From contig CAWIIQ010000001.1 of NCBI GenBank assembly GCA_963836185.1, positions 1,664,001 through 1,728,000 of the forward strand: a stretch of 64,000 bases of DNA. Direction: 5' to 3'. The notes beneath the pieces are model-generated. The model was given only the letters and a program-made list of their open reading frames with translations. It made no database searches and was not told where the DNA came from. Shown one piece after another: positions 1-64,000 of the stretch (positions within the stretch are counted from its first letter, which is position 1; each line of letters starts with the position of its first letter). The DNA comes from Candidatus Krumholzibacteriia bacterium (GTDB taxonomy: Bacteria > Krumholzibacteriota > Krumholzibacteriia > Krumholzibacteriales > Krumholzibacteriaceae). Made by a program: the position numbers and the translations under genes.

Positions 1-2
1 TC

Positions 3-581
3 AGGTTCCTGGAATGGCTTCTGTTCGGCATCAAGATCTACGGCTCTGATAACCTTCGCTTCGCGGAGGCCTTCTTTTTCGCTTCGAACCACATATCGTA
101 CTACGATCCACCTATGGTCGGGTCGACATTCAAGCGGGAACTCTGGATAATTGCCAAGAAGGAACTCTTCAGGAACAGAGCATTCGGATGGCTCATCAGT
201 AAGGTAAATGCGATACCGATCGACAGGGACGGCTTCACAAGGTCGACTCTCAAGGCTATCGATAAGGCTTTCGAAGCTGGAGACTCATTGCTGATGTTTC
301 CAGAGGGGACAAGATCAAAGACCGGAAGGCTGAAGGAATTCAAGCCGGGTATCGGTATGATCGCCTATCGGTCGGGGAAGAGCATAATCCCGGCTTACAT
401 TTCCGGAACGGACGCGCTGAAGGAGTGCTTCCTCAGAAAACGCCGCCTCAGTGTCCGTATTGGCAGAGCGATACGGATACCGGAAGAATATCAATCTGAA
501 GACAGAAAGAAAGACTACGAGATCCTCTCGATGATGATCTATGAGGCGATGAAGATGCTGGAGGATGAGACATATGCTTGA
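3..581 (+). CDS. plsC: 1-acyl-sn-glycerol-3-phosphate acyltransferase (5' partial)
   Basis: Frame is open from the window edge; NHISYYD (NHxxxxD) motif upstream of the ORF-track start; FPEGTRS motif. Confidence 0.9.
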   Translation, partial: RFLEWLLFGIKIYGSDNLRFAEAFFFASNHISYYDPPMVGSTFKRELWIIAKKELFRNRAFGWLISKVNAIPIDRDGFTRSTLKAIDKAFEAGDSLLMFPEGTRSKTGRLKEFKPGIGMIAYRSGKSIIPAYISGTDALKECFLRKRRLSVRIGRAIRIPEEYQSEDRKKDYEILSMMIYEAMKMLEDETYA

Positions 582-1422
582 AGTGATCGTCTCGCCCATC
601 ACCGGCTTCTGCTTCGGAGTAAAGAGAGCGATGAGCCTTATAGACGAGGGCCTCGGTGATGGAGGGAAGACGTTATATTCCATCGGGGACGTCATTCACA
701 ACCCGCAGGCGGTCGATGACCTCAGATCAAGGGGAGTGATCCCCGTCTCATCCATGGATGAACTGTCCGAGGGAGATACTCTGATCATAAGAGCTCACGG
801 TGTGATGCCCGAGCTTATCGAAAAGGCACGCGGCAGGGGGATCGATCTGATCGATACTACTTGTCCTTTTGTCCAGAAAAGCCAGAAATACGTTCGCAGG
901 ATGGCAGCTGAGGGAAGAAAGGTCATAATCATCGGAGACAGCAGCCATCCCGAGGTACGCGCCATATCCGGCCAGGCCGGGCCCGATCCGGTCATCATAT
1001 CCACACTTGAGGAAGCACAGGCGCTCTCAGGGATCGATTGTGCCGGAGTAGTGGTTCAGACCACACTTTCGCGCGAAAAAGCGATGAGGATCGTCGAGCA
1101 GCTCGAGAAGAATATCGATGACCTGAGGGTTCATGACACTATCTGTCAGGCTACGGTACTGAGGCGAGAAGCGACACTGGAACTTGCCCGCGATGTAGAC
1201 ATGGTGCTTGTCGTCGGCGGAAAAGGCAGTTCCAACACCAAGAGGCTCTTCCAGATGTGCTCAGAGGAGGGCATAACCGCCAGATTCATCGAAACAGCGG
1301 AGGAAATCGACCCTTCCTGGTTCGACGACGGGAACAGGGTCGGGCTGACGACAGGGACGTCGACTCCCGACTGGGTAATAGAAGAGGTCCTCTCCCGCCT
1401 GGGCCAGATATCCGACTGCTGA
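574..1422 (+). CDS. ispH: 4-hydroxy-3-methylbut-2-enyl diphosphate reductase
   Basis: GFCFGVKRA, IHNP, AHG, DTTCPFV, TICQAT, SSNT, GTSTP motifs; GGAGGA precedes ATG 574. Confidence 0.97.
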   Translation: MLEVIVSPITGFCFGVKRAMSLIDEGLGDGGKTLYSIGDVIHNPQAVDDLRSRGVIPVSSMDELSEGDTLIIRAHGVMPELIEKARGRGIDLIDTTCPFVQKSQKYVRRMAAEGRKVIIIGDSSHPEVRAISGQAGPDPVIISTLEEAQALSGIDCAGVVVQTTLSREKAMRIVEQLEKNIDDLRVHDTICQATVLRREATLELARDVDMVLVVGGKGSSNTKRLFQMCSEEGITARFIETAEEIDPSWFDDGNRVGLTTGTSTPDWVIEEVLSRLGQISDC

Positions 1423-1451
1423 AACACCTTAAAACAGCCCCCAGAATTCAC

Positions 1452-1480
1452 TTGCGATCAATCGAAAAAGCACATATCAT
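1452..1480 (+). promoter_or_regulatory. sigma70-type promoter of rpsA
   Basis: TTGCGA-17 nt-TATCAT. Confidence 0.55.
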
Positions 1481-1518
1481 TCTTCATTAAATCCATTTTG
1501 AAAGGGGAGATAGCTAAA

Positions 1519-3606
1519 ATGCAGGAAGAAACATTCGAGTCGACACAGCATGACCCCGGGATACCCGGGACAATGGAGAAAAAGGAGGGTGGAGACCCTG
1601 CGGGCAGGAACAACCTGTCGTATCTCAAGATCTTTGATCAGGTCAGCGAGGAAGAACTCGAAGACCGGGAGCCTACCGAAGAAGACTGGCTCAAAATGGT
1701 GGACGCGTTACCCGCCGAGATCCAGGAGCTTAAAGAGGGCAAGATCGTCAAGGGGACCGTCTATTCCGTGAGTGAAAAGGAAGTCATCCTCGACGTCGGA
1801 TTCAAGAGCGAGGGTACGATTCCTATCGCTGAATTCGCCAACTGCGCAGAAGTCAAGCACGGCGATGCCTTCGATGTCTTTCTCGAGAAGATGGAGAACC
1901 AGGACGGGCTTATCGTCCTCTCCAAGATCAAGGCCGATTTCCTCAAGGCCTGGGACGAGATCAAGGATTCATACGACAGCGGCCGGGTCGTTACCGCGAC
2001 CGTCGACAGACGGATCAAGGGCGGACTGGTCGTCAAGCTCATGGGCGTCGATGCGTTCCTTCCCGGATCGCAGATCGCGCTCAGGCAGGTTCCCAACCTT
2101 GACGAGATGCTCAGTGAGGATCTCGACTGCAAGATCATCAAGCTCAACAAGAGGCGCCGCAACATCGTCGTCTCTCGCAGGGTGGTCCTGGAAGAGGAAC
2201 GCGAAGAGAAGAAGAAGACTCTGCTTGCCGAGCTCGAAGTCGGCCAGGAGAGAGAGGGAGTCGTCAAGAACATCACCGATTTCGGCGCATTCGTCGATCT
2301 CGGCGGTATCGACGGCCTTCTCCATCTCACCGACCTCACCTGGGGCCGTGTGAGCCATCCTTCGGAAGTAGTCGCGATCAGCGACAAACTCAAGATCAAG
2401 ATCCTCGACTTCGACCGGGAGAGGGAGAGAATCTCTCTCGGCCTCAAGCAGCTCACCCCGTATCCCTGGGAGGGTGTCGATGAGCGATATCCCATCGGGA
2501 AGAAGATGCGAGGCAAGGTCGTATCGATCACCGACTACGGCGCATTCGTCGAGCTGGAAAAGGGTATCGAGGGTCTGATCCATATCTCCGAGATGTCATG
2601 GACAAGGCATGTCAAGCACCCCTCGAAGGTCGTCGCTATAGGCGATACCGTAGAGGCCGTGGTGCTTAACGTCGACAAGGAGCATGAGAAGATCTCGCTC
2701 GGTCTCAAGCAGCTCGAGCCGGATCCGTGGAAGGCTCTCGAGAGCAAGTACCCTCCCGGCACGAGGCTCAGGGGCAAGGTCCGAAACCTTACCAACTTCG
2801 GAGCTTTCGTCGAGATAGAGGACGGCATCGACGGCCTGGTCCATATTTCGGATATGTCATGGGCCAAGAGGATCCGGCATCCATCAGAGATGGTCAAGAA
2901 GGGCGACGACGTGGAAGTCGTTGTACTCGAGATAGACAGCGACAAGAGACGCATCAGCCTCGGCATGAAGCAGACACGGGAAAATCCCTGGACCGAACTC
3001 GCGACCGAATTCAATATCGGCACTGAGACTGACGGTCTGATCACCCGTATCCTCGACAGGGGCGCGGTTGTAGAACTGCGTGACGATGTCGAGGGATTTG
3101 TTCCCCTTTCGCACCTTGGTGTTGAAGGTATGAAGCAGCCTGCCGAGTTTTTCGACAACAACATGACGCTGCCGCTCAAGGTCATCAAGGTCGATCCTCA
3201 GAACAAGCGGATCGTCCTGAGCGTAAATGCCTACTTTGAGGGAAGGAGTGCGGAGGAGCTGGCCGAGTACAGAGAAGCTCATCCCCGCCGTGCCGAAGCC
3301 GTGCCTGATGAGCCGGCAGAGAAGCCTGTCGAGGAGAAGGCAGCCGCTGAAACCATCATTGATGATTATGATGACATCGATGATATCGACATACCGGTCG
3401 AAGAGACTGCTCCGGCAACCGAACCTGAAGCAGTCGAAGAAGCCGTCGTCGAGGAAGCGCCTGTGGTGGAGGAAGCTCCAGTACCGACAGAAGAGCCTGC
3501 AGTGGAAGAGGCTCCAGCCGAACCTGTATCTGAAGAGCCGGAGGCTCCGGCCGCGGATCTGCAGGAAGAAACGGAAGAACCTGAAGATAAAAAGGGGACC
3601 GAATAG
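1519..3606 (+). CDS. rpsA: 30S ribosomal protein S1 with acidic C-terminal tail
   Basis: Repeated S1 domains (DFGAFVDLGGIDGLLH, DYGAFVELEKGIEGLIH, NFGAFVEIEDGIDGLVH); GGGGAG before ATG 1519. Confidence 0.97.
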   Translation: MQEETFESTQHDPGIPGTMEKKEGGDPAGRNNLSYLKIFDQVSEEELEDREPTEEDWLKMVDALPAEIQELKEGKIVKGTVYSVSEKEVILDVGFKSEGTIPIAEFANCAEVKHGDAFDVFLEKMENQDGLIVLSKIKADFLKAWDEIKDSYDSGRVVTATVDRRIKGGLVVKLMGVDAFLPGSQIALRQVPNLDEMLSEDLDCKIIKLNKRRRNIVVSRRVVLEEEREEKKKTLLAELEVGQEREGVVKNITDFGAFVDLGGIDGLLHLTDLTWGRVSHPSEVVAISDKLKIKILDFDRERERISLGLKQLTPYPWEGVDERYPIGKKMRGKVVSITDYGAFVELEKGIEGLIHISEMSWTRHVKHPSKVVAIGDTVEAVVLNVDKEHEKISLGLKQLEPDPWKALESKYPPGTRLRGKVRNLTNFGAFVEIEDGIDGLVHISDMSWAKRIRHPSEMVKKGDDVEVVVLEIDSDKRRISLGMKQTRENPWTELATEFNIGTETDGLITRILDRGAVVELRDDVEGFVPLSHLGVEGMKQPAEFFDNNMTLPLKVIKVDPQNKRIVLSVNAYFEGRSAEELAEYREAHPRRAEAVPDEPAEKPVEEKAAAETIIDDYDDIDDIDIPVEETAPATEPEAVEEAVVEEAPVVEEAPVPTEEPAVEEAPAEPVSEEPEAPAADLQEETEEPEDKKGTE

Positions 3607-3639
3607 GCTCCCTGACTATCTATTCAGTTCATTGATCAG

Positions 3640-3673
3640 AAGTGAGGGTGGTGTTCCCACCCTCATTTCTTTT
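3640..3673 (+). terminator. Rho-independent terminator after rpsA
   Basis: TGAGGGTGG/CCACCCTCA stem followed by TTTCTTTT. Confidence 0.8.
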
Positions 3674-3694
3674 CCAGCTTCATGGAGACTGGCT

Positions 3695-4996
3695 TTGACT
3701 GGAATCACTGATATTATAAATCCCACATTCTCGATCACCACGCTGGGGTGCAAACTTAATCAGTATGAATCGGAATGCATCCGGCAGGCCCTGGTTTCAA
3801 AGGACTGGGAATTCAGAGCCTTCGGCGAGAACGCTGATTACTACATCATAAATACCTGTACAGTGACGGGGCGAACCGATTCGAGGTGCCGGAACGCTAT
3901 CAGGAGAGCGAGAAAGTACGCGCCCGATTCCACTATCATCGTCACGGGATGCTATGCCGAGACCCAGGCTGAGATACTGGAAAAGATGGCCGAGACAGAC
4001 ATGGTCATTGGCAACGGGGAAAAGGATTCTATCGTTCGTACACTTGAAAGACTTGCCGGGCGGCCGGTATCCGAAGAATCAGACATCCTGGACATCGCCG
4101 ACTTCAGCGAACACTCCAGAGCATTCATTAAAATACAGGAGGGATGCGATGCGTCCTGCACATACTGCATCATACCGAAAGCCAGGGGCAGGAGTCGAAG
4201 CGTACCGTTCGACCGTGTCCTCGCACAGATCAGAAAACTCGTAGATAACGGTATCGAGGAGATCGTTCTCACCGGCATTCATATCGGCAGATACGGCAGG
4301 GATCTCAGCGGCGGCCCCTCTCTCGATGGCCTCATAGAGTCTCTCCTGTCCGAAACAGACTCGCTGCGGATAAGATTGAGCAGCATTGAGGTCAACGAAG
4401 TCACCGACGGAATACTCAATATTATTTCAAGCACCGAAAGGCTCGCGCCACATCTTCATATTCCTCTGCAGAGCGGAGATGACGCAATACTCAATGCGAT
4501 GAACAGGCCTTATGACACGGCATTCTTCAGAGAAAGGATAGAGGCTCTCAGAGCACTGTCGGATGGCATAGGAATAGGGACAGACATAATAACCGGATTC
4601 CCCGGCGAGGACGATTCGAGCTTCAGAAATACATTCGAATTCGTCAGGGATCTTCCCCTGACCTACTTCCACGTATTCTCTTTCTCCAAACGTCCCGGCA
4701 CTCCGGCCGCGAGCATGGATGGACAGGTCGATCCTGAAACGCGGAAACGCCGCAGCAGAAAACTCATCGATCTCGGCAGATCGAAAAAGAGAGAATTCAT
4801 GAGATCATGCACTGGCAGACGCGAGCTTGCCGTGATCCAGGGAAAGGCAAAACGTTTCTCGCGCTTTTCAACGGCGCTTACCGGAAATTACTGCGAGGTC
4901 AGTGTCGACTCATCTTCTTCCCTCAACGGAAGACTTGTCCCCGTCGAGATCACTCACTATTCCAGGGGAAGGCTTTATGGAAGGACCGGACCATGA
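3695..4996 (+). CDS. mtaB: tRNA t6A37 methylthiotransferase
   Basis: TLGCKLNQYES, NTCTVT, CDASCTYC radical SAM motif; start moved to TTG 3695 behind GGAG (the ORF-track extension overlaps rpsA). Confidence 0.92.
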   Translation: MTGITDIINPTFSITTLGCKLNQYESECIRQALVSKDWEFRAFGENADYYIINTCTVTGRTDSRCRNAIRRARKYAPDSTIIVTGCYAETQAEILEKMAETDMVIGNGEKDSIVRTLERLAGRPVSEESDILDIADFSEHSRAFIKIQEGCDASCTYCIIPKARGRSRSVPFDRVLAQIRKLVDNGIEEIVLTGIHIGRYGRDLSGGPSLDGLIESLLSETDSLRIRLSSIEVNEVTDGILNIISSTERLAPHLHIPLQSGDDAILNAMNRPYDTAFFRERIEALRALSDGIGIGTDIITGFPGEDDSSFRNTFEFVRDLPLTYFHVFSFSKRPGTPAASMDGQVDPETRKRRSRKLIDLGRSKKREFMRSCTGRRELAVIQGKAKRFSRFSTALTGNYCEVSVDSSSSLNGRLVPVEITHYSRGRLYGRTGP

Positions 4997-6297
4997 GTTC
5001 GAGGAAGGTCTACCTGGAATCTTTCGGCTGCCAGATGAACGCCTTCGATTCAGAGGTTCTCGAATCCATGCTGGAGGGCGAAGGATTTGTGATCTCTGAT
5101 GACCCTTCGACGGCTGACGCGATCCTGGTCAATACGTGCAGCGTAAGGGAAAATGCCGAGAGAAGAGCGATCGGGCGCCTCAATGATCTCTCCCGGAACA
5201 AAGACGCCGTCCTGGCAGTCTGCGGCTGCATGGCACAGAGACTCGGAGACAAACTGTTCGATCTCGTACCGGCTCTGGACGTCATCGCCGGACCGGACAC
5301 CTATTCGGAACTCCCATCCGCTATCCTGGCTGTCATCTCGGGAGAGAGAAGGACAGTCCTTGTCGAAAGTGACGCGACTGTGACCTACAGGCTTGGAAAC
5401 GTTTCCGGCTCATCTCCTTCCAGGTATCTTTCTATTACACGAGGCTGTGAGAACTTCTGCTCCTACTGCATCGTTCCGTACGTAAGGGGGAAGGTCAGAA
5501 GCAAAGGGACAGCGGCAGTCATAGAGGACCTGAGGATTCTCGCCGCGGCGGGAGCAAAAGAGGTGACACTTCTCGGTCAGAACGTGATGGCTTACCGTTC
5601 CGGAGATGTCGGGTTCACCGGGCTCCTCGGCGAAATACTAAAAGAGACAGATATAGAGAGGATCAGATTCCTTACTACTCATCCCAGGGATGTGAATGAA
5701 GGTATTTTCACTCTGATGTCTCAAAACAGACGGATATGCCCGCATATACATCTTCCATTCCAGTCTGGAAGCGACCGGATACTCTCCCTGATGAACAGAG
5801 GGTATACCAGATCGGAATATCTCGACATCATCGACAGGGCAAAAGAGATCTGCCCCGATATATCTTTCACGACTGATGTAATCGTCGGGTTTCCCGGCGA
5901 AACGACCGGCGACTTCGAAGAGACTCTCGCTATTGTCGAGAAAGTGAGATATGACTCTGCGTTTACATTCAAATACTCCCCGAGAGAAGGAACCGAGTCC
6001 GAGGGAATGAAGGACGATGTCCCCACCGAAGTAAAAAAGGAAAGGCTGGAGACGCTGAATGCCGCCATCCAGCGTATAAGGAGGGAGGTCATGGTCTCCC
6101 GGCTGGGATCAACAGAGGAAATCCTCCTTGACGCTCACGTCAAAAAGGGAGAATATCAATATCTGAAAGGAAGAACCCCCCATTTCAGGAACGTACTTGT
6201 CGGTCCGGAAAACCGGAACCCGGGGGATATCATAAACGTAGTACTCAAGGAACTGAGCAACTTTACTTTTATCGGTGAAGAGATCACTGGGAGGTAA
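4993..6297 (+). CDS. miaB: tRNA i6A37 methylthiotransferase
   Basis: FGCQMNAFDS, NTCSVRENAE, CENFCSYCIVP, TRAM-like C-terminus; ATGA overlap with mtaB. Confidence 0.95.
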   Translation: MSSRKVYLESFGCQMNAFDSEVLESMLEGEGFVISDDPSTADAILVNTCSVRENAERRAIGRLNDLSRNKDAVLAVCGCMAQRLGDKLFDLVPALDVIAGPDTYSELPSAILAVISGERRTVLVESDATVTYRLGNVSGSSPSRYLSITRGCENFCSYCIVPYVRGKVRSKGTAAVIEDLRILAAAGAKEVTLLGQNVMAYRSGDVGFTGLLGEILKETDIERIRFLTTHPRDVNEGIFTLMSQNRRICPHIHLPFQSGSDRILSLMNRGYTRSEYLDIIDRAKEICPDISFTTDVIVGFPGETTGDFEETLAIVEKVRYDSAFTFKYSPREGTESEGMKDDVPTEVKKERLETLNAAIQRIRREVMVSRLGSTEEILLDAHVKKGEYQYLKGRTPHFRNVLVGPENRNPGDIINVVLKELSNFTFIGEEITGR

Positions 6298-6302
6298 GAC
6301 AG

Positions 6303-6629
6303 GTGTGGATCTTAAGAGGGATCATACTCCTGATCGGCGTAATTGCCCTCGTGTGGCTGGGTATGCTTAATGCCGACCAGAAGGTAGCTGAATTTCATCT
6401 GTTCAACTGGACATTCCATCAACTGCCTGTAAACATAATACTGGTTATTACCTTCCTTGCAGGCATGCTCGTCTGGGCTATCGGCGGATGGGTCAGGGAA
6501 GCCCAGCTTCTGCTTCGAATAAACAAGGAAAAGAAGAACTGCCGGAGGCTTCAGGACGAGATCGAGGCTCTTCGAAACCTGCCCCTGGAAGAAGAATCCG
6601 TGGATGTCCTTCCTGAGGACACGCCCTGA
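6303..6629 (+). CDS. lapA: LapA-family LPS assembly membrane protein
   Basis: Two TM segments plus coiled-coil tail, directly upstream of a LapB-like gene. Confidence 0.75.
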   Translation: MWILRGIILLIGVIALVWLGMLNADQKVAEFHLFNWTFHQLPVNIILVITFLAGMLVWAIGGWVREAQLLLRINKEKKNCRRLQDEIEALRNLPLEEESVDVLPEDTP

Positions 6630-6644
6630 CAGGAGCATCACCGT

Positions 6645-7790
6645 ATGGATACCCTTAATATCAGGTTGATTGTAATCGGAGTACTTGCTTTCGCCGTTGT
6701 ACTTCTGTCAGTGATAGTGCTCCTGCAGAGAAAGAAAAGGGGAGGAGCGAGACGGAGTAAGTACATCGAAGCGCTCTACGCACTGATCGATGGCAGGAAG
6801 GACGACGCGTACTCTTTTCTGGCGTCCGCCGTCCGTAACGGCGAAGACGATATCGACGCGTATATTCAACTCGGCAAATTGATGCGTGAAAGAGGGCAGG
6901 TCGAAAAGGCACTCCAGCTCCATCGTGGACTCACCGTCAGGCCAGGCCTGACATATGATGATGAAAAAGCCATTCAACTCTCGATTGCGGAAGACCTCGC
7001 CGCGCTGGGCAGGACAGAGCGGGCGATAACAGCGCTTGAGACGGTCCGTAAAAAGAGAAAAGACGCCGATGTGCTCGCAGCCCTTCACCGGCTCTATCAC
7101 ACCCAGGGAGATTTCGAGAACTCGTATGGAGCAATGCGCGAACTTTCCCGTGTCGACGACGCGGTCACGCCGCATATGAGGTCATCCTATCTTACATCCG
7201 TCGCCTGCGCATTACTGGAAACAGGAAATAATGATGAAGCCGGTAAATATCTCGACAAGGCGAGAAAGGAAGACGCATCGTGCCCTGGCGCGCTTTATCT
7301 AAGCGCCGGGCTTGCTATGGATAAAGGCGATCTTAACAGGGCCGTAAAGATGTGGGAAGGACTTCTCTCGATCGATATGGGTTATTTCCCCGAGGTTGCC
7401 GCACTGCTCGAAAAGGCGCTTTTTGAATCGGGAAGGTTTGACGAACTCGAGGGTATTCTTTTAAGACTCCTGGAGAAATATCCGTCCGACGCTCTTTTAC
7501 TTTCGACCCTGGCCGGTTTCTACGCCAAGAAGGGTGAGATATCCCGAGGTATCGATCTGCTTGAAGGCGAGAGAGGCAGGATGACAGGAGACAGGATACT
7601 GGCAATCTCCCTCGCCTCACTTTACATCAAGAGTGGAAGAGTCGATGAAGGGCTCAGCGTTCTTGAGGAAAATGACAAGGTTCCATCCTCCGCCGGCACG
7701 TGGAAATGCGGCAGGTGCGGAGAGACTTACGGTACCAGTCTTGGTTTCTGCAGGGCATGCTGCAGTTACGATTCCATAAGTAAAAAATGA
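6645..7790 (+). CDS. lapB: LapB-like TPR protein with C-terminal rubredoxin-type motif
   Basis: N-terminal TM, TPR repeats (LGKLMRERGQVEKALQLH), CGRCG...CRAC. Confidence 0.85.
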   Translation: MDTLNIRLIVIGVLAFAVVLLSVIVLLQRKKRGGARRSKYIEALYALIDGRKDDAYSFLASAVRNGEDDIDAYIQLGKLMRERGQVEKALQLHRGLTVRPGLTYDDEKAIQLSIAEDLAALGRTERAITALETVRKKRKDADVLAALHRLYHTQGDFENSYGAMRELSRVDDAVTPHMRSSYLTSVACALLETGNNDEAGKYLDKARKEDASCPGALYLSAGLAMDKGDLNRAVKMWEGLLSIDMGYFPEVAALLEKALFESGRFDELEGILLRLLEKYPSDALLLSTLAGFYAKKGEISRGIDLLEGERGRMTGDRILAISLASLYIKSGRVDEGLSVLEENDKVPSSAGTWKCGRCGETYGTSLGFCRACCSYDSISKK

Positions 7791-8809
7791 CAGCACTCAC
7801 AAAAGCAGCCATGTTCGTGGCCGTGACAACGGCACTGTTCCCCGGAGACGCCGGTGGAGCCGGCCTGCGGACTATCCGCGGTCAGTTCAACCGCAAGGAA
7901 TACACTGCCGCCGAAAAGAGCCTTCGAGAGGAGCTTCCCGGAATGCGAGGCAGGACCCGCGATCAGGCGAGGCTGCTTCTCGCGGATCTCGAAACAGACG
8001 CCGGCAGCGCAGCCTCGACCCTGGAAGACGTCATCAATGCGGGTGACGACAGGGAAGCCCTTAAGGCGCGCATGGAACTGGCCAAGATACATTACTCTAC
8101 CGGCCAGTACCATCAGGCCATCCGGCTTCTGGAGGGCATCCGGGCCGAAGGACGGGGCGGAGATAAATATGAAGCCGTCTATTTCAGGGGACTCTCAAGG
8201 AAACAGCTCGGCGATCTCGATGGCGCAAGAAGGGACTTTGAGAGAGTCGACAGGGGAGACTACCTGCATTGGAGTTATATCGCCCTTGCCGAGATAGATA
8301 TCCGCTCTGGCAGGATCAGTGAAGCGGTAGACCGGTACGAGACGATAGCCGCCGGTCATTCCAGTCCGATAGCCGGATTCCGTCTGGGTGAATGTTACGA
8401 GTTGACCGGAGAGAGAGAAAAAGCACTTCAGACTTACAGAAACGTGGCAAGAAATTTCCCGGGTTCCCCGGAAGCTCCCAAGGCCAGGGAAAAAGTACAG
8501 ATGATAGATTCATCGCTGCAGCGGTCTGGACCGGAAACAAGGGTGGAGGGAGGTGAAGTGGGAGAGATCCCTTCCGCCGGGTACACGCTTCAGTTCGGGG
8601 CCTTCAGCGAAAAAGAGAATGCCCATGCGTTCATCTCTGATCTGAACTCGATGATAGACGATCTGCATATCGAAGTCGCCGAAAGCGGCGGCGGCCTCTG
8701 GTATCGAGTACGCGCCGGGAAATACGTTTCACGTGAGGCGGCTGAAGAGGCTGCCCTGAAGATCATGGAACGCACAGGTTATTCGAGCAAGGTCCTCCCT
8801 CTTGATTAG
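7787..8809 (+). CDS. TPR + SPOR domain protein
   Basis: TPR-like helices, YTLQFGAFSEKENA and WYRVRAG SPOR motifs. Confidence 0.85.
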   Translation: MTALTKAAMFVAVTTALFPGDAGGAGLRTIRGQFNRKEYTAAEKSLREELPGMRGRTRDQARLLLADLETDAGSAASTLEDVINAGDDREALKARMELAKIHYSTGQYHQAIRLLEGIRAEGRGGDKYEAVYFRGLSRKQLGDLDGARRDFERVDRGDYLHWSYIALAEIDIRSGRISEAVDRYETIAAGHSSPIAGFRLGECYELTGEREKALQTYRNVARNFPGSPEAPKAREKVQMIDSSLQRSGPETRVEGGEVGEIPSAGYTLQFGAFSEKENAHAFISDLNSMIDDLHIEVAESGGGLWYRVRAGKYVSREAAEEAALKIMERTGYSSKVLPLD

Positions 8810-11392
<2,583 letters not shown>

Positions 11393-11399
11393 GCCCTGA

Positions 11400-11415
11400 T
11401 GGCTTGGTTCTTGCT
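11400..11415 (+). promoter_or_regulatory. sigma54 (-24/-12) promoter
   Basis: TGGCTTGGTTCTTGCT versus consensus TGGCACG-N4-TTGCW, in the short intergenic gap. Confidence 0.6.
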
Positions 11416-11465
11416 CATTTTCTCACCGGAAAAGCGTGTTTCAGGGTATCTTTCCGGAGGGAAAA

Positions 11466-13745
11466 GTGGAGGCGGCAAAGATAGCCATTCTAGGCGGCGG
11501 TGAGGATGAACTGAATATCCTCAGCGAGTATCACAGAGACCCGGGTTTCGATATCCTGGGGATCTATGACCGCGATCCGAGAGCTGTCGCCATGGAAGTC
11601 GCCGAGATCATCGGTGTTCCTGTTTTCACGGACAGGTCCTTTCTCAAGGCATTCGAAAAGGCGGATTACGTCGTAGTCTCCGGGAAAAGCGGGATCTATA
11701 ATTCGGAACTGGGCATGCTCTCCAATGCCGGAATAAGGATCCTCAATCCTTCTGAAGCCGCTTCGAGCATGGCCGACAGCGCCTCCGAGAACGATATCGA
11801 ACCCGGCGAGAAACCACCCTGGCCGAGACATCTCGAACAGGCGCTGCAGTATATCAACAGGATAACTGATCGAGACAGACTGCTGAAATGGCTTCTCGAG
11901 ATATCTGTAAGAGCCGTCGAAGCCTCTACGGGCTCTATCATGCTGCATTCCGAGAACACGAGCGAACTGTATATCGGCTATGCGATGGGGCTCAGCCAGG
12001 ACGTGGTCTCAAACACGAGACAGAAGGTAGGAACCGGGATCTCCGGCAAGGTGGCCGAGACTGGTGAGGCGCTGCTCGTTCATGATATCGTCGACGATCC
12101 TCTCTACAGGGAGGGACGGGAAAGAGAATCGATAAGCAGCTCGGTATCCGCTCCTCTCACTGTAGGCAAGACGCTGATAGGGGTCCTCAACGTATCTACA
12201 AGCGAGGGGGAGCGCCGGCTGGACGAAAATGACCGGGACACGATAGGCCTTCTGGCGTCGAAGATATCTCCGATCCTCGCGCAGCATCTGAGGATCGACA
12301 CTGAAAAGATACGTGAGACCGAATTCAAGATCAGGAACTACATCGAATCGCTTTTCCAGAGAGACATTGAATTTCATGACAAATTCCTCTTTCTCTGCCG
12401 TGCCCTTGCGGACATCCTTTCCGCGGATACGGTCACGATCTATACTGCCACCGATGAAGGCGACTGGCTCATACTGGGCGGCAGCGACCAGCAGATACAG
12501 GATGGGGGCAGAGCTCCCAGGATCCACTGTATCAAGGGAAGCCTGGCACGCTCCTATGTGAACAGCGAAGAAGTGATGATGACCGAGGCCAATCATGACT
12601 CCGGCCTCAAGATATCCGGGCGCAGGGACGCGCTGACATCGATATATATTCCGCTGGAGCATGAAGATCCCCTGGGCGTGGCACTGTTCGAATTCTCAAG
12701 CCTTGATTCACTTGAGAGCTTCATCAAGATCAAGGACGTCCTGCGATTCCAGCTGGGGTTCTTTGTCTATACCCAGCTCAGAGAGCTCCGGCAGGCCCGC
12801 AAGATGCACAGTCTCGAAGACCTCTCCGGTCTGACTCCGGCACTTATGGGCGCTCCGGTCCTCGCTAAAAAGCTGAAGATGCTTCCAGGGCTGATCTCTC
12901 CGATCATTGGAGCGAGCAAAGGCAGTTTCCACTTCATCGGACATAGGTTAGAGGAAGCGGCCTATCATGGCTTCCCCGAGGACGAAAAGGAATGGTCCAT
13001 CCTCAGGGCTACCGATGAACAGATGCTTCTGCGCGCCCTGGAACAGGGGAAACCTGAATGCATCAGCTTCCTTTCAAGGGATATAGGAGCGTACGACAAC
13101 CCTCCGCCATACAGGTCACTGGTCATCTATCCCTTTGCAGGTGCGGATTTCAGGGCCTACTACCTTGGATACGATCGCGTTCCGGGATCCCCGCTCGATC
13201 CCTCGATCTTCGGTACGCACGAACTCGAGCTTCTCGGCAGGATATCGGAGATAATCCTCCCTATACTTCATGAAAGCGGAGTAGAAAAGCGGGAAGGGAA
13301 AGCGGCATCATTCGATGACCTTCTTCGCTCCAACCAGAAGATCCTTCTGGAAAGGGTAAACGAGGAGATAGAACGCGCCGAGAGGTATCATCACGGATTT
13401 ATCGTAACCCTCTACAAGGTAAACGGTCTGAAGGAAGTGCTCACTACGGAGTACAATGCGACACTCGAGGTGATAAACGAGATTAGTATCGGGGTGCGTA
13501 AACAGGTTCGAAGAACCGACTATTTTTCGTGGATAGAACCGGATATTTTCGCTGTGATCTCCCTTGAAAGCCACCACCGGATCGAATTCCTCGAGCAACG
13601 CCTTCTTGATTTCATAGCCACCGTCCTGAAGAAAAGGAATCTGTTCGTCGAGAACAAAGTCTACCCATCGAGTTCCTTCGCCGTATACCCCGGCGGTTCG
13701 GAGACATCATCCGAACTTATCACCGAGGCGAAAAACCGCTTCTGA
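11466..13745 (+). CDS. Multi-GAF sensor with N-terminal Rossmann-like domain and degenerate GGDEF domain
   Basis: KIAILGGG N-terminus; GAF (GTGISGKVAETG, VSAPL..IGVLNV); EEIERAERY linker; RRTD..IEPDIF; GGAGG before GTG 11466. Confidence 0.75.
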   Translation: MEAAKIAILGGGEDELNILSEYHRDPGFDILGIYDRDPRAVAMEVAEIIGVPVFTDRSFLKAFEKADYVVVSGKSGIYNSELGMLSNAGIRILNPSEAASSMADSASENDIEPGEKPPWPRHLEQALQYINRITDRDRLLKWLLEISVRAVEASTGSIMLHSENTSELYIGYAMGLSQDVVSNTRQKVGTGISGKVAETGEALLVHDIVDDPLYREGRERESISSSVSAPLTVGKTLIGVLNVSTSEGERRLDENDRDTIGLLASKISPILAQHLRIDTEKIRETEFKIRNYIESLFQRDIEFHDKFLFLCRALADILSADTVTIYTATDEGDWLILGGSDQQIQDGGRAPRIHCIKGSLARSYVNSEEVMMTEANHDSGLKISGRRDALTSIYIPLEHEDPLGVALFEFSSLDSLESFIKIKDVLRFQLGFFVYTQLRELRQARKMHSLEDLSGLTPALMGAPVLAKKLKMLPGLISPIIGASKGSFHFIGHRLEEAAYHGFPEDEKEWSILRATDEQMLLRALEQGKPECISFLSRDIGAYDNPPPYRSLVIYPFAGADFRAYYLGYDRVPGSPLDPSIFGTHELELLGRISEIILPILHESGVEKREGKAASFDDLLRSNQKILLERVNEEIERAERYHHGFIVTLYKVNGLKEVLTTEYNATLEVINEISIGVRKQVRRTDYFSWIEPDIFAVISLESHHRIEFLEQRLLDFIATVLKKRNLFVENKVYPSSSFAVYPGGSETSSELITEAKNRF

Positions 13746-13880
13746 TACTCTCCTGCTGCCCCGTTCATTCTCCGTTGCCATCAGGTAAAATACTGTGTTA
13801 TCTTAAAGGTCCGGATGGTCCCCGATTGGGGCGCCCCGTCCGCATCACAGCCTTAACAGCAATAATAACTGGGTGTTACC

Positions 13881-15629
13881 GTGGCAAGGATAAAGAAACT
13901 CACACCAGAGACTGCGGGAAAGATAGCTGCCGGCGAAGTCGTCGAGCGGCCGTTCAATGTGATCAAGGAACTCGTCGAAAACTCTCTCGACGCCTCTGCC
14001 AGCCGCATCGTCCTCGAGATCGAAGACGGGGGGAAGCGCTCGATCAGGATCGATGACGACGGGACAGGAATAGCCTCCGAGGACATGCCAAGGGCGGTAG
14101 AGAACTACTCTACCAGCAAGATCTCCGATATAGACGATATATACAGGGTCCGTTCCCTTGGATTCAGGGGAGAGGCCCTAGCGAGCATCAACTCTGTATC
14201 GAGGATGACTATCAGGTCGAGCGAAGAGAACGCCGACGTCGGGCGGGAGATCCGCTGGGTCGCGTCAGAGCTTCGTGATGACGGTCCGTTTGTCAGGACG
14301 GTCGGCACGGAGATCATCGTCGAGGACCTGTTCTTCAATCTTCCAGCGAGAAAGAAGTTTCTGTCATCCGGCCCCTCCGAGACAAGAAGGATCGTCTCGT
14401 CCATACAGGGGTTTGCCCTCGCCTGGCCACAGACGGCATTCGTCATGCGCAGTAACGGGAGAGAAGTGCTGTCCTTCCCCGCAGGTACGATCGAGGAACG
14501 CGTTGAGATGGTACTTGGTCCTTCCGTATTTCCACACCTCAAACCATTTTCCAGAACAGACGGACGCGTCGAGGTCAACGGGTACGCCTCGATGCCCTCG
14601 ATGACAAAAGCGAACCGGTCGTCACAGTTCATGTTCGTCAACGGAAGATCAGTCAAAGACAGGTTGCTCGGACACGCGGTGCGTCAGGCATATCAGTCGA
14701 TAATCCCGGGGGACAGATTTCCGATAGTAGTGTTGAGGCTCGACATACCGCCCGAGATGCTTGACGTAAACGTCCACCCGGCCAAAGCCGAAGTGCGTTT
14801 TGAAAACGAGAGAGACATTCATCGCCTCGTATCATCTGCGATCAGGGAAGCGCTCGAGGACAGGACCATATCCTTCAGAGACAAGGTCGAATCAGTTTAC
14901 AAGTCTATATTCCCGCAGGATGGATCAGCTGATACCGGAGATGAAACCGCCGCCCAGGGGACATACAGGGCCGATGAAACGGGAAGATCGGACTGGCTAT
15001 TTCAGGAATCACCCCAGCCTCTCTTCGAAACGGATCCGGGAAAGGTTCAGAGCCAGGTCTCTACCGGTCTTTACTGGCAGCTTCACGACAGCTACATAAT
15101 GATCCAGATTCGGGGCGGTATGGTCATCATCGATCAGCATGCCGCTCACGAAAGGATCCTTTACGATATAGCCAGAAGAAACGTCGACGGAGAGAAGGCG
15201 GTTGTCCAGTCCCTTCTCTTTCCCGCGACACTTGAACTCTCGCCCGATGAATACGACAGTTTCGAGAAAGTCATCGAGACCCTGCCGAACCTCGGATTCG
15301 AAGCTGAACCATTCGGGATGAGGACGATAATCGTCCGTGGTATTCCTGCAGGTGTGAGGAACTGGGATGACGGCAGGCTTCTGCGCACGATCCTTTCCGA
15401 TCTCGGGCGAGGGCTGCCTGCGACCGATTCCATCCTCAGATCCTTCGCTTGTCATGCCGCCGTCAGAGCCGGTGAGCGGCTCAGCCTGGAAGAGATGGAG
15501 AGCCTGACAGACCAGCTGTTCGCCACAGAATTCCCATTTACCTGTCCACACGGAAGACCGACAATGCTACGCGTCGAGATGCGGGAACTGGAGAAAAGAT
15601 TCCAGCGCACCCCCAAAACGGAGGGGTAG
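13881..15629 (+). CDS. mutL: DNA mismatch repair protein MutL
   Basis: KIAAGEVVERP, GFRGEALAS, DQHAAHER, CPHGRP. Confidence 0.98.
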   Translation: MARIKKLTPETAGKIAAGEVVERPFNVIKELVENSLDASASRIVLEIEDGGKRSIRIDDDGTGIASEDMPRAVENYSTSKISDIDDIYRVRSLGFRGEALASINSVSRMTIRSSEENADVGREIRWVASELRDDGPFVRTVGTEIIVEDLFFNLPARKKFLSSGPSETRRIVSSIQGFALAWPQTAFVMRSNGREVLSFPAGTIEERVEMVLGPSVFPHLKPFSRTDGRVEVNGYASMPSMTKANRSSQFMFVNGRSVKDRLLGHAVRQAYQSIIPGDRFPIVVLRLDIPPEMLDVNVHPAKAEVRFENERDIHRLVSSAIREALEDRTISFRDKVESVYKSIFPQDGSADTGDETAAQGTYRADETGRSDWLFQESPQPLFETDPGKVQSQVSTGLYWQLHDSYIMIQIRGGMVIIDQHAAHERILYDIARRNVDGEKAVVQSLLFPATLELSPDEYDSFEKVIETLPNLGFEAEPFGMRTIIVRGIPAGVRNWDDGRLLRTILSDLGRGLPATDSILRSFACHAAVRAGERLSLEEMESLTDQLFATEFPFTCPHGRPTMLRVEMRELEKRFQRTPKTEG

Positions 15630-16553
15630 ATGAATGGCGTCGTGATCATCGGACCCACCGCCGTGGGCAAGAGCTCTCTCGGAATGACCCTGGCGGAAAA
15701 GCTCGGTGGAGAGATCGTCTCGATAGATTCGAGACAGATATATCGCGGGCTGGATATTGGGACCGCCAAGGCCTCCGCGGATGAACAGGCACGAATCAGG
15801 CACCATTGCCTCGATCTGCTTGATATCACTGAAAAGAGCAATGCCAGATGGTTCGCCGATATGGCGCGCGAAGCGATGGAGAAGATCCGGACAGAGGGAA
15901 AGCTTCCGATCCTTGTCGGGGGATCAGGGCTTTACCTTCGCGCGGTCACACAAGGCCTCTTCGATATCTCCCTTGCCGACTCCGAAAGGCACGAGTTCGA
16001 GAAGAGCATCGAGGATACACCGACATCCGATCTTTATCTGCGTCTCAAGGCATCCGATCCGGAGAGCGCGGAAAGAATTCACGAAAACGACAGGTACAGG
16101 ATCGTCAGGGCTATCGAGGTCCAGAGCCTGACAGGGGTGAGCCTCAGCGAGCACTTCAGGCGCCAGAAGGAATCGTGCATGGAGAATTCTCCCGGACTGG
16201 TCAGGGTCGGCCTCGATATGGACAGAGAGCGGCTTCGTGAGCGTATCGCGGCGAGGACGGGGGAGATGTACGCGGCTGGCTGGCCGGACGAGGTCTCCAG
16301 CCTCCTCGAGAACGGAGCGGATCCGGCGTCCCCGGGGTTGCAGACTCTTGGATATCCCCAGACTGTCAGTTTCGTCAGGGGCAGACTGGACCTTGAAACC
16401 GCAACGGGGGATATCGCCATGCTGACCGGCCAGTACGCCAAACGGCAGATGACCTGGTTCCGGAAGGAACCGGAAGTCGCCTGGTTCGACGCGGAAGACG
16501 TAAACCTGCTCGATTCCGTATTCAAGAACCTTGACAGCGCGGGTTCCAGTTGA
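15630..16553 (+). CDS. miaA: tRNA dimethylallyltransferase
   Basis: GPTAVGKS, DSRQIYRGLDIGTAK, YAKRQMTWF. Confidence 0.97.
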   Translation: MNGVVIIGPTAVGKSSLGMTLAEKLGGEIVSIDSRQIYRGLDIGTAKASADEQARIRHHCLDLLDITEKSNARWFADMAREAMEKIRTEGKLPILVGGSGLYLRAVTQGLFDISLADSERHEFEKSIEDTPTSDLYLRLKASDPESAERIHENDRYRIVRAIEVQSLTGVSLSEHFRRQKESCMENSPGLVRVGLDMDRERLRERIAARTGEMYAAGWPDEVSSLLENGADPASPGLQTLGYPQTVSFVRGRLDLETATGDIAMLTGQYAKRQMTWFRKEPEVAWFDAEDVNLLDSVFKNLDSAGSS

Positions 16554-16559
16554 TAACTT
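16531..16559 (+). promoter_or_regulatory. sigma70-type promoter of tRNA-Gly, overlapping the miaA 3' end
   Basis: TTGACA-17 nt-TAACTT. Confidence 0.6.
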
Positions 16560-16579
16560 CGAAGCAACCGGAATTATAT

Positions 16580-16652
16580 GCGGGAGTAGCTCAGTTGGTA
16601 GAGCATCAGCTTCCCAAGCTGAGGGTCGCGGGTTCGAGTCCCGTTTCCCGCT
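16580..16652 (+). tRNA. tRNA-Gly(CCC)
   Basis: GCGGGAG/TTCCCGC acceptor stem, TCAGC-TTCCCAA-GCTGA anticodon arm, GGTTCGAGTCC; CCA not encoded. Confidence 0.97.
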
Positions 16653-16712
16653 CTTTTTTTAGAGCGCGCAACCTGGGACCGCAAGACGGATTGCGCGCTT
16701 CTCGTAATACAC

Positions 16713-18022
16713 ATGCCTGTAAAGATCTCAGAAATATGCGGCCGCGAAGGATTCTTCCGCAAGGGAGACCGGATAACCGCCGTTGACGGAAGAAAGGTCG
16801 ACGACCAGCTCGATCTTTACTTTAACCTGTCAGGGATGGAATCCGCTCTTTTCAGTATTGAGCGGGCGAACGGCAGGAAAGTGGAGAGGAGGATAAGGCT
16901 CGAGACCTTTGAAAGAGCGGCGCCTGTCTTCGAGGAGATGAGGTTCATCCGTTGCGCGTCACGATGCATATTCTGCTTTGTCGACCAGATGCCCCCGGGA
17001 ATGAGGGACACTCTTTATTTCAAGGATGACGATTACAGGCTCAGCTTTCTCTTCGGCAACTATATTACCCTGAACGACATCTCAAAGGCGCAGGTTAAAC
17101 GGATCATAGAGTACAGCCTGTCGCCTCTCTTCGTTTCCGTTCACGCTACTGACATACTGATCCGCGAAAAGATCTTCGGACGCCCGATGAAGAACGACAT
17201 CATGGAGATACTTTCACATCTGGCTGACCGAGGGATATCGATACACGCCCAGATAGTAGTGATCCCGGGAGTAAATGACGGCCGTGTTCTCGCGAGAACG
17301 ATGCGCGACCTGTTTTCACTCTACCCGGCATGCAGATCCCTTGCTGTGGTCCCTGTAGGCCTGACCGGTCACAGGACGGGCCTGACGGACCTCAGGAAGA
17401 TCACTCCATCCGAGGCCAGAGAGATGATAGACTTGTCAGAACTGATGAACGCTGGATTCAGGAAGAAGACGGGGGGAATGATTTCGTTTTCATGTCGGAT
17501 GAATTCTACCTTCTCGCCGGCCGCGTTTTCCCCGACGCGGAAAATTACGGCGCGTTCGAACAGCTCTCCAACGGAGTCGGAATGAGCCGGCTGCTGATCG
17601 AAAGTATCAAGGACCGTGTTGAACATCTGGGCAAGAGGAAGGTCAGGCCTTCCGGGAGGATGACACTTGTCACCGGACGCCTTGGAAGCAGACTGATGAA
17701 CAGGCACCTTCTCCCGATAGTGAGCAAAGCTCTGCCTGATCTCTCCATCGAAGTGATAACCGTGACCAATTCAACTTTCGGCAGATCAGTAACAGTGTCG
17801 GGGCTTCTCTCAGGGGCCGATATAGCCTCCGCCGTTAAGCATCGCGGCATACATGACGGAATACTCGTCCTTCCTCCGAATACGGTCAATCACCGGGGAC
17901 GGATGATCGACGATATCCGCCCGGCCGACCTGGGAAAGACGCTTGGAATGAAAGTGCTCGTACCGGAGGAGGATTTCCTCGAGTCCAAGGTACTCAGAGC
18001 GCTCAGGAAGGCGGCCGGATGA
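16713..18022 (+). CDS. DUF512 / PDZ radical SAM-like protein, one frameshift near 17471-17476
   Basis: CASRCIFCFVDQ, KDDDYRLSF, VVPVGLT in one frame; SDEFY, QLSNGVG, VTVSGLL in the other; break at a G6 run. Confidence 0.85.
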
Positions 18023-19346
18023 AGAACTCTCCGACAGTAGCGATCATCGGCAAGGTCAATTCCGGCAAATCGACACTGTTTAACCGGATCGTCGGCTCGA
18101 GGCGGGCAATAACACACGAGACACCCGGTGTGACGCGGGACACGATGGAAGGTACAGCCACCTGGAACGGCAAGGAATTCAGGGTGATCGATACGGGGGG
18201 ATTCGGATTCGATTCCGATGACCACCTTCAGAAGAGTATCACCGAAAGGATCGTACGCACCGTTCAGTTGGCCCGGGCCATAATCTTTCTTGTCGACGTG
18301 GATACCGGCCCTACTGATGAAGACGAAAAACTACTCCTGAGGTTCCGTGACCACAGGGACCGGATCGATCCTCGCCGTAAACAAGGTCGAGAATCCCCAG
18401 GACGAGATAGAGGCGAACGTTTTCTACCGGCTCGGGTTTAAAAAGCTCTTCATGGTCAGTGCGCTTCATGGCAGGGGAATAGGCGACCTCCTCGATGAGA
18501 TCACTGGAGATCTTCCGGACAGTGTGAGCGAACCTGTCACTTCCTGACGATCTTATGATCGCGATAACCGGCAGGCCCAATGTCGGGAAGAGTTCTCTTA
18601 TCAACGCACTCTCCGGGGAGGACAAACATATCGTTTCAGAGGTGCCGGGCACGACCCGTGACACGATCGATATAAGGATCAGGCATCACGGACGCGATAT
18701 TGTCCTGATCGATACGGCGGGGGTGAAGAGAAGGGCGAGGACTGAAAAGGGACTTGATTCTATAAGCAGCATGATGAGCATCAGAAGTGTCGACCGGGCC
18801 GATATAGTCCTGGTGATGCTCGACGCCTCGACAGGGGAGATCTCCAACCAGGACACCCGCATGGCCTCACTTGCGCACAAGGCTAAAAAGGGTGCTCTGA
18901 TCCTGATGAACAAATGGGACCTGGTCGATCGCCAGACCGATACCTTCAAGTTTTTTGAGAAGAAGATAAGGGAAGAGATGCAATTCCTCTCCTACGCCCC
19001 GGTACTCTCGATCTCTGCTGTCAACGGCACCCGTCTCTCGAAGATCATCCCGACATGCCTGAGGATCCAGGAGCAGCGGATCAGGCAGATCCCTACATCG
19101 GAGCTCAACAGGCTACTTGAGGAGGCCGTCAGGAGAAATCCCCCTAAATTCCATGATGGAGGCTCAGGGAAGATATATTACGCGACTCAGACAGGCGTCG
19201 AACCGCCAACCTTCACCCTGTTTGTAAATAAAGCTGCCTATTTCCCTCGTTCTTATGTACGTTATCTCAATAATCAGATCAGAAAAATGTTTACCTTCGA
19301 GGGTACCGCGGTTAGAATCTCCCTGAGATCCAAAGGAGAGTCTTGA
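18019..19346 (+). CDS. der: Ribosome biogenesis GTPase Der, two frameshifts (about 18367 and 18540)
   Basis: GKVNSGKS/DTGG, then ILAVNKVE/SALHGRG, then GRPNVGKSS/DTAG/NKWD and a KH-like tail, spread over three frames. Confidence 0.93.
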
Positions 19347-19960
19347 TGGATACCGCATGGAGAGTCGCGCTATTGATAGTTTCGAGCTATTTTCTCGGCG
19401 CGATACCGTTCAGCTATATCGCAGGCAGGATTTTCAGAGGTATAGACCTGAGAGATCATGGCAGCGGTAACCTTGGCGCTGCCAACACCTTTCGTGTCCT
19501 CGGCAAAGGAGCGGCAATACCTGTGCTGCTTGCCGATATCGGCAAAGGGTACCTCGCCGTCAAGCTTGTCTCCCTGTACGGCCTGGACGGGTATCAGTAT
19601 ATGCTGGTAGCCGCTCTGGTCGTAATCATCGGGCATAACTATTCGATATTTGTCCGGTTCGCGGGAGGGAAGGGGGTCGGCACCACGGCCGGCACATTCC
19701 TGGCGATGGCGCCGTGCGCCGTCCTATTGTGCCTGGGAATATGGGTCGCTCTCCTGATGATATCGAGGATCGTCTCGGTGGCCAGTATGATATCCGCCGC
19801 CTGCCTTCCGCTGGCTATCGCGGTTATGAACAGGGTCACATCGTGCTCTACGCACAGCTCTGTATTCTACCTTTCCATCGTGGCGGCGCTGTTCGTGATC
19901 TACAAGCACAGATCCAATATCCGCAGGCTGCGTGAAAGGACCGAGAAAAGGATATTCTGA
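19346..19960 (+). CDS. plsY: Glycerol-3-phosphate acyltransferase
   Basis: GSGNLGAAN, GHNYS, GGKGVGT, HRSNIRRL. Confidence 0.95.
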   Translation: MDTAWRVALLIVSSYFLGAIPFSYIAGRIFRGIDLRDHGSGNLGAANTFRVLGKGAAIPVLLADIGKGYLAVKLVSLYGLDGYQYMLVAALVVIIGHNYSIFVRFAGGKGVGTTAGTFLAMAPCAVLLCLGIWVALLMISRIVSVASMISAACLPLAIAVMNRVTSCSTHSSVFYLSIVAALFVIYKHRSNIRRLRERTEKRIF

Positions 19961-19965
19961 ATATT

Positions 19966-20993
19966 ATGGCTAAGAAGACTAAAGCAAAACGTATCGCGGT
20001 CCTTGGAGCGGGCAGCTGGGGCACCACACTCGCTCTCCTGCTTAACGATAACGGACATGAAGTAGTGCTCTGGGAATTCTTCACAGATCTCGCGAAAACG
20101 ATCGCGAAAAAACGAGTGAACAGCAAATACCTTCCCGGGGTGAGGATACCGGCCTCTGTCAAGGTGACTTCCGATCTCGACCTGGCGCTGTGCGGCTGCA
20201 CTCACATTCTTTTCGTGACCCCGAGCCATACGGTCAGAAACGTCGCCCGGATGGTCCAAGCCTCAGATTCATTCAGGAAATCGATGGTCATCATAAACGC
20301 CTCTAAGGGCCTCGAGGAAAAGACACTATGCAGGATGAGCGAGGTACTAGGCCAGGAACTTCCCCAGACACGGGCAAGATAGTAGGTCTGCTCGGCCCGA
20401 GTCATGCGGAGGAGGTAAGCCGAAAGATGCCGACTTCGGTGGTGGTAGCCGGCTCTAACCCGCAGATCCTTGAAAAAACACAGCAGCTTTTCATGAACGA
20501 GTACTTCAGGGTCTATACTAACACCGACCTGATCGGCGTGGAGCTCGGTGTCTCCCTGAAGAATACGATAGCCATCGCGGCTGGAATATGTGACGGGCTC
20601 GGATTCGGAGATAACACGAAAGCCGCTCTCCTGACAAGAGGGCTGGCAGAGATAAAGCGTCTCGTATCGAGGCTCGGGGGCAGGGAAGAGACCCTGAGCG
20701 GGCTCGCCGGGGTGGGTGACCTTATCGTGACATGCATGAGCAGGCACAGCAGAAACAGGTATGTCGGCGAGCAGATCGGACAGGGCAGAACTCTCCAGGA
20801 AGTCCTCGACAGCATGGTCATGGTCGCCGAAGGGGTGAAAACGACGAAGGCCGCTGTCGCTCTTTCCCGGAGGTCCGGCGTCGAACTGCCCATCGCCGAG
20901 CAGGTATACCGGGTCCTTTTTTACAGCAAGGATCCAAAGAAGGCTATAAGGGATCTTATGGTCCGGAAAGCGAAGAAGGAGATGTACCGCTGA
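19966..20993 (+). CDS. gpsA: NAD(P)H-dependent glycerol-3-phosphate dehydrogenase, frameshift near 20362-20365
   Basis: GAGSWGT and SKGLE in one frame; [28 protein letters not shown] in the other; break at a C4 run. Confidence 0.93.
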
Positions 20994-21012
20994 AACGGAA
21001 GGGTTGCAGAGT

Positions 21013-21375
21013 ATGAAAAAGGTTCAGAAACTGTACTACTCGATCGGGGAGGTCAGCGAGCTCCTGGGCGTCAAGGCTCATGTCCTGAGGTACTGGGAGA
21101 CTCAGTTCCCCATGCTCAAGCCGAAGAAGAACAGGGCCGGAAACAGGACGTACAAGGTCAGGGACATCAAGTTCCTGATTACGATCAAGAACCTGCTTTA
21201 CGATAGAGGTTACACGATCGCGGGAGCGCGTCAGAAGCTGAGGGAATCGAATAATAATCCCGACGTTCTTATCGAGCAGCTGGCGATACCGTTCGCCGAT
21301 CCGTCCAGGAGAGAGAGGCTGCTTTCACTCAAGCAGGACCTTCTGGAACTGAAAGAGCTGGTAAATACTCTCTGA
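21013..21375 (+). CDS. MerR-family transcriptional regulator
   Basis: [27 protein letters not shown]; followed by tRNA-Pro(GGG). Confidence 0.92.
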
Positions 21376-21431
21376 ACGGCAGAAAAATCAACCTTGTAAA
21401 TCGAACAGGATCATATATATTATCTTCTGGT

Positions 21432-21505
21432 CGGGGCGTGGCGCAGTCCGGTAGCGCACTTGCATGGGGGGCAAGTGGTCGCTGGTTCGAATCCAGTCGC
21501 CCCGA
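21432..21505 (+). tRNA. tRNA-Pro(GGG)
   Basis: CGGGGCG/CGCCCCG acceptor stem, CTTGC-ATGGGGG-GCAAG anticodon arm. Confidence 0.95.
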
Positions 21506-21535
21506 CTCATTCTTTATTCCCGGGAGCTATAGACC

Positions 21536-22213
21536 TTGAACGAGGAATTCGGCGCTCTTATTCCCGCTTTCAATGAAGCCGGCCATATCAGCGGAGTGAT
21601 TCAGGGCGTAGCGGGACAGATCCCCTTATCAAATATCGTGGTGATAGATGACGGCTCGTCAGACTCCACTGTCTCCGAGGCAGAAGGGACCGGCGTCAAG
21701 GTCGTAAGCAACGAGATAAACCTGGGAAAAGGCGCCACTCTCCTGAAGGGTTTCGAGCTTATGGCCGAGAAAAAGGGAATCGAGGCCGTTTTCACTCTCG
21801 ATGCCGACGGCCAGCACGACCCTGCCGAGATGTCATCCTTCATCAGCGCTTTCCGCGAGAAAAAGGCCGATATCGTCATAGGAAGCAGAATGGCGGATAC
21901 CGCCGGTATGCCGGCCCTGAGAAGGTGCACCAACTGGTCGACCTCGGCGATCATCAGCCTGCGGGCAGGTGTAAGGATAGCGGACACCCAGTCGGGATAC
22001 CGCCTGTTAAGACTCTCGATGCTGAACAAGCTTGAGCTTGTTACCCGTAACTTCGACCTTGAGAGCGAGATCCTCATAAAGGCCGCTCGTCTCGGGGCCG
22101 TGATCGTCTCTGTACCGATCACTACGATCTACGGAGAGGAAAAGAGCAAGATCAATCCGGTTGTCGACACCTGGCGATTCCTTAAACTGGTCTTCCGCAG
22201 CTTTCTCTGGTAG
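21536..22213 (+). CDS. GT2 glycosyltransferase (DPM1-like)
   Basis: IPAFNE, DDGSSD, DADGQH, DTQSGYR. Confidence 0.92.
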   Translation: MNEEFGALIPAFNEAGHISGVIQGVAGQIPLSNIVVIDDGSSDSTVSEAEGTGVKVVSNEINLGKGATLLKGFELMAEKKGIEAVFTLDADGQHDPAEMSSFISAFREKKADIVIGSRMADTAGMPALRRCTNWSTSAIISLRAGVRIADTQSGYRLLRLSMLNKLELVTRNFDLESEILIKAARLGAVIVSVPITTIYGEEKSKINPVVDTWRFLKLVFRSFLW

Positions 22214-22226
22214 TATCCCTTTTCAT

Positions 22227-22988
22227 ATGAATAAGACGATCCTTATAACAAATGATGACGGAATAAGGGCATCAGGTCTCAAGACGCTCGAGGACTCCCT
22301 CTCCGGACTGGGTGATATCGTTCTTGTAGCTCCTGAAAACGAACAGAGCGCTACAAGCCATGCCATCACACTGGACAGGCCCTTACGCATCAAAAAATAC
22401 TCCGATACCAGGTACAGCGTTTCAGGCACCCCGACAGATTGCGTTCTGCTGGCTGTACACGGGATACTCGACAGGAAACCTGACCTGGTCGTATCAGGGA
22501 TAAATCACGGCCCTAACATGGGTGAGGATGTCACATACTCCGGCACAGTTGCCGCGGCGATCGAGGGAAACATACTCGGTATAGACTCGATCGCTGTATC
22601 GATAACATCCTGGGAACCGGATTCGTTTCAGGCAGCGGGAAAGATCTCCCGCTATCTCGCCTCACGCATGCTGGAAAGGGAGGGGAAAGGGGAATCTTTC
22701 CTCTGGAACGTAAACATCCCGCCTCTACCTGAGAGCGAGCTGAAAGGGATGCGGGTCACCAGGCTCGGCTCCAGGGTATACAATGACTCGATCGTCAAAA
22801 AGACCGACCCGAGGGGCAAAGATTATTTCTGGATCGGCGGCGGGGAGCCAGGCTGGAACACCGATGAAAAATCAGACTTTACCGCAGTGAGTAACGCCTG
22901 CGTAAGCGTCACTCCGCTCAAGGTCGATATGACTGATTACAAGAGCGTCATCGAGCTTGAGCAGTGGAAGCTCGACTGGAGATCATGA
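22227..22988 (+). CDS. surE: 5'/3'-nucleotidase SurE
   Basis: ILITNDDG, GTPTDCV, SGINHGPN, YSGTVAAA. Confidence 0.97.
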   Translation: MNKTILITNDDGIRASGLKTLEDSLSGLGDIVLVAPENEQSATSHAITLDRPLRIKKYSDTRYSVSGTPTDCVLLAVHGILDRKPDLVVSGINHGPNMGEDVTYSGTVAAAIEGNILGIDSIAVSITSWEPDSFQAAGKISRYLASRMLEREGKGESFLWNVNIPPLPESELKGMRVTRLGSRVYNDSIVKKTDPRGKDYFWIGGGEPGWNTDEKSDFTAVSNACVSVTPLKVDMTDYKSVIELEQWKLDWRS

Positions 22989-23618
22989 CTGATTACGTAA
23001 TAGCAAGAAGAAGGATGGTAGAGGAACAACTCGTTGCCCGCGGAATAAAGAACCCGCGCATCATAGATGCCTTTCTTACTGTCCCGCGTCACCTTTTTCT
23101 CGATCCCGCCGTAAGATCAAGGGCCTACGATGGATGCTCCTTCCCCATAGGATATAACCAGACGATCTCGCAGCCGTTCATCCAGGCGGTGATGATGCAG
23201 TATCTCGACATAGATAGTTCCGACAGGGTACTCGAAATAGGGACCGGCTCTGGATACCAGACGGCAATACTCTCCCTTATCGCCAGAGAAGTATGTTCCA
23301 TTGAGCGGATAGAGGCTTTGAGCACGGCCGCTGAGACGGTCCTGAAGGAGATACCGACCGGGAGGATACGCCTCAGAGCGGGAGACGGCTCGAACGGATG
23401 GCCGTATTACGCTCCTTTTGACAAGATAATCGTATCTGCAGCCATGAGCGAATATCCTCACGACCTCCTGTCACAACTTTCTGATGGAGGGTGCCTTATC
23501 GCTCCGGTACAGGAGATCGAAGAGCAACTCGTACTTTACCGGAAAAAGGGAGAGGAGATCGAGGAAGCAGAAACTTTCCAGATGCTCCTTCGTACCACTT
23601 CTGAAAGGAGTTGGCTGA
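22985..23618 (+). CDS. pcm: Protein-L-isoaspartate O-methyltransferase, frameshift near 23561-23566
   Basis: VPRHLF, QTISQP, VLEIGTGSGYQ, APFDKI; the conserved end CSFVPLLKGVG* lies in a shifted frame ending at 23618. Confidence 0.92.
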
Positions 23619-24120
23619 TTTGGCCCCCATTTTCGCTTTTGCCCTCAATCTCTCACCCAGGGTGATGACTTTCATCCTGTCGATGCTGCCTATCTCGGAG
23701 TTGAGGGGAGCGATACCTTATGCTATATGGGTAGGGAAGATAGGCTGGAAAGAGGCATATATCATCGCCGTCATCGGCAATTTCATTCCAGTGATCCCCC
23801 TGTTGTTCTTTATGGAGAAAGCTTCGGTATGGTTGAGGAAATATCCCCTGGGGGACAGGTTCTTCACCTGGTTCTTCAACAGGACGAGGAGGAAGGGCAA
23901 GCTGATAGAGCGCTTCCACGCGATAGGGCTCACCATGTTTGTGGCCATCCCCCTGCCGGTGACGGGAGCCTGGACCGGATGCGCCGCCGCTATAATCTTC
24001 AATATTCCGAGAAAGTTCGCCATACCGTGTATTTTCCTCGGTGTACTGATCGCAGGATGCGTCGTCACCCTGGCCAGCATGGGGGTTATATCGTTCTGGG
24101 GGATAGAGAGTCATGGCTAG
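23611..24120 (+). CDS. COG2426 / putative small multidrug export membrane protein
   Basis: PISELRGAIP and FVAIPLPVTGAWTG motifs. Confidence 0.85.
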   Translation: MADLAPIFAFALNLSPRVMTFILSMLPISELRGAIPYAIWVGKIGWKEAYIIAVIGNFIPVIPLLFFMEKASVWLRKYPLGDRFFTWFFNRTRRKGKLIERFHAIGLTMFVAIPLPVTGAWTGCAAAIIFNIPRKFAIPCIFLGVLIAGCVVTLASMGVISFWGIESHG

Positions 24121-24171
24121 CGGAATTCGTTTGTGTTGGAACGCAATAAATGATATTTTACCGTCTGGCGT

Positions 24172-24249
24172 CGGGGTGTAGCGCAGTCCGGTTAGCGCGC
24201 CTGCTTCGGGAGCAGGAGGTCGCTGGTTCAATTCCAGTCACCCCGACCA
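24172..24249 (+). tRNA. tRNA-Pro(CGG)
   Basis: CGGGGTG/CACCCCG acceptor stem, CCTGC-TTCGGGA-GCAGG anticodon arm, encoded CCA. Confidence 0.96.
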
Positions 24250-24258
24250 TTTTTTGTT

Positions 24259-24828
24259 ATGACACGTCAAAGCTTATATCAATTAATTCTCCTCATCTCG
24301 TTCTCCATTTCTTTGCTGGTCTCATGCACGCCTTCGCCGAGATATCGGAGCGGGACCCAGGATACGCGCACATCGACTCAGGCTCCTTCGACGCAATCAG
24401 ACAAGCCGGGTTCAGGCGACCTCGACATTGTACTGAGCAATCCGCTCAGAGGATCGGGAGGGGGCAAGATAAACAGCCCTTTCGGCATGAGGACCCATCC
24501 ATCATACGGGACCCAGGAATTTCATCAGGGTGTTGATTTCGAGGCGGAAACAGGAGATGATGTATATGCCTCCGCCAGCGGCAGAGTGACTTACGCGGGC
24601 AATCAGAAAGGGTATGGGAAGGTAGTGATCATAGATCACGGCAGGGATATATCTTCCGTATACGCTCATCTCTCTTCGACCGCTGTAAAAAAAGGAGCGC
24701 AGGTAGAATCGGGACAGAGGATCGGCAAGGTGGGAGTAAGTGGAAACGCCACAGGCTCACACCTGCATTTTGAATTGAGAGTTTCGGGAGAAGCGGTCGA
24801 TCCGCTTGATTACATGGAGATAAGATGA
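24259..24828 (+). CDS. M23 family metallopeptidase lipoprotein (NlpD position)
   Basis: Lipobox LVSC; HQGVD, YAHLS, HLHFE. Confidence 0.9.
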   Translation: MTRQSLYQLILLISFSISLLVSCTPSPRYRSGTQDTRTSTQAPSTQSDKPGSGDLDIVLSNPLRGSGGGKINSPFGMRTHPSYGTQEFHQGVDFEAETGDDVYASASGRVTYAGNQKGYGKVVIIDHGRDISSVYAHLSSTAVKKGAQVESGQRIGKVGVSGNATGSHLHFELRVSGEAVDPLDYMEIR

Positions 24829-25649
24829 CCGGAAGGCACCCGGACGACGATATCCAGAGACAGTACTTTAATGATATCAGCAGATATCCCGTACTGACTG
24901 CTGAGGAGGAGAAGGACCTTGCCAGAAAGTCACGTGACGGGGACGAAGCAGCCAGGAAGAAGCTGATCGTAAGCAACCTCAAGCTCGTTATAACCATCGC
25001 GAAATCTTACGCATCCTACGGAGTGCCGTTCCTTGATCTGATCGAGGAAGGCAACCTGGGCCTTATAAAGGCGGTAAGCAGGTTCGATCCGGAAAAGGGA
25101 TTCCGCTTCAGCACATATTCATCGTGGTGGATAAGACAGGCGATCGTCAGGGCCATATCGAATTACTCGAGGACGATAAGGATCCCTATACATGTCTTTC
25201 AGCTCATGTCGAAGTATGTGGGGATTGAAAAATCGACAAAACACGGCACTTCCGAAGAAAAGGCGTCCGCCCTCGGTATATCAAAAAAGAGGTACAAGAC
25301 ACTCGAGCAGCTTGTCCGAAATATCCGGGCCCTCGACCTGTCAAGCTCGATAGATTCATATAGTCAGCTCGCTACAAACATGGAGGCGATCGACCCCTCC
25401 GATCCGGAAAAAATCGTACTCAGCCAGATCGAGCACGAGGAACTGTCGGCGCTGCTCGACCGCTTGTCCGAGAGGGAAAAATTTATAATCAAGGTGAGAT
25501 ATGGATTCGAGGACGGCATACCCAGAACTCTGGCCGAGACCGGAAAACTCATACACGTATCGAGGGAAAGGGTGAGGCAGCTCGAGATGCGCGCTCTGAA
25601 AAAACTGAAATTCCTCGTGGACCCTGAAAAGACAGGCACAAAAGAATAA
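24825..25649 (+). CDS. RpoS-like (group 2) sigma70-family factor
   Basis: NLKLV, DLIEEGNLGL, FSTYSSWWIRQAI, SRERVRQLE; no region 1.1; surE-pcm-M23 context. Confidence 0.88.
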   Translation: MTGRHPDDDIQRQYFNDISRYPVLTAEEEKDLARKSRDGDEAARKKLIVSNLKLVITIAKSYASYGVPFLDLIEEGNLGLIKAVSRFDPEKGFRFSTYSSWWIRQAIVRAISNYSRTIRIPIHVFQLMSKYVGIEKSTKHGTSEEKASALGISKKRYKTLEQLVRNIRALDLSSSIDSYSQLATNMEAIDPSDPEKIVLSQIEHEELSALLDRLSEREKFIIKVRYGFEDGIPRTLAETGKLIHVSRERVRQLEMRALKKLKFLVDPEKTGTKE

Positions 25650-25653
25650 AGGA

Positions 25654-26178
25654 GTGAGGATGGAGCAGGATATCAGCAGATGGATCAGGGACATCCCGGA
25701 TTTCCCCGAAAAAGGAATACTGTTCAGGGACATTACACCGGCGCTTCTTGATCCGGTACCCTTTAAAAGCATCTGCGACACCCTGACTGCCCGATATCAG
25801 GGAAAGAATATAGACAAGATCGCCGGGATAGAGGCGAGAGGCTTCTTCTTCGCATCGGTACTGGCTTACAATCTCGGGATCGGTATGATACCACTGCGCA
25901 AACCGGGGAAGCTTCCCTGGAAGACGATCTCGAGAAGCTACAGCCTCGAGTACGGCGAAGCGACGGTTGAGATGCATGAAGATGCTGTTTCTAAGGGAGA
26001 ACGGATACTCCTGGTAGACGATCTTCTCGCCACAGGCGGCACTGCCGCCGCCGCTGCCTCACTGATAGAGAGCAGGGGGGGAGTCATCGAGGAGATCGCC
26101 TTCGTAATCGAGCTGTCCGATCTCGGAGGAAGGGAAAAGTTGGGGGAGAGGCCGGTATTTTCCCTGCTCACATACTGA
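25654..26178 (+). CDS. apt: Adenine phosphoribosyltransferase
   Basis: PDFPEKGILFRDIT, EARGF, RKPGKLP, VDDLLATGGT. Confidence 0.97.
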   Translation: MRMEQDISRWIRDIPDFPEKGILFRDITPALLDPVPFKSICDTLTARYQGKNIDKIAGIEARGFFFASVLAYNLGIGMIPLRKPGKLPWKTISRSYSLEYGEATVEMHEDAVSKGERILLVDDLLATGGTAAAAASLIESRGGVIEEIAFVIELSDLGGREKLGERPVFSLLTY

Positions 26179-26243
26179 TGAGATCGAACAAAGCGTTTGC
26201 CTTTCGAGTCACTTATACATAATATACCCCTTGAGAATAATCC

Positions 26244-26320
26244 GCCCCCGTAGCTCAGGCGGATAGAGCACCGGTTTCCTAAACCGGGTGTCGCATGTTC
26301 GAGTCATGCCGGGGGCGCCA
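26244..26320 (+). tRNA. tRNA-Arg(CCT)
   Basis: GCCCCCG/CGGGGGC acceptor stem, CCGGT-TTCCTAA-ACCGG anticodon arm, CCA end. Confidence 0.96.
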
Positions 26321-26325
26321 TCGCC

Positions 26326-26362
26326 AGAGGGGAGTGGGCTATTCACTCCCCCTCTTCTTTTT
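26326..26362 (+). terminator. Terminator after tRNA-Arg
   Basis: AGAGGGGAGTG/CACTCCCCCTCT imperfect stem followed by TCTTTTT. Confidence 0.7.
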
Positions 26363-26630
26363 AAACTCATCATCCCACCCTTTCTACTTACACCCGATAA
26401 TTGCATTATACCGGACAAGCCGCAGAATTACACAGTCATCACATTCTATATTGCATGGCATATTGCATATATCCATCCACCATCCGGCAATATTCTACCC
26501 GGTCCAGGGTAGGGGTGAAGTGGTACGAGATGACGACGCGATATTCTCTATAGGCACTATCTCATACATTTGCAAGGGATTAGCGGGTAGAAAGCTTTCC
26601 AGTGATTTCTCATCATATCTTTTCATCGAA

Positions 26631-26646
26631 AGGCACGAGGTATGCA
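26631..26646 (+). promoter_or_regulatory. sigma54 (-24/-12) promoter
   Basis: AGGCACGAGGTATGCA, GG and GC at canonical spacing. Confidence 0.65.
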
Positions 26647-26711
26647 ATTCCACCAGCAGCCGGACTTCCCGGCACCGGGAGACTGAGAAATTTGCCATGG
26701 AGGTGATCACG

Positions 26712-26768
26712 GTGCTGCCGATACTTTCGATTGTTTTAATCATTGATCTGTTCTGGTGGCTTCGCTGA
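26712..26768 (+). CDS. Putative 18-aa hydrophobic peptide MLPILSIVLIIDLFWWLR
   Basis: GGAGGTGATC Shine-Dalgarno (26699-26708) before GTG; upstream promoter and downstream hairpin; alternative ATG at 26697. Confidence 0.6.
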   Translation: MLPILSIVLIIDLFWWLR

Positions 26769-26785
26769 AAATACTCTCGCTCCTG

Positions 26786-26837
26786 AAAGGTAAAACGTTC
26801 CCGTCGATAGGGGTGTATCGGCGGGAACGTTTACTTT
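26786..26837 (+). terminator. Long hairpin, probable terminator of the peptide transcript
   Basis: AAACGTTCCCGTCGATA-GGGGTG-TATCGGCGGGAACGTTT followed by ACTTT. Confidence 0.7.
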
Positions 26838-26953
26838 ATCCTCAAGATATGTTTTGTCATTAAAATATCATAATATAATCCACTTTATAAGATAGTCGGG
26901 TTATCCCACTGTTATCACAACACTTGCAAAATGATAATATTTTGATTTTTTTC

Positions 26954-26981
26954 TTGACATGGCCTTCAGGAAGATTATAAT
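26954..26981 (+). promoter_or_regulatory. Consensus sigma70 promoter with AT-rich upstream element
   Basis: TTGACA-16 nt-TATAAT, preceded by a T-rich tract. Confidence 0.85.
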
Positions 26982-26986
26982 AGGCA

Positions 26987-27159
26987 AAAGTTTGGGGCAA
27001 GCGGACTGCGCGATCGTGATTCATCGGCTCCCAAGCCAATCCTATCAAGCGAAGCGATCTTGCTGCTCAGGCCTCTGTAGAGTTGAAAAGACACGTAACG
27101 CAATGTAGTCCGTCTGGTCCCAATAAAAAATGGAGAGTGGTTCGCCACTCTCCATTTTT
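26987..27159 (+). ncRNA. Unidentified structured non-coding RNA
   Basis: Lies between a consensus promoter and a terminator with no ORF; 5' TTGGGGC..GCGGACTGCG pairs with 3' TGTAGTCCGT..GTCCCAA using G-U pairs. Confidence 0.7.
27125..27159. terminator. Bidirectional Rho-independent terminator
   Basis: AAAAAATGGAGAGTGG-TTCG-CCACTCTCCATTTTT. Confidence 0.92.
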
Positions 27160-27179
27160 CTTTGCCTGTCTTGAGGTGC

Positions 27180-29642
27180 CTACTTGACCCTGAGGATCAA
27201 AGCCGTCATATCATCCGTTACACTTCCATCCCCGAAAGCCAGTACATCACGAAACAGCTTATCCATCAGTTCGGTCATCTCGAGTGACCTGTTCGACTTC
27301 AGGAATTCGATGATCCTCTCCTCGCCGAAGTACTTTCCAGCGCTCGTTTCCTGGTCGATAAATCCATCGGTGTACGATATGAGCAGATCTCCGCTCCTGA
27401 GCTTGAGAACACCGTTGATGAAACTGGAATCGGGATCGACACCTACAAGGATCCCGCCGCGCTGAAGTTTTGTCAGACTGCCGTCGCCGCGAAGAACGAT
27501 GGGGGGGAAGGCTCCACCATTGCTGAAACGCAGGATTCCTGTCTCATCGTCGTATATGCCGTAGAAAAAGGTGGCGAACCTGCTCAATTCGCTTCTGTCA
27601 TAGAGCAGCCGGTTAAGAGCGGTCAATACCTCCGCCGGAGATCTGGCCTCTGTTGCTTCCGCTCTGAATCCGGCCTGGAGAGTCGTCATCAACAATGAGG
27701 CGGGAATACCCTTGCCGGAAACGTCAGCCACGGCAAAACCCGTTACACCGGGAGCAAGGTCGAGATAGTCGTAGAAATCTCCTCCGACCTCTCTGCAGGT
27801 CCTCATCGCTCCGAGTATCTCGGCGTTCTTCATGACGGGAGGAGAGGCGGGAAGGAGGCGTTGCTGGATCTCGCTCGCCAGATGGACCTCTTCCTCCAGT
27901 TTCTCTTTCTCCTTTGAGTCCTTGTAGAGCAACTTGTTCCTCACCGCCACGGCGCTCCTCTCTCCGAGAAGCTCCAGTATCTCAGCGTCTATCCTGCCGT
28001 AGGGCTTTCCGGAAAGTTTACGTCCGATGACCGCGAATCCCAGAAGGTCGCCATGCTCTACGAGAGGGACGATCACCGATGGATCCGTAAGCGAAAGGAA
28101 TTCTCTCGAAGTCCTGTCGAGGTTGCTGTTGATCCAGATACGATCGTAGTACTCGACCATCAGTGGCATATTTTTTTCCTGTGCTATGGATATCAATGCG
28201 GTATCTCTGGGAAGAGACGAGAGTGGTACCGCCGTTCCTGCCGGGCAGCATCCGGCCATGACGAAATTCCTGCCGCCGTCGCCGAGAAAGATAAGAGCGT
28301 ATCTGGCATCGAACATGTCGCGGAGTGTGCAGGTCACGAATTCCGTCATCTGATCCAGGGAACCATGAGACTGGATACTCCTCGAAAAGTCAAAGACCTG
28401 TTCCCGGAAGATCTTCCTGTTCGTATTGAACATCCTGTCTATCATCCCCAGCAGGCTTATGCGGGCAGGAACGAATATCGCTATCACCAGGACTACGGCG
28501 AGAAACGCGAGGAAGTAATACCGCGCGTCCAGAAAAGCGGAAAAGCTATCTCCCATGATGCCGCTGCCGAATAAAAGAGCCGCGGCGAGAACCGCCGGCA
28601 CAAGTACGAAGAACAATCCTGCCCTGAACACAAAGCTCATATCGAAGGCATCGTGTTTTAATATAGCGTATGCGAAAGAGGCCGATATAAATGACAAAAA
28701 GAGTACCGCCGCGTGCTCATGGGGTATCTGGACACCCGGCAGAAAGAAACGGGTCACCATGATCAGCAGGAGGGGAAGCACTCCAAGCGTAAGTCCGATC
28801 GCGGCTATCCGGAACTTGACCTTCTGGATACGGTCGGAACTCATGTATGTCCTGACGAAGAAGAATACACTCGCCAGCATGTAGAGGAGCCAGTATATGG
28901 ATGTCACTCCGTTGAGCGCGAGTACGAGCCCCCGTTCGATCCCTGAGGAATACCGCAGCATCGCCATGATGAACAGGGCGAGAAATATGAGGGTAGGGGG
29001 GATATACAGAGTCTTTCTTATGAAATACCTGCGGGAACCGGAAGTTATCTCCTTGCCGGGAAAGATCAGGAAGAAGTGAAGAAAGAAGGCAGGAAAGAAG
29101 ACCATGAGGAAGTCGTAGACAAGTTCACCGGCCAGGTGAAAGAACGGCACCTGAGTTACGGGCCTGATCGTGAACAGAAACGCTATGGTTAGACAGTTTG
29201 CCGTAAAGAGGAACCCGAGTTGATCCGGCCTTCTCAGGATCACAACCAGCCCGAGAAATATGAAAGTGAAAGCTGTCAGGCTGTACGCCAGTCTCCTGTA
29301 GACCCTCTTGGCTGGCTGGGGGATGCTCTTTACGGTCACCTCAAGGACTGAATATCCTCTTGCGACGGTGTAGACCTGGGATTCCAGGTCGGGGGTCGAT
29401 TCAGTGAGAAAGCGGAAATGGTTGATGTTCCGGACAGCTATACCATCGACAGCCGCAATCTCATCGCCCCTTTCCAGGCTCAGGCCTACATTGGGGCTTT
29501 CCTTATCGATCTCGAAGAATACGAGGTTATTATGGCGGATTCCGGTGTAGGGGGTATCCGGCAGCCTCGATATCCCCACGATGTCGAGAACAGTGATCAG
29601 AATAGCGCCGGCGATCAGCCCAAATCTGATGAACCTGATCAC
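27180..29642 (-). CDS. Membrane PP2C/SpoIIE (RsbU-like) phosphatase with PDZ-like, multi-TM and GAF regions
   Basis: GDEIAAVDG PDZ-like segment; about 8-9 TM; VGGDFYD, ADVSGKG, YTDG, DDMT. Confidence 0.9.
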   Translation of the reverse strand: MIRFIRFGLIAGAILITVLDIVGISRLPDTPYTGIRHNNLVFFEIDKESPNVGLSLERGDEIAAVDGIAVRNINHFRFLTESTPDLESQVYTVARGYSVLEVTVKSIPQPAKRVYRRLAYSLTAFTFIFLGLVVILRRPDQLGFLFTANCLTIAFLFTIRPVTQVPFFHLAGELVYDFLMVFFPAFFLHFFLIFPGKEITSGSRRYFIRKTLYIPPTLIFLALFIMAMLRYSSGIERGLVLALNGVTSIYWLLYMLASVFFFVRTYMSSDRIQKVKFRIAAIGLTLGVLPLLLIMVTRFFLPGVQIPHEHAAVLFLSFISASFAYAILKHDAFDMSFVFRAGLFFVLVPAVLAAALLFGSGIMGDSFSAFLDARYYFLAFLAVVLVIAIFVPARISLLGMIDRMFNTNRKIFREQVFDFSRSIQSHGSLDQMTEFVTCTLRDMFDARYALIFLGDGGRNFVMAGCCPAGTAVPLSSLPRDTALISIAQEKNMPLMVEYYDRIWINSNLDRTSREFLSLTDPSVIVPLVEHGDLLGFAVIGRKLSGKPYGRIDAEILELLGERSAVAVRNKLLYKDSKEKEKLEEEVHLASEIQQRLLPASPPVMKNAEILGAMRTCREVGGDFYDYLDLAPGVTGFAVADVSGKGIPASLLMTTLQAGFRAEATEARSPAEVLTALNRLLYDRSELSRFATFFYGIYDDETGILRFSNGGAFPPIVLRGDGSLTKLQRGGILVGVDPDSSFINGVLKLRSGDLLISYTDGFIDQETSAGKYFGEERIIEFLKSNRSLEMTELMDKLFRDVLAFGDGSVTDDMTALILRVK

Positions 29643-29679
29643 ATTTCCCTCCCGGGTCAGGACTGCCTGATGTCAGTCT

Positions 29680-29695
29680 CGCAGGAGATAGGCCT
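29680..29695 (-). promoter_or_regulatory. Possible sigma54 promoter of the PP2C gene
   Basis: Minus strand AGGCCTATCTCCTGCG; GG/GC spacing correct but weaker match. Confidence 0.35.
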
Positions 29696-29723
29696 GATGT
29701 CAAGGATTTCAGAGAGGCAGTAC

Positions 29724-29739
29724 TGGCACAAAGATTGCG
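29724..29739 (+). promoter_or_regulatory. sigma54 (-24/-12) promoter
   Basis: TGGCACAAAGATTGCG. Confidence 0.7.
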
Positions 29740-29798
29740 TTTTTCCTTGAAATCCGGGCTGATCCGATGTTTATTACAAGTGAAGGAGGTATCTGGAT

Positions 29799-30467
29799 TT
29801 GGCACATAACAGGCTATCGAAACACGACATAAAAGATGACAATTTCGTCACCACGGTTCTGCGTGCAAAGGAATTCATATATACGCACCAGAACGCGTTT
29901 TTCATCGGGCTGGTGGCGGTGATCGTAATCATTGCCGGAACCCTCTGGATGACTAACTCCAGGGAAAAGACTCACGAGTCGGCAAACTCCCAGTTCGCGG
30001 AAGCTCTCGTCTCGTTCAGGAGCGGTGATGTCAAGACAGCTGAAGAGATGTTCAAGATCATCGATGAGAGATTCGGCGGATACGAGGAGGGAGCGTATTC
30101 AGCTTACATGGCTGGAAAATGCGCTCTCGAGGACGGGCGGAATACACACGCGATCGAGCTCTTCGACAGCTATATCCGCAGGTCGGGGAAATATCCCTTC
30201 TTTCACGATGCGGCCCTGGAAGGACTCGCTGTAGCATGGGAAAACGAGCGTGACTACGACAAGGCATCGGATGCGTACCTGCAGCTCGCTGACAACATGA
30301 AAACGAATTCCTTCGTAGAGACGGCCTACCTGAGAAAGGCGGCCGATGCGCTCAAGATGAGCGACAGGAGGGAGCAGGCGATCGAGGTCCTGGAAAGACT
30401 CCAGGAACTTTCAACTGGAATAGAGAAGCGAGACATAGAGATAGAGATCGAGATCCTGCGTGGTTGA
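29799..30467 (+). CDS. YfgM-like single-TM TPR protein
   Basis: N-terminal K..IK.D.F segment, one TM, TPR helices; AAGGAGG before TTG. Confidence 0.75.
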   Translation: MAHNRLSKHDIKDDNFVTTVLRAKEFIYTHQNAFFIGLVAVIVIIAGTLWMTNSREKTHESANSQFAEALVSFRSGDVKTAEEMFKIIDERFGGYEEGAYSAYMAGKCALEDGRNTHAIELFDSYIRRSGKYPFFHDAALEGLAVAWENERDYDKASDAYLQLADNMKTNSFVETAYLRKAADALKMSDRREQAIEVLERLQELSTGIEKRDIEIEIEILRG

Positions 30468-30882
30468 TCTCATGGATGATGAACTGATAAAAACCCCACC
30501 TGACGAGAAGGAACAGACGCCTTCTCCGTCGGAGAGATCAAGGTGGATAGCCGCGGTGAGCTATCTCACTTTCTTCTGTTTTTTCTCTCTGTGGCGGTCA
30601 AAGGATGATCCCTTCATCAAGTACCACGCGAGACAGGGATTCCTTCTGCTGCTTGGAGAATGTGTTGTCCTTGTGGCGACATTCATACTGGAGGTGACGA
30701 TAGGAAAACTCAGACTGGTCGGAATGCTCGTTATAGTGATGTTCCGGCTTGCCGCGGGGCTCACGGCACTGACACTGTCTGTGATAGGCTTCGTAAAGGC
30801 GCTGTTCGGGGAGTACTGGCACCTGCCTTTCCTGGGAGATTACAGGGAAAAGGTGCCGGGTCTGCATGTCGAGGAGAACTAG
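30460..30882 (+). CDS. DUF4870-like membrane protein
   Basis: AAVSYL, DPFIKYHARQG, KALFGEYWHLPFLG. Confidence 0.8.
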   Translation: MVDLMDDELIKTPPDEKEQTPSPSERSRWIAAVSYLTFFCFFSLWRSKDDPFIKYHARQGFLLLLGECVVLVATFILEVTIGKLRLVGMLVIVMFRLAAGLTALTLSVIGFVKALFGEYWHLPFLGDYREKVPGLHVEEN

Positions 30883-30889
30883 TTTTTTC

Positions 30890-30919
30890 TTGACACCCCG
30901 AAAAACCTGCGGTTATTCT
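30890..30919 (+). promoter_or_regulatory. sigma70-type promoter
   Basis: TTGACA-18 nt-TATTCT. Confidence 0.6.
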
Positions 30920-30988
30920 GCGGTTGGTTACTAAGAGACTGTTAAAGACCAGAAGGGCATGGAAAGCTGGAAGAAGGAGGATGGAAAG

Positions 30989-31570
30989 ATGAAGAGACTG
31001 ACATTGACTGCACTGCTCCTTATCGTTCTTACTGTCGGAGCGGTAGCTCACGAGGGATCGATAGGACTGTACACGACCCAGGAAGCGACCGATTGTGACG
31101 CGACGTTTACGCCTTTCCTGTCGAGTAATATCTACGTCATGTATTACAAAAGCGATGCGGGACCAGACGGGATCTCAGGCGCACAGTTCAGGGTAGAGAT
31201 ACCTGCCGGGGGATCGGTCGTAGTACAGTCATTTACGCCTCACCCCGACATCAACTTGACGATAGGCGATATAGCCGGGGCCGGGTTATCCGTCACTTAT
31301 TCGGGATGCGCTGGAGCCGGCTCGGATCTTCTCCTGATCGGAACCATGCAGGTATTTCCCATGGCAGCCGGCAGCTACACTTTCAAGGTGCTGGGCTCGA
31401 CAGACATCAATCCCGAGGAACCAGTACTATCGCAGAGGGTCGCGATATGTGATTTCGACAAGACTGTAGTCGGTGTCCTCGGCGGATGGTATTCGACACC
31501 CGACGGGTCATGCAACGTCGGTACAGAGGAAAAGACCTGGGGAGCTATCAAGGAGATGTACAAGGACTAA
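30989..31570 (+). CDS. Secreted beta-rich protein with C-terminal TWGAIKEMY motif
   Basis: Signal peptide MKRLTLTALLLIVLTVGAVA; AAGGAGG SD; ends CNVGTEEKTWGAIKEMYKD. Confidence 0.85.
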   Translation: MKRLTLTALLLIVLTVGAVAHEGSIGLYTTQEATDCDATFTPFLSSNIYVMYYKSDAGPDGISGAQFRVEIPAGGSVVVQSFTPHPDINLTIGDIAGAGLSVTYSGCAGAGSDLLLIGTMQVFPMAAGSYTFKVLGSTDINPEEPVLSQRVAICDFDKTVVGVLGGWYSTPDGSCNVGTEEKTWGAIKEMYKD

Positions 31571-31599
31571 GCTCTCGGGCAGTTACAGAAGAGACCATG

Positions 31600-31633
31600 A
31601 GGGGGCCCGGACAGAATACCGGGCCCTTTATTC
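31600..31633 (+). terminator. Terminator hairpin
   Basis: GGGGCCCGG/CCGGGCCCT followed by TTATT. Confidence 0.65.
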
Positions 31634-31647
31634 ATACCTCCTGTAAC

Positions 31648-31675
31648 ATGACGCATAATATATATTATGTTAACC
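31648..31675. other. dif: dif site (XerC/XerD chromosome dimer resolution)
   Basis: ATGACGCATAA-TATATA-TTATGTTAACC versus E. coli GGTGCGCATAA-TGTATA-TTATGTTAAAT; located at the gene-orientation convergence. Confidence 0.9.
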
Positions 31676-31729
31676 ATTAGATATGCTGATTATCCCGTCC
31701 AGGCTGAAATCCATGTCATTTGCAGGTAG

Positions 31730-34241
31730 TTATACGACTATATTGACAAGGCGCCCGGGAACGACGATCACCTTCCGGATATCCCTGCCATCGATGATAT
31801 TCCCTGATCCTTTCGTCCTCCAGCGCGAGTTTCTCGAGCTCTTCCTTTGAGGCTTCCTTTCAGCTTCGATACGGGAACGGACCTTTCCATTTACCTGTAC
31901 GACGAGCGTATAGACATCGCCCTTCAGCCAGCCCGGATCAGCTTCGGGCAGGTTCTGGAGGAATATCGACCCATTATTGCCGAGACGCTCCCATATTTCC
32001 TCGCAGATATGCGGCGCCATCGGCGCAAGAAGCAGTAACAGTGTCTTAATCGAGTATTTAAATAGCTCGCAGGCGCGTCGCTGCGCTGATGTGAATTCTC
32101 GGATCCCCGTCCATATACAGGTGTATCTCGTTTACGAGTTCCATCAGGGCGCTTATCGCCGTATTGAAATGGAATGTACCGCCAAGTATATCTCTTTTTA
32201 CCCTGTCGGTCGTCTGCTGTGTCTTGCGGTACAGCGATTTCTGAATATCAGTGAGGCTTTCAGGCTCTAATTTCAGGACTCTCTGAGGCAGCCTCCAGGA
32301 TATCGCTGTGGTTCGCATAGAGCCTCCAGACTCTGTTTACGAATCTGGAAGCGCCCTCAACGGCGCGGTCGTTCCATTCAGCGTCCTTTTCCGGCGGTCC
32401 GATGAAAAGTGTGTATATCCTCACTGTATCAGCGCCGTATTTTTCGAGCAGCGGCTTCGGATCTACCGTATTTCCAGCGCTTTTCGACATCTTGGCGCCA
32501 TTTCGCGTTATCATTCCCTGTGTGAAAAGGCTGCCGAAAGGCTCATCAAACGCTACTAACTTCCTGTCATACAGGAACTTAACGATAAACCTCGAGTACA
32601 GCAGGTGTAGGATCGCGTGCTCGATACCGCCGATATACTGGTCCACCGGAAGCCATTTGTCTACAAGAGACGGAATCAAAGGCCTTCCTGTCATCATCAG
32701 GTGACAGATAGCGCAGGAAATACCAGCTCGAATCGACGAATGTGTCCATCGTATCGGTATCTCGCAGGGCCTTACCGCCGCAGGCGGGACAATCGACGTT
32801 CACAAAGTCATCAGATGCCGCGAGCGGCGACTTTCCATCACCCCTCGGCATGAAGTCGACATCCTCGGGGAGCAACACAGGTAGCTGATCCTCGGGCACA
32901 GGCACGATTCCGCATTTAGCACAGTGTATCATCGGGATCGGAGCGCCCCAGTATCTCTGCCGCGAGATCAGCCAGTCCTTCAGCCGATAGTGGACCGTCC
33001 TGCGTGCCAGGCCCTTTCCGGCGAGAAAATCGGTGATCGTCTCCATCGCATCCCGATTACCGCGTACCGTCGAACTGCCCCGAGTTTATCATCGTCCCGT
33101 CATCGACATATGCCTCTTTCATCTCTCCAGGCTGACTACCTTCGGGCAGTATGACCTGGACCACGGGAATCTCTACTGGAGACTCCTGCACAAATTCGAA
33201 ATCTCTCTGGTCGTGAGCCGGCACACCCATAACTACGCCCGTTCCATAATCCATCAGGACATAGCTGGCAAGGAAGACCGGTATCTTCCATCCTGTGGCC
33301 GGGTTGACCGCGTAACATCCTGTGAAGAAACCCTCTTTTGTAAATTCTGTCTTCTCCCGTTCCTGGAGGCGCAGTTCACGGGCATGGGCGACGAAGGCTT
33401 TACCTTCATCCTCCCTCCCCCCTCTTTCCAGCATACCTTCGGCAAGGGGATGATCGGCCGCTATTACGATGAAGGTCGCTCCGTATATCGTATCCACACG
33501 CGTGGTGAAGCAGTCCAGCACATCATCGCTGCCCTCGAGAGGAAAAGCGACCTCGACCCCTTCGGATCTCCCTATCCAGTTCTTCTGCATCACACGGACA
33601 CGTTCGGGCCATTTGTCAAGCTTTGCAAGATCATCGAGAAGCCTGTCAGCATAATTCGTTATCCTGAAAAACCATTGCTTGAGATCTTTCTGCTCGACCG
33701 TGCTGTCGCATCTCTCGCACTCCCCTCCCACCACCTGCTCGTTCGCCAGGACAGTCTTGCATGAAGGGCACCAGTTCACTGATGCTTCAGCCTGGTAGGC
33801 GAGCCCGGCCTCGAACAGTTCGCGGAAAAGCCATTGCGTCCATTTGTAGTAGTCCGGTTTGCAGGACGCGACCTCTCTCGACCAGTCGTATATCACACCC
33901 CACTGATCGAACTGTTTTTTCATGTAGGCTATATTATCTTCTGTCCATTTTGCCGGCCTGATATTGTTCTTGATCGCGGCATTCTCCGCGGGCAATCCGA
34001 ATGAGTCCCAACCCATAGGAGCCAGGACATTCCTGCCCTCCATCATCTTGTAGCGCGCAAGAGCATCCCCGATGATATAGTTCCGGCCGTGCCCGACATG
34101 AAGGTATCCCGAAGGATAGGGGAACATCATGAGGCAGTAATATTTGTCGTCAGTATCGGCAGAATCACAGCGGAACAGATCTCCCCAGCGATCATGCCAT
34201 TTTTTTTCAGCTTCCCTGAAGGGAAAGAAATCCTCCATCAT
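31730..34241 (-). CDS. leuS: Leucine--tRNA ligase, multiple frameshifts
   Basis: [61 protein letters not shown] spread over five ORFs. Confidence 0.95.
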
Positions 34242-34483
34242 GCGTCTTCTCCGGATTCTGTCAGGTCTACGACTACATGTATATCGTCCCCGGCGTTGTC
34301 TATCTCGAGCTTCGCGTCCATGGCCAGAAAGTATTCTACGAGTTCGTCCGCCGCAGCCTCACTGGAGACTATCACTCGCAGATGTCCGCCCCTGAACTCA
34401 TCTATCCTCTTCTTTACGAGCATGAGCGGCCCGGGAGGGTTCAGTCCCCTGGCTATGATCCTTTTCTCTTCGCCCCCTGCCAT
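34238..34483 (-). CDS. TusA/SirA-like small protein lacking the catalytic Cys
   Basis: IIARGLNPPGPL where TusA has DxxGLxCPxP; 81 aa. Confidence 0.7.
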   Translation of the reverse strand: MAGGEEKRIIARGLNPPGPLMLVKKRIDEFRGGHLRVIVSSEAAADELVEYFLAMDAKLEIDNAGDDIHVVVDLTESGEDA

Positions 34484-34567
34484 AGCGATCGTCCTCCCTC
34501 TCCCTCACGGGAGATGATACCGATTCGATCATCGTATATCAGAAGATAGGGATACAGACTTACGGTC

Positions 34568-34909
34568 TCAAGCCGATTCGAGCATCGATTTGAGTTTTTC
34601 CTCGATAGCTTCCCTCGTGAGCGAACCTACGGCGCTGTCCACGATCTCGCCACCGTTAAAAAAGAGAAGCATGGGAATGCTCCTTACCGAGTAACGGTTT
34701 GCCGTCTGGTTGCTTTCGTTCACGTCGACTTTGAAAAATGAGACTTTCCCGTCATAATCGGATGCCACATCGTGCAGTATCTCATCCAGCCTCTTGCATG
34801 GCACGCACCATGTCGCCCAGAAATCCACGACCGCCGGTTTCCCGGATTCCAGTACCGCGTCGACGAATTCCTGATCAGAGACTTTCCTTACCTTTGTATC
34901 GGTGCTCAT
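34568..34909 (-). CDS. trxA: Thioredoxin
   Basis: VVDFWATWCVPCK, VRSIPML. Confidence 0.92.
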   Translation of the reverse strand: MSTDTKVRKVSDQEFVDAVLESGKPAVVDFWATWCVPCKRLDEILHDVASDYDGKVSFFKVDVNESNQTANRYSVRSIPMLLFFNGGEIVDSAVGSLTREAIEEKLKSMLESA

Positions 34910-34937
34910 GAGCTTCACCCCCGCATCATCAGAATCC

Positions 34938-35975
34938 TTATGCTGCGCCTGCTCTACCCGCTTCCTGATCGATCAGCCTGCCCTTCATCGAATGGAGAAT
35001 CGCGCTGTCGAGCAGGAGTTCTTCCGGGAACGCCGTACTCTTCATGAGGATCTCCGTGCTCCTCAGATTCTCCAGCCAGATTATGATCTCGCGGGTCTTC
35101 AGCCTGCCTGCCTCATTCTTGAGCTTATCGTATCTGTAACCTCCGCCCCCCTGCCCCGCCTTTATCCGCAGCAGAGCGAGAAAGTGACGTATCAACTGAT
35201 AGACTACAACAGATGGCCTTTCCGCACCAGAATTAATGATACCTGAAAGGATCATCAAGGCTGAGGCGGAATCACCTTGCCCGATGCTGTCCAGCATGTC
35301 AAAAACACTTCTCATCCTGTAACTGCCCATTACGGATGCCACATCTTTGCCTGTGACATGAGCGCCTTCGAAGGCGACTCCGAGCTTGTCGAGTTCATTG
35401 CTGATATCGAAGAGGTTCGTTCCGGCACTGGAAAGCAGGCTGCTGACAGCCCCTTCATCCATATCGAAATTCAGGCGCTTCGCCCTTGAGGAGACCCATT
35501 TTCGAAGTCCGTTATCGTTCAGGCGATCGAACTGGATCACTTTTCCTCTTGCCTTGACGGCCTTCTCCAACGCTGTGAAATCACGTGGAGGCTTGATCCT
35601 TCTCCCTTTATCGTCGTGCGTAGCGAAAAGAAGAATCAAGACGGTGGACTCGACAGGATCACCACAGTATTCCACCAGTGGTTTCCACTTGCCCTTCAAT
35701 CTTTCGAGTTCACGTATTGTCATCACTCTTTTATCCGAAAGAAATGGAAAGGAGCGTGCTGTCGAGATAAAGGTCTTCATGTCGATCTCGGAGCCATGAT
35801 CGACGCTGAGGTTGAAACTCCTCATATCCTCCGTTACGAATCTGTCAGTCAGACGGGCCGCCATCTCTTCCATGACAAAATACTCTTCGCCCTTAAGCAG
35901 ATATACAGCCCGTGGCTCACCGGAGTCGACCTCGGCGAATGTCTTCTTGTAATAATCAAGTCCGGCTTTCATCAT
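34938..35975 (-). CDS. holA: DNA polymerase III delta subunit
   Basis: VYLLKGEEYF, SFPFLSDKRV, NELDKL; next to lptE and leuS. Confidence 0.9.
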   Translation of the reverse strand: MMKAGLDYYKKTFAEVDSGEPRAVYLLKGEEYFVMEEMAARLTDRFVTEDMRSFNLSVDHGSEIDMKTFISTARSFPFLSDKRVMTIRELERLKGKWKPLVEYCGDPVESTVLILLFATHDDKGRRIKPPRDFTALEKAVKARGKVIQFDRLNDNGLRKWVSSRAKRLNFDMDEGAVSSLLSSAGTNLFDISNELDKLGVAFEGAHVTGKDVASVMGSYRMRSVFDMLDSIGQGDSASALMILSGIINSGAERPSVVVYQLIRHFLALLRIKAGQGGGGYRYDKLKNEAGRLKTREIIIWLENLRSTEILMKSTAFPEELLLDSAILHSMKGRLIDQEAGRAGAA

Positions 35976-36491
35976 CTACCAGTCCTGTACGGTCGCCGCG
36001 AGGATGCCTTCCACCAGGTCCTGGTAGACCTCCGCAAGCGCATTCTCATAGTTCTGGTCCGCGGTGGTTTCGAGGTAATAATCCCCATGCGCCCTTATCA
36101 GTTTCTCCTCGTATATATAAGCATTCTGCGACGGGCTGAAGAGAGACACTTTTATCTCTATCATCAGGCGGTACTGCTCCGCCTGGACCTGTGTATCGCT
36201 CTGCTCGAACGTGAACGGCGTATTCCTGAATTTTATCACCGAGCCTTCGAGGGTAGCGTCAGATTCAGTCTCATCTACGACCTTGAGGGTGTTGTCTTTA
36301 GCTATCCCAAGTATTATCTGATCGGTGATCTCTATCTCCACATCCGGCTCGGATGTCTTGTTCGTGAAGTACGGTACGGAGATCCTGGCTATGTCACCGG
36401 CCGTCCTGCTCGTCGTCCCGTAATATGTGCATGATATCATCGCAAAGACGCAGAAAAGACCGACTATGACTGCTGGAGGCCTGCTACTCAT
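35976..36491 (-). CDS. lptE: LptE-family lipoprotein
   Basis: Lipobox MISC, ISVPYFTNKT, ADATLEG-like segment, adjacent to holA. Confidence 0.8.
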   Translation of the reverse strand: MSSRPPAVIVGLFCVFAMISCTYYGTTSRTAGDIARISVPYFTNKTSEPDVEIEITDQIILGIAKDNTLKVVDETESDATLEGSVIKFRNTPFTFEQSDTQVQAEQYRLMIEIKVSLFSPSQNAYIYEEKLIRAHGDYYLETTADQNYENALAEVYQDLVEGILAATVQDW

Positions 36492-37908
36492 CCCCGTTGC
36501 CGCCCTGTCCCATATCGAAGTTCTTGAGCCTGTATCTCAGTTTGTCACGGTTCAGGCGCAGGAGTCTCGCTGCCCTGCTCTGGTTGCCGTCCGATTCTTT
36601 CATGGCTTTTGTTATCAGTTCGATCTCAGTGTCACGCACCATGTCCTCAAATTCGATACCCTCATCAGGATATGGTCTTCCAAGAGCTGCCTCGAGATGC
36701 TGAACGACAGATCTGCCTGGTGCGTCTGAACCCCCGCTTCGTATACTTTCGGGCAGGTGCGCCGGCCTCAGGATCGAATCGTCCTCCAGCAGGACGATCC
36801 TCTCAACGATATTCTTCAACTCACGGATATTGCCAGGCCACGGGTAGGCAAGGATCATCTCGAACGTCTCGTCAGCCACCTCGACAAAATTCTTGTTGAA
36901 CTGTTTATTGAACCTGCTGAGAAAATGTTTGAGGAGAACGAAGATGTCCTCCTTGCGCTCGCGCAGCGGTGGAATAAAGATCGGGATCACCTTGAGCCTG
37001 TAATAGAGATCCTCGCGGAATACCTTCTCACGGACCGCCAGCTCAAGGTCCCTGTTCGTAGCCGAGATGATCCTCACGCTGACTTTTATATCCTTTGTCC
37101 CCCCAACCCTTCTGAATGTCATCCTTTCAAGGACCCTGAGGAGCTTGACCTGGATCGTGAGACTCATCTCCCCGATCTCGTCGAGAAACAGAGTGCCCTT
37201 GTTGGCAAGTTCCAGAAGACCTACCTTCTGGACCTTCGCGTCGGTAAAGGCCCCCTTTTCGTGCCCAAAAAGCTCGCTCTCGAGAAGTTCCTCCGGCAGA
37301 GACGCGCAGTTTATCTCAAGGAACGGCTTGTCGTTCCTGGGGCTGTAGCGGTGGATCATATTGGCGATCATTTCCTTGCCCGTCCCGCTTTCACCCTGGA
37401 CAAGGACCGTCGTGGTCTCACTCTGGGCAACTGTTCTCACGACGTCATAGATCTCTTTCATCTTGGCGCTTTCGCCGGGAACATGCCCGTCGTCCATATC
37501 GATCTTGAGCCTTCGCCTGAGCTGGAAAAGCTCCCTGTTGAGCTTCTGGGATTCCAGGCCCTTCTCGACGGCCAGAAGAAGCTGCTCCAGATTGACAGGT
37601 TTACTTACGAAATCGAATGCACCTTTCTTTATGGCGGATACAGCGGTCTCTATGTCACCGAAAGCTGTCAGCATGATCACGCTGACCTCCGGGACCTCTT
37701 CCTTGACCCGCTGAAGGACCTCGATTCCATTGATATCTGGAAGCTTGAGGTCGAGAAGGATCAGGTCGGGGAGCTCGCTCCTGGTCAGTTCAAGCGCTTC
37801 TTCTCCCGTCGCAGCCGTCAGGGCCTCATATCCCTCGTCTGTGAGTGTCTTTTCTAGAAACAGACGAATGGTGTCTTCATCATCAACCAGAAGCACTACC
37901 GGTTTCAA
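36484..37908 (-). CDS. NtrC-family sigma54-dependent response regulator
   Basis: Receiver domain (LVDDE, LLDLKLP), GESGTGKE, GAFTDA, WPGNIREL, Fis-type HTH. Confidence 0.96.
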   Translation of the reverse strand: MKPVVLLVDDEDTIRLFLEKTLTDEGYEALTAATGEEALELTRSELPDLILLDLKLPDINGIEVLQRVKEEVPEVSVIMLTAFGDIETAVSAIKKGAFDFVSKPVNLEQLLLAVEKGLESQKLNRELFQLRRRLKIDMDDGHVPGESAKMKEIYDVVRTVAQSETTTVLVQGESGTGKEMIANMIHRYSPRNDKPFLEINCASLPEELLESELFGHEKGAFTDAKVQKVGLLELANKGTLFLDEIGEMSLTIQVKLLRVLERMTFRRVGGTKDIKVSVRIISATNRDLELAVREKVFREDLYYRLKVIPIFIPPLRERKEDIFVLLKHFLSRFNKQFNKNFVEVADETFEMILAYPWPGNIRELKNIVERIVLLEDDSILRPAHLPESIRSGGSDAPGRSVVQHLEAALGRPYPDEGIEFEDMVRDTEIELITKAMKESDGNQSRAARLLRLNRDKLRYRLKNFDMGQGGNGDE

Positions 37909-39964
37909 CTTTTCCTCCCTGTACTGGTCGCGTCACGGGCAGATAGACGCGGAATATCGTACCATCACCAGGCTCAGAAATCACCTTTATACTCCCCTGA
38001 TGATGCTGAATTATACTGTGAGTCACAAACAGTCCAAGTCCCGTTCCACCCTTCTTTCTCGAAAAAAACGGCAGAAATATCCTCTGCTTGTCCCTGCTGT
38101 CTATTCCCGGACCGTCGTCCGCTACATCAAGGATGATGAAATCCTTCCCCTTCTGCCTTCTCATATCGGATTCCCTGTCATCGAACGTCTTGACCCGGAC
38201 ACTCACGTGCCCCCCCTCTTCCACAGCTTCAGCGGCGTTCTTGATCAGATTGATCAGCACCTGAGTGATCTGGTCCGGATCTACTTCGACCTTCGGGACT
38301 TCAGGCTCGACACTTGTGGTAAATTCCACCTTTCTGGAATCCAGAATGTCGCTGATAGATTTGAACGACTTTTCTATGATGACGGCCGTATCAGATTCCT
38401 GATACAGAAGATCTCGCGGCTTCGCTACCTTGAAGAGATCCGTGATGATCCTGTTGAGCCTCGCCACCTCCGCCAGGATGTGAGTTATGTTCTCCTTGTG
38501 CTCCTCGCTCAGTTCGGCACTCCTGTCGAGATACTGTATCCCCGCTGCTATCCCCGTGAGGGGATTCCTTATCTCATGGGCGACAGCCGAAGTGAACCGC
38601 CCGAGGACAGCGAGATTGTCAAGATGACGGATCGCTTCTTCCATCCGCTTGATCTCACTGAGGTCTGCGAAGAGAATGATCGCTCCCTGCGTCTCAGTAT
38701 CATCGCCTATCAGGCGGGATACGTTCATCCTTAGCGGTATACATGAATCCTCCTGGCACATGAGATAGGCTTCGTGAAACGCTATTGGATCCCCGCTGTC
38801 CAGCGCCATGAATACCGGCGAACCTTTTCGAGGCTTCCCCGAATCATTATCACAGATCAGCTCATCTATGTTCCGCGCCAGTAGCTCCTCTTCGCTGAGG
38901 CCGCTCATCTCTCTCGCGCTTCTGTTGGCAAATGTGATGTTTCCATCCATATCCGAGACTATCAATCCATGCATCATGCCCTCGAAGACCTTCTCCCGGA
39001 ACCTTTCCTCCTGGCGCAGTTCCTGGTACAGCATCCAGTTCTCCATGTTGGAACCGACAAGAGAGCCGACGGTCTCCACTGTGACCTGGTCTATGTTTGT
39101 CAGCGATGTAGCCCGGTAACCGTCCGTAACCAGAAGGGCGCCGAGCAGAGGAAGGTCCGGGCATGCCAGGCATTCAGCTCGAGTCAGGAAGGGAATCGAT
39201 TCTTTCAGTTCCTTCTCGCACTCCCCCATCTGCCTGAGGATGCATGAATCAGTCTGACAGCAGCCCCTTTCGCCCGAGGATTTCATCAGAGGCACACATA
39301 TGTATGAGCTCATGGTGCTGTCGGGAAAGAGGTGCTCACCTTCTACGTCAATAAGAGGATGCATCCTGACATCTTTGATGAGAAATGCCTTCCCGGTCGA
39401 AAGAGAGTTTCTTATCGCACCGTCAAGATCTTCCAGCCCGAAATTGACTACGCGGCGAACGACCCGGGTAGCTCTCTCGATCGATACTATTGCCTGGAAG
39501 CAATGTTTTCTTTTCCGGAGTATTATAAACGCCGCTTCCTTGTAGCCGACGCCATGCACGAGGTAGTCGAAGACTGAGTCGACCAGCTTCTTCTCGTCGA
39601 GGGAGCTTATGATGCTGCGCCCGATCTCTTTGAGGCTGAGGAGCTGGATGTTCTTCTCAACAAGCTTGAAGAGAGTCCTCTCGAGATCGGTAAGGAGCGT
39701 GATTATCATCCTGTAGAAGACATCATCGCCTGTGTCTCCGATATTCTCATCGAGAAAGAGTCCCTCGCTCTTGAGATTCGATAATCGCTTATGAATATTG
39801 TCGATACGTTTGCCGCGCATCTGCCTGCGCTTAAGGCTGGCACCGACTGCCACAGCGATCCCTGCCGGGATAAGGACCCAGGCTGCGGGAGGCCACAGGG
39901 CGACCACTACGATAAAAACCGTATACAGGCCACCTATCCAGAAATAATCATGTATCCATCGCAT
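37883..39964 (-). CDS. Membrane sensor histidine kinase (GAF + PAS)
   Basis: Two N-terminal TM; AHEIRNPL; NLIKNA, DDGPGI, GTGLGL. Confidence 0.94.
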   Translation of the reverse strand: MRWIHDYFWIGGLYTVFIVVVALWPPAAWVLIPAGIAVAVGASLKRRQMRGKRIDNIHKRLSNLKSEGLFLDENIGDTGDDVFYRMIITLLTDLERTLFKLVEKNIQLLSLKEIGRSIISSLDEKKLVDSVFDYLVHGVGYKEAAFIILRKRKHCFQAIVSIERATRVVRRVVNFGLEDLDGAIRNSLSTGKAFLIKDVRMHPLIDVEGEHLFPDSTMSSYICVPLMKSSGERGCCQTDSCILRQMGECEKELKESIPFLTRAECLACPDLPLLGALLVTDGYRATSLTNIDQVTVETVGSLVGSNMENWMLYQELRQEERFREKVFEGMMHGLIVSDMDGNITFANRSAREMSGLSEEELLARNIDELICDNDSGKPRKGSPVFMALDSGDPIAFHEAYLMCQEDSCIPLRMNVSRLIGDDTETQGAIILFADLSEIKRMEEAIRHLDNLAVLGRFTSAVAHEIRNPLTGIAAGIQYLDRSAELSEEHKENITHILAEVARLNRIITDLFKVAKPRDLLYQESDTAVIIEKSFKSISDILDSRKVEFTTSVEPEVPKVEVDPDQITQVLINLIKNAAEAVEEGGHVSVRVKTFDDRESDMRRQKGKDFIILDVADDGPGIDSRDKQRIFLPFFSRKKGGTGLGLFVTHSIIQHHQGSIKVISEPGDGTIFRVYLPVTRPVQGGKVETGSASG

Positions 39965-39981
39965 ATAGTCACCGCTGATGG

Positions 39982-40010
39982 ATTCTAAAGGCGTACTGGA
40001 AGGTAGTCAA
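39982..40010 (-). promoter_or_regulatory. sigma70-type promoter of the two-component operon
   Basis: Minus strand TTGACT-17 nt-TAGAAT. Confidence 0.7.
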
Positions 40011-40046
40011 GGAATAGCGTATGAGGTGTGATTAAGGTAAAAGGCC

Positions 40047-40862
40047 TCAGCAGGCGCCTTTCCCCGAAATGACGACATAGATCGTCTTGAAGAGGATCTT
40101 TATCTCCTGGACGATAGAGAGCCCGACGATATACTGCAGATCGTAATACAGCTTTCCCGTCATCTGCTCGACCGTCTCGGTATACCCGTCCTCGACCTGG
40201 GCAAGCCCCGTAATTCCGGGTTTTACCTTTAATCTCAGAGGAAATTCTGGCAGTTCCTGACGGACCTGGTTGATAAAGAAGGATCTTTCCGGCCTCGGAC
40301 CGACAATGCTCATATCTCCCCGGATCACATTGATGAACTGGGGAAGTTCATCGATCCGCGTACGCCGCAGCAGGTGGCCGATCCTCGTTATCCGCGGATC
40401 GCCCTTGCTTGAGAGAGTAGGTCCTGCTTTCTCCGCATCCATGCGCATGGTCCTGAGCTTGTAGATGTTGAACGGCTTGCCGGCATGGATCTTCTTCCGC
40501 CTGTCATTTTCCGCTCTCCTGTCGAGACCGTTATAACCTTGCGCTCTATCTCCCCTGCGGTCCGTTCCTCTCCTGTTCAGGCCTATCCTCTCCTGTTTGT
40601 AAAAGATCGAACCTGGCGATTCGAGCTTTATCAGGATTGTCGCGGCGAGGATGACCGGCGAAAGGAGCACCAGTGCGGCGCCGGCGAAAACGATATCGAA
40701 GATCCTCTTGATCCTGTCGAAGGTCGAGGGTATCACGACCTGTTCGTCACTGACGACATCACCTAGGTAGGCAATATCACTGACTAGAGGATCGATACTC
40801 GTCCTCGCCAGCGGGATCGCCGTGTCGAAGTTGCTGATCGCTGTTCTATTGAATACTACCAA
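40047..40862 (-). CDS. Priming sugar-phosphate transferase (WcaJ/EpsL-type catalytic domain) with Arg-rich insertion
   Basis: KRIFDI, KLRTM, DPRITRIG, DELPQ, GDMSIVGPRPE, KPGITGLAQV. Confidence 0.93.
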   Translation of the reverse strand: MVVFNRTAISNFDTAIPLARTSIDPLVSDIAYLGDVVSDEQVVIPSTFDRIKRIFDIVFAGAALVLLSPVILAATILIKLESPGSIFYKQERIGLNRRGTDRRGDRAQGYNGLDRRAENDRRKKIHAGKPFNIYKLRTMRMDAEKAGPTLSSKGDPRITRIGHLLRRTRIDELPQFINVIRGDMSIVGPRPERSFFINQVRQELPEFPLRLKVKPGITGLAQVEDGYTETVEQMTGKLYYDLQYIVGLSIVQEIKILFKTIYVVISGKGAC

Positions 40863-40925
40863 CTCAGACCTTTCGCACCTTGATGATTCGGATACACCTG
40901 TCCCAGATCGACGATTAATAAGGAT

Positions 40926-40941
40926 TGCAACTTCCGTACCC
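40926..40941 (-). promoter_or_regulatory. sigma54 (-24/-12) promoter
   Basis: Minus strand GGGTACGGAAGTTGCA. Confidence 0.65.
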
Positions 40942-41143
40942 CACCATCATAATTCCACACTCACATAGAAAACAGGTGAATACACACGCATAAGTCACTA
41001 CGTATACATCTGTTAGAAAACCGTTAGTTGTTGTGAGCAAATTGCCGGACAGACCCCACATCCCAAATCATAGGTAATAATACCCATATTTTTCAAGCGA
41101 GTTGTGGATTTTTCCGCAATTTTTGCCGCTTATCCTGGCCAGA

Positions 41144-42688
41144 TCATGGGGTTGCTGTCGTGACTTCGTTACTGCGTGAGTACTGCCCACCCATATCGTA
41201 GACCAGTACTCTATAGTAGTACGAATTCGCTCCGTTGTCAAGCCCCGTATCGTCGAACCATGTGATTTCCCTGTTAGTTAGGACGCTCACGAGCTGCGAC
41301 GTTTCTGTGACTCCGGGCGATGTATCCCTGTATATCCGGTACTCCGAGAAGTCTGAGTCCGGATTTATAGTCCATTCCAGAGTAAGCCTGTCCGAACCGA
41401 TGGATGAAGGATCGCTCAGCACGACCGGGACAGGCAGCGCATCGAATGTCGACGCTGCTATCTCGTTGCTCCCCGACGCCTCACCCAGGTCGTTCGTCAC
41501 GTATACCCTGTAGTAGTAGGTAACACCCTGGTCGAGGTCGGAATCTGGATAGGTGGTCTGGCTCTTGAAATCCAGGCCCTGGACAAAGAGGGCCGGGTCG
41601 TCAGTGACACCAGGCTGCGTATCCCTGAATATCGTGTAGGCAGCGAAGTCTGTTTCCTGTGATTCCTCCCACCGGATAGTTATCATGCTCGTCGTAGAAT
41701 CGATAGATCCTATAAGCAGAACAGGTTCAGGAGGATCGGTAAAAGAGATACGGTCGGACCATTCGAGGGGAACGGACTGGTTCCCCACACGATCCGTAAA
41801 ACTACCTACTACAATCAGATCAGTTCCCCTGAAGATAGAAGGGAACGTGTAATCAGCCTCGTAACTTCCGTCTCCGGCGACAGGATCCCCTCCCCTGCCG
41901 TCATCGAAGAGATCTATCGGTCCCGCATTGAGACCCTCTATCTCAACGGAGGCAATACCGCCTGATTCATTGCCCTCTACGTCCATCGCGAGGTGAATTG
42001 TCGATCCGACACTGTATGTGTGCGGTTCAGGCGTGATCGCGAGGTCCTCGATCGCTGAATATGTATCCAGTTCTATCGTCGCGCTTACTGGCGGAGACAG
42101 GGCTCCCGACTGATCCTGGAACGAAGCATAGACCGTCTTCGGCCCGTCACCCTCCGTGAGCATCCAAGTCCGCGCTTGAGAGTAAGCTTCCCAGACAGTG
42201 GATCCGAAATCAGGGACATCCGATATACGCATCACTGCTGTCGAAGCCGGAGCGGTCAGGGCCAGTTCGACTACCATCGAACCGGTATATTCCAGCCCTG
42301 CGTTTATAAGCATCGAGTAGACAGAGGGCATGGCAGGGGCAGGTTCAGACCGGGCGCTCTCAACGCCGGATGATCCTACGGAAGAGATCGAATAGAAGTA
42401 CTGGAGCCCGTTCGTTACGTTCTCATCCACAAAAAAGGTATCGACCGTCTCGATTATCCGCACCCAGGCTTCTCCCAGCGTACTGGACCTGTAGAGCCTG
42501 TAAGAGGCCGCTTCCTCGACAGACGGCCATGAGAGGGCGATCTGCCCGTCCCCGGTGATGGTCCTTATGTTGACGGGCGCCTGCAGGCCCTCATCCTCTA
42601 TTTCCAGCGGTACTTCCTCGATATCGTCGAGACAGGATGGCAGCAGAACTGCCGCAATGAGCAGTATGAATAACATCTTCTTGGTCAT
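41144..42688 (-). CDS. Fibronectin type III repeat lipoprotein
   Basis: Lipobox LPSC; three Fn3-like repeats (YRLYRS, YTIFRD, YRIYRD / YYYRV); DDGRGGDPVAGDGSY motif. Confidence 0.85.
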   Translation of the reverse strand: MTKKMLFILLIAAVLLPSCLDDIEEVPLEIEDEGLQAPVNIRTITGDGQIALSWPSVEEAASYRLYRSSTLGEAWVRIIETVDTFFVDENVTNGLQYFYSISSVGSSGVESARSEPAPAMPSVYSMLINAGLEYTGSMVVELALTAPASTAVMRISDVPDFGSTVWEAYSQARTWMLTEGDGPKTVYASFQDQSGALSPPVSATIELDTYSAIEDLAITPEPHTYSVGSTIHLAMDVEGNESGGIASVEIEGLNAGPIDLFDDGRGGDPVAGDGSYEADYTFPSIFRGTDLIVVGSFTDRVGNQSVPLEWSDRISFTDPPEPVLLIGSIDSTTSMITIRWEESQETDFAAYTIFRDTQPGVTDDPALFVQGLDFKSQTTYPDSDLDQGVTYYYRVYVTNDLGEASGSNEIAASTFDALPVPVVLSDPSSIGSDRLTLEWTINPDSDFSEYRIYRDTSPGVTETSQLVSVLTNREITWFDDTGLDNGANSYYYRVLVYDMGGQYSRSNEVTTATP

Positions 42689-42706
42689 CAGTCTTTCCTC
42701 CGCTTA

Positions 42707-43807
42707 TCAGAATCTGTATACGAAAGATGCATGGGTCGGACCCGCGTCAAAGGAGAGATCGGATGGCGGGGCATCTTCCTGCCCCGGTATAAAGGTATCG
42801 ATCACTCCCAGGGCCCATATTCCCGCCAGGACTCCAAAGGATACGTTCCTCCAGCCTCGCGTCTTGTCGACATCGGCCCAGTACTCAGAAGACCGGCTTT
42901 GATAATATTCCTTATCCTCTACTGTGTCGGCGTTGTCAAAATATTCCAGGTTTAACTCGTAGGCATCGACAGCTTGGTCGTAAGTGTTGAGGTAATCGAG
43001 CGCGACGAGAGCTGATACCGTCGATGCCAGGGAGAATAAAACGCCTCTGGAACTCTTACCCTGGTAGAACTGCCCCCTCCCGGGCCGCAGTAATGAGAGA
43101 ATGGCTGCCTTGGCTGTGCTCGCTCCTGATCCTGTTATCTCTACGACAGAGCCTCCGGCTGTGACCGTGGTCCTAGGTGGATTGCCGACTATCCAGGGAT
43201 CGATGAGCTGAAAGGCATACATATATCCCGTATATGCGAGACAGCGTTTTCTATGAGTATTCTGGACGTTGAGATCGCGAGACGCCTGATTGGCGTCGAT
43301 AACGATACTCTCCTTGTCCTCTATGTTATCGGCTGCATCCAGCTGTTCCATCAGGTTAGTGTACCTGTTCTCTATGTGCTGATATTCATGCTGTTCTCTC
43401 AGCGTCACCAGGCCCGCCATCACTATCGATGCGAGATCTGTCCAGCCTGCATGTTTTCTGCCGACGTGGATCGAGCCCCAGCCCGGCACGATATTTCGAG
43501 CGAAAGTACCGAGGCGGTTGCCCCTTACCGACGCCACACCGTTATCATCCAGCGACAGGTAACCCCTCCTTACTTCGTACCCACGCCCCCTCACCGTCAG
43601 ATGATATGTCAGGCCCGGTTCGAGTTCACAGATCGTCAGCGGGACCGTACCGCTCATCATGACACCTTTGCTCAGCTGCACGAGAAGGTCCCCGGAATCA
43701 CCCGAGAAGTGCAGGCAACTCTGTGCACCGGCCTGACCGGACAGCGCGACAAACCCTACAGTCACAATGATCAACAGTATCAATGATCTCTTCATCAGAA
43801 TCTCCAC
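42707..43807 (-). CDS. Exported protein with PEGA-like N-terminus and two PGxG(S/Q) hydrophobic repeats
   Basis: Signal peptide; GTVPLTICELEPG; PGWGSIHVG and PGRGQFYQG; C-terminal Phe. Confidence 0.6.
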   Translation of the reverse strand: MEILMKRSLILLIIVTVGFVALSGQAGAQSCLHFSGDSGDLLVQLSKGVMMSGTVPLTICELEPGLTYHLTVRGRGYEVRRGYLSLDDNGVASVRGNRLGTFARNIVPGWGSIHVGRKHAGWTDLASIVMAGLVTLREQHEYQHIENRYTNLMEQLDAADNIEDKESIVIDANQASRDLNVQNTHRKRCLAYTGYMYAFQLIDPWIVGNPPRTTVTAGGSVVEITGSGASTAKAAILSLLRPGRGQFYQGKSSRGVLFSLASTVSALVALDYLNTYDQAVDAYELNLEYFDNADTVEDKEYYQSRSSEYWADVDKTRGWRNVSFGVLAGIWALGVIDTFIPGQEDAPPSDLSFDAGPTHASFVYRF

Positions 43808-43813
43808 GCCCCT

Positions 43814-44530
43814 CTATTTCTCATCATCTTCAGTATATCCATAATACTTGTAGTCATAATAGTACGGCAGGACTTCCGAAAGGTTGTTTACTACAACTCC
43901 CAGAAGGTTTGCGTTGGCGTCGAGAAGAATGTTCTTCGCCCTCAACGAGACATTCCTGGGAGTCATCCCCGCGAGAAGCACCAGAACGACTCCATCGACG
44001 ACACTCGAAATCAGCATCGGATCGCTGACGGGGATTATCGGAGCGCTGTCCACTATCACTATATCGTAGTAGAATTTTATCTTCTCAAAGATCTCGGTCA
44101 TCACGTCGCCCTCGAAGAGGTGCGCCGGTGACTTGACCCTTCTTCCAGCCGGTATGACCTTGAGATTCTCGATCGGAGTGTCTTTCACGGCCTCCATCGG
44201 ATCGATCTCACCGGTCAGGCACTCATACAGCCCGGGCTCTTTCGGCACATCGAAGATCTGGTGAAGCCTCGGCCTCCTGAGGTCGGCGTCGACCACGAGA
44301 GATTTCTTCCCTCTGAATCTCGCCACGGTGATTGCCAGGTGGGAAGCGACTGTGCTCTTTCCCTCTCCCCTGTTGGCGCTCGTTACAAGAAAACTCCTCT
44401 TGGGGTTTCTCCCGTCGATATGCCTGATATTCGAATAGAGGCGTCTCATCTCCGTAGCAATGGGACTCTCCTGGTCGAAGATATCGTATATCGTCTGCCT
44501 CTCGTCCTTCTCCAAATTACTACCTTCCAA
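43814..44530 (-). CDS. CpsD/CapB-family bacterial tyrosine kinase
   Basis: GEGKST, VDADLRRP, IVDSAP, Tyr cluster YYYDYKYYGY. Confidence 0.94.
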   Translation of the reverse strand: MEGSNLEKDERQTIYDIFDQESPIATEMRRLYSNIRHIDGRNPKRSFLVTSANRGEGKSTVASHLAITVARFRGKKSLVVDADLRRPRLHQIFDVPKEPGLYECLTGEIDPMEAVKDTPIENLKVIPAGRRVKSPAHLFEGDVMTEIFEKIKFYYDIVIVDSAPIIPVSDPMLISSVVDGVVLVLLAGMTPRNVSLRAKNILLDANANLLGVVVNNLSEVLPYYYDYKYYGYTEDDEK

Positions 44531-46193
44531 GAAGATCCTCGCTCAGTTCTACCCCTATGCTGGATTCCTGCAGTGCCTTGGCGTATATAAACATGGCGCC
44601 TGAGATCATCGTGATGAAGAGCAACATGCCTATCGACCAGATCAGGATCATCCTTCCGCGTTTCCTTTTCTCCCACGCGAAGTGAGAGACCGTCTTCGGT
44701 ATCGTTCCAAGGACCGGGAGCTTCAGGATCTTCTGGACCTCATCGACTGTCCTGAACGAATCATCCATATATTCAGTGACTAGTATCGATCCGAAGCCGC
44801 AGATAAGCCCGAACATGGCTGCGATGAGGATGACCTTTATCTTGTCGGGTTTGACGGGCGAGATCGGCCTCTCCGCCTTCTCTATGATGCTGATCCTGAC
44901 ACCGAGATTGGTACTCTGTATCGCCTCGTTGATCTGTGCCGAAGTCTTGGATTCGAGGAAAGCATCATAGATCGCCTGGTTCGTCTCGACCTCATGCGTC
45001 AGCTTTCCCACCTCTCGCTCCAGCTGCGGCCTTCTGCTGATATTCTCCCTGTACTGCTCTATATAACCGTTCAGTTTTCTTTCGGTAGTGCGGAAAAAAT
45101 TCGCCTGTTTACGCTGGAAGAAATACTCTGTGATCAACGGTTTCACGTCATTGGAGAACTCGCCGTACTCGTCATGGACGATCGCCGCGATCCTGCTCCT
45201 CACTTCCTCCCACAACGCCTCATATGCGGTCAGATCGGTGACTCCTTCGTCGTTCCCGGCCAGTTCCTGGAGTATCCTCTCCTCTGTATCGGCCAGGATC
45301 TGACGTTCGAGGTTATTCAGGGTCTCATCGTTCGAGATGCGGTCAGTCGAGGGGATCATACCGAAAACGGTCGTCAATCTCTCTCTGACACGGTTCAGTC
45401 CCATTTCATTTCTACCGACCTGGGCACCGAGAGAATTGACTCTGGCTTCGGCCGCATGAACGTTTGTGCCGTTGATAGGATTTCTTCCGGCACTCGTCGT
45501 AGCGAGCTCTCTTCCGATCCTGTCGAGTTCTTTCTCCGAATCCTCGAGCTTTTCCTTGTAGATAGCGAGCTGTTCGTCACTGAACGCGCCCGCCTGTCGC
45601 AATCCCTGGAGCTTTGCCTGCTGTGTGACCTCGATATATTTGTCACTGATCTTTGACGCCAGGACATGGGCGGTTCCCGGGTCAGAATCCAGGACGCTGA
45701 TTGCGAAGAAACCGGGGAGAGTCGTCCTGACGCTGATCTTGTTCCGCAGGATCCTGACGAGACTTCTCAACGTGAGTTCTTCCCCGGAAAGCCCCTCGGG
45801 ATCAGAGTTTTCCTCGGAAGGTGTCCTCAGCTCATATGCCCTCTGAAGCCCGAGGTCCATTATGACTCCCTCAAGGAACTCCCGGCTCATCAATCTGGTC
45901 TCGATCATAGCCTGGAAGCGCCTGCTCCGGTCCTGCCGGCGGTCCTCCATGGGCGTCACGTACCTGCTCATTGTGCCGGCGAGAATATTCTGTTCTTCGG
46001 CTGAGACCAGGGTAGAGGATTCATAGATCGGCGTAAGTTCCCTTACTCCAAGGAATGCAATAGTGAGCGACAGTATGACAGGAACGAAGAGAAAGAACTT
46101 CTTCCTCCAGAATATCTTCCAGTAGGAATAAAGGTCTATCTTCTGCTCATCATCTTCAGGAACGAATTTACGGACATTCTCCAATTTGATCAC
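44520..46193 (-). CDS. Polysaccharide co-polymerase (Wzz/GumC-type)
   Basis: N- and C-terminal TM, coiled coil, AERPISPVKP, LKLPVLGTIP. Confidence 0.9.
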   Translation of the reverse strand: MIKLENVRKFVPEDDEQKIDLYSYWKIFWRKKFFLFVPVILSLTIAFLGVRELTPIYESSTLVSAEEQNILAGTMSRYVTPMEDRRQDRSRRFQAMIETRLMSREFLEGVIMDLGLQRAYELRTPSEENSDPEGLSGEELTLRSLVRILRNKISVRTTLPGFFAISVLDSDPGTAHVLASKISDKYIEVTQQAKLQGLRQAGAFSDEQLAIYKEKLEDSEKELDRIGRELATTSAGRNPINGTNVHAAEARVNSLGAQVGRNEMGLNRVRERLTTVFGMIPSTDRISNDETLNNLERQILADTEERILQELAGNDEGVTDLTAYEALWEEVRSRIAAIVHDEYGEFSNDVKPLITEYFFQRKQANFFRTTERKLNGYIEQYRENISRRPQLEREVGKLTHEVETNQAIYDAFLESKTSAQINEAIQSTNLGVRISIIEKAERPISPVKPDKIKVILIAAMFGLICGFGSILVTEYMDDSFRTVDEVQKILKLPVLGTIPKTVSHFAWEKRKRGRMILIWSIGMLLFITMISGAMFIYAKALQESSIGVELSEDLLGR

Positions 46194-47128
46194 CTGTTGA
46201 CTATAGCGTAGACTGCTCCATAAGCTGTAACCGCAGCGAGCCAGAAAGTCGGGCTCTTCAATACTGCTAACGCCGTGTTCTGTGCCGGAACGCTGACTGT
46301 ATCATCTGCAAGGATCAGCGGATTGTGCCTGATATCCCCTGTCTCCAGATAGCGTTTGAAGTCAAAAGTCATGGTCAGCTGGCCCCCGTCGGGCAGGGTC
46401 CTGATCACTTTGACCTTTTCCATCCTGGCGTTTTCGGCCCCTCCTCCAGCAGCAAGTATCGCGTCGACAAGGGTCTTATCGCCGGAAAGCATGTATGGCC
46501 CCGGCGTTCTTACAGCGCCGATCACTCGAATCGAACCCGTGGCGGCATGCATCGCCGTACTCTCGGATACGATCACGGCATCGCCCGGGTGGAGAACGGG
46601 AAGGTCGTCGAGATTTCCCGATTCTATCGCCGCCTGGAGATCGACAAGCATGGTTCGCTGCCCTTCTCCTTCAGCCCTGATGATCCTCACTGTCCCGAGT
46701 GCCGCGGTCGATGTCGCTCCTCCGGCCTCCCTGATAGCTTCCCATACGGTAGGATTCTTTTCGAAACCATACTTTCCGGGGGTCACGACCTGCCCATGGA
46801 CGTAGATTATCCTCCTCGATTCTTCACCTAGAAGATTGATCGAGATGGACTGGACGCTCGGATAGATATCCCTCAACGCTCTCAGCAGGACATCCTCCGC
46901 ATCATCGAGTGCCATGCCGCCGATCATGATCTCTCCGACGATCGGGATGGAAACACGACCGGCCTCGTCGATGATGAGTGTTCTGTCGAGTTCGGATCGC
47001 TGGGGGACTGACAGCTCTATCCTGTCACCGGGCCTTAGACTGACCTCCTGGGCCCGCAGGCTGAATGCCAGACAAAGCACGGCGAGTATGATCCCTGATT
47101 TCTTAAAGCCTTTCATCTTGCCTCTCAT
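46190..47128 (-). CDS. Polysaccharide export protein (Wza-like, SLBB domains)
   Basis: LRPGDRI, GRVSIPIVG, VHGQVVTPG, VIGAVRTPG. Confidence 0.9.
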   Translation of the reverse strand: MRGKMKGFKKSGIILAVLCLAFSLRAQEVSLRPGDRIELSVPQRSELDRTLIIDEAGRVSIPIVGEIMIGGMALDDAEDVLLRALRDIYPSVQSISINLLGEESRRIIYVHGQVVTPGKYGFEKNPTVWEAIREAGGATSTAALGTVRIIRAEGEGQRTMLVDLQAAIESGNLDDLPVLHPGDAVIVSESTAMHAATGSIRVIGAVRTPGPYMLSGDKTLVDAILAAGGGAENARMEKVKVIRTLPDGGQLTMTFDFKRYLETGDIRHNPLILADDTVSVPAQNTALAVLKSPTFWLAAVTAYGAVYAIVNR

Positions 47129-47183
47129 GTCGGCCTCTAAGGTATCCGCAGTCCTTCACGCAAGTAAAGAAAAAAGGGGAAGA

Positions 47184-48125
47184 TCAACGTGTTCCGGACT
47201 GTTTGTACCACTCGACCGTTCTCTTCAATCCCTCCTCGAAACCTGTCTCAACGGAGTAACCGAACAGTTTCTCCGCCATCGAAATATCCGCTTGTGAATG
47301 TTTTACATCACCCGGTCTCGGATCCTCATAGACCGGATCGATCGATACGCCTGTCAATTCACAGAGCATACCGTACAACTCGTTCAGCGTAAATCTTCCG
47401 CCGCAGGCGACATTTATGACCTGTCCTGCCGCTTCTCCCCATCTGGCCGCCATGATGTTCGCCTTGACGATATTTTCGACATATGTAAAATCCCTGCTCT
47501 GCTCCCCGTCTCCATAGATCGTGGGGCTCTTTCCCTCGAGCAGCTTTGTGACGAAGATCGGTATGACCGCCGCGTACTGCGAGGCCGGATCCTGCCTCGG
47601 GCCGAACACGTTAAAATAGCGTATGCTGACAGTCGGCATCCCGTATACCTTCGAATAGACAGAGCAGTAATGTTCTCCCACGAGTTTGCTTACCGCGTAA
47701 GGAGAAAGGGGGGCGGGCAACATGTCTTCCCTCTTGGGATGGACCTCACTGTCACCGTACGCCGATGAGGATGCCGCGTACACCAGGCCCTTGACTTTTG
47801 CCTGTCGCGACTCCTCGAGCACCGTCAGGGTACCGCCGACATTGACCTCGTTGACGAGAACAGGCTCTTCGATGCTCCGCGGAACCGACGCCAGCGCAGC
47901 CTGATGGAGGACGTAATCAACGCCGTCGAGCGCCGCTCTTACCTCGGATGCCTCCCTGATGTCGCCTTTTATAAATCTTATCCCCTGCCGGAAATGCTCT
48001 ATGTTCCCCTCGTGGCCCGTAGAAAGGTTGTCGAAGACAACTACTTCTTCCCCCATCTCCACGAGTTTCTCCGCGATGTTGGATCCGATGAACCCAGCCC
48101 CTCCGGTTACAAGATATCGAGCCAT
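47184..48125 (-). CDS. UDP-sugar 4-epimerase (WbpP/TviC-like SDR)
   Basis: TGGAGFIG, YAVSK, RYFNVFGPRQDP. Confidence 0.93.
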   Translation of the reverse strand: MARYLVTGGAGFIGSNIAEKLVEMGEEVVVFDNLSTGHEGNIEHFRQGIRFIKGDIREASEVRAALDGVDYVLHQAALASVPRSIEEPVLVNEVNVGGTLTVLEESRQAKVKGLVYAASSSAYGDSEVHPKREDMLPAPLSPYAVSKLVGEHYCSVYSKVYGMPTVSIRYFNVFGPRQDPASQYAAVIPIFVTKLLEGKSPTIYGDGEQSRDFTYVENIVKANIMAARWGEAAGQVINVACGGRFTLNELYGMLCELTGVSIDPVYEDPRPGDVKHSQADISMAEKLFGYSVETGFEEGLKRTVEWYKQSGTR

Positions 48126-48147
48126 GTATCCTCCGTTCCGGCGTATA

Positions 48148-49443
48148 TTACATTGTGACGATGCTGTCGGAGTCGAATTCCTTCAGCACGTTTCTGGCAT
48201 CGAAGATCATCGGACAGTTATCCACGAGCAGAGAGTAATCTACTTCGGTATGACCCGTCACGATGATGGCGCAGTCCATGCCTGCCACCGCGTCCGCGGA
48301 GTATTCCAGGTGCGTGGCCGACTCGCTCTCCTCTTCAAGAGCCTTGACGAATGGATCGTTCCAGTAAATTTCAGCGCCTTTCATATCGAGCAGGCGTATG
48401 ATGTCGTAGGCGGGAGATTCTCTCGTATCATCGATGTCCTTCTTGTACGAGACACCCATGATGAGGATCTTGGAACCGTTAAGGCATTTCTTCCTGTCGT
48501 TCAGCGCCTCAGATACTCTCACCACGACATACCCCGGCATGTCACCGTTGATCACTCCGGCGAGCTCGATGAACCTCGCATCGAATCCGCTCTGCTTTGC
48601 CTTCCAGGAGAGATAGAACGGATCGATAGGTATGCAGTGACCGCCCAGTCCCGGACCGGGATAGAACGGCATAAATCCGAACGGCTTTGTCGCCGCGGCA
48701 TCTATCACTTCCCAGACATTTATACCCATCCTGTTGCACATCATCGCGATCTCGTTCACCAGGCCGATGTTAACGCTTCTGAAAGTGTTCTCCAGCAGCT
48801 TGACCGTTTCCGCAACCCGTGTCGAGCTCACGGCAACCGGATTCATCCCCGCCGCGGAGTACAACATCGCCGCCAATTCGGTGCAGGCCGGCGTAACTCC
48901 GCCGACGACCTTGGGTATATTCTTTGTCGTGAATTTTTCGTTTCCGGGATCGACCCTCTCAGGAGAAAAAGCGAGGTAGAAATCTTTTCCCACCTTCAAC
49001 CCGGTCTCCTCGAGTATAGGCAGCATGACCTCTTCTGTCGTACCAGGATAAGTAGTGCTCTCGAGTATGATCAGCTGTCCCTCATGGAGATATTTTCTGA
49101 TCATTTTGAGCGCAGCCACTATGTAGGAGATATCAGGGTCCTTCGTCTTCCTCAGCGGCGTAGGAACTGCGATATTTATCGTATCGACTTCTGACAGCAC
49201 GGAAAAATCATCCGTGGCGCTGAGGATACCCGATCCTACCACCTCGGAAAGTTCATCCCCTGCGACATCGCCGATATAGCTCCTGCCGGCATTGACTTCC
49301 GTGATCTTCCTTCCGTCAATGTCGATCCCCACTGTTTTCAGGCCTGCCTTGGAAAACTCCACCGCGAGTGGAAGCCCTACATATCCCAGTCCGATAACGC
49401 ACTGCAGCCCTTTGTTTTCAGCTAGTTTTTCCCTTAGTCCCAA
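48148..49443 (-). CDS. UDP-N-acetylhexosamine 6-dehydrogenase (WbpA/WbpO-like)
   Basis: GLGYVGLP, ESTTYPGTT, SPERVDPGN, KLLENTFR, GGHCIPIDP. Confidence 0.93.
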   Translation of the reverse strand: MGLREKLAENKGLQCVIGLGYVGLPLAVEFSKAGLKTVGIDIDGRKITEVNAGRSYIGDVAGDELSEVVGSGILSATDDFSVLSEVDTINIAVPTPLRKTKDPDISYIVAALKMIRKYLHEGQLIILESTTYPGTTEEVMLPILEETGLKVGKDFYLAFSPERVDPGNEKFTTKNIPKVVGGVTPACTELAAMLYSAAGMNPVAVSSTRVAETVKLLENTFRSVNIGLVNEIAMMCNRMGINVWEVIDAAATKPFGFMPFYPGPGLGGHCIPIDPFYLSWKAKQSGFDARFIELAGVINGDMPGYVVVRVSEALNDRKKCLNGSKILIMGVSYKKDIDDTRESPAYDIIRLLDMKGAEIYWNDPFVKALEEESESATHLEYSADAVAGMDCAIIVTGHTEVDYSLLVDNCPMIFDARNVLKEFDSDSIVTM

Positions 49444-49475
49444 ACTCGTCCCCCTTTCAGGATACCGGAGTCCAG

Positions 49476-49502
49476 ATTATACCAATTATTCCCTGGCGTC
49501 AA
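49476..49502 (-). promoter_or_regulatory. sigma70 extended -10 promoter of the EPS operon
   Basis: Minus strand TTGACG-15 nt-TATAAT with TGn extension. Confidence 0.55.
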
Positions 49503-49507
49503 AGGTT

Positions 49508-50557
49508 TCAAGTGCGCCCGGCGAATTCGAGGCTGGAATAAGTCCTGATGCTGTTCTTGCCATCCGACTTCGCTTTATACAGGGCTGTGTCCGCCCTGTC
49601 TATGATCTTCTCGACACTCGAAGCATCTTCGGGATAAACGGAGATCCCGATACTGCAGGTGAGAAGTCCAGGCGTCTTTCCGTCAAACAGGTATTCCCTC
49701 ACCCTTTCGAGAACCCTCTCCCCGTACACGATCGCTCCCTCTCCGGATGTGCCCGGGAGCAGTATCCCGAACTCATCTCCCCCGTACTTCGATACAATAT
49801 CTATCTCCCTGCAGCTCTCGGCAAGGATATTGGCTATATTCGTCAAGGCCCTGCTGCCTGACAAGTGCCCGTTTTTATCATTATATTCCTTGAGGTTATC
49901 CACGTCGAGCATGAGAAAGGAGAAAGAGGAATTAAACCTCTTGGCCCTCTTGACCTCCAGCCGCAACGACCGGATGAGGAACCTGTAGTTAAATACACCT
50001 GTCAACCCGTCCGTGATCGATTCCATCTCAAGTTTGCGGTAAAGCAGGTAGTTCTCGAAAGCGATAGCCGCCTGGTTGGCCATCATCGTCAGGAGATGTA
50101 TGTCATCCTCTGTGAACTGCTGCTGATCCTGGTCCTGGATAGCCAGGATCACACCGAGAAGGGAATTCTTGGCCATAAGCGGAGCCGAGATCACCATGGA
50201 GGACCTGTCGTCGCCCTCCAGACATTCAGTAGCCAGGGTCGAAAGATCTATCGCGAAGACTCCATCGCCTGCCATAGGCACGCTCACTTCGCGGTTCAGC
50301 CAGTTCAGGATACCGTTCGATTCGGGAAGATCCTCGACGATGATCTTCCTGCCCCTGTCCTGTTTCTCTCCCGAGTACTTTACGATCCTGTGATCGTCCA
50401 CGTAGATCAGGTAGACCCTTCTTGCCGGAAGAAGATCAAGTGCGATGTTCAATATCTTGTTGAAAATGACCCTGTTGTCCTTGCCGAGGCTTATCAGGCT
50501 CGTGATCTCGGCAAAAGTACTGAAGAGTACATCTTTTTCATCGATCCTGCCGGACAT
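49508..50557 (-). CDS. GAF-GGDEF diguanylate cyclase
   Basis: TDGLTG, REID I-site, intact GGDEF, DTALYKAK. Confidence 0.94.
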   Translation of the reverse strand: MSGRIDEKDVLFSTFAEITSLISLGKDNRVIFNKILNIALDLLPARRVYLIYVDDHRIVKYSGEKQDRGRKIIVEDLPESNGILNWLNREVSVPMAGDGVFAIDLSTLATECLEGDDRSSMVISAPLMAKNSLLGVILAIQDQDQQQFTEDDIHLLTMMANQAAIAFENYLLYRKLEMESITDGLTGVFNYRFLIRSLRLEVKRAKRFNSSFSFLMLDVDNLKEYNDKNGHLSGSRALTNIANILAESCREIDIVSKYGGDEFGILLPGTSGEGAIVYGERVLERVREYLFDGKTPGLLTCSIGISVYPEDASSVEKIIDRADTALYKAKSDGKNSIRTYSSLEFAGRT

Positions 50558-50594
50558 AATACTCCCTTCACGTCATCCAGACAGCCTTTCAGAC

Positions 50595-50610
50595 AGCAAG
50601 AGATATGCCA
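50595..50610 (-). promoter_or_regulatory. sigma54 (-24/-12) promoter
   Basis: Minus strand TGGCATATCTCTTGCT. Confidence 0.7.
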
Positions 50611-50674
50611 CGCTCATGAGAGAAGAAATCGATTAATCCGTTCTTAAAATAAAAGTTCCGCCGGTCAGGAGAGG

Positions 50675-50995
50675 TCAAACAGGAGGCAGTTCGCGCGGTT
50701 TCTTTCTGACATCTCGCAACTCTTTGATATTATTGATGATGAAGCGCAACAGAACGAGGATAAAGGATGCTATGAGGATCGGGAAGCCGAAGCGCTTGAG
50801 TGCCGGGCCGTCCGGATACATACCGGTAAATACCTGCAGGGTCACATACAGCAGGATGCAAAGAAAGACGAGGAGTATGATTTTCACCACAAGAACCGAG
50901 ACCGCTGCGTAATAATACTCCCTTTCCCTCCTGCGGGATTCACGTATCGGAGACCTGAAATGTCTTCTATCCGGTTTCCTCGGATTAAGTATCAT
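50675..50995 (-). CDS. Small two-TM protein with Arg-rich N-terminus
   Basis: MILNPRKPDRRHFRS...; GGAG before ATG 50995; two hydrophobic segments. Confidence 0.65.
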   Translation of the reverse strand: MILNPRKPDRRHFRSPIRESRRREREYYYAAVSVLVVKIILLVFLCILLYVTLQVFTGMYPDGPALKRFGFPILIASFILVLLRFIINNIKELRDVRKKPRELPPV

Positions 50996-51197
50996 CTGCT
51001 CCGTCTCCTGAAAGATCCTCGTAGTCGGCGTCATCGATCTTCTGATCGGTCAAAGTACCGTATACATCCTCACCCTGCCCGTCCACTTTTCCTCCTGCCT
51101 CGCCTGACGCGCCTGCGATCCACCTGGCGAGCCATTTGATCAGGTACCACCCAATCGCGATGAAGAAGATTATTCTCAGCAGGGACAACACTTGCAC
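50985..51197 (-). CDS. Small membrane protein
   Basis: N-terminal TM and acidic tail ending IDDADYEDL. Confidence 0.65.
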   Translation of the reverse strand: MQVLSLLRIIFFIAIGWYLIKWLARWIAGASGEAGGKVDGQGEDVYGTLTDQKIDDADYEDLSGDGADDT

Positions 51198-51222
51198 GCG
51201 ATCCTTCCGTTTTACTCCCGGA

Positions 51223-52899
51223 TCATCTCTCTACAGCGAATCTTCCCTGGTATTCCGTCGTTCTGCCGCTTTCATCGACAACGACCGACCTGTACAGGTA
51301 TATACCCGAAGCGAGGTCATGGATTCCGGGAAAAAGATCGCCGCAGGAATAACAGCTGAGGCCACGGGGCACAGAGTTCCTCGATCCCGATCCGAAACTG
51401 GCACTTCCAAGCCTCGTGCCCTCGATCGAAAATATATCGAGCGTGAGATTTGCCTCCAGGGTCGTATTTATACAGAACATCGCCTCACTGAAGGAGCGAT
51501 TGATGGGGTTCGGGCTGAAGTGCTGTTCAAAGACCTCTTCGTCCGTCCCCTCTACGGCGAAGAGAGCCGATGCCCTGTTATCCGACGGATCGTCATCCAT
51601 CCCCGAGACGGTTATCTCAGCGGTCACGACATTTCCCCCGCCGAGCCCGCTGCCCGTGCCGAGATCGATATCTGCATAAGAGAATCGCAATGGGTCAGCC
51701 GCTGGAAGATCATCGGAATAGATCCTCTGCCTGCCATTGCTGTTCTCGAGCCAGACGTCAAGATGGACAATAGATCCGGCTGGAGGCACCGATCCGCCCG
51801 TGTTTCTGACCCTCGGACGTATTGATATCTCCTCGCCTTCGTGAAATACGTTCTCAAGCCTGATCGCTCCGTTGACAAGCACAAGCAGGTCCGCTTCCAG
51901 CATCGAGATCTCAGCCGGAGCACCGGAGAACGACGCGATGAAGCCATTCATCAGGGCCGCTATCCTTCGCGTCTGTTCAAAATCCACATTCTCGATAAGA
52001 TCGTCTACCGTATGATAGTCGGGATAGGTGATCGACCCTGTAGGCGCGAGAGGCTCGGCTAGGGTTATCGCGGGCAGTCTTTCCGGACGGCGGTCCCAGA
52101 ACGAGGCATGATCCCAGTTCGCAGGACCGGGCTTTATCAATATCATCGGCAGTGATGGATCCGTCGATGCCGCGTAATCGATGATCATTTCGGCGAGCCA
52201 ACCGGAACGGAAATCGCTCATGACTGTCGCTCCCGTGCCGTTCCGTGAATACCCGATCATATCGGCGTTGATCACCCCGAGATGACTCTCGGCGCAATCC
52301 TCGTCACAGAGAGAAACGTAATGTATGCTTCCTATCCTCCCCAGCTCCTCTGCACTAAAGAGGATGAACTCGAGGTCGAACGGGAGATCGACAGATGAAA
52401 GTATCCTGGCAGCCTCCATAACGGCGGCCACCCCCGTCGCGTTGTCATCCGCTCCCGGCGCCGCCGAGTGTACCCATGCATCATCCCAGCTTCCCGGATA
52501 GCTGCGCCGCGCTATCGCGTCGAAGTGAGCCGTCAGCAGGAAGACCCCGGATGAAGGGCCTGCCGCCTCCAGTCTGCATATGATATTCTCGCCTGTATAC
52601 GTTGTATCACGGTCCTCGATCCTTATCGTATCGATGAAGCTCTGCCGTATCGCAGAGACTCCGGTGTAACGCTCAAGTCTGGCTGTCAGGGAATCAGCGA
52701 TTTCCGCGAGTTCGGCTTCTCTCGCAACGTACCTGCTCCGGGGAAGCGAGGTGGAGGGATCGATAGAGAGGAATCTGACCATAGCCTCGAGAGAATCAGC
52801 GTCGGCCAGGGTCCCTCCCGGCGCCGCGCCGCTCTCTGTCACTAAAGGAAGGACCGCCAGAGCGCTTACTGCCGCGAGAATAATGATCCGGGTCTTCAA
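51223..52899 (-). CDS. Secreted M28 metallopeptidase with C-terminal FlgD-Ig/T9SS-CTD-like domain
   Basis: AHFD, GADDNATG, FSAEELG, DMIG, YHT; tail SPNP...ASGIYLYR. Confidence 0.88.
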   Translation of the reverse strand: MKTRIIILAAVSALAVLPLVTESGAAPGGTLADADSLEAMVRFLSIDPSTSLPRSRYVAREAELAEIADSLTARLERYTGVSAIRQSFIDTIRIEDRDTTYTGENIICRLEAAGPSSGVFLLTAHFDAIARRSYPGSWDDAWVHSAAPGADDNATGVAAVMEAARILSSVDLPFDLEFILFSAEELGRIGSIHYVSLCDEDCAESHLGVINADMIGYSRNGTGATVMSDFRSGWLAEMIIDYAASTDPSLPMILIKPGPANWDHASFWDRRPERLPAITLAEPLAPTGSITYPDYHTVDDLIENVDFEQTRRIAALMNGFIASFSGAPAEISMLEADLLVLVNGAIRLENVFHEGEEISIRPRVRNTGGSVPPAGSIVHLDVWLENSNGRQRIYSDDLPAADPLRFSYADIDLGTGSGLGGGNVVTAEITVSGMDDDPSDNRASALFAVEGTDEEVFEQHFSPNPINRSFSEAMFCINTTLEANLTLDIFSIEGTRLGSASFGSGSRNSVPRGLSCYSCGDLFPGIHDLASGIYLYRSVVVDESGRTTEYQGRFAVER

Positions 52900-52962
52900 C
52901 GGTATGTCCTTTCAAGTGGCTTCGCCGCCCCACACTGAACGGCGGGACGGCGAAACCTGTAA

Positions 52963-53036
52963 CACGCCCGAGAGGATTCGAACCTCCGACACCCAGCTCC
53001 GGAGGCTGGTGCTCTATCCAGCTGAGCTACGGGCGC
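52963..53036 (-). tRNA. tRNA-Arg(CCG)
   Basis: GCGCCCG/CGGGCGT acceptor stem, CCAGC-CTCCGGA-GCTGG anticodon arm. Confidence 0.96.
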
Positions 53037-54717
53037 TTTTCCCTCCGTCGAGAAGCTCCTCGGCCAGTCTTTCCCTCAATTCTCCCCGGCCTCCGAGCAT
53101 CCTCGTTATCTCTTCGGTCCTCTGTTTTCCGGTCAGGACAGAGGCTGTCGTCCTCGTCCTTCCCCCGCTAACGGTCTTTTCGATCGATATGTGCTGCACG
53201 GCGCCTGCCGCGACCTGAGGCAGGTGTGTGATGCATATTACCTGGTACCTCCCAGACAGCTCCGAGAGTTTCCCGGCGACTACGGTCCCCATGTCGGCTC
53301 CGAGACCGGTATCTATCTCGTCGAAGATAAGGGTAGGTATCCGTCTTTCACGGACCAGGAGTTTCTTGAGCACGAGGGTGATCCTCGAAAGCTCTCCGCC
53401 GGACGCGACATCGGTGAGAGGATGAAGCTCCTCTCCCACATTGGTCCGTATCATAAACTCCACTTCATCCCTGCCCCCGTCGAATAAATCTAGCTCATCG
53501 CTATCTTCCATGAAAGCCCTAATTTCCCGCGTTCGCAGGGCCGTAGAGAACAGGGCGCCTTTCATGCCCAGTTCTGCGAGCTCCGATGTCACATCGGCGT
53601 CAAGTCTTGCCGCTGCCCTCTTTCTTTCCCGCGTGAGCCTGTCCATCACAGGTTCGAGAAGAGCCTGTGCCTCGACGACAGCTGCCCGTGCCTCCTCTAT
53701 CCCGTCTGAGCCTTCATCGAGGCTCCTGAGGACCTCCCTGATCCTGTCCCGCTCAGAGACCAGCCCATCGGCATCTGTCTTGTACTTCCTGGCGTGCCTC
53801 TGAATGGCAGCAAGCCTCTCCTGAAGAGGTTCGAGCGATTCTCCGTCTTCATCTTCAGAGCCCTGCCGGGAACCGATATCTCTTGCCGTTTCCTTCAGCG
53901 ATATGACCGCTGACGCGATCTCGTCTGCCGCCCTCTGCCACCTTTCATCCAGGTCGGAAATCGAAGCGATCGCCTTTTCCGCCTCTCCGGCCATATCTAT
54001 CGCGCCGCCCTCTCCGGCGAGCCGCTCGACAGCGGACTCCAGCGCGGAGCTGTACCGCTGCATATTTTCCAGGAGGTTTATACGCTTCTCCAATCTATCG
54101 GCGACGCCTGTTTCGAGTCTCAGCGCATCGAGTTCCCTCAACTGGAACCTGAGAAACTCATCCTTCTGCCTGTTCTCATTCTGCTCGACGAGAAGTTTTC
54201 TGAGGCGCTTCCAGGACTCCCTGAAAGAGGCGCTCTTCTCCCTGCATTCTTCGAGGAGGGGATCATACCCACCCGTCATATCAAGAAAACGGACATGCCT
54301 GTTCGAGTCGAGAAGTTCCTGCTGTCCGTGCTGGCCGTGCAGTTCGATCAGAGCGGAAGTGACTGCCCTGGCATTCGAACCGGTCGAGACTGCTCCGTTT
54401 ATCCGTATCTTGCTCCTGCCGGACACGGAGAAATCCCTCCGGATCGACAGATGCTCGTCGCTGTCATCCATTCCGAACATTTCTCTTATTTCCCTGGAAT
54501 CAGATGGAACCCTGAATATTCCTTCGATGAAGAGGGTGTCGGTACCCTTGCGTATCATCGACTTTTTGGCCCTGCTGCCGGAAAGCAGCTCGACCGCGGC
54601 GAGTATGATCGATTTTCCCGCTCCGGTCGAGCCGGTAAGGACGTTTAGTCCCTCCGTGAACTCGATGACGGCATCTTCGACTACTGCCAGGTTGCGGATC
54701 CTCAGTTCCTCGAGCAT
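53014..54717 (-). CDS. recN: DNA repair protein RecN
   Basis: LTGSTGAGKS, ASGGELSR, IFDEIDTG, ITHLPQVAA. Confidence 0.97.
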   Translation of the reverse strand: MLEELRIRNLAVVEDAVIEFTEGLNVLTGSTGAGKSIILAAVELLSGSRAKKSMIRKGTDTLFIEGIFRVPSDSREIREMFGMDDSDEHLSIRRDFSVSGRSKIRINGAVSTGSNARAVTSALIELHGQHGQQELLDSNRHVRFLDMTGGYDPLLEECREKSASFRESWKRLRKLLVEQNENRQKDEFLRFQLRELDALRLETGVADRLEKRINLLENMQRYSSALESAVERLAGEGGAIDMAGEAEKAIASISDLDERWQRAADEIASAVISLKETARDIGSRQGSEDEDGESLEPLQERLAAIQRHARKYKTDADGLVSERDRIREVLRSLDEGSDGIEEARAAVVEAQALLEPVMDRLTRERKRAAARLDADVTSELAELGMKGALFSTALRTREIRAFMEDSDELDLFDGGRDEVEFMIRTNVGEELHPLTDVASGGELSRITLVLKKLLVRERRIPTLIFDEIDTGLGADMGTVVAGKLSELSGRYQVICITHLPQVAAGAVQHISIEKTVSGGRTRTTASVLTGKQRTEEITRMLGGRGELRERLAEELLDGGKSARSSAG

Positions 54718-54732
54718 GCGGCTCTCCTCCCG

Positions 54733-55587
54733 TCATCTCTTCCTCAGCACACCGCCCCATTTGAGTTTTCTTCTCAGAAGATCATAGAAGTCGTATTCCC
54801 CGCTGACGACCAGCTTCGTGACTTTGTCGCTCCTCCCTACCCTGATCCTGTCGCCCTCACTGATATGGCAGGCCTCCTGCCCGTCGATCGTTATCATAGA
54901 TTCCCCTCCCTCGGCCAGTTCGATAGTGAGGGTCTCCTCACTGCTTATGACAACAGGCCTGACCGAGAGGGAATGAGGACACAAAGGCGTCAGGATGAAC
55001 GACTCGAGGGTCACCGGGTTAATGATCGGTCCCCCGGCAGCGAGGGAGTAAGCAGTCGAACCCGTGGGCGTCGAGACGATCAGCCCGTCAGCGAGATATT
55101 CGCCAAACAGGGTGTCCCCGATAGACAGTCTCAGGTGCAGCACCCGCGAAACTCCGACTCCGTGGATCACTATATCGTTAAGGGCCGTGAAAACCTCTCC
55201 TTCATCGTCATCTTCCTTGACGCTTTCGAGGCGCATCCTTTCCTGGATCACACATTTTCCCGAGAACAGATCGGTCACCGCCCGTTCCGGATCGTCCTCC
55301 GTAAGGAATCCGAGGCTTCTGATCTTTATACCCAGCACCGGGATCTCATCTGCCTCGACAAGCCTTGCCGTCCTGAGAAACGTCCCGTCCCCTCCCAGAG
55401 AAGCGACAATATCGCACACTGAAAGGGAATCGACACTATCGATCCTTCCGCCGGTGAGAAGGTTCGCCGTTTCTTCGAGAGCGACTATTCTCACTCCGTC
55501 CGGAACGAGGGATATCACCCTGGACATGACCTCCCGGATCTCTTTCTTCTTCACGTTGGATACGATACCAAATGTGGTGATGTTCAT
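54733..55587 (-). CDS. nadK: NAD kinase
   Basis: GGDGTFL, LND, DGLIVSTPTGSTAYSLAAGGP. Confidence 0.96.
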   Translation of the reverse strand: MNITTFGIVSNVKKKEIREVMSRVISLVPDGVRIVALEETANLLTGGRIDSVDSLSVCDIVASLGGDGTFLRTARLVEADEIPVLGIKIRSLGFLTEDDPERAVTDLFSGKCVIQERMRLESVKEDDDEGEVFTALNDIVIHGVGVSRVLHLRLSIGDTLFGEYLADGLIVSTPTGSTAYSLAAGGPIINPVTLESFILTPLCPHSLSVRPVVISSEETLTIELAEGGESMITIDGQEACHISEGDRIRVGRSDKVTKLVVSGEYDFYDLLRRKLKWGGVLRKR

Positions 55588-57503
55588 CGCGTTCCTCCGT
55601 CGGTCCCGGGAATTCCGCGGATGGAGACCGAGGAGAGCACTGTCCCGGCGATTCTCCCGGCAGACAGCCCGAGCTCGTCGAGAAGTTCCTCACGGCCGCC
55701 GTGCGGGACAAAAAGGTCCCCTATACCTATTCTTGTGACCTTCGAGGAGATATCGGCTTCGGCCAGATACCTTGTCACGGCATCTCCGAAACCGCCGGCC
55801 ACAGCGTTCTCTTCGATGATAAAGACCGGCCTGTCTCCAGCTGCGGACTTGTTTATCATCTCAACATCCAGCGGTTTGACAAATCTCGCATCGATCACTG
55901 CGACATCTATCCCTTTTGCGGCAAGAATCCCCGCTGCTTCTACTGCCGGCACTACCATGGAGCCCACTGCAATAAGGGCCGCGTCAGCGCCCTCGGACAG
56001 CATCCTGGCCTTTCCGAACTCGACAGGTTCATCGCATGTGGCCATATCCACACCTTCGATACTTCCCCTGGGAAACCTGATCGCCGAAGGGCCTGAATCG
56101 ATCGTCAGGGAAGCAGTCAACATCCTTGTCAATTCGCATTCATCCGACGGCGCCATCACTATCATGTTCGGGACCATGCCCAGATAACTCAGATCGAATG
56201 TTCCGTGATGTGTCGGCCCATCCTCTCCCACGATGCCGGCTCTGTCCAATATGAAACGGACCGGTAATTTTTGAAGGGCGACATCGTGAATCACCTGGTC
56301 AAAACCACGCTGGAGAAATGTGGAGTAGATCGCGACGTAAGGTTTCATCCCTTCCCGCGCCAGCCCCGCCGCAAACGTGACAGCGTGCTGTTCGCTGATA
56401 CCGACATCGAAGATCCTGTCAGGGAATTCTTCGGCAAAGCAGCTCAGCCCGGTACCTTCTTTCATCGCCGCAGTGATAGCAACTATCCTGTCGTCATCCC
56501 GCGCCATCCGCGTAAGTGTCTCACCGAAGACCTTGCTGTATTTTTTCTTGCCCTTTCCGCTTCTCGAATCTCCAGTGGTCTTATAGAAACTTCCAATTCC
56601 GTGAAATTTTTCCGAATCCTTTTCCGCAAAGGAATACCCTTTCCCTTTTTTCGTCACGACATGGACCATTACGGGGCCCGGCAGCTGGTGCAGGCTCGAA
56701 AATGTATCAATAAGCTGAGGTATATCATGCCCGTCAAGCGGTCCCAGGTACCTGAACCCGAGTTCTTCGAAGAGGATGGTCGGAACAACAAGATTCTTTA
56801 TACTTTCCTTGATCCTGCTGGCGAGTGTTCTAGCCTTGCTTCCATGAGGAATCTTCCCCAGGAGTTCCCAGATGTCGGCCTCGAGCTGCAGGTAAAGATT
56901 CTGCGTGGTGATCTTCGTAAGATATTTCGCCAGAGCGCCCACATTCCTGGAGATCGACATCTCGTTGTCATTCAGTATGACTACGAACCTGTTCTTTTTC
57001 AGGTGTCCGGCATGGTTGATACCTTCGAGGGACATCCCTCCCGATATCGCGCCGTCACCTACGACTCCTATGACGAAATTGTCCTCTCCCCGCAGATCCC
57101 TCGCGGCAGCAAGACCCAGTGCCGCTGAGATCGCCGTACAGGCGTGACCTGCTCCGAATATGTCGTGTTCGCTTTCGGAGATCTTCGGGAAGCCGCTTAT
57201 TCCATCCTTCGTCCTGAGATCCTTGAACGCTTCACGTCTTCCCGTGATTATCTTGTGCGTATAGCTCTGATGGCCCACGTCCCAGACGATCCTGTCGCGC
57301 GGAGAATCAAATATGTAGTGAAGTGCCAGCGTCAGTTCCACGCTTCCAAGACTGGATGCGAGATGGCCGCCTCTCATTGAGAGGACCTCAATGATGTAGT
57401 TCCTGATCTCTTCAGCAAGGACAGGCAGCTGTTCGACCTTGAGTCTCTTCAGGTCACCCGGTGAATCGATCGTGGAAAGTATCTCACTGCTGCTCAAATC
57501 CAC
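55584..57503 (-). CDS. dxs: 1-deoxy-D-xylulose-5-phosphate synthase
   Basis: GGHLASSLG, WDVGHQ, GDGA..ND, DRAG..GEDGPTH. Confidence 0.98.
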   Translation of the reverse strand: MDLSSSEILSTIDSPGDLKRLKVEQLPVLAEEIRNYIIEVLSMRGGHLASSLGSVELTLALHYIFDSPRDRIVWDVGHQSYTHKIITGRREAFKDLRTKDGISGFPKISESEHDIFGAGHACTAISAALGLAAARDLRGEDNFVIGVVGDGAISGGMSLEGINHAGHLKKNRFVVILNDNEMSISRNVGALAKYLTKITTQNLYLQLEADIWELLGKIPHGSKARTLASRIKESIKNLVVPTILFEELGFRYLGPLDGHDIPQLIDTFSSLHQLPGPVMVHVVTKKGKGYSFAEKDSEKFHGIGSFYKTTGDSRSGKGKKKYSKVFGETLTRMARDDDRIVAITAAMKEGTGLSCFAEEFPDRIFDVGISEQHAVTFAAGLAREGMKPYVAIYSTFLQRGFDQVIHDVALQKLPVRFILDRAGIVGEDGPTHHGTFDLSYLGMVPNMIVMAPSDECELTRMLTASLTIDSGPSAIRFPRGSIEGVDMATCDEPVEFGKARMLSEGADAALIAVGSMVVPAVEAAGILAAKGIDVAVIDARFVKPLDVEMINKSAAGDRPVFIIEENAVAGGFGDAVTRYLAEADISSKVTRIGIGDLFVPHGGREELLDELGLSAGRIAGTVLSSVSIRGIPGTDGGTR

Positions 57504-57514
57504 CCGCCTCTTTC

Positions 57515-57952
57515 CTACATCAACATATACGCGAGTGTCGTACCCAGGACGACACCGCTGAGCACATCGAGCGGCCTGTATTGAAGTACTCTCTTCATCC
57601 CGTCGGAATCGAATTCACCGGACCCGTAGACACTTGATATGATCCGGTTCAGGACATCCACCTGCTTCTCTTTCTCCCTCTTTACCCGCATCGTGTCATG
57701 AAGGATCACGATACTGTATGTCGTGCCGACCGAGTAGAGAAGAGAAGAATATCCGTACTTAATGCCTATCACGGTCGACAGGGCGGAGAAGACGGCGGCA
57801 TGCACATTCGGCAGCCCGTCGGGCCGGAAGAGTCCGCCAGGCATGAATCTTCTCTCCATGACCGAATATATGATAAGCTTCAGGAACTGGCAGACCAGCC
57901 CCGCAATGACCGGAACCAGGAAAATATCCCTGTATAATATCTGCCTCATCAT
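57515..57952 (-). CDS. Divergent PAP2 / DUF212 family protein
   Basis: QFLK, GLPNVHAA, HDTMRVKR; between ispA and dxs. Confidence 0.75.
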   Translation of the reverse strand: MMRQILYRDIFLVPVIAGLVCQFLKLIIYSVMERRFMPGGLFRPDGLPNVHAAVFSALSTVIGIKYGYSSLLYSVGTTYSIVILHDTMRVKREKEKQVDVLNRIISSVYGSGEFDSDGMKRVLQYRPLDVLSGVVLGTTLAYMLM

Positions 57953-57953
57953 T

Positions 57954-58844
57954 TCAGGAAGTCCGATCTACCACCAGGCGGAAAAGGTATTCGAGATAAC
58001 CGTCATCGCTGAGAGATCCCGCTTTTCCTGCCGCCCCATCAATCAGACGGGCAGCGGTCTCACGGGACGATTCCACACCATAACTTGATGGCCAGGTGAT
58101 TTTCCCCTTTTTAATATCCTTCCGCAACCCTTTTCCGACCTTCTCTTCGTTCCCTTCCAGGTCGAGCAGGTCGTCCACTATCTGGAACGCAAGCCCCGCT
58201 TCCCGCCCGATCTCTCCGATCAGTTCGATCTCTTCCAACTCTGCCGAAGCCAGTGCGGCTCCTATCCTCAGGGATACCGATATCAGCTCAGCAGTCTTCC
58301 GCAGATGGATATATTCTACAAGCCCTGCTTCGGGGTCGCGCCCTTCACTTTCGATATCCGCGGCCTGTCCTCCTACGAGAAGCCTCGAACCTGCCGATGA
58401 GGCCAGCATCCAGACCGAGAGGGTGACATCTTCCGGATTCGCCCCGCTGCAGGCCGACAAGGTCTCAAACGAAAGAGCCTGCAGGGCGTCACCCGCGAGA
58501 AGTGCGGTAGCCTCATCGAACTGGACATGGCACGAGGGCCTCCCGCGCCTCACATCATCGTCGTCAAGCATTGGAAGGTCATCGTGGATCAGGGTGTATG
58601 CGTGCAGAAACTCGATCGCCGCTGCGGCCGACAACGCGTCTGCCGGATGAGGGTCTCCGAACATCCTGTGGGCCTGCAGGCAGAGCACGCCCCTGAACCT
58701 CTTGCCGCCCTCGAGAGAGGAATATCTCATCGCCTCGTGAAGGACTGCCGGGCGCTCGCCGGCATCCGGCAATATCTCTTCCATCTTCCGCTCGATCGAC
58801 GCCCTGTCAGAGGCCATTCTCTCCAACATGGGATCCTCACTCAT
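57954..58844 (-). CDS. ispA: Farnesyl/geranylgeranyl diphosphate synthase
   Basis: GGKRFR, HDDLPMLDDDDVRRG, KTA, FQIVDDLLD. Confidence 0.95.
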   Translation of the reverse strand: MSEDPMLERMASDRASIERKMEEILPDAGERPAVLHEAMRYSSLEGGKRFRGVLCLQAHRMFGDPHPADALSAAAAIEFLHAYTLIHDDLPMLDDDDVRRGRPSCHVQFDEATALLAGDALQALSFETLSACSGANPEDVTLSVWMLASSAGSRLLVGGQAADIESEGRDPEAGLVEYIHLRKTAELISVSLRIGAALASAELEEIELIGEIGREAGLAFQIVDDLLDLEGNEEKVGKGLRKDIKKGKITWPSSYGVESSRETAARLIDGAAGKAGSLSDDGYLEYLFRLVVDRTS

Positions 58845-59049
58845 CAGGAGCTTCCTCCTCGAGCTTTCCGGAAAGATCCTTGATCCGCCTGTCAGCATCA
58901 TCGAGGATCTTCCTGCACTTATTCCCTATCTTCATGCCTTCTTCGTATAACCTGATGCTTTCCTCGAGGGGAACCTTCTCTTCCTCGAGTCTGCGGACGA
59001 TCTCTTCGAGACGCTTCATCGCGTCTTCGAAGGTAACCTTCTGCGCCAT
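58837..59049 (-). CDS. xseB: Exodeoxyribonuclease VII small subunit
   Basis: TFEDAMKRLEEIV..LEESIRLYEEG. Confidence 0.95.
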   Translation of the reverse strand: MAQKVTFEDAMKRLEEIVRRLEEEKVPLEESIRLYEEGMKIGNKCRKILDDADRRIKDLSGKLEEEAPDE

Positions 59050-60494
59050 TGGTCGTCCTTTCTCCTGCTCTCCACCAGACATCCCGCGTCCCCGTCGTGA
59101 AAGTTGACGGAGATCCTTCCTCCCTCTTCGAGCTCCTCGATACTGCCAATTATCGTGCTTCCATCCGCCGCGGTACAATATGTATATCCCCGTCCCAGGA
59201 CCTCTTTCGGTCCCAGGCCCTTCAGCGCCCTGAGTTTTCCTGACAGATCGGAACTTGCCGAGACCGAATTTCCCTCGATCTTCAGCCTGAGCGTATTCAT
59301 CAGATTCTCGAGCCTCTCCCTCCTCGCCTCCACCCCTCCTGCCGGCGAATACCTTGCTATGCGCTCAGACAGGGCGCCCAGCCTTCCTTCGGTCACCCGC
59401 ATGGTTCCCGTCAGGATAGCCCCGAGTCTGTCACCGAGATCACGCACCCTTGACATGCCCGTATCAGTAACCGCCTCCCGCCATCCGACCAGTCTGTCTA
59501 CCCTGTCTGTCAGCTCCAGCCTGGAGCGGTCGAGCGTATGTTCGATAGACGGGAAAGCGGAGGAGCGAAGCATGAACTCGACACGGTCCAGCCTTTTTAT
59601 CGCGTCAGCCGAGCAGAGAGTCGCGATCTTCTCGACAAGCATGTCGAGTCCTCTTCTTATCTCCTGAGAATCGGGAGAGACGACCTCAGCCGCGGCAGTC
59701 GGCGTCGCCGCGCTCACATCCGAGACGTAATCGCAGACCGTCGTATCGATCTCGTGGCCGATCCCGGTGACCACGGGGAAAGGGCAGTCCGCTACTGCTC
59801 TCGCTACCGGTTCGGAATTGAACGTCCAGAGATCTCCTGCGCTCCCCCCGCCCCTGGCCAGTATGACAACATCAATCCCTTCCATCTCTTTCAAACGTTC
59901 AAATGCCTCGACTATAGATCGGCCGGAATCATCACCCTGCACCGCGACCGGCAGGAGTACTGTCCTGGCGATCGGCCAGCGCCGGGCCAGGGTCGTCTGA
60001 ATATCCTTGATCGCGGCTCCAGCGGATGACGTTATGACAGCGATCATCTCTGGATACGCGGGGAGCTCCTTCTTTATTCCGGGATCGGTCAGCCCTTCAT
60101 CCATCAGCCTGGCGAGAAGCCTTCTCTTATCGAGCTCCAGTTCCCCCTCTCCCGCCATTCGCAGGCTGTCGGCTATAAGCTGTGTCCTGCCTCCCCCTCC
60201 GTAATGGGATATCCGCCCCGCTGCGACGGCAGTCATACCATTCTCGGGGGCAAAGTCGACGTTCCTCGTATTCCTGCTGAATATTACTACACCGAGTCTG
60301 CTCGACTCGTCGCGCAGAGTAAAATAGAAATGTCCCGAAGAATGCGCTGTGAAATTAGCTATCTCGCCAAGGACCGTGACATGTGGGAATTCCGATTCGA
60401 GACTCTGCCGGATCGCGTCTGAGAGTTCTGAAACGGTGTATATGTCGTCGGTCTCTTCCCCGGGGAGATGGTTATCGCGGCTCTCCATCATCAT
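59016..60494 (-). CDS. xseA: Exodeoxyribonuclease VII large subunit
   Basis: SGHFYFTLRD, ARGGGS, GIGHEID, TPTAAAE. Confidence 0.96.
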   Translation of the reverse strand: MMMESRDNHLPGEETDDIYTVSELSDAIRQSLESEFPHVTVLGEIANFTAHSSGHFYFTLRDESSRLGVVIFSRNTRNVDFAPENGMTAVAAGRISHYGGGGRTQLIADSLRMAGEGELELDKRRLLARLMDEGLTDPGIKKELPAYPEMIAVITSSAGAAIKDIQTTLARRWPIARTVLLPVAVQGDDSGRSIVEAFERLKEMEGIDVVILARGGGSAGDLWTFNSEPVARAVADCPFPVVTGIGHEIDTTVCDYVSDVSAATPTAAAEVVSPDSQEIRRGLDMLVEKIATLCSADAIKRLDRVEFMLRSSAFPSIEHTLDRSRLELTDRVDRLVGWREAVTDTGMSRVRDLGDRLGAILTGTMRVTEGRLGALSERIARYSPAGGVEARRERLENLMNTLRLKIEGNSVSASSDLSGKLRALKGLGPKEVLGRGYTYCTAADGSTIIGSIEELEEGGRISVNFHDGDAGCLVESRRKDDQWRRRLPSKTR

Positions 60495-61389
60495 CGGCTC
60501 CCAGTGCCATTCTTGCCGCCAGGTAAGTGTTCTTCATAAGCATCGCAACTGTCATCGGCCCGACGCCCCTGGGCACCGGAGTGATCAGGGAAGCCTTTGG
60601 CGCTACAGACTCGAAATCGACGTCTCCGACGAGCCTGTATCCCTTTTTGGCCGCTTCATCGTCGACCCTGTTGATTCCGACGTCGATGACGGCGACGCCC
60701 TCTTTGACCATGTCCCCCGTTATCATCTTCGGACTGCCGACCGCGGCGATGAGTATGTCGGCCGTACGAGTTATCGCTGGTATGTCTGATGTGCGTGAGT
60801 GGCAGATCGTCACTGTCGCGTTCCCGCCCTTCGCCTTCATAGCCAGAAGGAGAGCCATCGGTTTACCGACCAGTATGCTCCTGCCCACTATCACCGCGTG
60901 TTTTCCGGCGGTATCGAGCCCGTAATGATCCATCATCACGGTGATGCCGAGAGGGGTGCATGGAACGAGGCGAGGGCTGTCGGCAGCGAGCCTTCCTATA
61001 TTGAATGGATGGAGGCCGTCCACATCTTTTTCCGGTGAGATCCTCTCTATCACCTTCTGCTGATCGATATGCCCCGGAAGCGGCATCTGTACGAGGATCC
61101 CGTCGATACCGGGATCGTCGTTCAACCGGTCGAGCCGTTCGAGAAGTTCGGCTTCGGGTGTAGACTCAGGAAGCTCGATCAGGTCGGAATCTATCCCGCA
61201 CTTGCTGGCGGTCTTCACCTTCATGCCGACATATACCTGAGAAGCCGGATCCTCGCCTACGATCATCACTGTCAGCCTCGGGGGCCTGTGCTTAGCGGCA
61301 AAAGCGGGGATCTCGGATGCAAGCTGCTCTATGACCGAGGCCGCGACAGGCTTACCGAGCATGAGTTTCTCGTCATACATGCCGTTCAA
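60472..61389 (-). CDS. folD: Methylenetetrahydrofolate dehydrogenase/cyclohydrolase
   Basis: KDVDG, PCTP, GRSILVGKP, DVGINR, PRGVGPMT. Confidence 0.97.
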   Translation of the reverse strand: MNGMYDEKLMLGKPVAASVIEQLASEIPAFAAKHRPPRLTVMIVGEDPASQVYVGMKVKTASKCGIDSDLIELPESTPEAELLERLDRLNDDPGIDGILVQMPLPGHIDQQKVIERISPEKDVDGLHPFNIGRLAADSPRLVPCTPLGITVMMDHYGLDTAGKHAVIVGRSILVGKPMALLLAMKAKGGNATVTICHSRTSDIPAITRTADILIAAVGSPKMITGDMVKEGVAVIDVGINRVDDEAAKKGYRLVGDVDFESVAPKASLITPVPRGVGPMTVAMLMKNTYLAARMALGADDDGEPR

Positions 61390-62180
61390 CTGCTCTCTCC
61401 TTCGATTACCGGTTCATGTATCCGCTCCACGTTGGAGGCCATCCCGGTCGATTCGTTGACATCCACGAGCATCCCCTGGATCACGGGAGTATCGCCGCCG
61501 ACCTGGAAACGTACATTTATTCCCTTTAGAAACCGGTCGATGACCTGCTCGGGCCTCACTCCGATCACGGAGTTGAAAGGTCCCGCCATCCCCACATCGG
61601 TCTGATAGGCCATTCCCCCGGGAAATATCCGCTCATCGGCGGTAGGTACATGAGTGTGGCTTCCGGCAAGGATGCTTACACGGCCGTCGAGATAATAGGC
61701 CAGCGCGAGCTTCTCGCTTGTCGCCTCGGCATGAAAATCGACTATCCTGACCCTCACTCCCGCATCGATCTCCGAGAGGACCCTGTCCGCCGTTCTGAAC
61801 GGACAGTCTATGTCCGGCATGAAGGTACGTCCCTGAAGGTTGATCAAGCCCACTTTGACCGGTCCGGCATCAAAGACTCTCCAGCCCCTTCCCGGGACTC
61901 CGGGAGGGTAGTTGGCAGGCCTGAGAATATCAGTGCGTTCATCAAGAAGGGATATTCCCTCGCTCTTGTCCCAGATATGATTCCCGCTGGTCATCGCGTC
62001 GACACCGCTTGATGTGATCTCCTCGATAACCTTGCGGGTCACGCCGAACATCCCGGCGCCGTTCTCGACGTTTGCCGTACAGAAGTCCACGCCGAGCTTT
62101 TCCCTGAGCCGGGGAAGTCCGTTCTTGAGGGCCTGTCTCCCCGTCTTTGACAGCACATCTCCGATTATGAGTATTCTCAT
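61386..62180 (-). CDS. ymdB: YmdB-like metallophosphoesterase
   Basis: GD..., NVEN, GNHIWD, DFHAEATSEK, GSHTHV; directly downstream of rny. Confidence 0.93.
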   Translation of the reverse strand: MRILIIGDVLSKTGRQALKNGLPRLREKLGVDFCTANVENGAGMFGVTRKVIEEITSSGVDAMTSGNHIWDKSEGISLLDERTDILRPANYPPGVPGRGWRVFDAGPVKVGLINLQGRTFMPDIDCPFRTADRVLSEIDAGVRVRIVDFHAEATSEKLALAYYLDGRVSILAGSHTHVPTADERIFPGGMAYQTDVGMAGPFNSVIGVRPEQVIDRFLKGINVRFQVGGDTPVIQGMLVDVNESTGMASNVERIHEPVIEGESS

Positions 62181-62187
62181 CACAATG

Positions 62188-63756
62188 CTATCTTGCGTAT
62201 TCGACTGCCCGGGTCTCCCTGATCACCACTACCTTTATCTGGCCCGGATATTCCATATCGTCCTCAATCTTCCGGGAGATATCACCCGCGAGCTGCGCGG
62301 CCTGAGCATCGTCGATCCTCTTGTGACTGACAAGGATCCTGATCTCACGTCCGGCCTGGATCGCATACGATTTTTCGACTCCGTCAAAGGCATCGGCGAT
62401 CTTCTCGAGTTTCTCGAGACGGCGTATGTAGTTCTCCAGAGTCTCACGTCTGGCGCCCGGTCTCGCACCGGATATAGCATCAGCGGCCGAGATCACATGT
62501 GCTATCAGCGACTCGGCCTCGACATCCTCGTGATGAGCCGCTATCGCGTTTATGATGATGTCGTTTTCGCCGTACCTTCTCGCGAATTCCGCTCCGATCT
62601 CGGCGTGCGGTCCATCGATCTCGTGATCGGCGGCCTTTCCGATATCGTGCAGCAGGCCTGCCCGTTTGGCGACTACCGGATCGATACCGAGTTCACTCGC
62701 CAGGAGGCTCGAGACGAAAGCCACTTCCTTCGAATGCTGCAGCACGTTCTGCCCGTAAGAAGTCCTGTATCTCAGCCTGCCGAGCAGCCTGACGATCTCC
62801 GTATGCACTCCGTGGATATTGAGATCGAGTATAGTCTGCTCGCCGATCTCCATGATCTCCTCGTGGAGCTCTTTCCTTGTCTTTTCAACGAGTTCCTCGA
62901 TACGGCCCGGATGTATCCTTCCATCCTTGATCAGCTTTTCCAGGGACAGGCGGGCTACTTCTCGCCGGATAGGATCGAATCCCGACAGGATGACAGCCTC
63001 AGGAGTGTCGTCGATGATCACATCGATTCCCGTGGCGTTCTCGAACGCCCTGATGTTCCTGCCTTCGCGTCCGATGATCCTGCCCTTCATCTCATCGTTG
63101 GGAAGATCGACGACAGACACTGTGGACTCTACGACATGGTCAGCGGCACATCGCTCTATAGCCAGGGTGATTATCTTTCTGCTTATCTTCGAGGCGTTCC
63201 TCTCCGCCTCATCCTTGATCTCCTTGATCTGCTTAGCCGCGGCGGTACGGGCCTCGTTCTCCAGGTTCGAGATGAGGAGTTTCTTTGCCTCTTCCGTGCT
63301 CATCCCCGCGATTTTCTCAAGCTTCTCGTTCTGCCTGTGAAGGATCTCGTCAAGATGGGAGTTTTTCTCCGAGATCGCCTGGAGCTTCTTTTCAAGCGTC
63401 TTCTTCTTGTCGAGGAGTTCCAGTTCGCGCTTCTCGAGGAAATCGACCTTCCGGTTGATATTGTGCTCTTTCTCCTCAACGCGCCTCTCTACCTTCTTGA
63501 GCTCGTTTCTCGTCTCCGCAGTGTCCTTCTCGAACTGCTGCTTCGCCTTGTACCACTCGTCCTTTGCTTCGAGGACCGACGCCTTTTTCCTGGTCTCTGC
63601 CTCGCGCTGAGCTTCAGCGATAATGTTCTCCGCGAGTTTCTGAGTATGCTTCAGCTGACTCTGAGTCACCTTCCGGCTTATAAGCCAGCCCAGTAGAAAA
63701 CCTAGAAAAAGAACGAAGATCCCCGCCGAGATATAAAAGAAGATTGAATCCATCAT
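62188..63756 (-). CDS. rny: Ribonuclease Y
   Basis: N-terminal TM, coiled coil, KH ([12 protein letters not shown]), HD (LLHDIGK). Confidence 0.98.
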
Positions 63757-63883
63757 CTTCCGCCTTAGATCCGGCGGTTCACCTCCAATAATCGTTCAAT
63801 ACCACAAAACATTGACAATACATCAAATATGGGATACATAAAAATCTGTTATCCGGGAGTCTGGCTACGGAAGGAACTGAAAA

Positions 63884-64000
63884 AATTCCCCACTTGATGC
63901 CGTCCGCGAAAGATCTTTTTAAGCCCTGCCTAGAAAGGTGGAAATCCTCACGACACGTTCAGCCCTCCCGCCAGAGGCGGGTCCGGCATCCGGAGCCGGA
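63884..64000 (-). ncRNA. ssrS: 6S RNA, 3' part (5' end outside the window)
   Basis: Non-coding and upstream of rny, a position known for 6S RNA; minus strand ends GGACGGCATCAAGTGGGGAA with GC-rich internal stems. Confidence 0.6.

Follow-up and report, generated by a model that had tools for sequence, protein, structure and literature searches.

The 18-aa micropeptide encoded at 26712..26768 (+) is likely to be the undescribed signal of the membrane phosphatase encoded next to it, because its gene stays beside the phosphatase gene across the Krumholzibacteriota and has been copied by phages. The gene lies in a 64,000-nt stretch of a Krumholzibacteriaceae genome (GCA_963836185.1, contig CAWIIQ010000001.1, positions 1,664,001-1,728,000), the whole of which is here called the window. 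The direct observations are four -24/-12 motifs, the peptide gene and its constant place next to the phosphatase gene, copies of the peptide in phages and a palindrome that occurs at the transferase promoter only. The best overall explanation, which is given a probability of about 0.5, is that the promoters answer to different activators, that the micropeptide acts periplasmically on the PP2C phosphatase and that the phage copies mimic the peptide.

The peptide gene is unannotated, ends in IIDLFWWLR and codes for 14-24 aa in relatives; the open reading frame pointed out in the preliminary description is real. Its -24/-12 motif (26631..26645, +), which carries an ATGC variant at -12, recurs in 113 of the 127 distinct peptide loci, whereas other spacers score 13-16. 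The Shine-Dalgarno sequence GGAGGTG (26699..26705, +) belongs to a wider pattern, GG(A/G)GGTG, that lies 4-7 nt upstream of the start in 32 peptide loci. The 34 distinct cores from loci chosen by position vary like coding sequence, since their entropy is 0.80/0.17/1.07 by codon position, and translation of the peptide is predicted with high confidence. A terminator-like hairpin that closes the transcript (26793..26832, +) is found in most loci of the family, and the transcript folds better than its shuffles (z -3.97). The core, D-L/I-F/L-W-W-L-R/K, sits in hydrophobic chains of 14-24 aa with a basic tail, those of family f5 ending in D or G. The host peptides are without a signal sequence. In many of them an acidic N-terminus is combined with a basic C-terminus, a charge pattern that under the positive-inside rule would place the motif in the cytoplasm. 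Comparison of 26 members with Pfam, PHROGs and NCBIfam, a search of low power for such short queries, gave best E values of 0.017-0.12 with each family matched by a single member, and the profile scan found no known small-protein family for the peptide.

The peptide pattern occurs in 105 of the 208 genomes of the phylum, compared with one of 208 for a reversed-pattern control, and 104 of the 105 genomes hold a single copy. Distances were counted for the 89 of 106 pattern matches for which a phosphatase position was listed: in 86 of these cases the peptide gene is 137-481 nt away from the 3' end of the phosphatase gene (81 on the same strand, five convergent), and in the other three it is on a different contig from the phosphatase. 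A non-circular test came from genomes negative for the pattern, where the peptide was present in 39 of 40 loci chosen by position alone, the 40th being cut across by a contig end. With a looser pattern, which was used for families f5 and f4, the peptide was found in 11/12 f5 genomes and 0/7 f4 genomes, and 15 of the 18 loci so recovered are true peptides that are adjacent to the phosphatase and have the sigma54 motif. The peptide is present in eight of nine Krumholzibacteriota families; in f4, where it is absent, the phosphatase is represented by weak matches in two of seven genomes and no full match. Adjacency is kept down to approximately 29% protein identity, and in the genus of the window the block is inverted and preceded by a different upstream repeat with the phosphatase still adjoining. 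In 20 loci examined over 2.5 kb no neighbour besides the phosphatase is common to all, and the downstream neighbours differ between families. Around twelve distant phosphatase homologues no peptide of this kind is encoded within 470-600 nt, and the receptor type therefore also exists without it. In a tree of 83 phosphatases the peptide tail types cluster with receptor clades (11 changes against 37 when shuffled), which is not counted as co-evolution because kin share labels.

Outside the phylum the peptide was probed by DNA patterns only. An all-species scan that demanded an ending of R and stop, and so missed the RK, RR and RD forms, gave 36 matches, among them four chance matches and two true peptides (L159 and L166), which lack a sigma54 motif and have no homologue of the phosphatase in their vicinity. 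In the window, a TTGC direct repeat about 170 nt before the peptide promoter (26449..26467, +) is a weak candidate activator site; it is seen in loci of the same genus and at none of 58 other sigma54 sites. A similar TTGC-type repeat in other genera coincides with fixed synonymous sites at -161 to -143 within the 3' end of the PP2C gene, which suggests that the peptide enhancer lies inside the phosphatase gene. Such an enhancer would itself keep the two genes together.

The phosphatase (27180..29642, -) is predicted to comprise a transmembrane (TM) segment, a PDZ-like domain, a multi-TM bundle, a GAF domain and a SpoIIE/PP2C domain, the last matching PF07228 with 165.6 bits against a cut-off of 25. 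In the model of the sensor half (pLDDT 79) the PDZ-like domain has the fold of HtrA/DegS-type PDZ domains (Z 11.0, rmsd 1.9, 81 aligned residues), and the TM bundle aligns with a GPCR-like fold (Z 11.5, rmsd 4.8, 202 aligned) at a level below that meaningful for helical bundles. HisKA_7TM is annotated on 12% of one Atlas cluster, and Foldseek returned no match at E <= 0.001. A basic C-terminus is atypical among ligands of HtrA-type PDZ domains. Relatives of the PDZ-multi-TM sensor occur in Acidobacteriota, Chloroflexota and others. A literature search, from which most subscription journals were absent, produced no relevant paper on the peptide motif or the domain combination of the phosphatase and no described input for PDZ-multi-TM sensors.

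Nineteen distinct IMG/VR viral contigs contain an ORF that ends in the peptide motif, against none for a scrambled pattern, although in one of the motif searches feeding this set 20 of 22 matches were not peptide genes. On contigs L427 and L421 the motif stands behind leaders that resemble signal peptides by two criteria only, hydropathy and an AxA site, and on L418 it follows a second hydrophobic segment. Small genes surround the copies, and no homologue of the phosphatase is found within 1.5 kb of them; annotated phage records yielded two matches that are weak and non-equivalent (E 4-6). That phages carry the motif with differing leaders suggests a switch in the host that it pays to attack.

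It is proposed that the peptide comes to lie at the outer surface of the inner membrane, where its D-L-F-W-W-L-R core would bind the PDZ/TM sensor half of the phosphatase and thereby tune the dephosphorylation of a STAS-type switch; the genome has 12 STAS matches. Action on the phosphatase is rated as somewhat probable and action from the periplasmic side as an even chance. The fuller proposal, an undescribed Krumholzibacteriota signalling system in which a sigma54-induced peptide of 14-24 residues is carried to the periplasmic face and engages a PDZ-7TM receptor phosphatase through its DLFWWLR core, while mimics made or secreted by unrelated phages hijack the partner-switch signalling of the host, is tentative. 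If it were true, the peptide would be a candidate ligand for the PDZ-multi-TM sensor class, and a direct test with a nine-residue synthetic peptide and purified phosphatase is feasible. In the AgrD/AgrC and ComC/ComD systems a short peptide gene likewise adjoins the gene of a multi-TM receptor, and the peptides have a conserved C-terminal core and a variable N-terminus. The likeness extends to the linkage and the C-terminal core, whereas the present host is diderm, the output is a phosphatase and not a kinase, no processing or export gene is adjacent, though one may be encoded elsewhere, and the core hardly varies within the phylum instead of being strain-specific. MgrB, which inhibits the membrane sensor PhoQ, is comparable as a tiny hydrophobic protein that tunes a membrane signalling enzyme, a role only predicted here (PMC12719787, partial text). 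The peptide differs from it in its length of 14-24 aa, its PP2C partner with a PDZ and multi-TM sensor, its sigma54 promoter, the adjacency of the two genes and the phage copies, and there is no sequence match.

The sites of the window form part of a sigma54 set of about 46 promoters spread over the genome, and this is the known pattern. An rpoN gene with all three domains is present and PF00158 matches 23 times, in 20 cases over nearly the full length, giving about 20 activators. All six GG-N10-GC strings listed in the preliminary description are present, intergenic and correctly oriented; the bare string is rejected as promoter evidence, since it occurs 567 times in the window and 1555 times in 1961 upstream regions against a shuffle mean of 1595. 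Enrichment over shuffled background is confined to the full TGGCA-N6-TTGC motif at its exact spacer, with 20 occurrences in upstream regions against 1.1 in shuffles and 0-4 at six other spacers. The suggested matrix scan, with a weight matrix trained outside the window, gave a misleading ranking (TPR 16.7, transferase 6.4, peptide 3.7), and single-genome scores were discarded as a guide because the non-conserved TPR site outranked two conserved ones. Conservation upstream of orthologues, counted without the window's own genome, holds for the diguanylate cyclase, transferase, GAF protein and peptide and fails for the TPR and PP2C genes. On sequence grounds the four conserved promoters are very probably real and likely answer to different activators, and an enhancer common to all of them was not detected. 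Sigma54 control of the bacterial exterior is familiar from promoters of EPS, pilus, lipoprotein and signalling genes, where many activators each have their own site and some surface promoters are without a findable enhancer (PMC3162934, PMC4641369 and PMC12316311, each in part). The string 'krumholz' occurs 0 times in the main text of PMC12316311, the supplements of which may cover the lineage.

The transferase promoter is the one for which an activator site can be predicted. Its -24/-12 motif (40926..40940, -) is conserved in 28 of 28 usable relatives, one locus being truncated, and precedes genes for a priming phosphoglycosyl transferase with an Arg-rich insert (40047..40862, -; PF02397), a PAS histidine kinase (37883..39964, -) and the REC-AAA+-HTH enhancer-binding protein with which it is paired, a GAFTDA variant (36484..37908, -). 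The enhancer-binding protein and kinase that the preliminary description placed beside the EPS genes are both there. Upstream lie tandem 16-bp palindromes 32 bp apart (41071..41118, consensus TGGGKAAWWTTMCCCA), of which the best box is found in 29/29 loci and both boxes in 28/29; the genome has one strong copy and the transferase locus is its top tandem match. The activator likely drives its own operon, judging from this arrangement: the adjacent kinase-activator pair would bind the palindrome and make the three genes a local autoregulated unit, and other activators would control the DGC-EPS run as well as the genes of the GAF protein and the peptide. Neither the palindrome nor the operon was found described in the literature, the motif sets of PMC12316311 and RegPrecise lying outside the comparison. 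The pair resembles PrsK/PrsR of the PEP-CTERM system in its tandem kinase and sigma54 activator near glycosyltransferase/EPS genes and in its upstream activator motif (PMC1569441, partial text). Identity of the activator with PrsR was rejected (TIGR02916/TIGR02915; 389, below the cut-off of 502.6), and a true PrsK/PrsR pair that exceeds both cut-offs is encoded elsewhere in the genome. The transferase insert contains two to three [DE]RR elements in 29/29 parsed loci and [YF]xGx[DEN]RR in 8/29. Its tandem [DE]RR elements recall the Arg-rich c-di-GMP-binding region of Cle (PMC5677366, in part), which differs in that the region here forms an insert within a phosphoglycosyl transferase. The insert lacks the complete tandem [Y/F]XGP[D/E][R/K]R motif of the Cle source, and one relaxed copy occurs in the 8/29.

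The diguanylate cyclase (GAF-GGDEF; 49508..50557, -) retains its active site and RxxD in 30/30 loci. Its -24/-12 motif (50596..50610, -) is conserved in 29/29 family relatives and 20/20 loci from seven other families. The cyclase gene leads a tight series of seven EPS/export genes, the gaps being -4 to 64 nt (41144..49443, -; UDP-sugar dehydrogenase, epimerase, Wza-like, Wzc-like, kinase, DUF5683 and fn3 protein). Two of the three GGDEF genes of the genome have a sigma54 site. The -24/-12 motif in the mutS-GAF gap (11400..11414, +) is also conserved, 23 of 26 usable relatives having the strict pattern and the remaining three a TGGCG variant. The GAF protein behind it (11466..13745, +; Pfam GAF, weak GGDEF) has a catalytically dead GGDEF domain, as had been noticed, with RxxD retained in 29/30 loci, and is a candidate c-di-GMP receptor. 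A link between sigma54, EPS and c-di-GMP is ordinary, and is here mapped with one predicted activator site. In Burkholderia cenocepacia, a circuit with BerB and RpoN likewise combines sigma54 and an enhancer-binding protein with c-di-GMP and EPS (PMC5552954, partial text). The window's activator differs in being a receiver-type protein with a kinase, and c-di-GMP is predicted to enter here through the GAF protein and the transferase insert rather than through the activator.

The preliminary description had gone further, proposing a single surface/biofilm programme that the neighbouring NtrC-like activator would coordinate by way of all the sites. The conservation of four promoters, the tight run of the cyclase with EPS genes, the RxxD of the GAF protein, the Arg-rich insert of the transferase and the precedent of sigma54-EPS-c-di-GMP circuits (PMC5552954, partial text) speak for such a programme, and it is plausible that the c-di-GMP and EPS genes share a sigma factor. 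The one-activator reading nevertheless fails because the palindrome, nearly unique in the genome, is absent from the other three conserved promoters (-260 to -40; 0/30 for the cyclase, 0/24 for the GAF protein and 0/31 for the peptide). Its absence leaves room for distant or downstream enhancers (PMC4641369, in part). Moreover, about 20 activators compete, two of the six sites are chance matches and the peptide, whose conserved partner is the PP2C gene rather than the EPS cluster, travels with the phosphatase where close cyclase matches are rare (4/91 in family f7 and 0/12 in f5 at E 1e-70). A single programme under this activator is thus improbable; the earlier observation was in part confirmed and its interpretation in part supported.

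The remaining alternatives concern the peptide itself. It could be a small inner-membrane protein that acts on another target, such as a protease, translocon, transporter or the membrane, with the enhancer maintaining the linkage and phages addressing the same target, and small membrane proteins often do act on transporters or depolarise membranes (PMC12719787, partial text). The hydrophobic chain with its basic tail, the synonymous codons that stay fixed between -161 and -143 in the 3' end of the phosphatase gene and the phage copies situated among small genes and away from any phosphatase homologue are all compatible with this reading. It is considered unlikely in view of the inverted block of this genus, which adjoins the phosphatase even with a different repeat upstream, and of family f4, where peptide and full phosphatase are both absent. 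Type I toxins have a multi-copy habit, unlike the peptide with its single copy per genome, and the longest complement to the neighbouring RNA, the one candidate antitoxin examined and restricted to one family, is 8 nt. It is very improbable that the ORF serves as a leader that senses tryptophan or stalls ribosomes, or that the peptide is incidental to an active RNA. Adjacent Trp codons close to the stop, with a hairpin behind them, are a feature of TrpL leaders that is seen here as well, and the folding of the transcript agrees with an RNA function. Against this, no regulated gene follows the terminator and the downstream neighbours vary, synonymous codons vary freely while the residues are fixed, and phages fuse the motif to unrelated leaders. 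A Trp attenuator was rejected, there being no trp operon or regulated gene downstream and no trpA found in the 92.5% complete genome. Action of the peptide on the neighbouring phosphatase remains the preferred reading.

Two of the sites in the preliminary description are chance matches overlapping conserved sigma70-type elements, and are regarded as background because other spacers score 0-4 there. The proposed TPR site (29724..29738, +) is found in 3/29 relatives and in 0/5 loci of the same genus; a sigma70-like element is present in 28/30 loci. The weak PP2C site (29680..29694, -) overlaps a conserved TTGACA element and occurs in 4/29 relatives compared with 0-3 at other spacers, TTGACR being present in 29/30.

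Between the peptide and phosphatase genes lies a candidate for a separate structured non-coding RNA of about 130 nt (26994..27124, +), which has no meaningful match in Rfam and no obvious mRNA target (longest match 12 nt). A 6S or SRP RNA identity was rejected on the Rfam result and because both RNAs are encoded elsewhere in the genome. The candidate is confined to one family, where it occurs in 29 of 42 genomes behind a promoter-like TTGACA-17-TATAAT element (26954..26982, +) that is conserved in the family loci, and six of its 23 pairs have double changes, a number reached in 0 of 500 shuffles.

All six sigma54-type motifs proposed in the preliminary description are found in the sequence of the window, and the source genome (3.5 Mb, 92.5% complete) encodes RpoN as well as about 20 activators. 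Genome-wide, the regions upstream of genes show no excess of the GG-N10-GC spacing by itself (1555 occurrences versus 1595 in shuffled sequence); TGGCA-N6-TTGC occurs there 20 times versus 1.1 in shuffles, and 0 to 4 times at other spacers. A weight matrix trained exclusively on sites from outside the window yields 46 sigma54 sites in the genome at a score of at least 14 (FDR 0.04), and the genes behind them include some that we take, from their N-terminal sequences, to be PilM-, PilB- and MglA-like. The comparison sets comprise 43 family genomes and 208 phylum genomes; these relatives are non-independent kin, and all counts indicate how deeply a feature is conserved and should not be read as statistical tests.

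Conservation upstream of orthologues settles which of the six motifs stand. The motif of the diguanylate cyclase (50596, minus strand) is kept in 29/29 loci in the family and 20/20 across seven other families, that of the priming transferase (40926, minus) in 28/28 usable loci, and that of the GAF protein (11400, plus) in 23 of 26 usable loci, the remaining three carrying a TGGCG variant. The motif of an 18-aa peptide gene (26631, plus) is present at 113 of 127 loci, and of the 14 loci that lack it, seven belong to viral contigs or to the pair of loci devoid of the neighbouring phosphatase. The motifs of the TPR gene (29724, plus) and the PP2C phosphatase (29680, minus) occur at only 3/29 and 4/29 loci, and sigma70-type elements are conserved there instead (28/30 and 29/30), so that both are rejected as sigma54 promoters. 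These elements lie back-to-back at 29700-29790, with non-canonical -10 regions in both.

The peptide gene (26712-26768, plus) has a strong Shine-Dalgarno sequence and a terminator-like hairpin. Its core pattern, based on DLFWWLR, is found in 105 of the 208 phylum genomes, compared with one for a control pattern. The position of the phosphatase is listed for 89 of the 106 matches; in 86 of these the distance to its 3' end is 137-481 nt. When loci were picked by position after the phosphatase and not by the peptide pattern, 39 of 40 pattern-negative genomes also held the peptide, the one other locus being truncated. Usually the phosphatase is followed by promoter, peptide and hairpin, in that sequence; in the source genus the block is inverted with adjacency kept. 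The D and first W are invariant in 99 distinct peptides, partly as a filter effect, and the N-terminal part varies freely. Family f5 of the phylum has the peptide; in f4 neither the peptide (0/7 genomes) nor a strong phosphatase match is found. Among 80 metagenome loci, twelve distant phosphatase homologues (24-28% identity) are without the peptide; at L383-L398, distant homologues without it, a conserved membrane-anchored ORF follows in its stead, possibly an alternative partner. At L366:3842-3913 a sigma54 motif and a variant form of the peptide, with DPFWWLW at its end, come after a distant phosphatase, and the module may extend past the phylum. Copies with a Shine-Dalgarno sequence but neither sigma54 motif nor phosphatase occur on records labelled Planctomycetota and Patescibacteria group (L159:2501-2554, adjoined by an integrase-like ORF, and L166:2501-2562), which may represent mobile elements or mis-binned contigs. 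No family in Pfam, PHROGs or NCBIfam matches the peptide. Supplements aside, full-text searches found no paper on its motif and, for the phosphatase domain combination, nothing but unrelated papers; among the papers listed, none joined Krumholzibacteria with sigma54 or small proteins.

Viruses also carry the motif. IMG/VR was scanned with patterns four times, yielding 11, 13, 3 and 22 matches (none for a scrambled pattern), which after removal of repeats and 21 non-genes leave 19 distinct viral contigs with an ORF ending in the motif, two near-identical or closely related pairs included. Most viral copies are host-like in length (14-24 aa). L427 (37 aa) and L421 (68 aa) have signal-peptide-like leaders and L418 a basic loop flanked by two hydrophobic segments; judged from sequence, each design would place the motif outside the cytoplasm. 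A periplasmic site of action is proposed chiefly because of these three; the distribution of charges in many host peptides points the other way.

It is proposed that the peptide would act on the sensor half of the phosphatase (27180-29642, minus), a reading given a probability of about 0.5. In its N-terminal half the phosphatase contains nine hydrophobic segments; it also has GAF and SpoIIE domains. The predicted structure of the sensor half (pLDDT 79, pTM 0.74) has an HtrA/DegS-type PDZ fold after the first helix and a helical bundle with a tentative likeness to the GPCR fold. The main rival, judged rather doubtful, takes the peptide for a small membrane protein that acts on something else, its gene staying at the locus because of an enhancer embedded there; around the 18 viral copies tested, no source-genome protein, phosphatase included, matches within 1.5 kb. 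Codon variation in the position-picked cores has its minimum at position 2, and a leader ORF or an RNA role is considered very improbable.

The preliminary description also linked these promoters to c-di-GMP and EPS under one shared activator. The diguanylate cyclase has RxxD and GGDEF in 30/30 loci and heads a run of seven EPS/export genes (intergenic distances -4 to 64 nt), in 29/30 loci the GAF protein has a dead active site but retains RxxD, and the transferase (40047-40862, minus) carries an Arg-rich [DE]RR repeat insert in 29/29 parsed loci. Together these features make a functional link plausible through the sigma factor and the messenger. The insert is similar to the Cle c-di-GMP motif (PMC5677366) but does not match it in full; by analogy, direct c-di-GMP control of EPS priming is possible. 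PMC3162934, PMC5552954 and PMC12316311 agree with a sigma54-EPS-c-di-GMP link, and the promoter set is a fresh instance of an already known type.

Two 16-bp palindromes, 31-32 bp apart, lie upstream of the transferase and both score in 28/29 loci, a count that follows in part from deriving the matrix from the transferase set, which does not apply to the fixed spacing and position. With this matrix, none of 30 diguanylate cyclase, 24 GAF and 31 peptide upstream regions yields a box. That one activator runs a single surface programme through all sites is accordingly improbable, even if distant or intragenic enhancers may serve these three promoters; PMC4641369 lists 23 operons, many surface-related, with sigma54 promoters but no site found. 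The genome holds one strong tandem copy, at the transferase, and one weak copy without a sigma54 motif. The activator gene (36484-37908) lies two genes downstream of the transferase, a place kept in relatives, and sequence arrangement suggests that transferase, kinase and activator form a local autoregulated unit. Identification of this pair as PrsK/PrsR was rejected, the true pair lying elsewhere in the genome (L474, 237390-245950 of the same contig) with a frameshifted exosortase. L474 also contains a gene that is preceded by a sigma54 site and has a hydrophobic-basic tail, with a single transferase-type palindrome upstream. At 50717-50729 (minus), inside a small ORF upstream of the diguanylate cyclase promoter, lies what is presumably an IHF-like site; codon conservation is raised in this stretch.

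A candidate structured RNA of about 130 nt (26954-27160, plus), with a near-consensus sigma70 promoter and a terminator, has no Rfam family; it occurs in 29/42 family genomes with an invariant core and moves together with the peptide block. An (S/T)WGxIK motif, by its sequence a possible lineage-specific sorting signal, lies a few residues from the C-terminus of 24 proteins, including that encoded at 30989-31570 (plus); at the score used, no sigma54 site immediately precedes any of their genes. The genes for a DUF512 radical SAM protein, engA, gpsA, an M23 peptidase and leuS are frame-split (16713-20993, 23620-24828, 31730-34241), likely by sequencing indels. The window further encodes an RpoS-like sigma factor (24825-25649) and, upstream of rny, a 6S RNA (63883-64000, minus) that runs on past the window end.

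Follow-up and report, generated by a model that had tools for sequence, protein, structure and literature searches.

What does an 18-residue hydrophobic peptide do in a Candidatus Krumholzibacteriia bacterium, when its gene lies between a tRNA-Arg gene and a convergent gene for a large membrane phosphatase? The locus sits in a 64,000-nt stretch of contig CAWIIQ010000001.1 (hereafter the window), for which an initial annotation had described a transcription unit encoding such a peptide, either a toxin of the Ibs type or a regulator of a membrane protein such as the neighboring PP2C phosphatase. The features of the locus are collected in Table 1. The sigma54 motif, the Shine-Dalgarno (SD) sequence, the GTG codon, and the open reading frame (ORF) were each found where they had been described, the SD proved complementary to the 16S 3' tail of the same genome, and the ORF is indeed the end of a longer, 157-aa ORF (26295-26768). 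The downstream hairpin is also real, with a stem of 17 bp rather than the ∼20 bp first proposed. In an alignment of 22 sequences, 94.6% of its cells were paired and two-sided changes occurred at 9 of the 17 pairs. As for the small 5' hairpin, its letters are present, but given its 2-nt loop, its absence from the minimum free energy (MFE) fold, and its loss outside the genus, this inverted repeat is probably incidental. Genome-wide, there are 16 exact copies of the SD 10-mer. Initiation at an in-frame ATG (26697) would extend the peptide to 23 aa; since this codon has no SD and is replaced by CTG, ACG, or TTG in relatives, the GTG at 26712 is the likely start. A small RNA driven by a sigma70 promoter intervenes between the unit and the phosphatase gene.

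Table 1. Features of the micropeptide locus, with positions in the window
Feature	Position	Strand	Remarks
Candidate upstream activator site, TTGCA-N7-TTGCA	26447..26470		Putative role; ∼170 nt 5' of the sigma54 site
Sigma54-type -24/-12 promoter (GG-N10-GC), AGGCACGAGGTATGCA	26631..26646	+	GG at 26632-33, GC at 26644-45
5' inverted repeat, TTCCCGG/CCGGGAG	26666..26681	+	2-nt loop; probably incidental
Shine-Dalgarno, GGAGGTGATC	26699..26708	+	Complementary to the 16S 3' tail of the same genome
Micropeptide ORF, GTG start, 18 aa, MLPILSIVLIIDLFWWLR, then stop	26712..26768	+	Coding signature, family motif
Terminator-like hairpin, 17 bp, weak U tail	26793..26832	+	Fold and paired changes in relatives
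Perfect sigma70 promoter of a separate small RNA	26954..26981	+	12/12 consensus match; conserved in the family
Unclassified ncRNA of ∼131 nt with terminator (27126-27159)	26993..27159	+	Fold z -5.45
Membrane phosphatase, 820 aa, TM-PDZ-9TM-GAF-SpoIIE (PP2C), putative peptide partner	27180..29642	-	Pfam SpoIIE, GAF, PDZ; linkage

The initial annotation had proposed that a genuine gene should keep its SD and frame and accumulate synonymous changes in related genomes, and all three were found. Searching 43 family genomes by DNA gave matches in 18; two of these were short chance matches and were excluded, leaving 16 loci with our own included. Pairwise comparison of these 16 BLAST-found loci, whose kin are not independent, gave 618 synonymous versus 115 nonsynonymous codon differences and a distribution of 206, 45, and 644 differences over codon positions 1, 2, and 3; in the last nine codons, 423 differences were synonymous and 29 nonsynonymous. 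The start codon alternates between ATG, GTG, and TTG across relatives, with SD, spacing, and frame constant, and our copy carries a 9-nt in-frame insertion relative to its 15-aa relatives. Conservation of the coding frame thus strongly supports a translated hydrophobic micropeptide, and the comparison of genomes indicates that the ORF is a real conserved coding gene, beyond what chance would give.

The family extends well past close relatives. A back-translated motif of the exact type was present in 107 of the 208 genomes of the class, and its reversed control gave 3 hits (genome G122 and three extra matches look like chance), and variant peptides are present in further genomes without the exact motif. 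Members are 14 to 24 aa long and share the near-invariant core [ILV]-D-[LI]-[FLW]-W-W-L-[RK]. Over 90 distinct cellular peptides, the Asp is present in 90, the WW pair in 89, the Leu in 88, and the Arg or Lys in 90, and the N-terminal part varies freely in length and charge; several members of 14 to 15 aa have charged N termini. The C terminus is basic yet variable (R, K, RK, RRR, or RD). Judged by sequence, the combination of an invariant core with a free N-terminal part reads as a recognition motif without pherotype-like diversity. We found no second copy in the genome under study. Loci L096, L070, L154, L158, L159, L162, L175, and L385 to L388 were discarded as chance matches or as lacking a start. 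No published description of the family was found in a search that left most subscription papers and bioRxiv supplements outside, and the motif is absent from the main text of a deep-sea small-ORF atlas (10.64898/2025.12.15.694180), whose supplements could list the ORF. Region 2 of an rpoS-like protein encoded nearby (24825-25649, + strand) reads SWWIRQA, a superficial and probably coincidental likeness to the WWLR end of the peptide.

Sigma54-dependent promoters have a GG-N10-GC consensus. A site of this type precedes the peptide gene at 72 of 94 Krumholzibacteriota loci, versus ∼7 expected, and at none of 6 loci from the sister phylum or 20 viral loci. In the genome under study, 20 of 23 hits to sigma54 activators were strong, and the TTGCA-N7-TTGCA site is kept in all six aligned sequences of the genus and has a single match genome-wide. 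By sequence, then, the locus has what is expected of a sigma54-dependent promoter, namely, a conserved GG-N10-GC element and enhancer-binding proteins in the same genome. A second motif, CT[AC]AAG-N15-CGA[TA], which we take to resemble the sigma28 consensus, was present in 26 of 37 genomes with a FliA/WhiG sigma factor above cut-off and in 0 of 32 without one, the pattern having been drawn after viewing the sequences and the kin being nonindependent. At one scanned locus, an FlhF-like gene (below its own cut-off) adjoins the FliA/WhiG sigma factor. Since our genome has neither FliA above cut-off nor the sigma28 motif at the peptide locus, a sigma28 feedback loop cannot be general. The metatranscriptome check suggested in the initial annotation gave contigs of relatives that cover the unit in two studies (26673-26817 and 26676-27051; matches in 2 of 7 runs, in small shares); as such contigs give no strand, ends, or level, their support for transcription is weak. 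Contigs from four runs were compared with the locus, and none covered 26341-26669, an absence that carries no weight.

Linkage to the phosphatase is nearly universal and specific to one orthologue, which favors the proposal that the peptide regulates the neighboring PP2C. The two genes adjoin at 37 of the 42 small-ORF loci of a GTDB scan, the misses being two contig ends and three orphans; at 28 of 30 loci in the family, where both misses are contig ends; and at all 20 loci of families f4, f6, and f9. In a blind test on 40 phosphatase orthologues from genomes without the exact motif, a variant peptide lay just downstream in 39, and the 40th ran into a contig end. In families f7 and f8, the peptide was found at 10 of 11 orthologue loci versus none of five paralogous sensors. 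A profile of the sensor matched 189 of 208 phylum genomes. Among 18 genomes of the sister phylum, 12 have the motif, linked to the phosphatase in 11. Family f5 had the sensor in none of seven genomes, and a relaxed-motif search of five of these gave no small ORF. A metagenome scan, in which 80 of at least 120 loci were examined, yielded among the loci listed at least 50 small-ORF matches, at least 20 of them linked, and at least 33 matches not called as small ORFs. One locus titled Patescibacteria (L066) was treated as mislabeled because its phosphatase groups with Krumholzibacteriota.

The phosphatase gene is the only neighbor retained in every family examined and in the second phylum, and the genes downstream change. 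The usual order is phosphatase and then peptide on the same strand; of the genera examined, ours alone has the promoter-peptide-ncRNA cassette inverted between tRNA-Arg and the phosphatase (26340-27180), still adjacent to the latter. The neighborhood also includes an rpoS-like gene at 18 of 24 f1 loci, all 6 f3 loci, and all 4 f7 loci; among the 20 f4 genomes with listed coordinates, 17 have it within 7 kb. The region is a slowly rearranging housekeeping block, within which the putative partner is assigned by gene neighborhood only. Elsewhere in the window lies a plus-strand cluster, surE-pcm-membrane protein-tRNA-Pro-M23/nlpD-like-rpoS-like-apt (22161-26178), in which surE, pcm, and apt are presumptive names taken from translations or one Pfam match; its rpoS-like gene is the one noted above as a close neighbor of the peptide in f1, f3, f7, and many genomes of f4. 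A leuS-like gene (31730-34241, - strand) is split into several ORFs in different frames, suggesting assembly frameshifts. The paralogous PDZ-multi-TM sensor of f8 (L360 to L364) has no peptide and is followed by a protein of ∼500 aa with an N-terminal hydrophobic segment; a second sensor match in f4 is probably the same paralogue.

In an AlphaFold2 (AF2) model of phosphatase residues 1 to 415 (pLDDT 81), a single helix is followed by a PDZ domain and then by nine more long helices, and the predicted topology places the PDZ outside the cytoplasm, in a ComP-like layout. Residues R138, D140, F262, R264, and K276 of the sensor are conserved; sensor residues that look specific to the orthologue are confounded by clade. 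Neighbors in the protein atlas carry PDZ and, in 10 to 12% of members, HisKA_7TM, and the sensor module also occurs in fusions with histidine kinases, Ser/Thr kinases, and a cyclase. Foldseek returned nothing for the sensor model at E≤0.001. VIA-align retrieved PDZ domains and bundles resembling GPCRs, with Z up to 11.6 and rmsd of 5 to 6 Å; we set the GPCR-like match aside, as its scores lie within the range of unrelated helical bundles. Among solved structures, we found no relative of the membrane part, the best 60 of 371 PDB sequence matches covering the PDZ only. A ComP record is likewise absent among the best 120 of 123 sensor homologues, whose lengths of 815 to 2,325 aa form a range that excludes ComP (∼763 aa).

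On the output side, STAS proteins are the expected substrates of RsbU-type phosphatases, and our genome has 12 STAS hits. Several STAS domains cluster at G000:C1:1296500-1305600, a candidate substrate locus for the phosphatase, together with an ORF that, from its translation, is predicted to be anti-sigma-kinase-like. In the system studied in PMC6482189, HsbR-HsbA controls RpoS and FliA.

The peptide gene also occurs in viral contigs. Of 26 viral loci, 21 have a complete unit of SD, start, peptide, and stop and 5 do not, and none has the phosphatase within 1.5 kb. Neighbors of several of them match terminase, endolysin, primase, RecT, and RusA (55 proteins scanned from 21 loci). The viral N-terminal parts best match different host families, one of them lying a single residue from a host peptide, which suggests that phages captured the gene repeatedly. 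A tblastn search of the INPHARED phages with the 23-aa form gave no match. Some contigs carry two or three copies: one metagenome contig has three different alleles in tandem (L267:183-518), and others have two (L257, L163, and L164). One copy, in a contig titled Planctomycetota, adjoins an integrase. Three Patescibacteria genomes also carry the peptide, and the two that were checked have no full sensor. We rejected Patescibacteria as common carriers, since in a sample of 401 genomes the relaxed pattern occurred in 11 and a small ORF in only 2, one of which was the seed genome. Among L061 and L071 (both titled Patescibacteria) and L383, two genomes without a full sensor have the peptide between an ssb gene and a DNA polymerase gene that we take to be dinB-like. 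These two genomes encode 7TM-type kinase-like proteins elsewhere, in one case 14 kb away on the same contig.

The reading that we favor, with moderate confidence, is that the peptide is a dedicated regulator of the linked membrane phosphatase, acting in the membrane of the cell that produces it. A separately promoted gene would make a peptide of 14 to 24 residues that binds the membrane sensor part of the phosphatase and tunes its activity. By the positive-inside rule, basic tails face the cytoplasm; the variable hydrophobic N-terminal part would thus be the inner-membrane anchor and leave the basic tail in the cytoplasm, and the D...WW.[RK] core would bind the sensor helices at their cytoplasmic ends, near R138, D140, F262, R264, and K276. 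Phosphatases of the RsbU/HsbR kind work through STAS partner switching, and this one would likewise act through an anti-anti-sigma switch of the STAS type. The sigma54 promoter and, in relatives that bear FliA, the sigma28-type promoter would make the peptide an input or a feedback arm, and phages carrying the peptide would reset the switch in the infected host. Such an in-membrane regulator fits best because the core is invariant without pherotype diversity, because there are no export or modifying genes among the scanned neighbors, and because phages carry copies. A precedent is MgrB, which represses PhoQ through membrane contacts (10.1101/2022.12.22.521624). Three observations sit poorly with this model: the extracytoplasmic PDZ in a ComP-like layout points to an external ligand, the members of 14 to 15 aa with charged N termini are too short for a full membrane-spanning helix, and the Patescibacteria carriers without a full sensor are poorly explained by a peptide acting inside the cell.

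We also put forward, tentatively and as a possibility with less than an even standing, a broader picture of a peptide-signaling system across Krumholzibacteriota and the sister phylum. In it, a ComP-shaped PP2C receptor would read one WW micropeptide and set a sigma-factor switch, repeated capture would have brought the peptide into phages, in some cases with two or three alleles in an array, and some Patescibacteria carrying it would manipulate the host from outside.

The objections just listed are what an exported peptide would account for. In that case, the ORF would encode a pheromone precursor; once secreted and possibly trimmed, the pheromone would be sensed through the periplasmic PDZ and 7TM-like pocket of the phosphatase. 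A diderm phylum would then have a density signal like ComX/ComP or ComS, and phages and some Patescibacteria would mimic it. The predicted TM1-PDZ-nine-helix topology matches that of ComP, whose PDZ has been suggested, not shown, to bind ComX (PMC9620489); the PDZ and HisKA_7TM among the atlas neighbors, the receptor-less carriers, and the very short charged members agree with it as well, and the order of a receptor gene followed by a small WW ORF parallels type II comR-comS (PMC5131902). We nonetheless find it rather unlikely. The core is near invariant over two phyla, whereas ComS/XIP vary between species (PMC5131902). No exporter, protease, or ComQ-like gene was found among the seven window proteins scanned, and no leader or cleavage motif is evident. 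Ligands of PDZ domains have a fixed C-terminal binding end, unlike the variable, basic end of this peptide.

Conserved adjacency could also reflect a shared regulon and block, with the peptide regulating a different membrane or envelope protein or a component of a sigma-factor system. The peptide has its own promoters and terminator, the rpoS-like, tRNA-Arg, and TPR genes are conserved as neighbors over wide ranges too, and the sigma28-type motif that tracks FliA implies motility-class control in some lineages. A different target seems improbable to us all the same, more so than a pheromone, because it is the phosphatase that is kept as a neighbor in all families and both phyla, and because peptide and sensor are missing together from the f5 genomes checked.

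The small RNA next to the peptide gene bears on the toxin option of the initial annotation, as a type I membrane toxin would be restrained by an antisense RNA. This RNA is rod-like, with a near-invariant core, AGCGAAGCGATCTTGCTGCTCAGGCC. It adjoins the peptide gene in all 27 f1 genomes with enough flank and has weak matches in f2, f6, f7, and f9. It has no Rfam family, its RNAalifold consensus is weak (14 pairs, one with a two-sided change), and one RNA library gave a stand-alone contig on 27006-27137. We rejected 6S and SRP as its identity because both are encoded elsewhere in the genome; the 6S RNA (C1:1727883-1728068) overlaps the end of the window (63883-64000, - strand).

The length, the hydrophobicity (mean Kyte-Doolittle value of 1.87 for the 18-aa peptide), and the basic C terminus of the peptide fit an Ibs-like toxin; a 15-aa IbsC with 10 hydrophobic residues retains toxicity (PMC8309996), and a conserved small RNA in f1 and copies on mobile elements would suit such a system. 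The remaining evidence makes it very improbable. The 23-aa form has no Pfam or NCBIfam match, and 32 of the 69 aligned members (≥20 aa) gave scattered hits in PHROGs, NCBIfam, and Pfam (E values of 0.017 to 0.068), in a search with low sensitivity for short queries. No antitoxin candidate emerged: the best ncRNA-mRNA duplex (-21.2 kcal/mol) falls within the range of 15 shuffles (-18.3 to -26.9), f3, f4, and f8 loci gave no detectable ncRNA next to the peptide, and a minus-strand 9/12 promoter at the locus does not keep its spacing in the genus. The SD is ordinary, with a predicted unpaired probability of 0.26 over 28 f1 loci versus 0.30 at 150 of 344 control sites and 0.58 at our locus; a helix enclosing the 5' and 3' ends was predicted in 16 of 28 f1 mRNAs and is not general. 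Finally, the gene is nearly always single copy at a fixed locus, and its eight core residues are near invariant across two phyla and phages, whereas type I toxins are poorly conserved (PMC8309996). A role at the RNA level (a Trp-sensing attenuator, an arrest leader, or a small RNA whose ORF is fortuitous) is scarcely credible, as the tandem Trp codons upstream of the strongly conserved hairpin stem are outweighed by the conservation of non-Trp residues amid free synonymous change, the lack of a constant same-strand gene after the hairpin, and the viral copies that keep the peptide without a sigma54 site (0 of 20).

If the peptide controls the sensor, phages would gain a way to flip a signaling switch of the host. 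Fusions of PDZ-multi-TM sensors with phosphatases, kinases, and cyclases occur widely, and we found no paper naming their inputs outside ComP; the locus offers a defined pair of candidate ligand and receptor, consisting of an 8-residue motif and a single protein, for which the invariant core and natural alleles are ready-made controls. It also points to a class of phage genes of 14 to 24 aa, missed by gene callers, that would manipulate host signaling.

Among known systems, attenuator leaders with Trp codons differ in that no regulated operon follows the hairpin here and constraint extends past the Trp codons. Ibs/Sib type I modules share an 18- to 19-aa hydrophobic ORF with a strong SD and fall, like the peptide, below 60 aa (PMC8309996); unlike them, our locus has no antitoxin or family match that we could find, an SD that is not unusually sequestered, an invariant acidic-aromatic-basic motif, and a fixed linkage to a signaling gene. 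Streptococcal type II ComRS also has a short hydrophobic ORF with a C-terminal WW directly 3' of a putative receptor gene, an arrangement inverted in our genus (PMC5131902), but ComR is a cytoplasmic Rgg-type transcription factor (Rgg/RRNPP HTH-TPR), whereas here the candidate receptor is a membrane PP2C in a diderm phylum. Bacillus ComQXPA resembles the locus in the ComP layout of TM1, PDZ, and nine TM helices followed by a cytoplasmic region, predicted here by AF2 (PMC9620489), and in that the gene for a small Trp-containing peptide adjoins that of the sensor; it differs in that the output here is SpoIIE, no ComQ- or ComA-like protein is among the seven window proteins scanned, and the peptide core is invariant. 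With RsbU/HsbR-HsbA, the locus shares the SpoIIE/PP2C output, STAS proteins in the genome, an rpoS-like neighbor, and, in relatives, a FliA-linked promoter (PMC6482189), although here a membrane PDZ-TM sensor and a micropeptide would supply the input. MgrB-PhoQ is similar in that a small hydrophobic protein is proposed to control a membrane sensor (10.1101/2022.12.22.521624), but there is no sequence match, the peptide here is only 14 to 24 aa long, its proposed partner is a 10-TM PDZ PP2C phosphatase and not a histidine kinase, its promoters are of the sigma54 and sigma28 types, and phages carry copies. Compared by sequence and gene context, the peptide family thus stands apart from Ibs/Sib, ComQXPA, and ComRS, differing from each in a defining feature, and it may work like MgrB or ComX.

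Follow-up and report, generated by a model that had tools for sequence, protein, structure and literature searches.

The protein encoded at positions 30989-31570 of the window (the whole 64,000-nucleotide stretch of DNA analysed, from an uncultured Krumholzibacteriota genome, G000, with a completeness of 92.5%) ends in a short tail, and the locus raises the question whether this tail is a sorting signal and, if so, to which system it belongs. The original prediction had taken it for the lineage-specific tag of an undescribed surface-anchoring or secretion system. The tail was found in the slot of the C-terminal domain (CTD) of type IX secretion system (T9SS) cargo, often beside a second sortase copy, and it is therefore likely to be an undescribed surface-sorting signal. 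This part of the prediction has indirect support, whereas the tail system appears to supplement the type IX-like machinery that the genome already has, rather than to be a separate machine. The gene has the following features.

30890..30919, + strand: sigma-70-like promoter TTGACA-18-TATTCT, weak (10/12 consensus matches)
30974..30980, + strand: ribosome-binding site AAGGAGG, from the sequence
30989..31048, + strand: predicted Sec signal peptide, residues 1-20 (sequence, simple heuristic; model helix at residues 3-16)
31049..31513, + strand: predicted cohesin-fold beta-sandwich, residues 21-175, with four Cys (AlphaFold2 model, mean pLDDT 78.7)
31517..31567, + strand: C-terminal tail VGTEEKTWGAIKEMYKD, residues 177-193, with Trp184 at 31538-31540 (homologues, genome profile)
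31601..31632, + strand: likely intrinsic terminator, a GC-rich hairpin followed by TTTATT (-22.3 kcal/mol for a 45-nt stretch)

The open reading frame (30989-31570, +) comprises 193 aa, has its ATG start 8 nt past AAGGAGG and encodes a protein ending in CNVGTEEKTWGAIKEMYKD; the tail sequence given in the original prediction was real and omitted the last two residues, KD. The ribosome-binding site, the weak promoter-like site and the hairpin after the stop codon fit a stand-alone gene, as had been predicted. Support for the promoter is weak, since the promoter scan found 3 sites against 1.2 ± 0.9 expected by chance, and a stricter terminator scan listed no site after the gene. The adjoining leuS (window 31730-34241, -) was broken into four open reading frames by frameshifts, and SprA (G000:C2:330573-337046) and several tailed genes were also frameshift-split, suggesting indel errors in the assembly.

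The N-terminus of the protein is hydrophobic and its four cysteines lie at residues 36, 107, 154 and 175, in line with the predicted signal peptide and cysteine count. A single-sequence fold model was poor (pLDDT 44) and was set aside; the alignment-based model (pLDDT 78.7) predicted a cohesin fold for residues 20-172, which agrees with the beta-rich protein read from the sequence before. The best structural match of this model was 2vo8 (Z 13.9, rmsd 2.3 over 125 residues), the 18 best structural matches were all cohesin-containing entries (Z 13.9 to 9.5), and the top Foldseek matches were cohesins as well. No Pfam or NCBIfam model matched the protein, PF00963 (cohesin) included; PF00963 occurred only on a neighbouring Atlas cluster (0.89), in 16% of its members, and the nearest Atlas clusters were mostly from Candidatus Krumholzibacteriota. 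The protein shares its predicted cohesin fold and a C-terminal tag with single-cohesin anchors, namely the sortase-anchored ScaE of Ruminococcus flavefaciens (2zf9; Z 8.8) and the non-cellulosomal 2vo8 and 2xdh, but it is only 7-14% identical to them, has a disulphide-type Cys pattern and belongs to a diderm host, and any dockerin binding by it is putative. The residues W-G-A-I-K at the end of the protein were invariant in 39/39 homologues with overall identities of 45-100%, a set biased to tailed proteins because the tail was among the search words. A helix was predicted for residues 183-192 at low confidence (pLDDT <50), and the tail is not transmembrane, as the best 15-residue hydropathy in the last 30 aa was -0.28.

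Across the genome, a strict tail regular expression gave 11 C-terminal matches and 3 elsewhere, and an iterated tail profile retrieved 31 open reading frames scoring 29-51 among 62,955 six-frame ORFs. A 32nd profile match (T32, score 24.5) was a shadow frame of rpoB and was discarded as false; the next-best score was 15.5, and no internal motif copy scored >16 with the profile. In 31/31 tailed ORFs the Trp was located 8-11 residues ahead of the stop codon. The 30 passengers long enough for comparison formed 19 single-linkage groups, so the motif is not confined to one homologous family. By Pfam they include TED+Big_1 (thioester + Ig), LTD (lamin-tail), beta-helix and FG-GAP proteins; one is a choice-of-anchor W domain protein (NF041928, 186 bits), six further tailed proteins besides the window protein are cohesin-like, and adhesin-like passengers reach 1230 aa. 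The simple heuristic assigned a signal peptide to 23/31 tailed ORFs versus 816/2576 background ORFs. Among the other 8, one had an in-frame signal peptide (by eye), six had one in an overlapping upstream frame and one had a partial hydrophobic stretch. The expectation that the tail would recur at the very end of many unrelated exported proteins, enriched for signal peptides, was thus borne out. No Pfam or NCBIfam model covered the tail, no CTD model matched any tailed protein scanned, and neither a 15-residue hydrophobic stretch inside the tail nor an NCBIfam PEP-CTERM-type match was found. The tail is a real, widespread and apparently undescribed C-terminal tag.

The mean helical hydrophobic moment of the tails was 0.42 compared to 0.33 for shuffled sequences, and their end is net basic. 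Together with the predicted helix this would suit an amphipathic membrane-binding helix without dedicated machinery, holding the protein on the periplasmic face of a membrane; a Bacteroidia-labelled membrane protein (L163:946-1533, +; multi-pass) with a similar end, TWGQIKDLFR, would agree with it as well, and shows that the motif is able to arise, in this case probably by convergence, on proteins that are not secreted. The moment is modest, however, and an invariant W-G-x-I-K is not needed for lipid binding. A membrane helix also leaves unexplained the alternation with the CTD and the adjacency to one PorU paralogue (26/30 versus 0/30 loci) described below, and we consider it quite unlikely.

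The genome contains SprA, 111 matches to FlgD_ig (FlgD-type CTD), 11 PorV-family matches and 7 C25 domains. Its canonical PorU scored 554 bits against a cut-off of 420 (NF033707) and is followed by PorV. GldM/PorM (TIGR03517) and PorZ (PF21544) were not found in this 92.5% complete genome; both were found in the Cytophagales tail carrier G465, and PorZ also in the tail carrier G153. For several tailed passengers, the same genome also encodes paralogues with a CTD at the end. A profile of the cohesin-like domain was built without the tail, and its best 150 matches sorted by their C-terminus into 58 with a CTD, 57 with a strict tail, none with both and 35 others. Inspection by eye showed the tail in 14 of these 35 as well, either followed by a longer extension or altered at one residue, which brings the tail to about 71 of the best 150. 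The tail and the CTD are thus alternatives on homologous passengers. In Rosettibacter, the single-copy tailed protein and a paralogue with a CTD-like end (by eye; no Pfam match at E 0.001) from the same genome are 33% identical, and the start of the tail, VS-SVKR, aligned in register with the start of the CTD, LT-GIKE. An exchange with PEP-CTERM on the choice-of-anchor W protein was considered and rejected: 116/120 homologues had the tail, the other 4 a variant of it, and none PEP-CTERM.

For CTD cleavage the published consensus reads PT/GI, the residue at +1 being small (PMC11969387), and the Bacteroidota tails begin with a motif resembling the PorU cleavage site, PT/AV. The pattern [TS][GAS][VIT] preceded the Trp in 61/69 Bacteroidota tails versus 3 and 0 in control windows, a count that comes from one orthologous family and not from independent events. 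The Bacteroidota regular expression fitted 12/115 Krumholzibacteriota tails and 0/18 Zixibacteria tails. In G000 the CTD linkers resembled the first six positions of the tail more closely than upstream windows did, a marginal difference, as 22/500 composition shuffles reached this score. The cleavage-site reading is therefore good in one family and loose elsewhere. PorU cleavage was reported to be sequence-independent (PMC4804311), and the last 22 residues of Hbp35 were reported to suffice for secretion and attachment of GFP (PMC11969387).

Known T9SS signals are folded beta-domains of at least 40 residues. Like a type A CTD (TIGR04183 / PF18962; here FlgD_ig, PF13860), the tail is a C-terminal signal on unrelated passengers with a Sec signal peptide, has the same slot on homologous passengers and, in Bacteroidota, a cleavage-site-like start, and occurs in genomes with SprA, PorV and PorU. 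It differs in having 17 residues and a predicted helix where a type A CTD has a beta-sheet or sandwich, and it is far shorter than even the shortest CTDs of 40-51 aa described for Prevotella intermedia (PMC11969387), as the original prediction had pointed out. It also lacks the CTD motifs B, D and E, which PorV binds, and matches no CTD model; this speaks against a T9SS signal. The LPXTG/sortase, PEP-CTERM/exosortase, GlyGly-CTERM and MYXO-CTERM systems likewise place a short tag on many unrelated exported proteins, with many tags to one candidate transpeptidase, but the tail has no transmembrane helix, which had also been predicted, and the candidate enzyme described below is a secreted C25 peptidase. 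Since its use is T9SS-like, yet it failed both the CTD test and the PEP-CTERM-type transmembrane test, the tail was filed under neither class.

The candidate enzyme is encoded in the same genome.

G000:C2:80601-84740: PorU-B, a second PorU-like C25 peptidase with His-Cys intact

In G000, PorU-B lies directly after three tailed genes and one dockerin-like gene. Tailed genes were located upstream of PorU-B at 26/30 near loci (same order) and 29/40 distant loci (other families of the phylum), and at 0/30 loci of the canonical PorU, a control restricted to near genomes and about 1.1 kb of upstream DNA; the loci beside PorU-B are kin. A stricter profile gave 26 near, 27 distant and 0 at the canonical PorU. 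Three of the near loci without a tail had <300 bases of upstream DNA present, and at 11/40 distant loci a tail was lacking within 4 kb. A further 20 loci from Eisenbacteria were examined; a tail was upstream of PorU-B in only 5 of them, mostly 2.5-7 kb off. Six Eisenbacteria genomes had no pattern match, and two of these carried variant tails near PorU-B. PorU-B was matched in 148/151 Krumholzibacteriota and 60/61 Eisenbacteria genomes, the weakest matches not being placed on the tree one by one. In a quick tree, which left out seven gingipain-like or partial rows, a PorU-B clade separated from the canonical PorU (49 versus 10 rows, SH-aLRT 100). The catalytic His and Cys were kept in 59/59 C25 rows and invariant in 91/91 PorU-B rows.

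The best match of the PorU-B profile was PorU 6ZA2 (E 5e-47), and members of the profile scored 417-506 bits. With the PorU of Porphyromonas gingivalis (PDB 6ZA2; NF033707) and with 'PorU2' (NF052324), PorU-B shares the long architecture, the C25 His/Cys and the C-terminal FlgD-type domain, whereas it falls below the curated cut-offs (130.6 bits versus 420 for NF033707 and 73.7 versus 450 for NF052324) and has the active-site signature Q-x-H and C-H. Its identification with NCBI's PorU2 was rejected on the latter score. It also differs from known PorU in that it has no adjoining PorV gene and has tailed cohesin genes upstream, while the canonical PorU-PorV pair is located elsewhere in the genome.

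The dockerin-like gene that heads the cluster (G000:C2:77711-78367, +) encodes a secreted protein whose dockerin-like end contains a duplicated calcium loop. The protein lacks both the tail and a CTD, matches no Pfam model and has a 63% identical paralogue at C3:60498-61049 (-). Matches to it were found in 16/62 distant loci searched. The classical dockerin model PF00404 had one match in the genome, to a gene other than this one. Downstream of PorU-B (G000:C2:84820-86861, +) lie an anhydro-MurNAc kinase-like fragment and a SpoIID/LytB gene, both related to the cell wall. The cohesins, and not the tail, may be the reason why the PorU-B cluster has stayed together. The tail could also be a mini-dockerin for cohesin-fold partners, so that tailed proteins would be assembled on CTD-bearing cohesin scaffolds or carried along with them; the seven cohesin-like tailed proteins, the cohesin-like domains of CTD-bearing proteins and the dockerin-like gene at the cluster would be consistent with this. 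The tail has no calcium loop, however, a separate dockerin-like protein is already there for the cohesins, and the tails of Ignavibacteria and Zixibacteria are on single proteins that are not cohesins. A mini-dockerin is therefore very unlikely in our view.

A DNA pattern for the tail matched 141/151 Krumholzibacteriota genomes (993 matches; 6 with the reversed control) and 55/61 genomes of the phylum Eisenbacteria (1038 matches, control 1), with up to 82 matches in one Eisenbacteria genome. The recurrence predicted for these two phyla was thus confirmed, while the tail turned out not to be lineage-specific. When the GTDB collection was scanned with a pattern free of the stop codon, at least 124 stretches matched, and among the matches listed (80 stretches) 80/83 lay within 14 residues of a stop. 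In the phylum Zixibacteria 18/61 genomes had 20 matches (control 2), of which 17 belonged to one small secreted family ending in TWGKIKALF[KR], mostly adjoining rex. The Zixibacteria family (L286-L303) is single-copy, with proteins of roughly 135 aa and the rex repressor gene mostly nearby; no Pfam model matched it, and tblastn against G000 found none. In Ignavibacteria (the class of Rosettibacter primus) 50/51 genomes matched, 49 with exactly one copy (control 5). Matches occurred in 91/301 Bacteroidota genomes and in 13/151 genomes of the order Cytophagales, where the tail reads PTAVQRSWGSIKSMFR, nearly always as one copy. Kin are not independent in these counts, and exact patterns miss variants. 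Translated single-copy loci encode a secreted protein of 130-150 aa, fibronectin type III-like according to some sources, without a solved-structure match below E 0.8. Named carriers of the single-copy form include the cultured species Rhodocaloribacter litoris (WP_228350195.1), Cyclonatronum proteinivorum (WP_124245596.1), Hymenobacter jeongseonensis (WP_196283470.1) and Flexibacter flexilis (WP_143083833.1), as well as cultured Rosettibacter and Melioribacter species.

PorU-B was found neither in the 61 Zixibacteria genomes (best 210 bits) nor in the 51 genomes of the Ignavibacteria class (best 179 bits). Because these samples carry single-copy tails, PorU-B was rejected as the universal reader of the tail; it tracks the expansion of the tail and not the tail itself. 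The co-occurrence profiling proposed earlier was uninformative within Krumholzibacteriota and Eisenbacteria, where the tail and PorU-B are both near-universal. What this analysis adds is the single-copy tail of Ignavibacteria, of other Bacteroidota (cultured species among them) and of Zixibacteria, together with the lack of a PorU-B match in the Ignavibacteria and Zixibacteria genomes sampled. One near-invariant copy in 49/51 genomes of the Ignavibacteria class would fit a regulatory role, in which the tail is a motif read in the periplasm by a protease or a sensor (a degron, for instance) and the single-copy protein signals the state of the envelope. Such a role is hard to reconcile with adhesin-like passengers of up to 1230 aa, and extensions of at least 10 residues after the motif are tolerated, which argues against the reading of a free C-terminus; we regard it as extremely unlikely.

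All 120 homologues listed for the single-copy protein in Ignavibacteria end in the tail, and 91/120 are identical over the last 16 residues, while their whole-protein identity to the query is 52-93%. This conservation, together with a helix part far better conserved than the linker and with the 11-21 PorV-family matches in tail-bearing genomes, would suit an uncleaved, T9SS-linked docking peptide by which a PorV-family barrel or a PorU-family protein holds the passenger on the surface non-covalently. Type B CTD proteins, which associate with PorP-like barrels, would be the model for such docking. Cognate pairs of shuttle and signal have been reported (PMC12618676; PMC9143113) and lend it support. 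In the clusters listed gene by gene, however, no PorV paralogue lies beside the tailed genes; the conserved neighbour is, by its sequence, a catalytically intact peptidase, and the Bacteroidota form retains a cleavage-site motif. Docking without cleavage is thus unlikely, although it deserves some weight.

The reading that we favour, and that we hold to be somewhat probable, accommodates the signal peptides, the strict C-terminal position, the alternation with the CTD and the conserved cluster of tailed cohesin genes with PorU-B: the tail would act as a minimal signal of the T9SS type that PorU-family sortases cut off, and the expanded set would be served by PorU-B. We infer that in the tail a cleavage-site-like linker is joined to a short amphipathic helix. 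The linker would be [VIT]-[AGP]-[TV]-E-E here and [PVT]-[TS]-[ASG]-[VI] in Bacteroidota, and the helix W-G-x-I-K-x-L-[YF]-R would replace the CTD beta-sandwich as the recognised part. After Sec export, a tailed protein would pass through SprA, shuttled by one of the 11 PorV-family barrels, and a PorU-family enzyme would cut at the linker and transpeptidate the new end to an acceptor in the envelope; for CTD cargo of P. gingivalis, cleavage and joining to an acceptor have been shown (PMC4560394). The ordinary enzyme would act on the single-copy protein, and PorU-B on the expanded set. The tail may have begun on one conserved protein served by the ordinary machinery; in Krumholzibacteriota and Eisenbacteria, duplication of the sortase may have accompanied its spread to dozens of passengers. 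Under this best explanation, the window protein would be a single-cohesin surface anchor. A broader proposal, which we put forward tentatively and consider rather doubtful as a whole, is that the tail represents a third class of T9SS signal: a 17-residue cleavage-site-plus-helix tag that originated on an ancient single-copy FCB protein and was expanded in Krumholzibacteriota and Eisenbacteria into a second channel for cargo, which has PorU-B as its dedicated sortase and builds a covalently anchored cohesin layer on the diderm surface.

In the literature searched, no description of the tail or its motif was found, although subscription papers and supplements may hold a mention, and the search terms for the tail were absent from the preprint by Haft (10.1101/2023.06.07.544157). 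In keeping with the original prediction, no curated model or paper that we found assigns the motif to a known pathway. If a helical tag of 17 residues were a true signal, current ideas of what translocon, shuttle and sortase recognise would have to be revised, and dozens of unannotated proteins in each genome of two large uncultured phyla could be given a location. A third signal class, if true, would provide a portable peptide tag for covalent surface display. As the single-copy form is present in named cultured species, any export and cleavage would be readable directly by proteomics.

Several related loci were observed elsewhere in this genome and in others. A Patescibacteria-labelled genome of 1.1 Mb (G156), in which no C25 or SprA was found, encodes two neighbouring secreted proteins (L205:927-1769, -, and L206:867-1769, -) with STWGAIKALYR near the N-terminus, in one of them ahead of an M23 peptidase domain; these copies are possibly mimicry of a host tag or derive from a misbinned contig. 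A second C25 protein of roughly 1800 aa that is not PorU-B is encoded in Ignavibacteria (L279:9533-15064, -), and in G153 its gene and the single-copy tailed gene are about 15 kb apart. In G000 the canonical PorU-PorV pair is followed by an M6-like metalloprotease with a CTD (G000:C1:2032947-2036216, -; NF052323, 183/600 bits), and a gene of similar size occupies its position in G153 (L283:2422-5442, -). One Eisenbacteria genome (G162:C12:19515-27834, -) carries two tandem PorU-B genes and a third match on another contig.

Follow-up and report, generated by a model that had tools for sequence, protein, structure and literature searches.

An arginine-rich loop conserved in a priming phosphoglycosyl transferase resembles the c-di-GMP-binding peptide of Caulobacter CleD

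We analysed a stretch of 64,000 nucleotides from a Candidatus Krumholzibacteriia genome (hereafter, the window). Its minus strand carries a polysaccharide gene cluster headed by a cyclase gene and including a small monotopic phosphoglycosyl transferase (PGT; priming sugar transferase) with an arginine-rich insert. The features, in the order of transcription, are as follows:

49508..50557, minus strand: GAF-GGDEF cyclase with Hypr (cGAMP-synthase) marks (Tyr191, Ser235, GGDEF at 259-263; I-site R250-x-x-D253)
48148..49443, minus strand: UDP-sugar dehydrogenase (Pfam)
47184..48125, minus strand: NAD-dependent epimerase/dehydratase (Pfam)
46190..47128, minus strand: Wza-like polysaccharide export protein (Poly_export and SLBB)
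44520..46193, minus strand: chain-length determinant or Wzc N-terminal part (Wzz and GNVR)
43814..44530, minus strand: CapB-type tyrosine autokinase (TIGR01007 above cut-off)
42707..43807, minus strand: DUF5683 protein, syntenic with the PGT
41144..42688, minus strand: predicted lipoprotein with fibronectin-III, syntenic with the PGT
40047..40862, minus strand: small monotopic PGT, 271 aa (Pfam PF02397, E 9.8e-62)
40482..40580, minus strand: Arg-rich insert of the PGT (most of residues 102-124 at low model confidence)
40503..40562, minus strand: insert core in register with the minimal CleD peptide (D101 R102 R103, Y110, G112, R115 R116, N119/D120; counts in 33 inserts below)
36484..39964, minus strand: PAS histidine kinase and sigma-54 response regulator directly downstream of the PGT, syntenic in most families (Pfam)

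The nucleotide-sugar enzymes, Wza-like protein, chain-length protein and tyrosine kinase point to a Wzy-type polymer. Between the cyclase and PGT genes, we found no flippase, polymerase or glycosyltransferase gene. A second polysaccharide cluster lies on the same contig about 20-45 kb past the window end (1746000-1775000; loci L275-L277), with its own export protein, a flippase-like gene, glycosyltransferases and two PGTs lacking the insert. A 282-nt gap precedes the PGT gene. In window 40863-41241, two minus-strand sigma-70-like sites, one in the gap (41096-41067) and one in the end of the upstream gene (41241-41213), suggest that the PGT gene may have its own promoter; 5 such sites were found in the region, compared with 1.6 expected.

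PF02397 (Bac_transf) is the sole Pfam family of the window PGT, which has neither a four-helix bundle nor an accessory domain; all NCBIfam sugar-transferase models scored it below cut-off. In an alignment of 56 sequences, the Asp171-Glu172 dyad, Pro-Arg-Pro 189-191, Lys135/Arg137, Arg166 and P69 were invariant. The structure model matched PglC (Foldseek E 1e-11; TM 0.74-0.77 by target length) and displays the re-entrant helix, Asp-Glu dyad and PRP motif of that fold. The window PGT shares these features and an inferred priming role with Campylobacter concisus PglC (PDB 8G1N, 8E37), S. aureus CapM and the large PGTs WbaP and EpsZ, and differs from them in 31 extra residues at the hairpin turn. 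From its motifs, the window gene is predicted to encode a catalytically intact priming PGT. About 45 N-terminal residues of the protein (window 40730-40862, minus strand) form a conserved extension that has a predicted helix at 29-39 and lies outside the PglC match.

The insert had been pointed out in an earlier note made from the sequence. The peptide quoted there is present as residues 96-127 (window 40482-40577) and splits the Bac_transf match into two pieces; the match to solved WbaP is likewise split. The span given for it, 40491-40580, takes in residues 95-124. From QERIG to the Phe of GKPF, the window PGT has 36 residues, compared with 5 in the two other PGTs of the genome. The insert is built of four modules, N96-R97-R98, D101-R102-R103, D114-R115-R116 and D120-R121-R122, and is modelled as disordered between strands 87-93 and 130-136 (pLDDT <50 over most of 102-124). 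Among 16,474 open reading frames of the genome, shadow frames counted, the pattern DRR-x6-[YF]xGx[DE]RR occurs once, in the window PGT.

We then examined conservation. All 119 closest homologues (window protein excluded) carry the insert, 117 by pattern and 2 by eye, although this set is biased because the query itself carries it. We collected insert-bearing transferases and checked their arginines, as the earlier note had proposed: in 152 distinct long inserts, Arg is found at R98 and R122 in 100%, at R103 in 99%, at R121 in 97% and at R102 in 95%. Lys is almost never tolerated at these positions. N96 is conserved in 97% and D120 in 87% (98% counting Glu), and Asp before RR is enriched 4.6-fold, whereas the spacers are hypervariable. 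Each conserved Arg is written with all six Arg codons (49 inserts), which argues for selection at the protein level, and this codon turnover opposes a DNA repeat or RNA element as the nature of the insert. An Arg/Asp loop on the priming transferase is, on this sequence evidence, real and strongly selected. Searched with Rfam, the window yielded five tRNAs and nothing else. A Tat-type RR signal was dropped by reasoning, the motif being internal. An insert-only profile gave no match at threshold in 1.84 billion representatives, PDB or Pfam, a search that is uninformative because it missed even the PGTs themselves.

The insert spans three phyla: the window's own, the GN15/Zixibacteria group and Gemmatimonadota. 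A close orthologue (best E no higher than 2e-65) was found in 131 of the 151 own-phylum genomes, and every one of the 70 loci examined (30, plus 40 chosen from different families) has an insert, which measures 23-39 residues. For the phylum to which the GN15/Zixibacteria locus belongs, 33 of 41 genomes gave a PGT match, with the insert in 30/30 loci examined; the corresponding figures for Gemmatimonadota were 29 of 51 genomes and 29/30 loci. Over the loci examined, the insert is 21 to 47 residues long. Of 25 Calditrichota loci, 1 carries an insert (L231, long); the other 24 of these nearest Calditrichota PGTs (L159, L231-L254) have a longer N-terminal region in its place. The best 80 of 600 GTDB PGT loci comprised 5 with the insert (all GN15 or Gemmatimonadota), 74 with a short turn and 1 unparsed. 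Scanning 121 genomes from the phylum of the deltaproteobacterial loci with a permissive DNA pattern for the start of the insert produced 27 matches, compared with 14 in the control, and there were no PGTs among the 10 of these matches examined. In a plasmid collection, the best matches were below 60% identity and annotated as ordinary sugar transferases. Of four candidates for longer or fused insert carriers none scored, which is weak evidence.

A tree of loop-stripped cores requires several insert changes, but an AU test on 66 of 184 rows did not reject one origin (p-AU 0.305). Within the Gemmatimonadota sample, a second PGT subfamily (L179, L181-L183, L185, L187) has a 35-38-residue Arg-rich insert at the same turn but, as seen in six genomes, clusters with paralogues that have no insert (SH-aLRT 97). 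This subfamily may have gained the insert a second time or acquired it by a swap; given the p-AU value, we do not claim independent gains.

We compared the insert with known cyclic-dinucleotide-binding motifs. A PilZ domain consists of RxxxR followed by a six-stranded barrel with [DN]xSxxG. The likeness to PilZ suggested by the earlier note did not hold: Pfam detects no PilZ domain in the PGT, and RxxxR occurs in 150/152 inserts because of their Arg content, which predicts that frequency. The likeness to the Arg-rich region of Caulobacter Cle proteins proved stronger than had been claimed, with an ungapped register over NMR-defined contacts, conservation that admits Arg only, and DRR...RRxxD in distant lineages. 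The CleD peptide, solved bound to a c-di-GMP dimer, makes contacts through D154, R155, R156, Y163, R168, R169 and D172; it requires G165 for the turn, is disordered when free, does not bind 3'3'-cGAMP and defines the motif DRR-x11-[R/K]RxxD (PMC7382256). In the same source, binding is weakened about 10-fold by D172A, about 4-fold by R157A and 2- to 11-fold by single spacer deletions.

Aligned with CleD without gaps, the window PGT has all contacts except the last Asp: Asn119 stands at the Asp172 place, with Asp one place late at 120, and Gly104 stands at the Arg157 place. In the 33 distinct inserts of 36 residues, the DRR element at D101-R102-R103 is kept in 29, 32 and 33 sequences, respectively. 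The following positions, at +9, +11, +14 and +15 from the Asp in Cle, correspond to Y110 (Tyr or Phe in 29), G112 (29), R115 (29) and R116 (32), and are missing in most shorter inserts; Pro is present in 14, Asn at the Asp172 place in 20 and Asp at the next place in 32. The pattern DRR-x6-[YF]xG-x2-[RK]R is found in 27 of the 33, compared with at most 1 in 1000 shuffles.

The strict motif DRR-x11-[R/K]RxxD is absent from the window PGT and was found in 5/152 long inserts and 3/31 Gemmatimonadota inserts. Similarly, where Cle proteins have a tandem [YF]xGP[DE][RK]R on a CheY-like receiver, the window protein has one unit, with Leu for Pro (Pro in 14/33), and no receiver domain. Across the 152 long inserts, the Tyr/Phe-x-Gly element is confined to the window's close kin (38/152), the spacer of most members is 2 residues shorter, and a terminal Asp is absent in the own phylum (0/61 inserts). 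In the distant lineages, the short Gemmatimonadota inserts contain [DN]RR-x(8-12)-[RK]RxxD in 20/31 (maximum 2 in 500 shuffles), 26/31 end in RRxxD, and 27/30 of the Zixibacteria group end in RRxx[DN]. These short inserts have no Tyr-Gly unit. The shortest inserts thus retain DRR and RRxxD, just the two binding determinants named in PMC7382256.

Taken side by side, the Cle region and the window insert share a linear DRR...Tyr-x-Gly...RR...Asp arrangement, with equal spacing in the window's subfamily, and disorder without ligand, which is predicted for the window insert. They differ in that Cle has a C-terminal tail on a CheY domain, whereas the insert is an internal enzyme loop in which the [YF]xG unit occurs once instead of in tandem, Asn replaces the last Asp and two RR modules are additional. 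Although it falls outside strict Cle-motif membership, the insert, judged by its sequence, most likely works like the Cle peptide. Among 302 reported carriers of the Cle motif, 91% are CheY homologues, and a sugar transferase is absent from the domains named in section 7 of that paper (PMC5677366).

On the basis of these observations, we propose that the loop is most likely a c-di-GMP-binding switch and that binding likely turns on the first step of polysaccharide synthesis, a reading to which we assign a probability of about 0.57; the interpretation offered in the earlier note is partly supported. The insert would fold round c-di-GMP at the hairpin tip of the PGT. The second strand of the hairpin is predicted to lead directly into K135-x-R137 and then into the mobile loop that closes over substrate in PglC; R137 corresponds to PglC residue 61 in a profile alignment (four tag residues allowed), the start of mobile loop 61-81, which closes on active-site occupancy (PMC10519829). 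Given this connection, ordering of the insert may alter turnover, and in the model the folded loop could act on mobile-loop closure. By analogy with other c-di-GMP-controlled polysaccharide enzymes, the sole basis for a direction, activation would be about two times likelier than inhibition. Alternatively, the ligand may govern where the enzyme is located or how complexes assemble, instead of catalysis.

We next considered which nucleotide the cluster may produce. The earlier note placed an intact-motif diguanylate cyclase at its head, and the window cyclase does have GGDEF and an I-site, but at the position where diguanylate cyclases read guanine with Asp it has Ser235. Its best PDB match is 6D9M (Geobacter GacA), with which it shares the specificity Ser and the cross-dimer Tyr. 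Hypr marks are described as a Ser/Thr specificity residue, GGDEF rather than GGEEF and a non-Arg cross-dimer residue (PMC6456294), and the window cyclase has Ser at the GacA 347/348 position, GGDEF, and Tyr191 in the place of GacA Tyr304. Ser occupies the specificity position in 14/14 cyclase orthologues, and Tyr191, Ser235 and GGDEF are invariant in the 12/12 aligned. In Bd0367, a Ser-to-Asp change abolished cGAMP synthesis (PMC9140294), and c-di-GMP is described as an additional product of Hypr enzymes. From these residues, the window cyclase is predicted to make cGAMP besides c-di-GMP; being of Hypr type, it lends weaker support to c-di-GMP and raises cGAMP as a rival ligand. The specificity Ser, cross-dimer Tyr, GGDEF and intact I-site are common to GacA (PDB 6D9M), Myxococcus GacB and Bdellovibrio Bd0367, and the GAF input is as in GacB (GAF-GGDEF). 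Unlike these known Hypr cyclases, the window enzyme belongs to another phylum, heads a polysaccharide export cluster and has Lys before the motif (KYGGDEF).

A DNA pattern for the Ser form was found in 75 of 151 own-phylum genomes and 9 of 51 Gemmatimonadota genomes, in which the cross-dimer place is Tyr in 6 and His in 3. As an exact match, which a variant enzyme could escape, the pattern was found in 0/41 genomes of the Zixibacteria group, 33 of which have the PGT; by family it was found in 0/10 genomes of f4 and 4/61 of f6, both groups carrying the PGT insert. Where both genes share a contig (41 pairs, drawn from 69 genomes with both genes listed and including non-independent kin), the cyclase gene precedes the PGT on its strand by no more than 50 kb in 40 pairs. 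The co-occurrence of GGDEF proteins, also proposed earlier as a check, is complete (151/151 phylum genomes) and, being saturated, therefore does not discriminate. Genera g19 and g29 have no close PGT orthologue yet have 2-9 GGDEF matches; gene loss does not track GGDEF loss there.

The genome encodes a canonical Asp/GGEEF cyclase, two PilZ matches, one MshEN match and six HD_5 matches, of which five have the c-di-GMP-type RxxR and none the cGAMP-type Rxx(Q/N). In HD-GYP enzymes, Asn/Gln in place of a guanine-reading residue marks cGAMP preference (bioRxiv 10.1101/600031). No EAL domain match was found in this genome (92.5% complete). A search of the genome for the c-di-GMP-I riboswitch gave no match, and the control was likewise silent. 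Elsewhere on the same contig (29886-30869, plus strand), Asp occupies the specificity position of a receiver-GGDDF protein; for Geobacter, a cGAMP cyclase with GGDDF has been mentioned.

The rival ligand leads to a reading in which the loop responds to 3',3'-cGAMP from the Hypr-type cyclase and the cluster is a self-contained cGAMP-to-polysaccharide module, with the PGT as protein receptor. On this view, an ancestor of several uncultured phyla would have acquired a Cle-type c-di-GMP clamp in its priming enzyme, and the clamp would have been retuned in the window lineage, so that GAF input would pass through cGAMP to polysaccharide initiation with no riboswitch needed. The GacA marks of the window cyclase, the constant Ser of its orthologues, the Ser pattern in about half of the phylum genomes (75/151) and the position of the cyclase gene upstream of the PGT are all in keeping with this, as is Asn at the CleD Asp172 position in 20/33 inserts if the HD-GYP Asn/Gln rule is carried over. 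We keep cGAMP as a bold rival for the window lineage, in which Asn has replaced the last Asp. However, the insert also occurs in groups in which the Ser pattern was not detected (the Zixibacteria group, f4 and most of f6), and its form shows no visible link to cyclase presence. As the range of the insert exceeds that of the Hypr enzyme, c-di-GMP is the likelier ligand. It is further favoured by the blindness of the CleD peptide to 3'3'-cGAMP, by the c-di-GMP components of the genome, where 0/6 HD-domain proteins have Rxx(Q/N), and by the c-di-GMP that Hypr enzymes produce too. We regard the cGAMP reading as improbable.

The loop might alternatively dock another anionic thing, be it a partner protein (the tyrosine kinase, the cyclase or the next glycosyltransferase), an acidic lipid or undecaprenyl phosphate, polyphosphate or another nucleotide. 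A disordered Arg-rich loop on a membrane-surface enzyme, varying in length from 21 to 47 residues, would suit such a role; basic residues steer undecaprenyl phosphate in PglC (PMC10519829), and partner-regulated PGTs exist, CapB1 phosphorylating CapM and EpsW acting with EpsZ (PMC12802240). However, mere charge would admit Lys and would not prefer Asp/Asn before each RR, and it leaves unexplained the Asp found in two phyla at the third position beyond the last RR. Moreover, neighbour genes vary between phyla and the motif stays. Docking of this kind seems rather unlikely to us. The insert could also be functionless, either a low-complexity expansion that is tolerated or a repeat at the DNA level, as an imperfect 16-nt direct repeat, 54 nt apart, within the window insert suggests an old duplication, spacers are hypervariable and some inserts are degenerate (for example, locus L125). 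This has already been largely refuted by conservation, with Arg and Asp places fixed over three phyla, all six Arg codons interchanging and the insert in every one of the 119 closest homologues, and it is now very improbable. We thus continue to favour c-di-GMP binding.

Control of priming enzymes has been described through Tyr phosphorylation (CapM, WcaJ) and the response regulator EpsW acting on EpsZ (PMC12802240), and the accessory domain of WbaP senses a nucleotide, UMP (PMC10942596); as described in these sources, none of these controls involves a cyclic dinucleotide, unlike that proposed for the window PGT. In the Caulobacter holdfast pathway, c-di-GMP acts directly on the enzymes HfsJ and HfsK (PMC9980756, PMC5362036). 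HfsJ is a glycolipid glycosyltransferase and HfsK is acyltransferase-like, so that neither is a priming PGT like the window enzyme. In these sources, c-di-GMP control is therefore known inside a lipid-linked polysaccharide pathway and is not known at the priming PGT. Post-translational control of Wzx/Wzy systems is described in 2025 as incompletely understood, with c-di-GMP control placed in synthase-dependent pathways (PMC12802240).

A full-text literature search, covering few subscription papers and no supplements, returned no work on this insert, on a cyclic-dinucleotide-binding or -regulated PGT, or on c-di-GMP or cGAMP in these phyla, in agreement with the earlier suggestion that the control point is undescribed in this form. 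In the main text of a PGT survey (PMC11626204), 'insertion', 'arginine' and 'c-di-GMP' are all absent, as is 'insertion' from PMC10186338. Both parts are known; their combination and the control point appear new. If the proposal is correct, a nucleotide sensor built into the priming enzyme would place a new point of control at the step committing scarce undecaprenyl phosphate, and the Cle motif would be a portable module beyond Alphaproteobacteria and CheY proteins. If the ligand is cGAMP, the PGT would be a protein effector for Hypr signalling, for which the sources consulted name riboswitches as readers; the available text of PMC8844925, PMC8835794 and PMC10118264 names no protein reader of Hypr-made cGAMP, which is no proof that none is known.

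Two further observations concern other genes. On contig C3 (467919-470132, minus strand), a 737-aa protein resembles a cellulose-synthase catalytic subunit, a family label given by reading only, and has a PilZ match at its C terminus. In the window, leuS (31730-34241, minus strand) is split over at least four overlapping or adjacent frames (33057-34241, 32579-33046, 32260-32697 and 31730-32020), likely owing to assembly indels.
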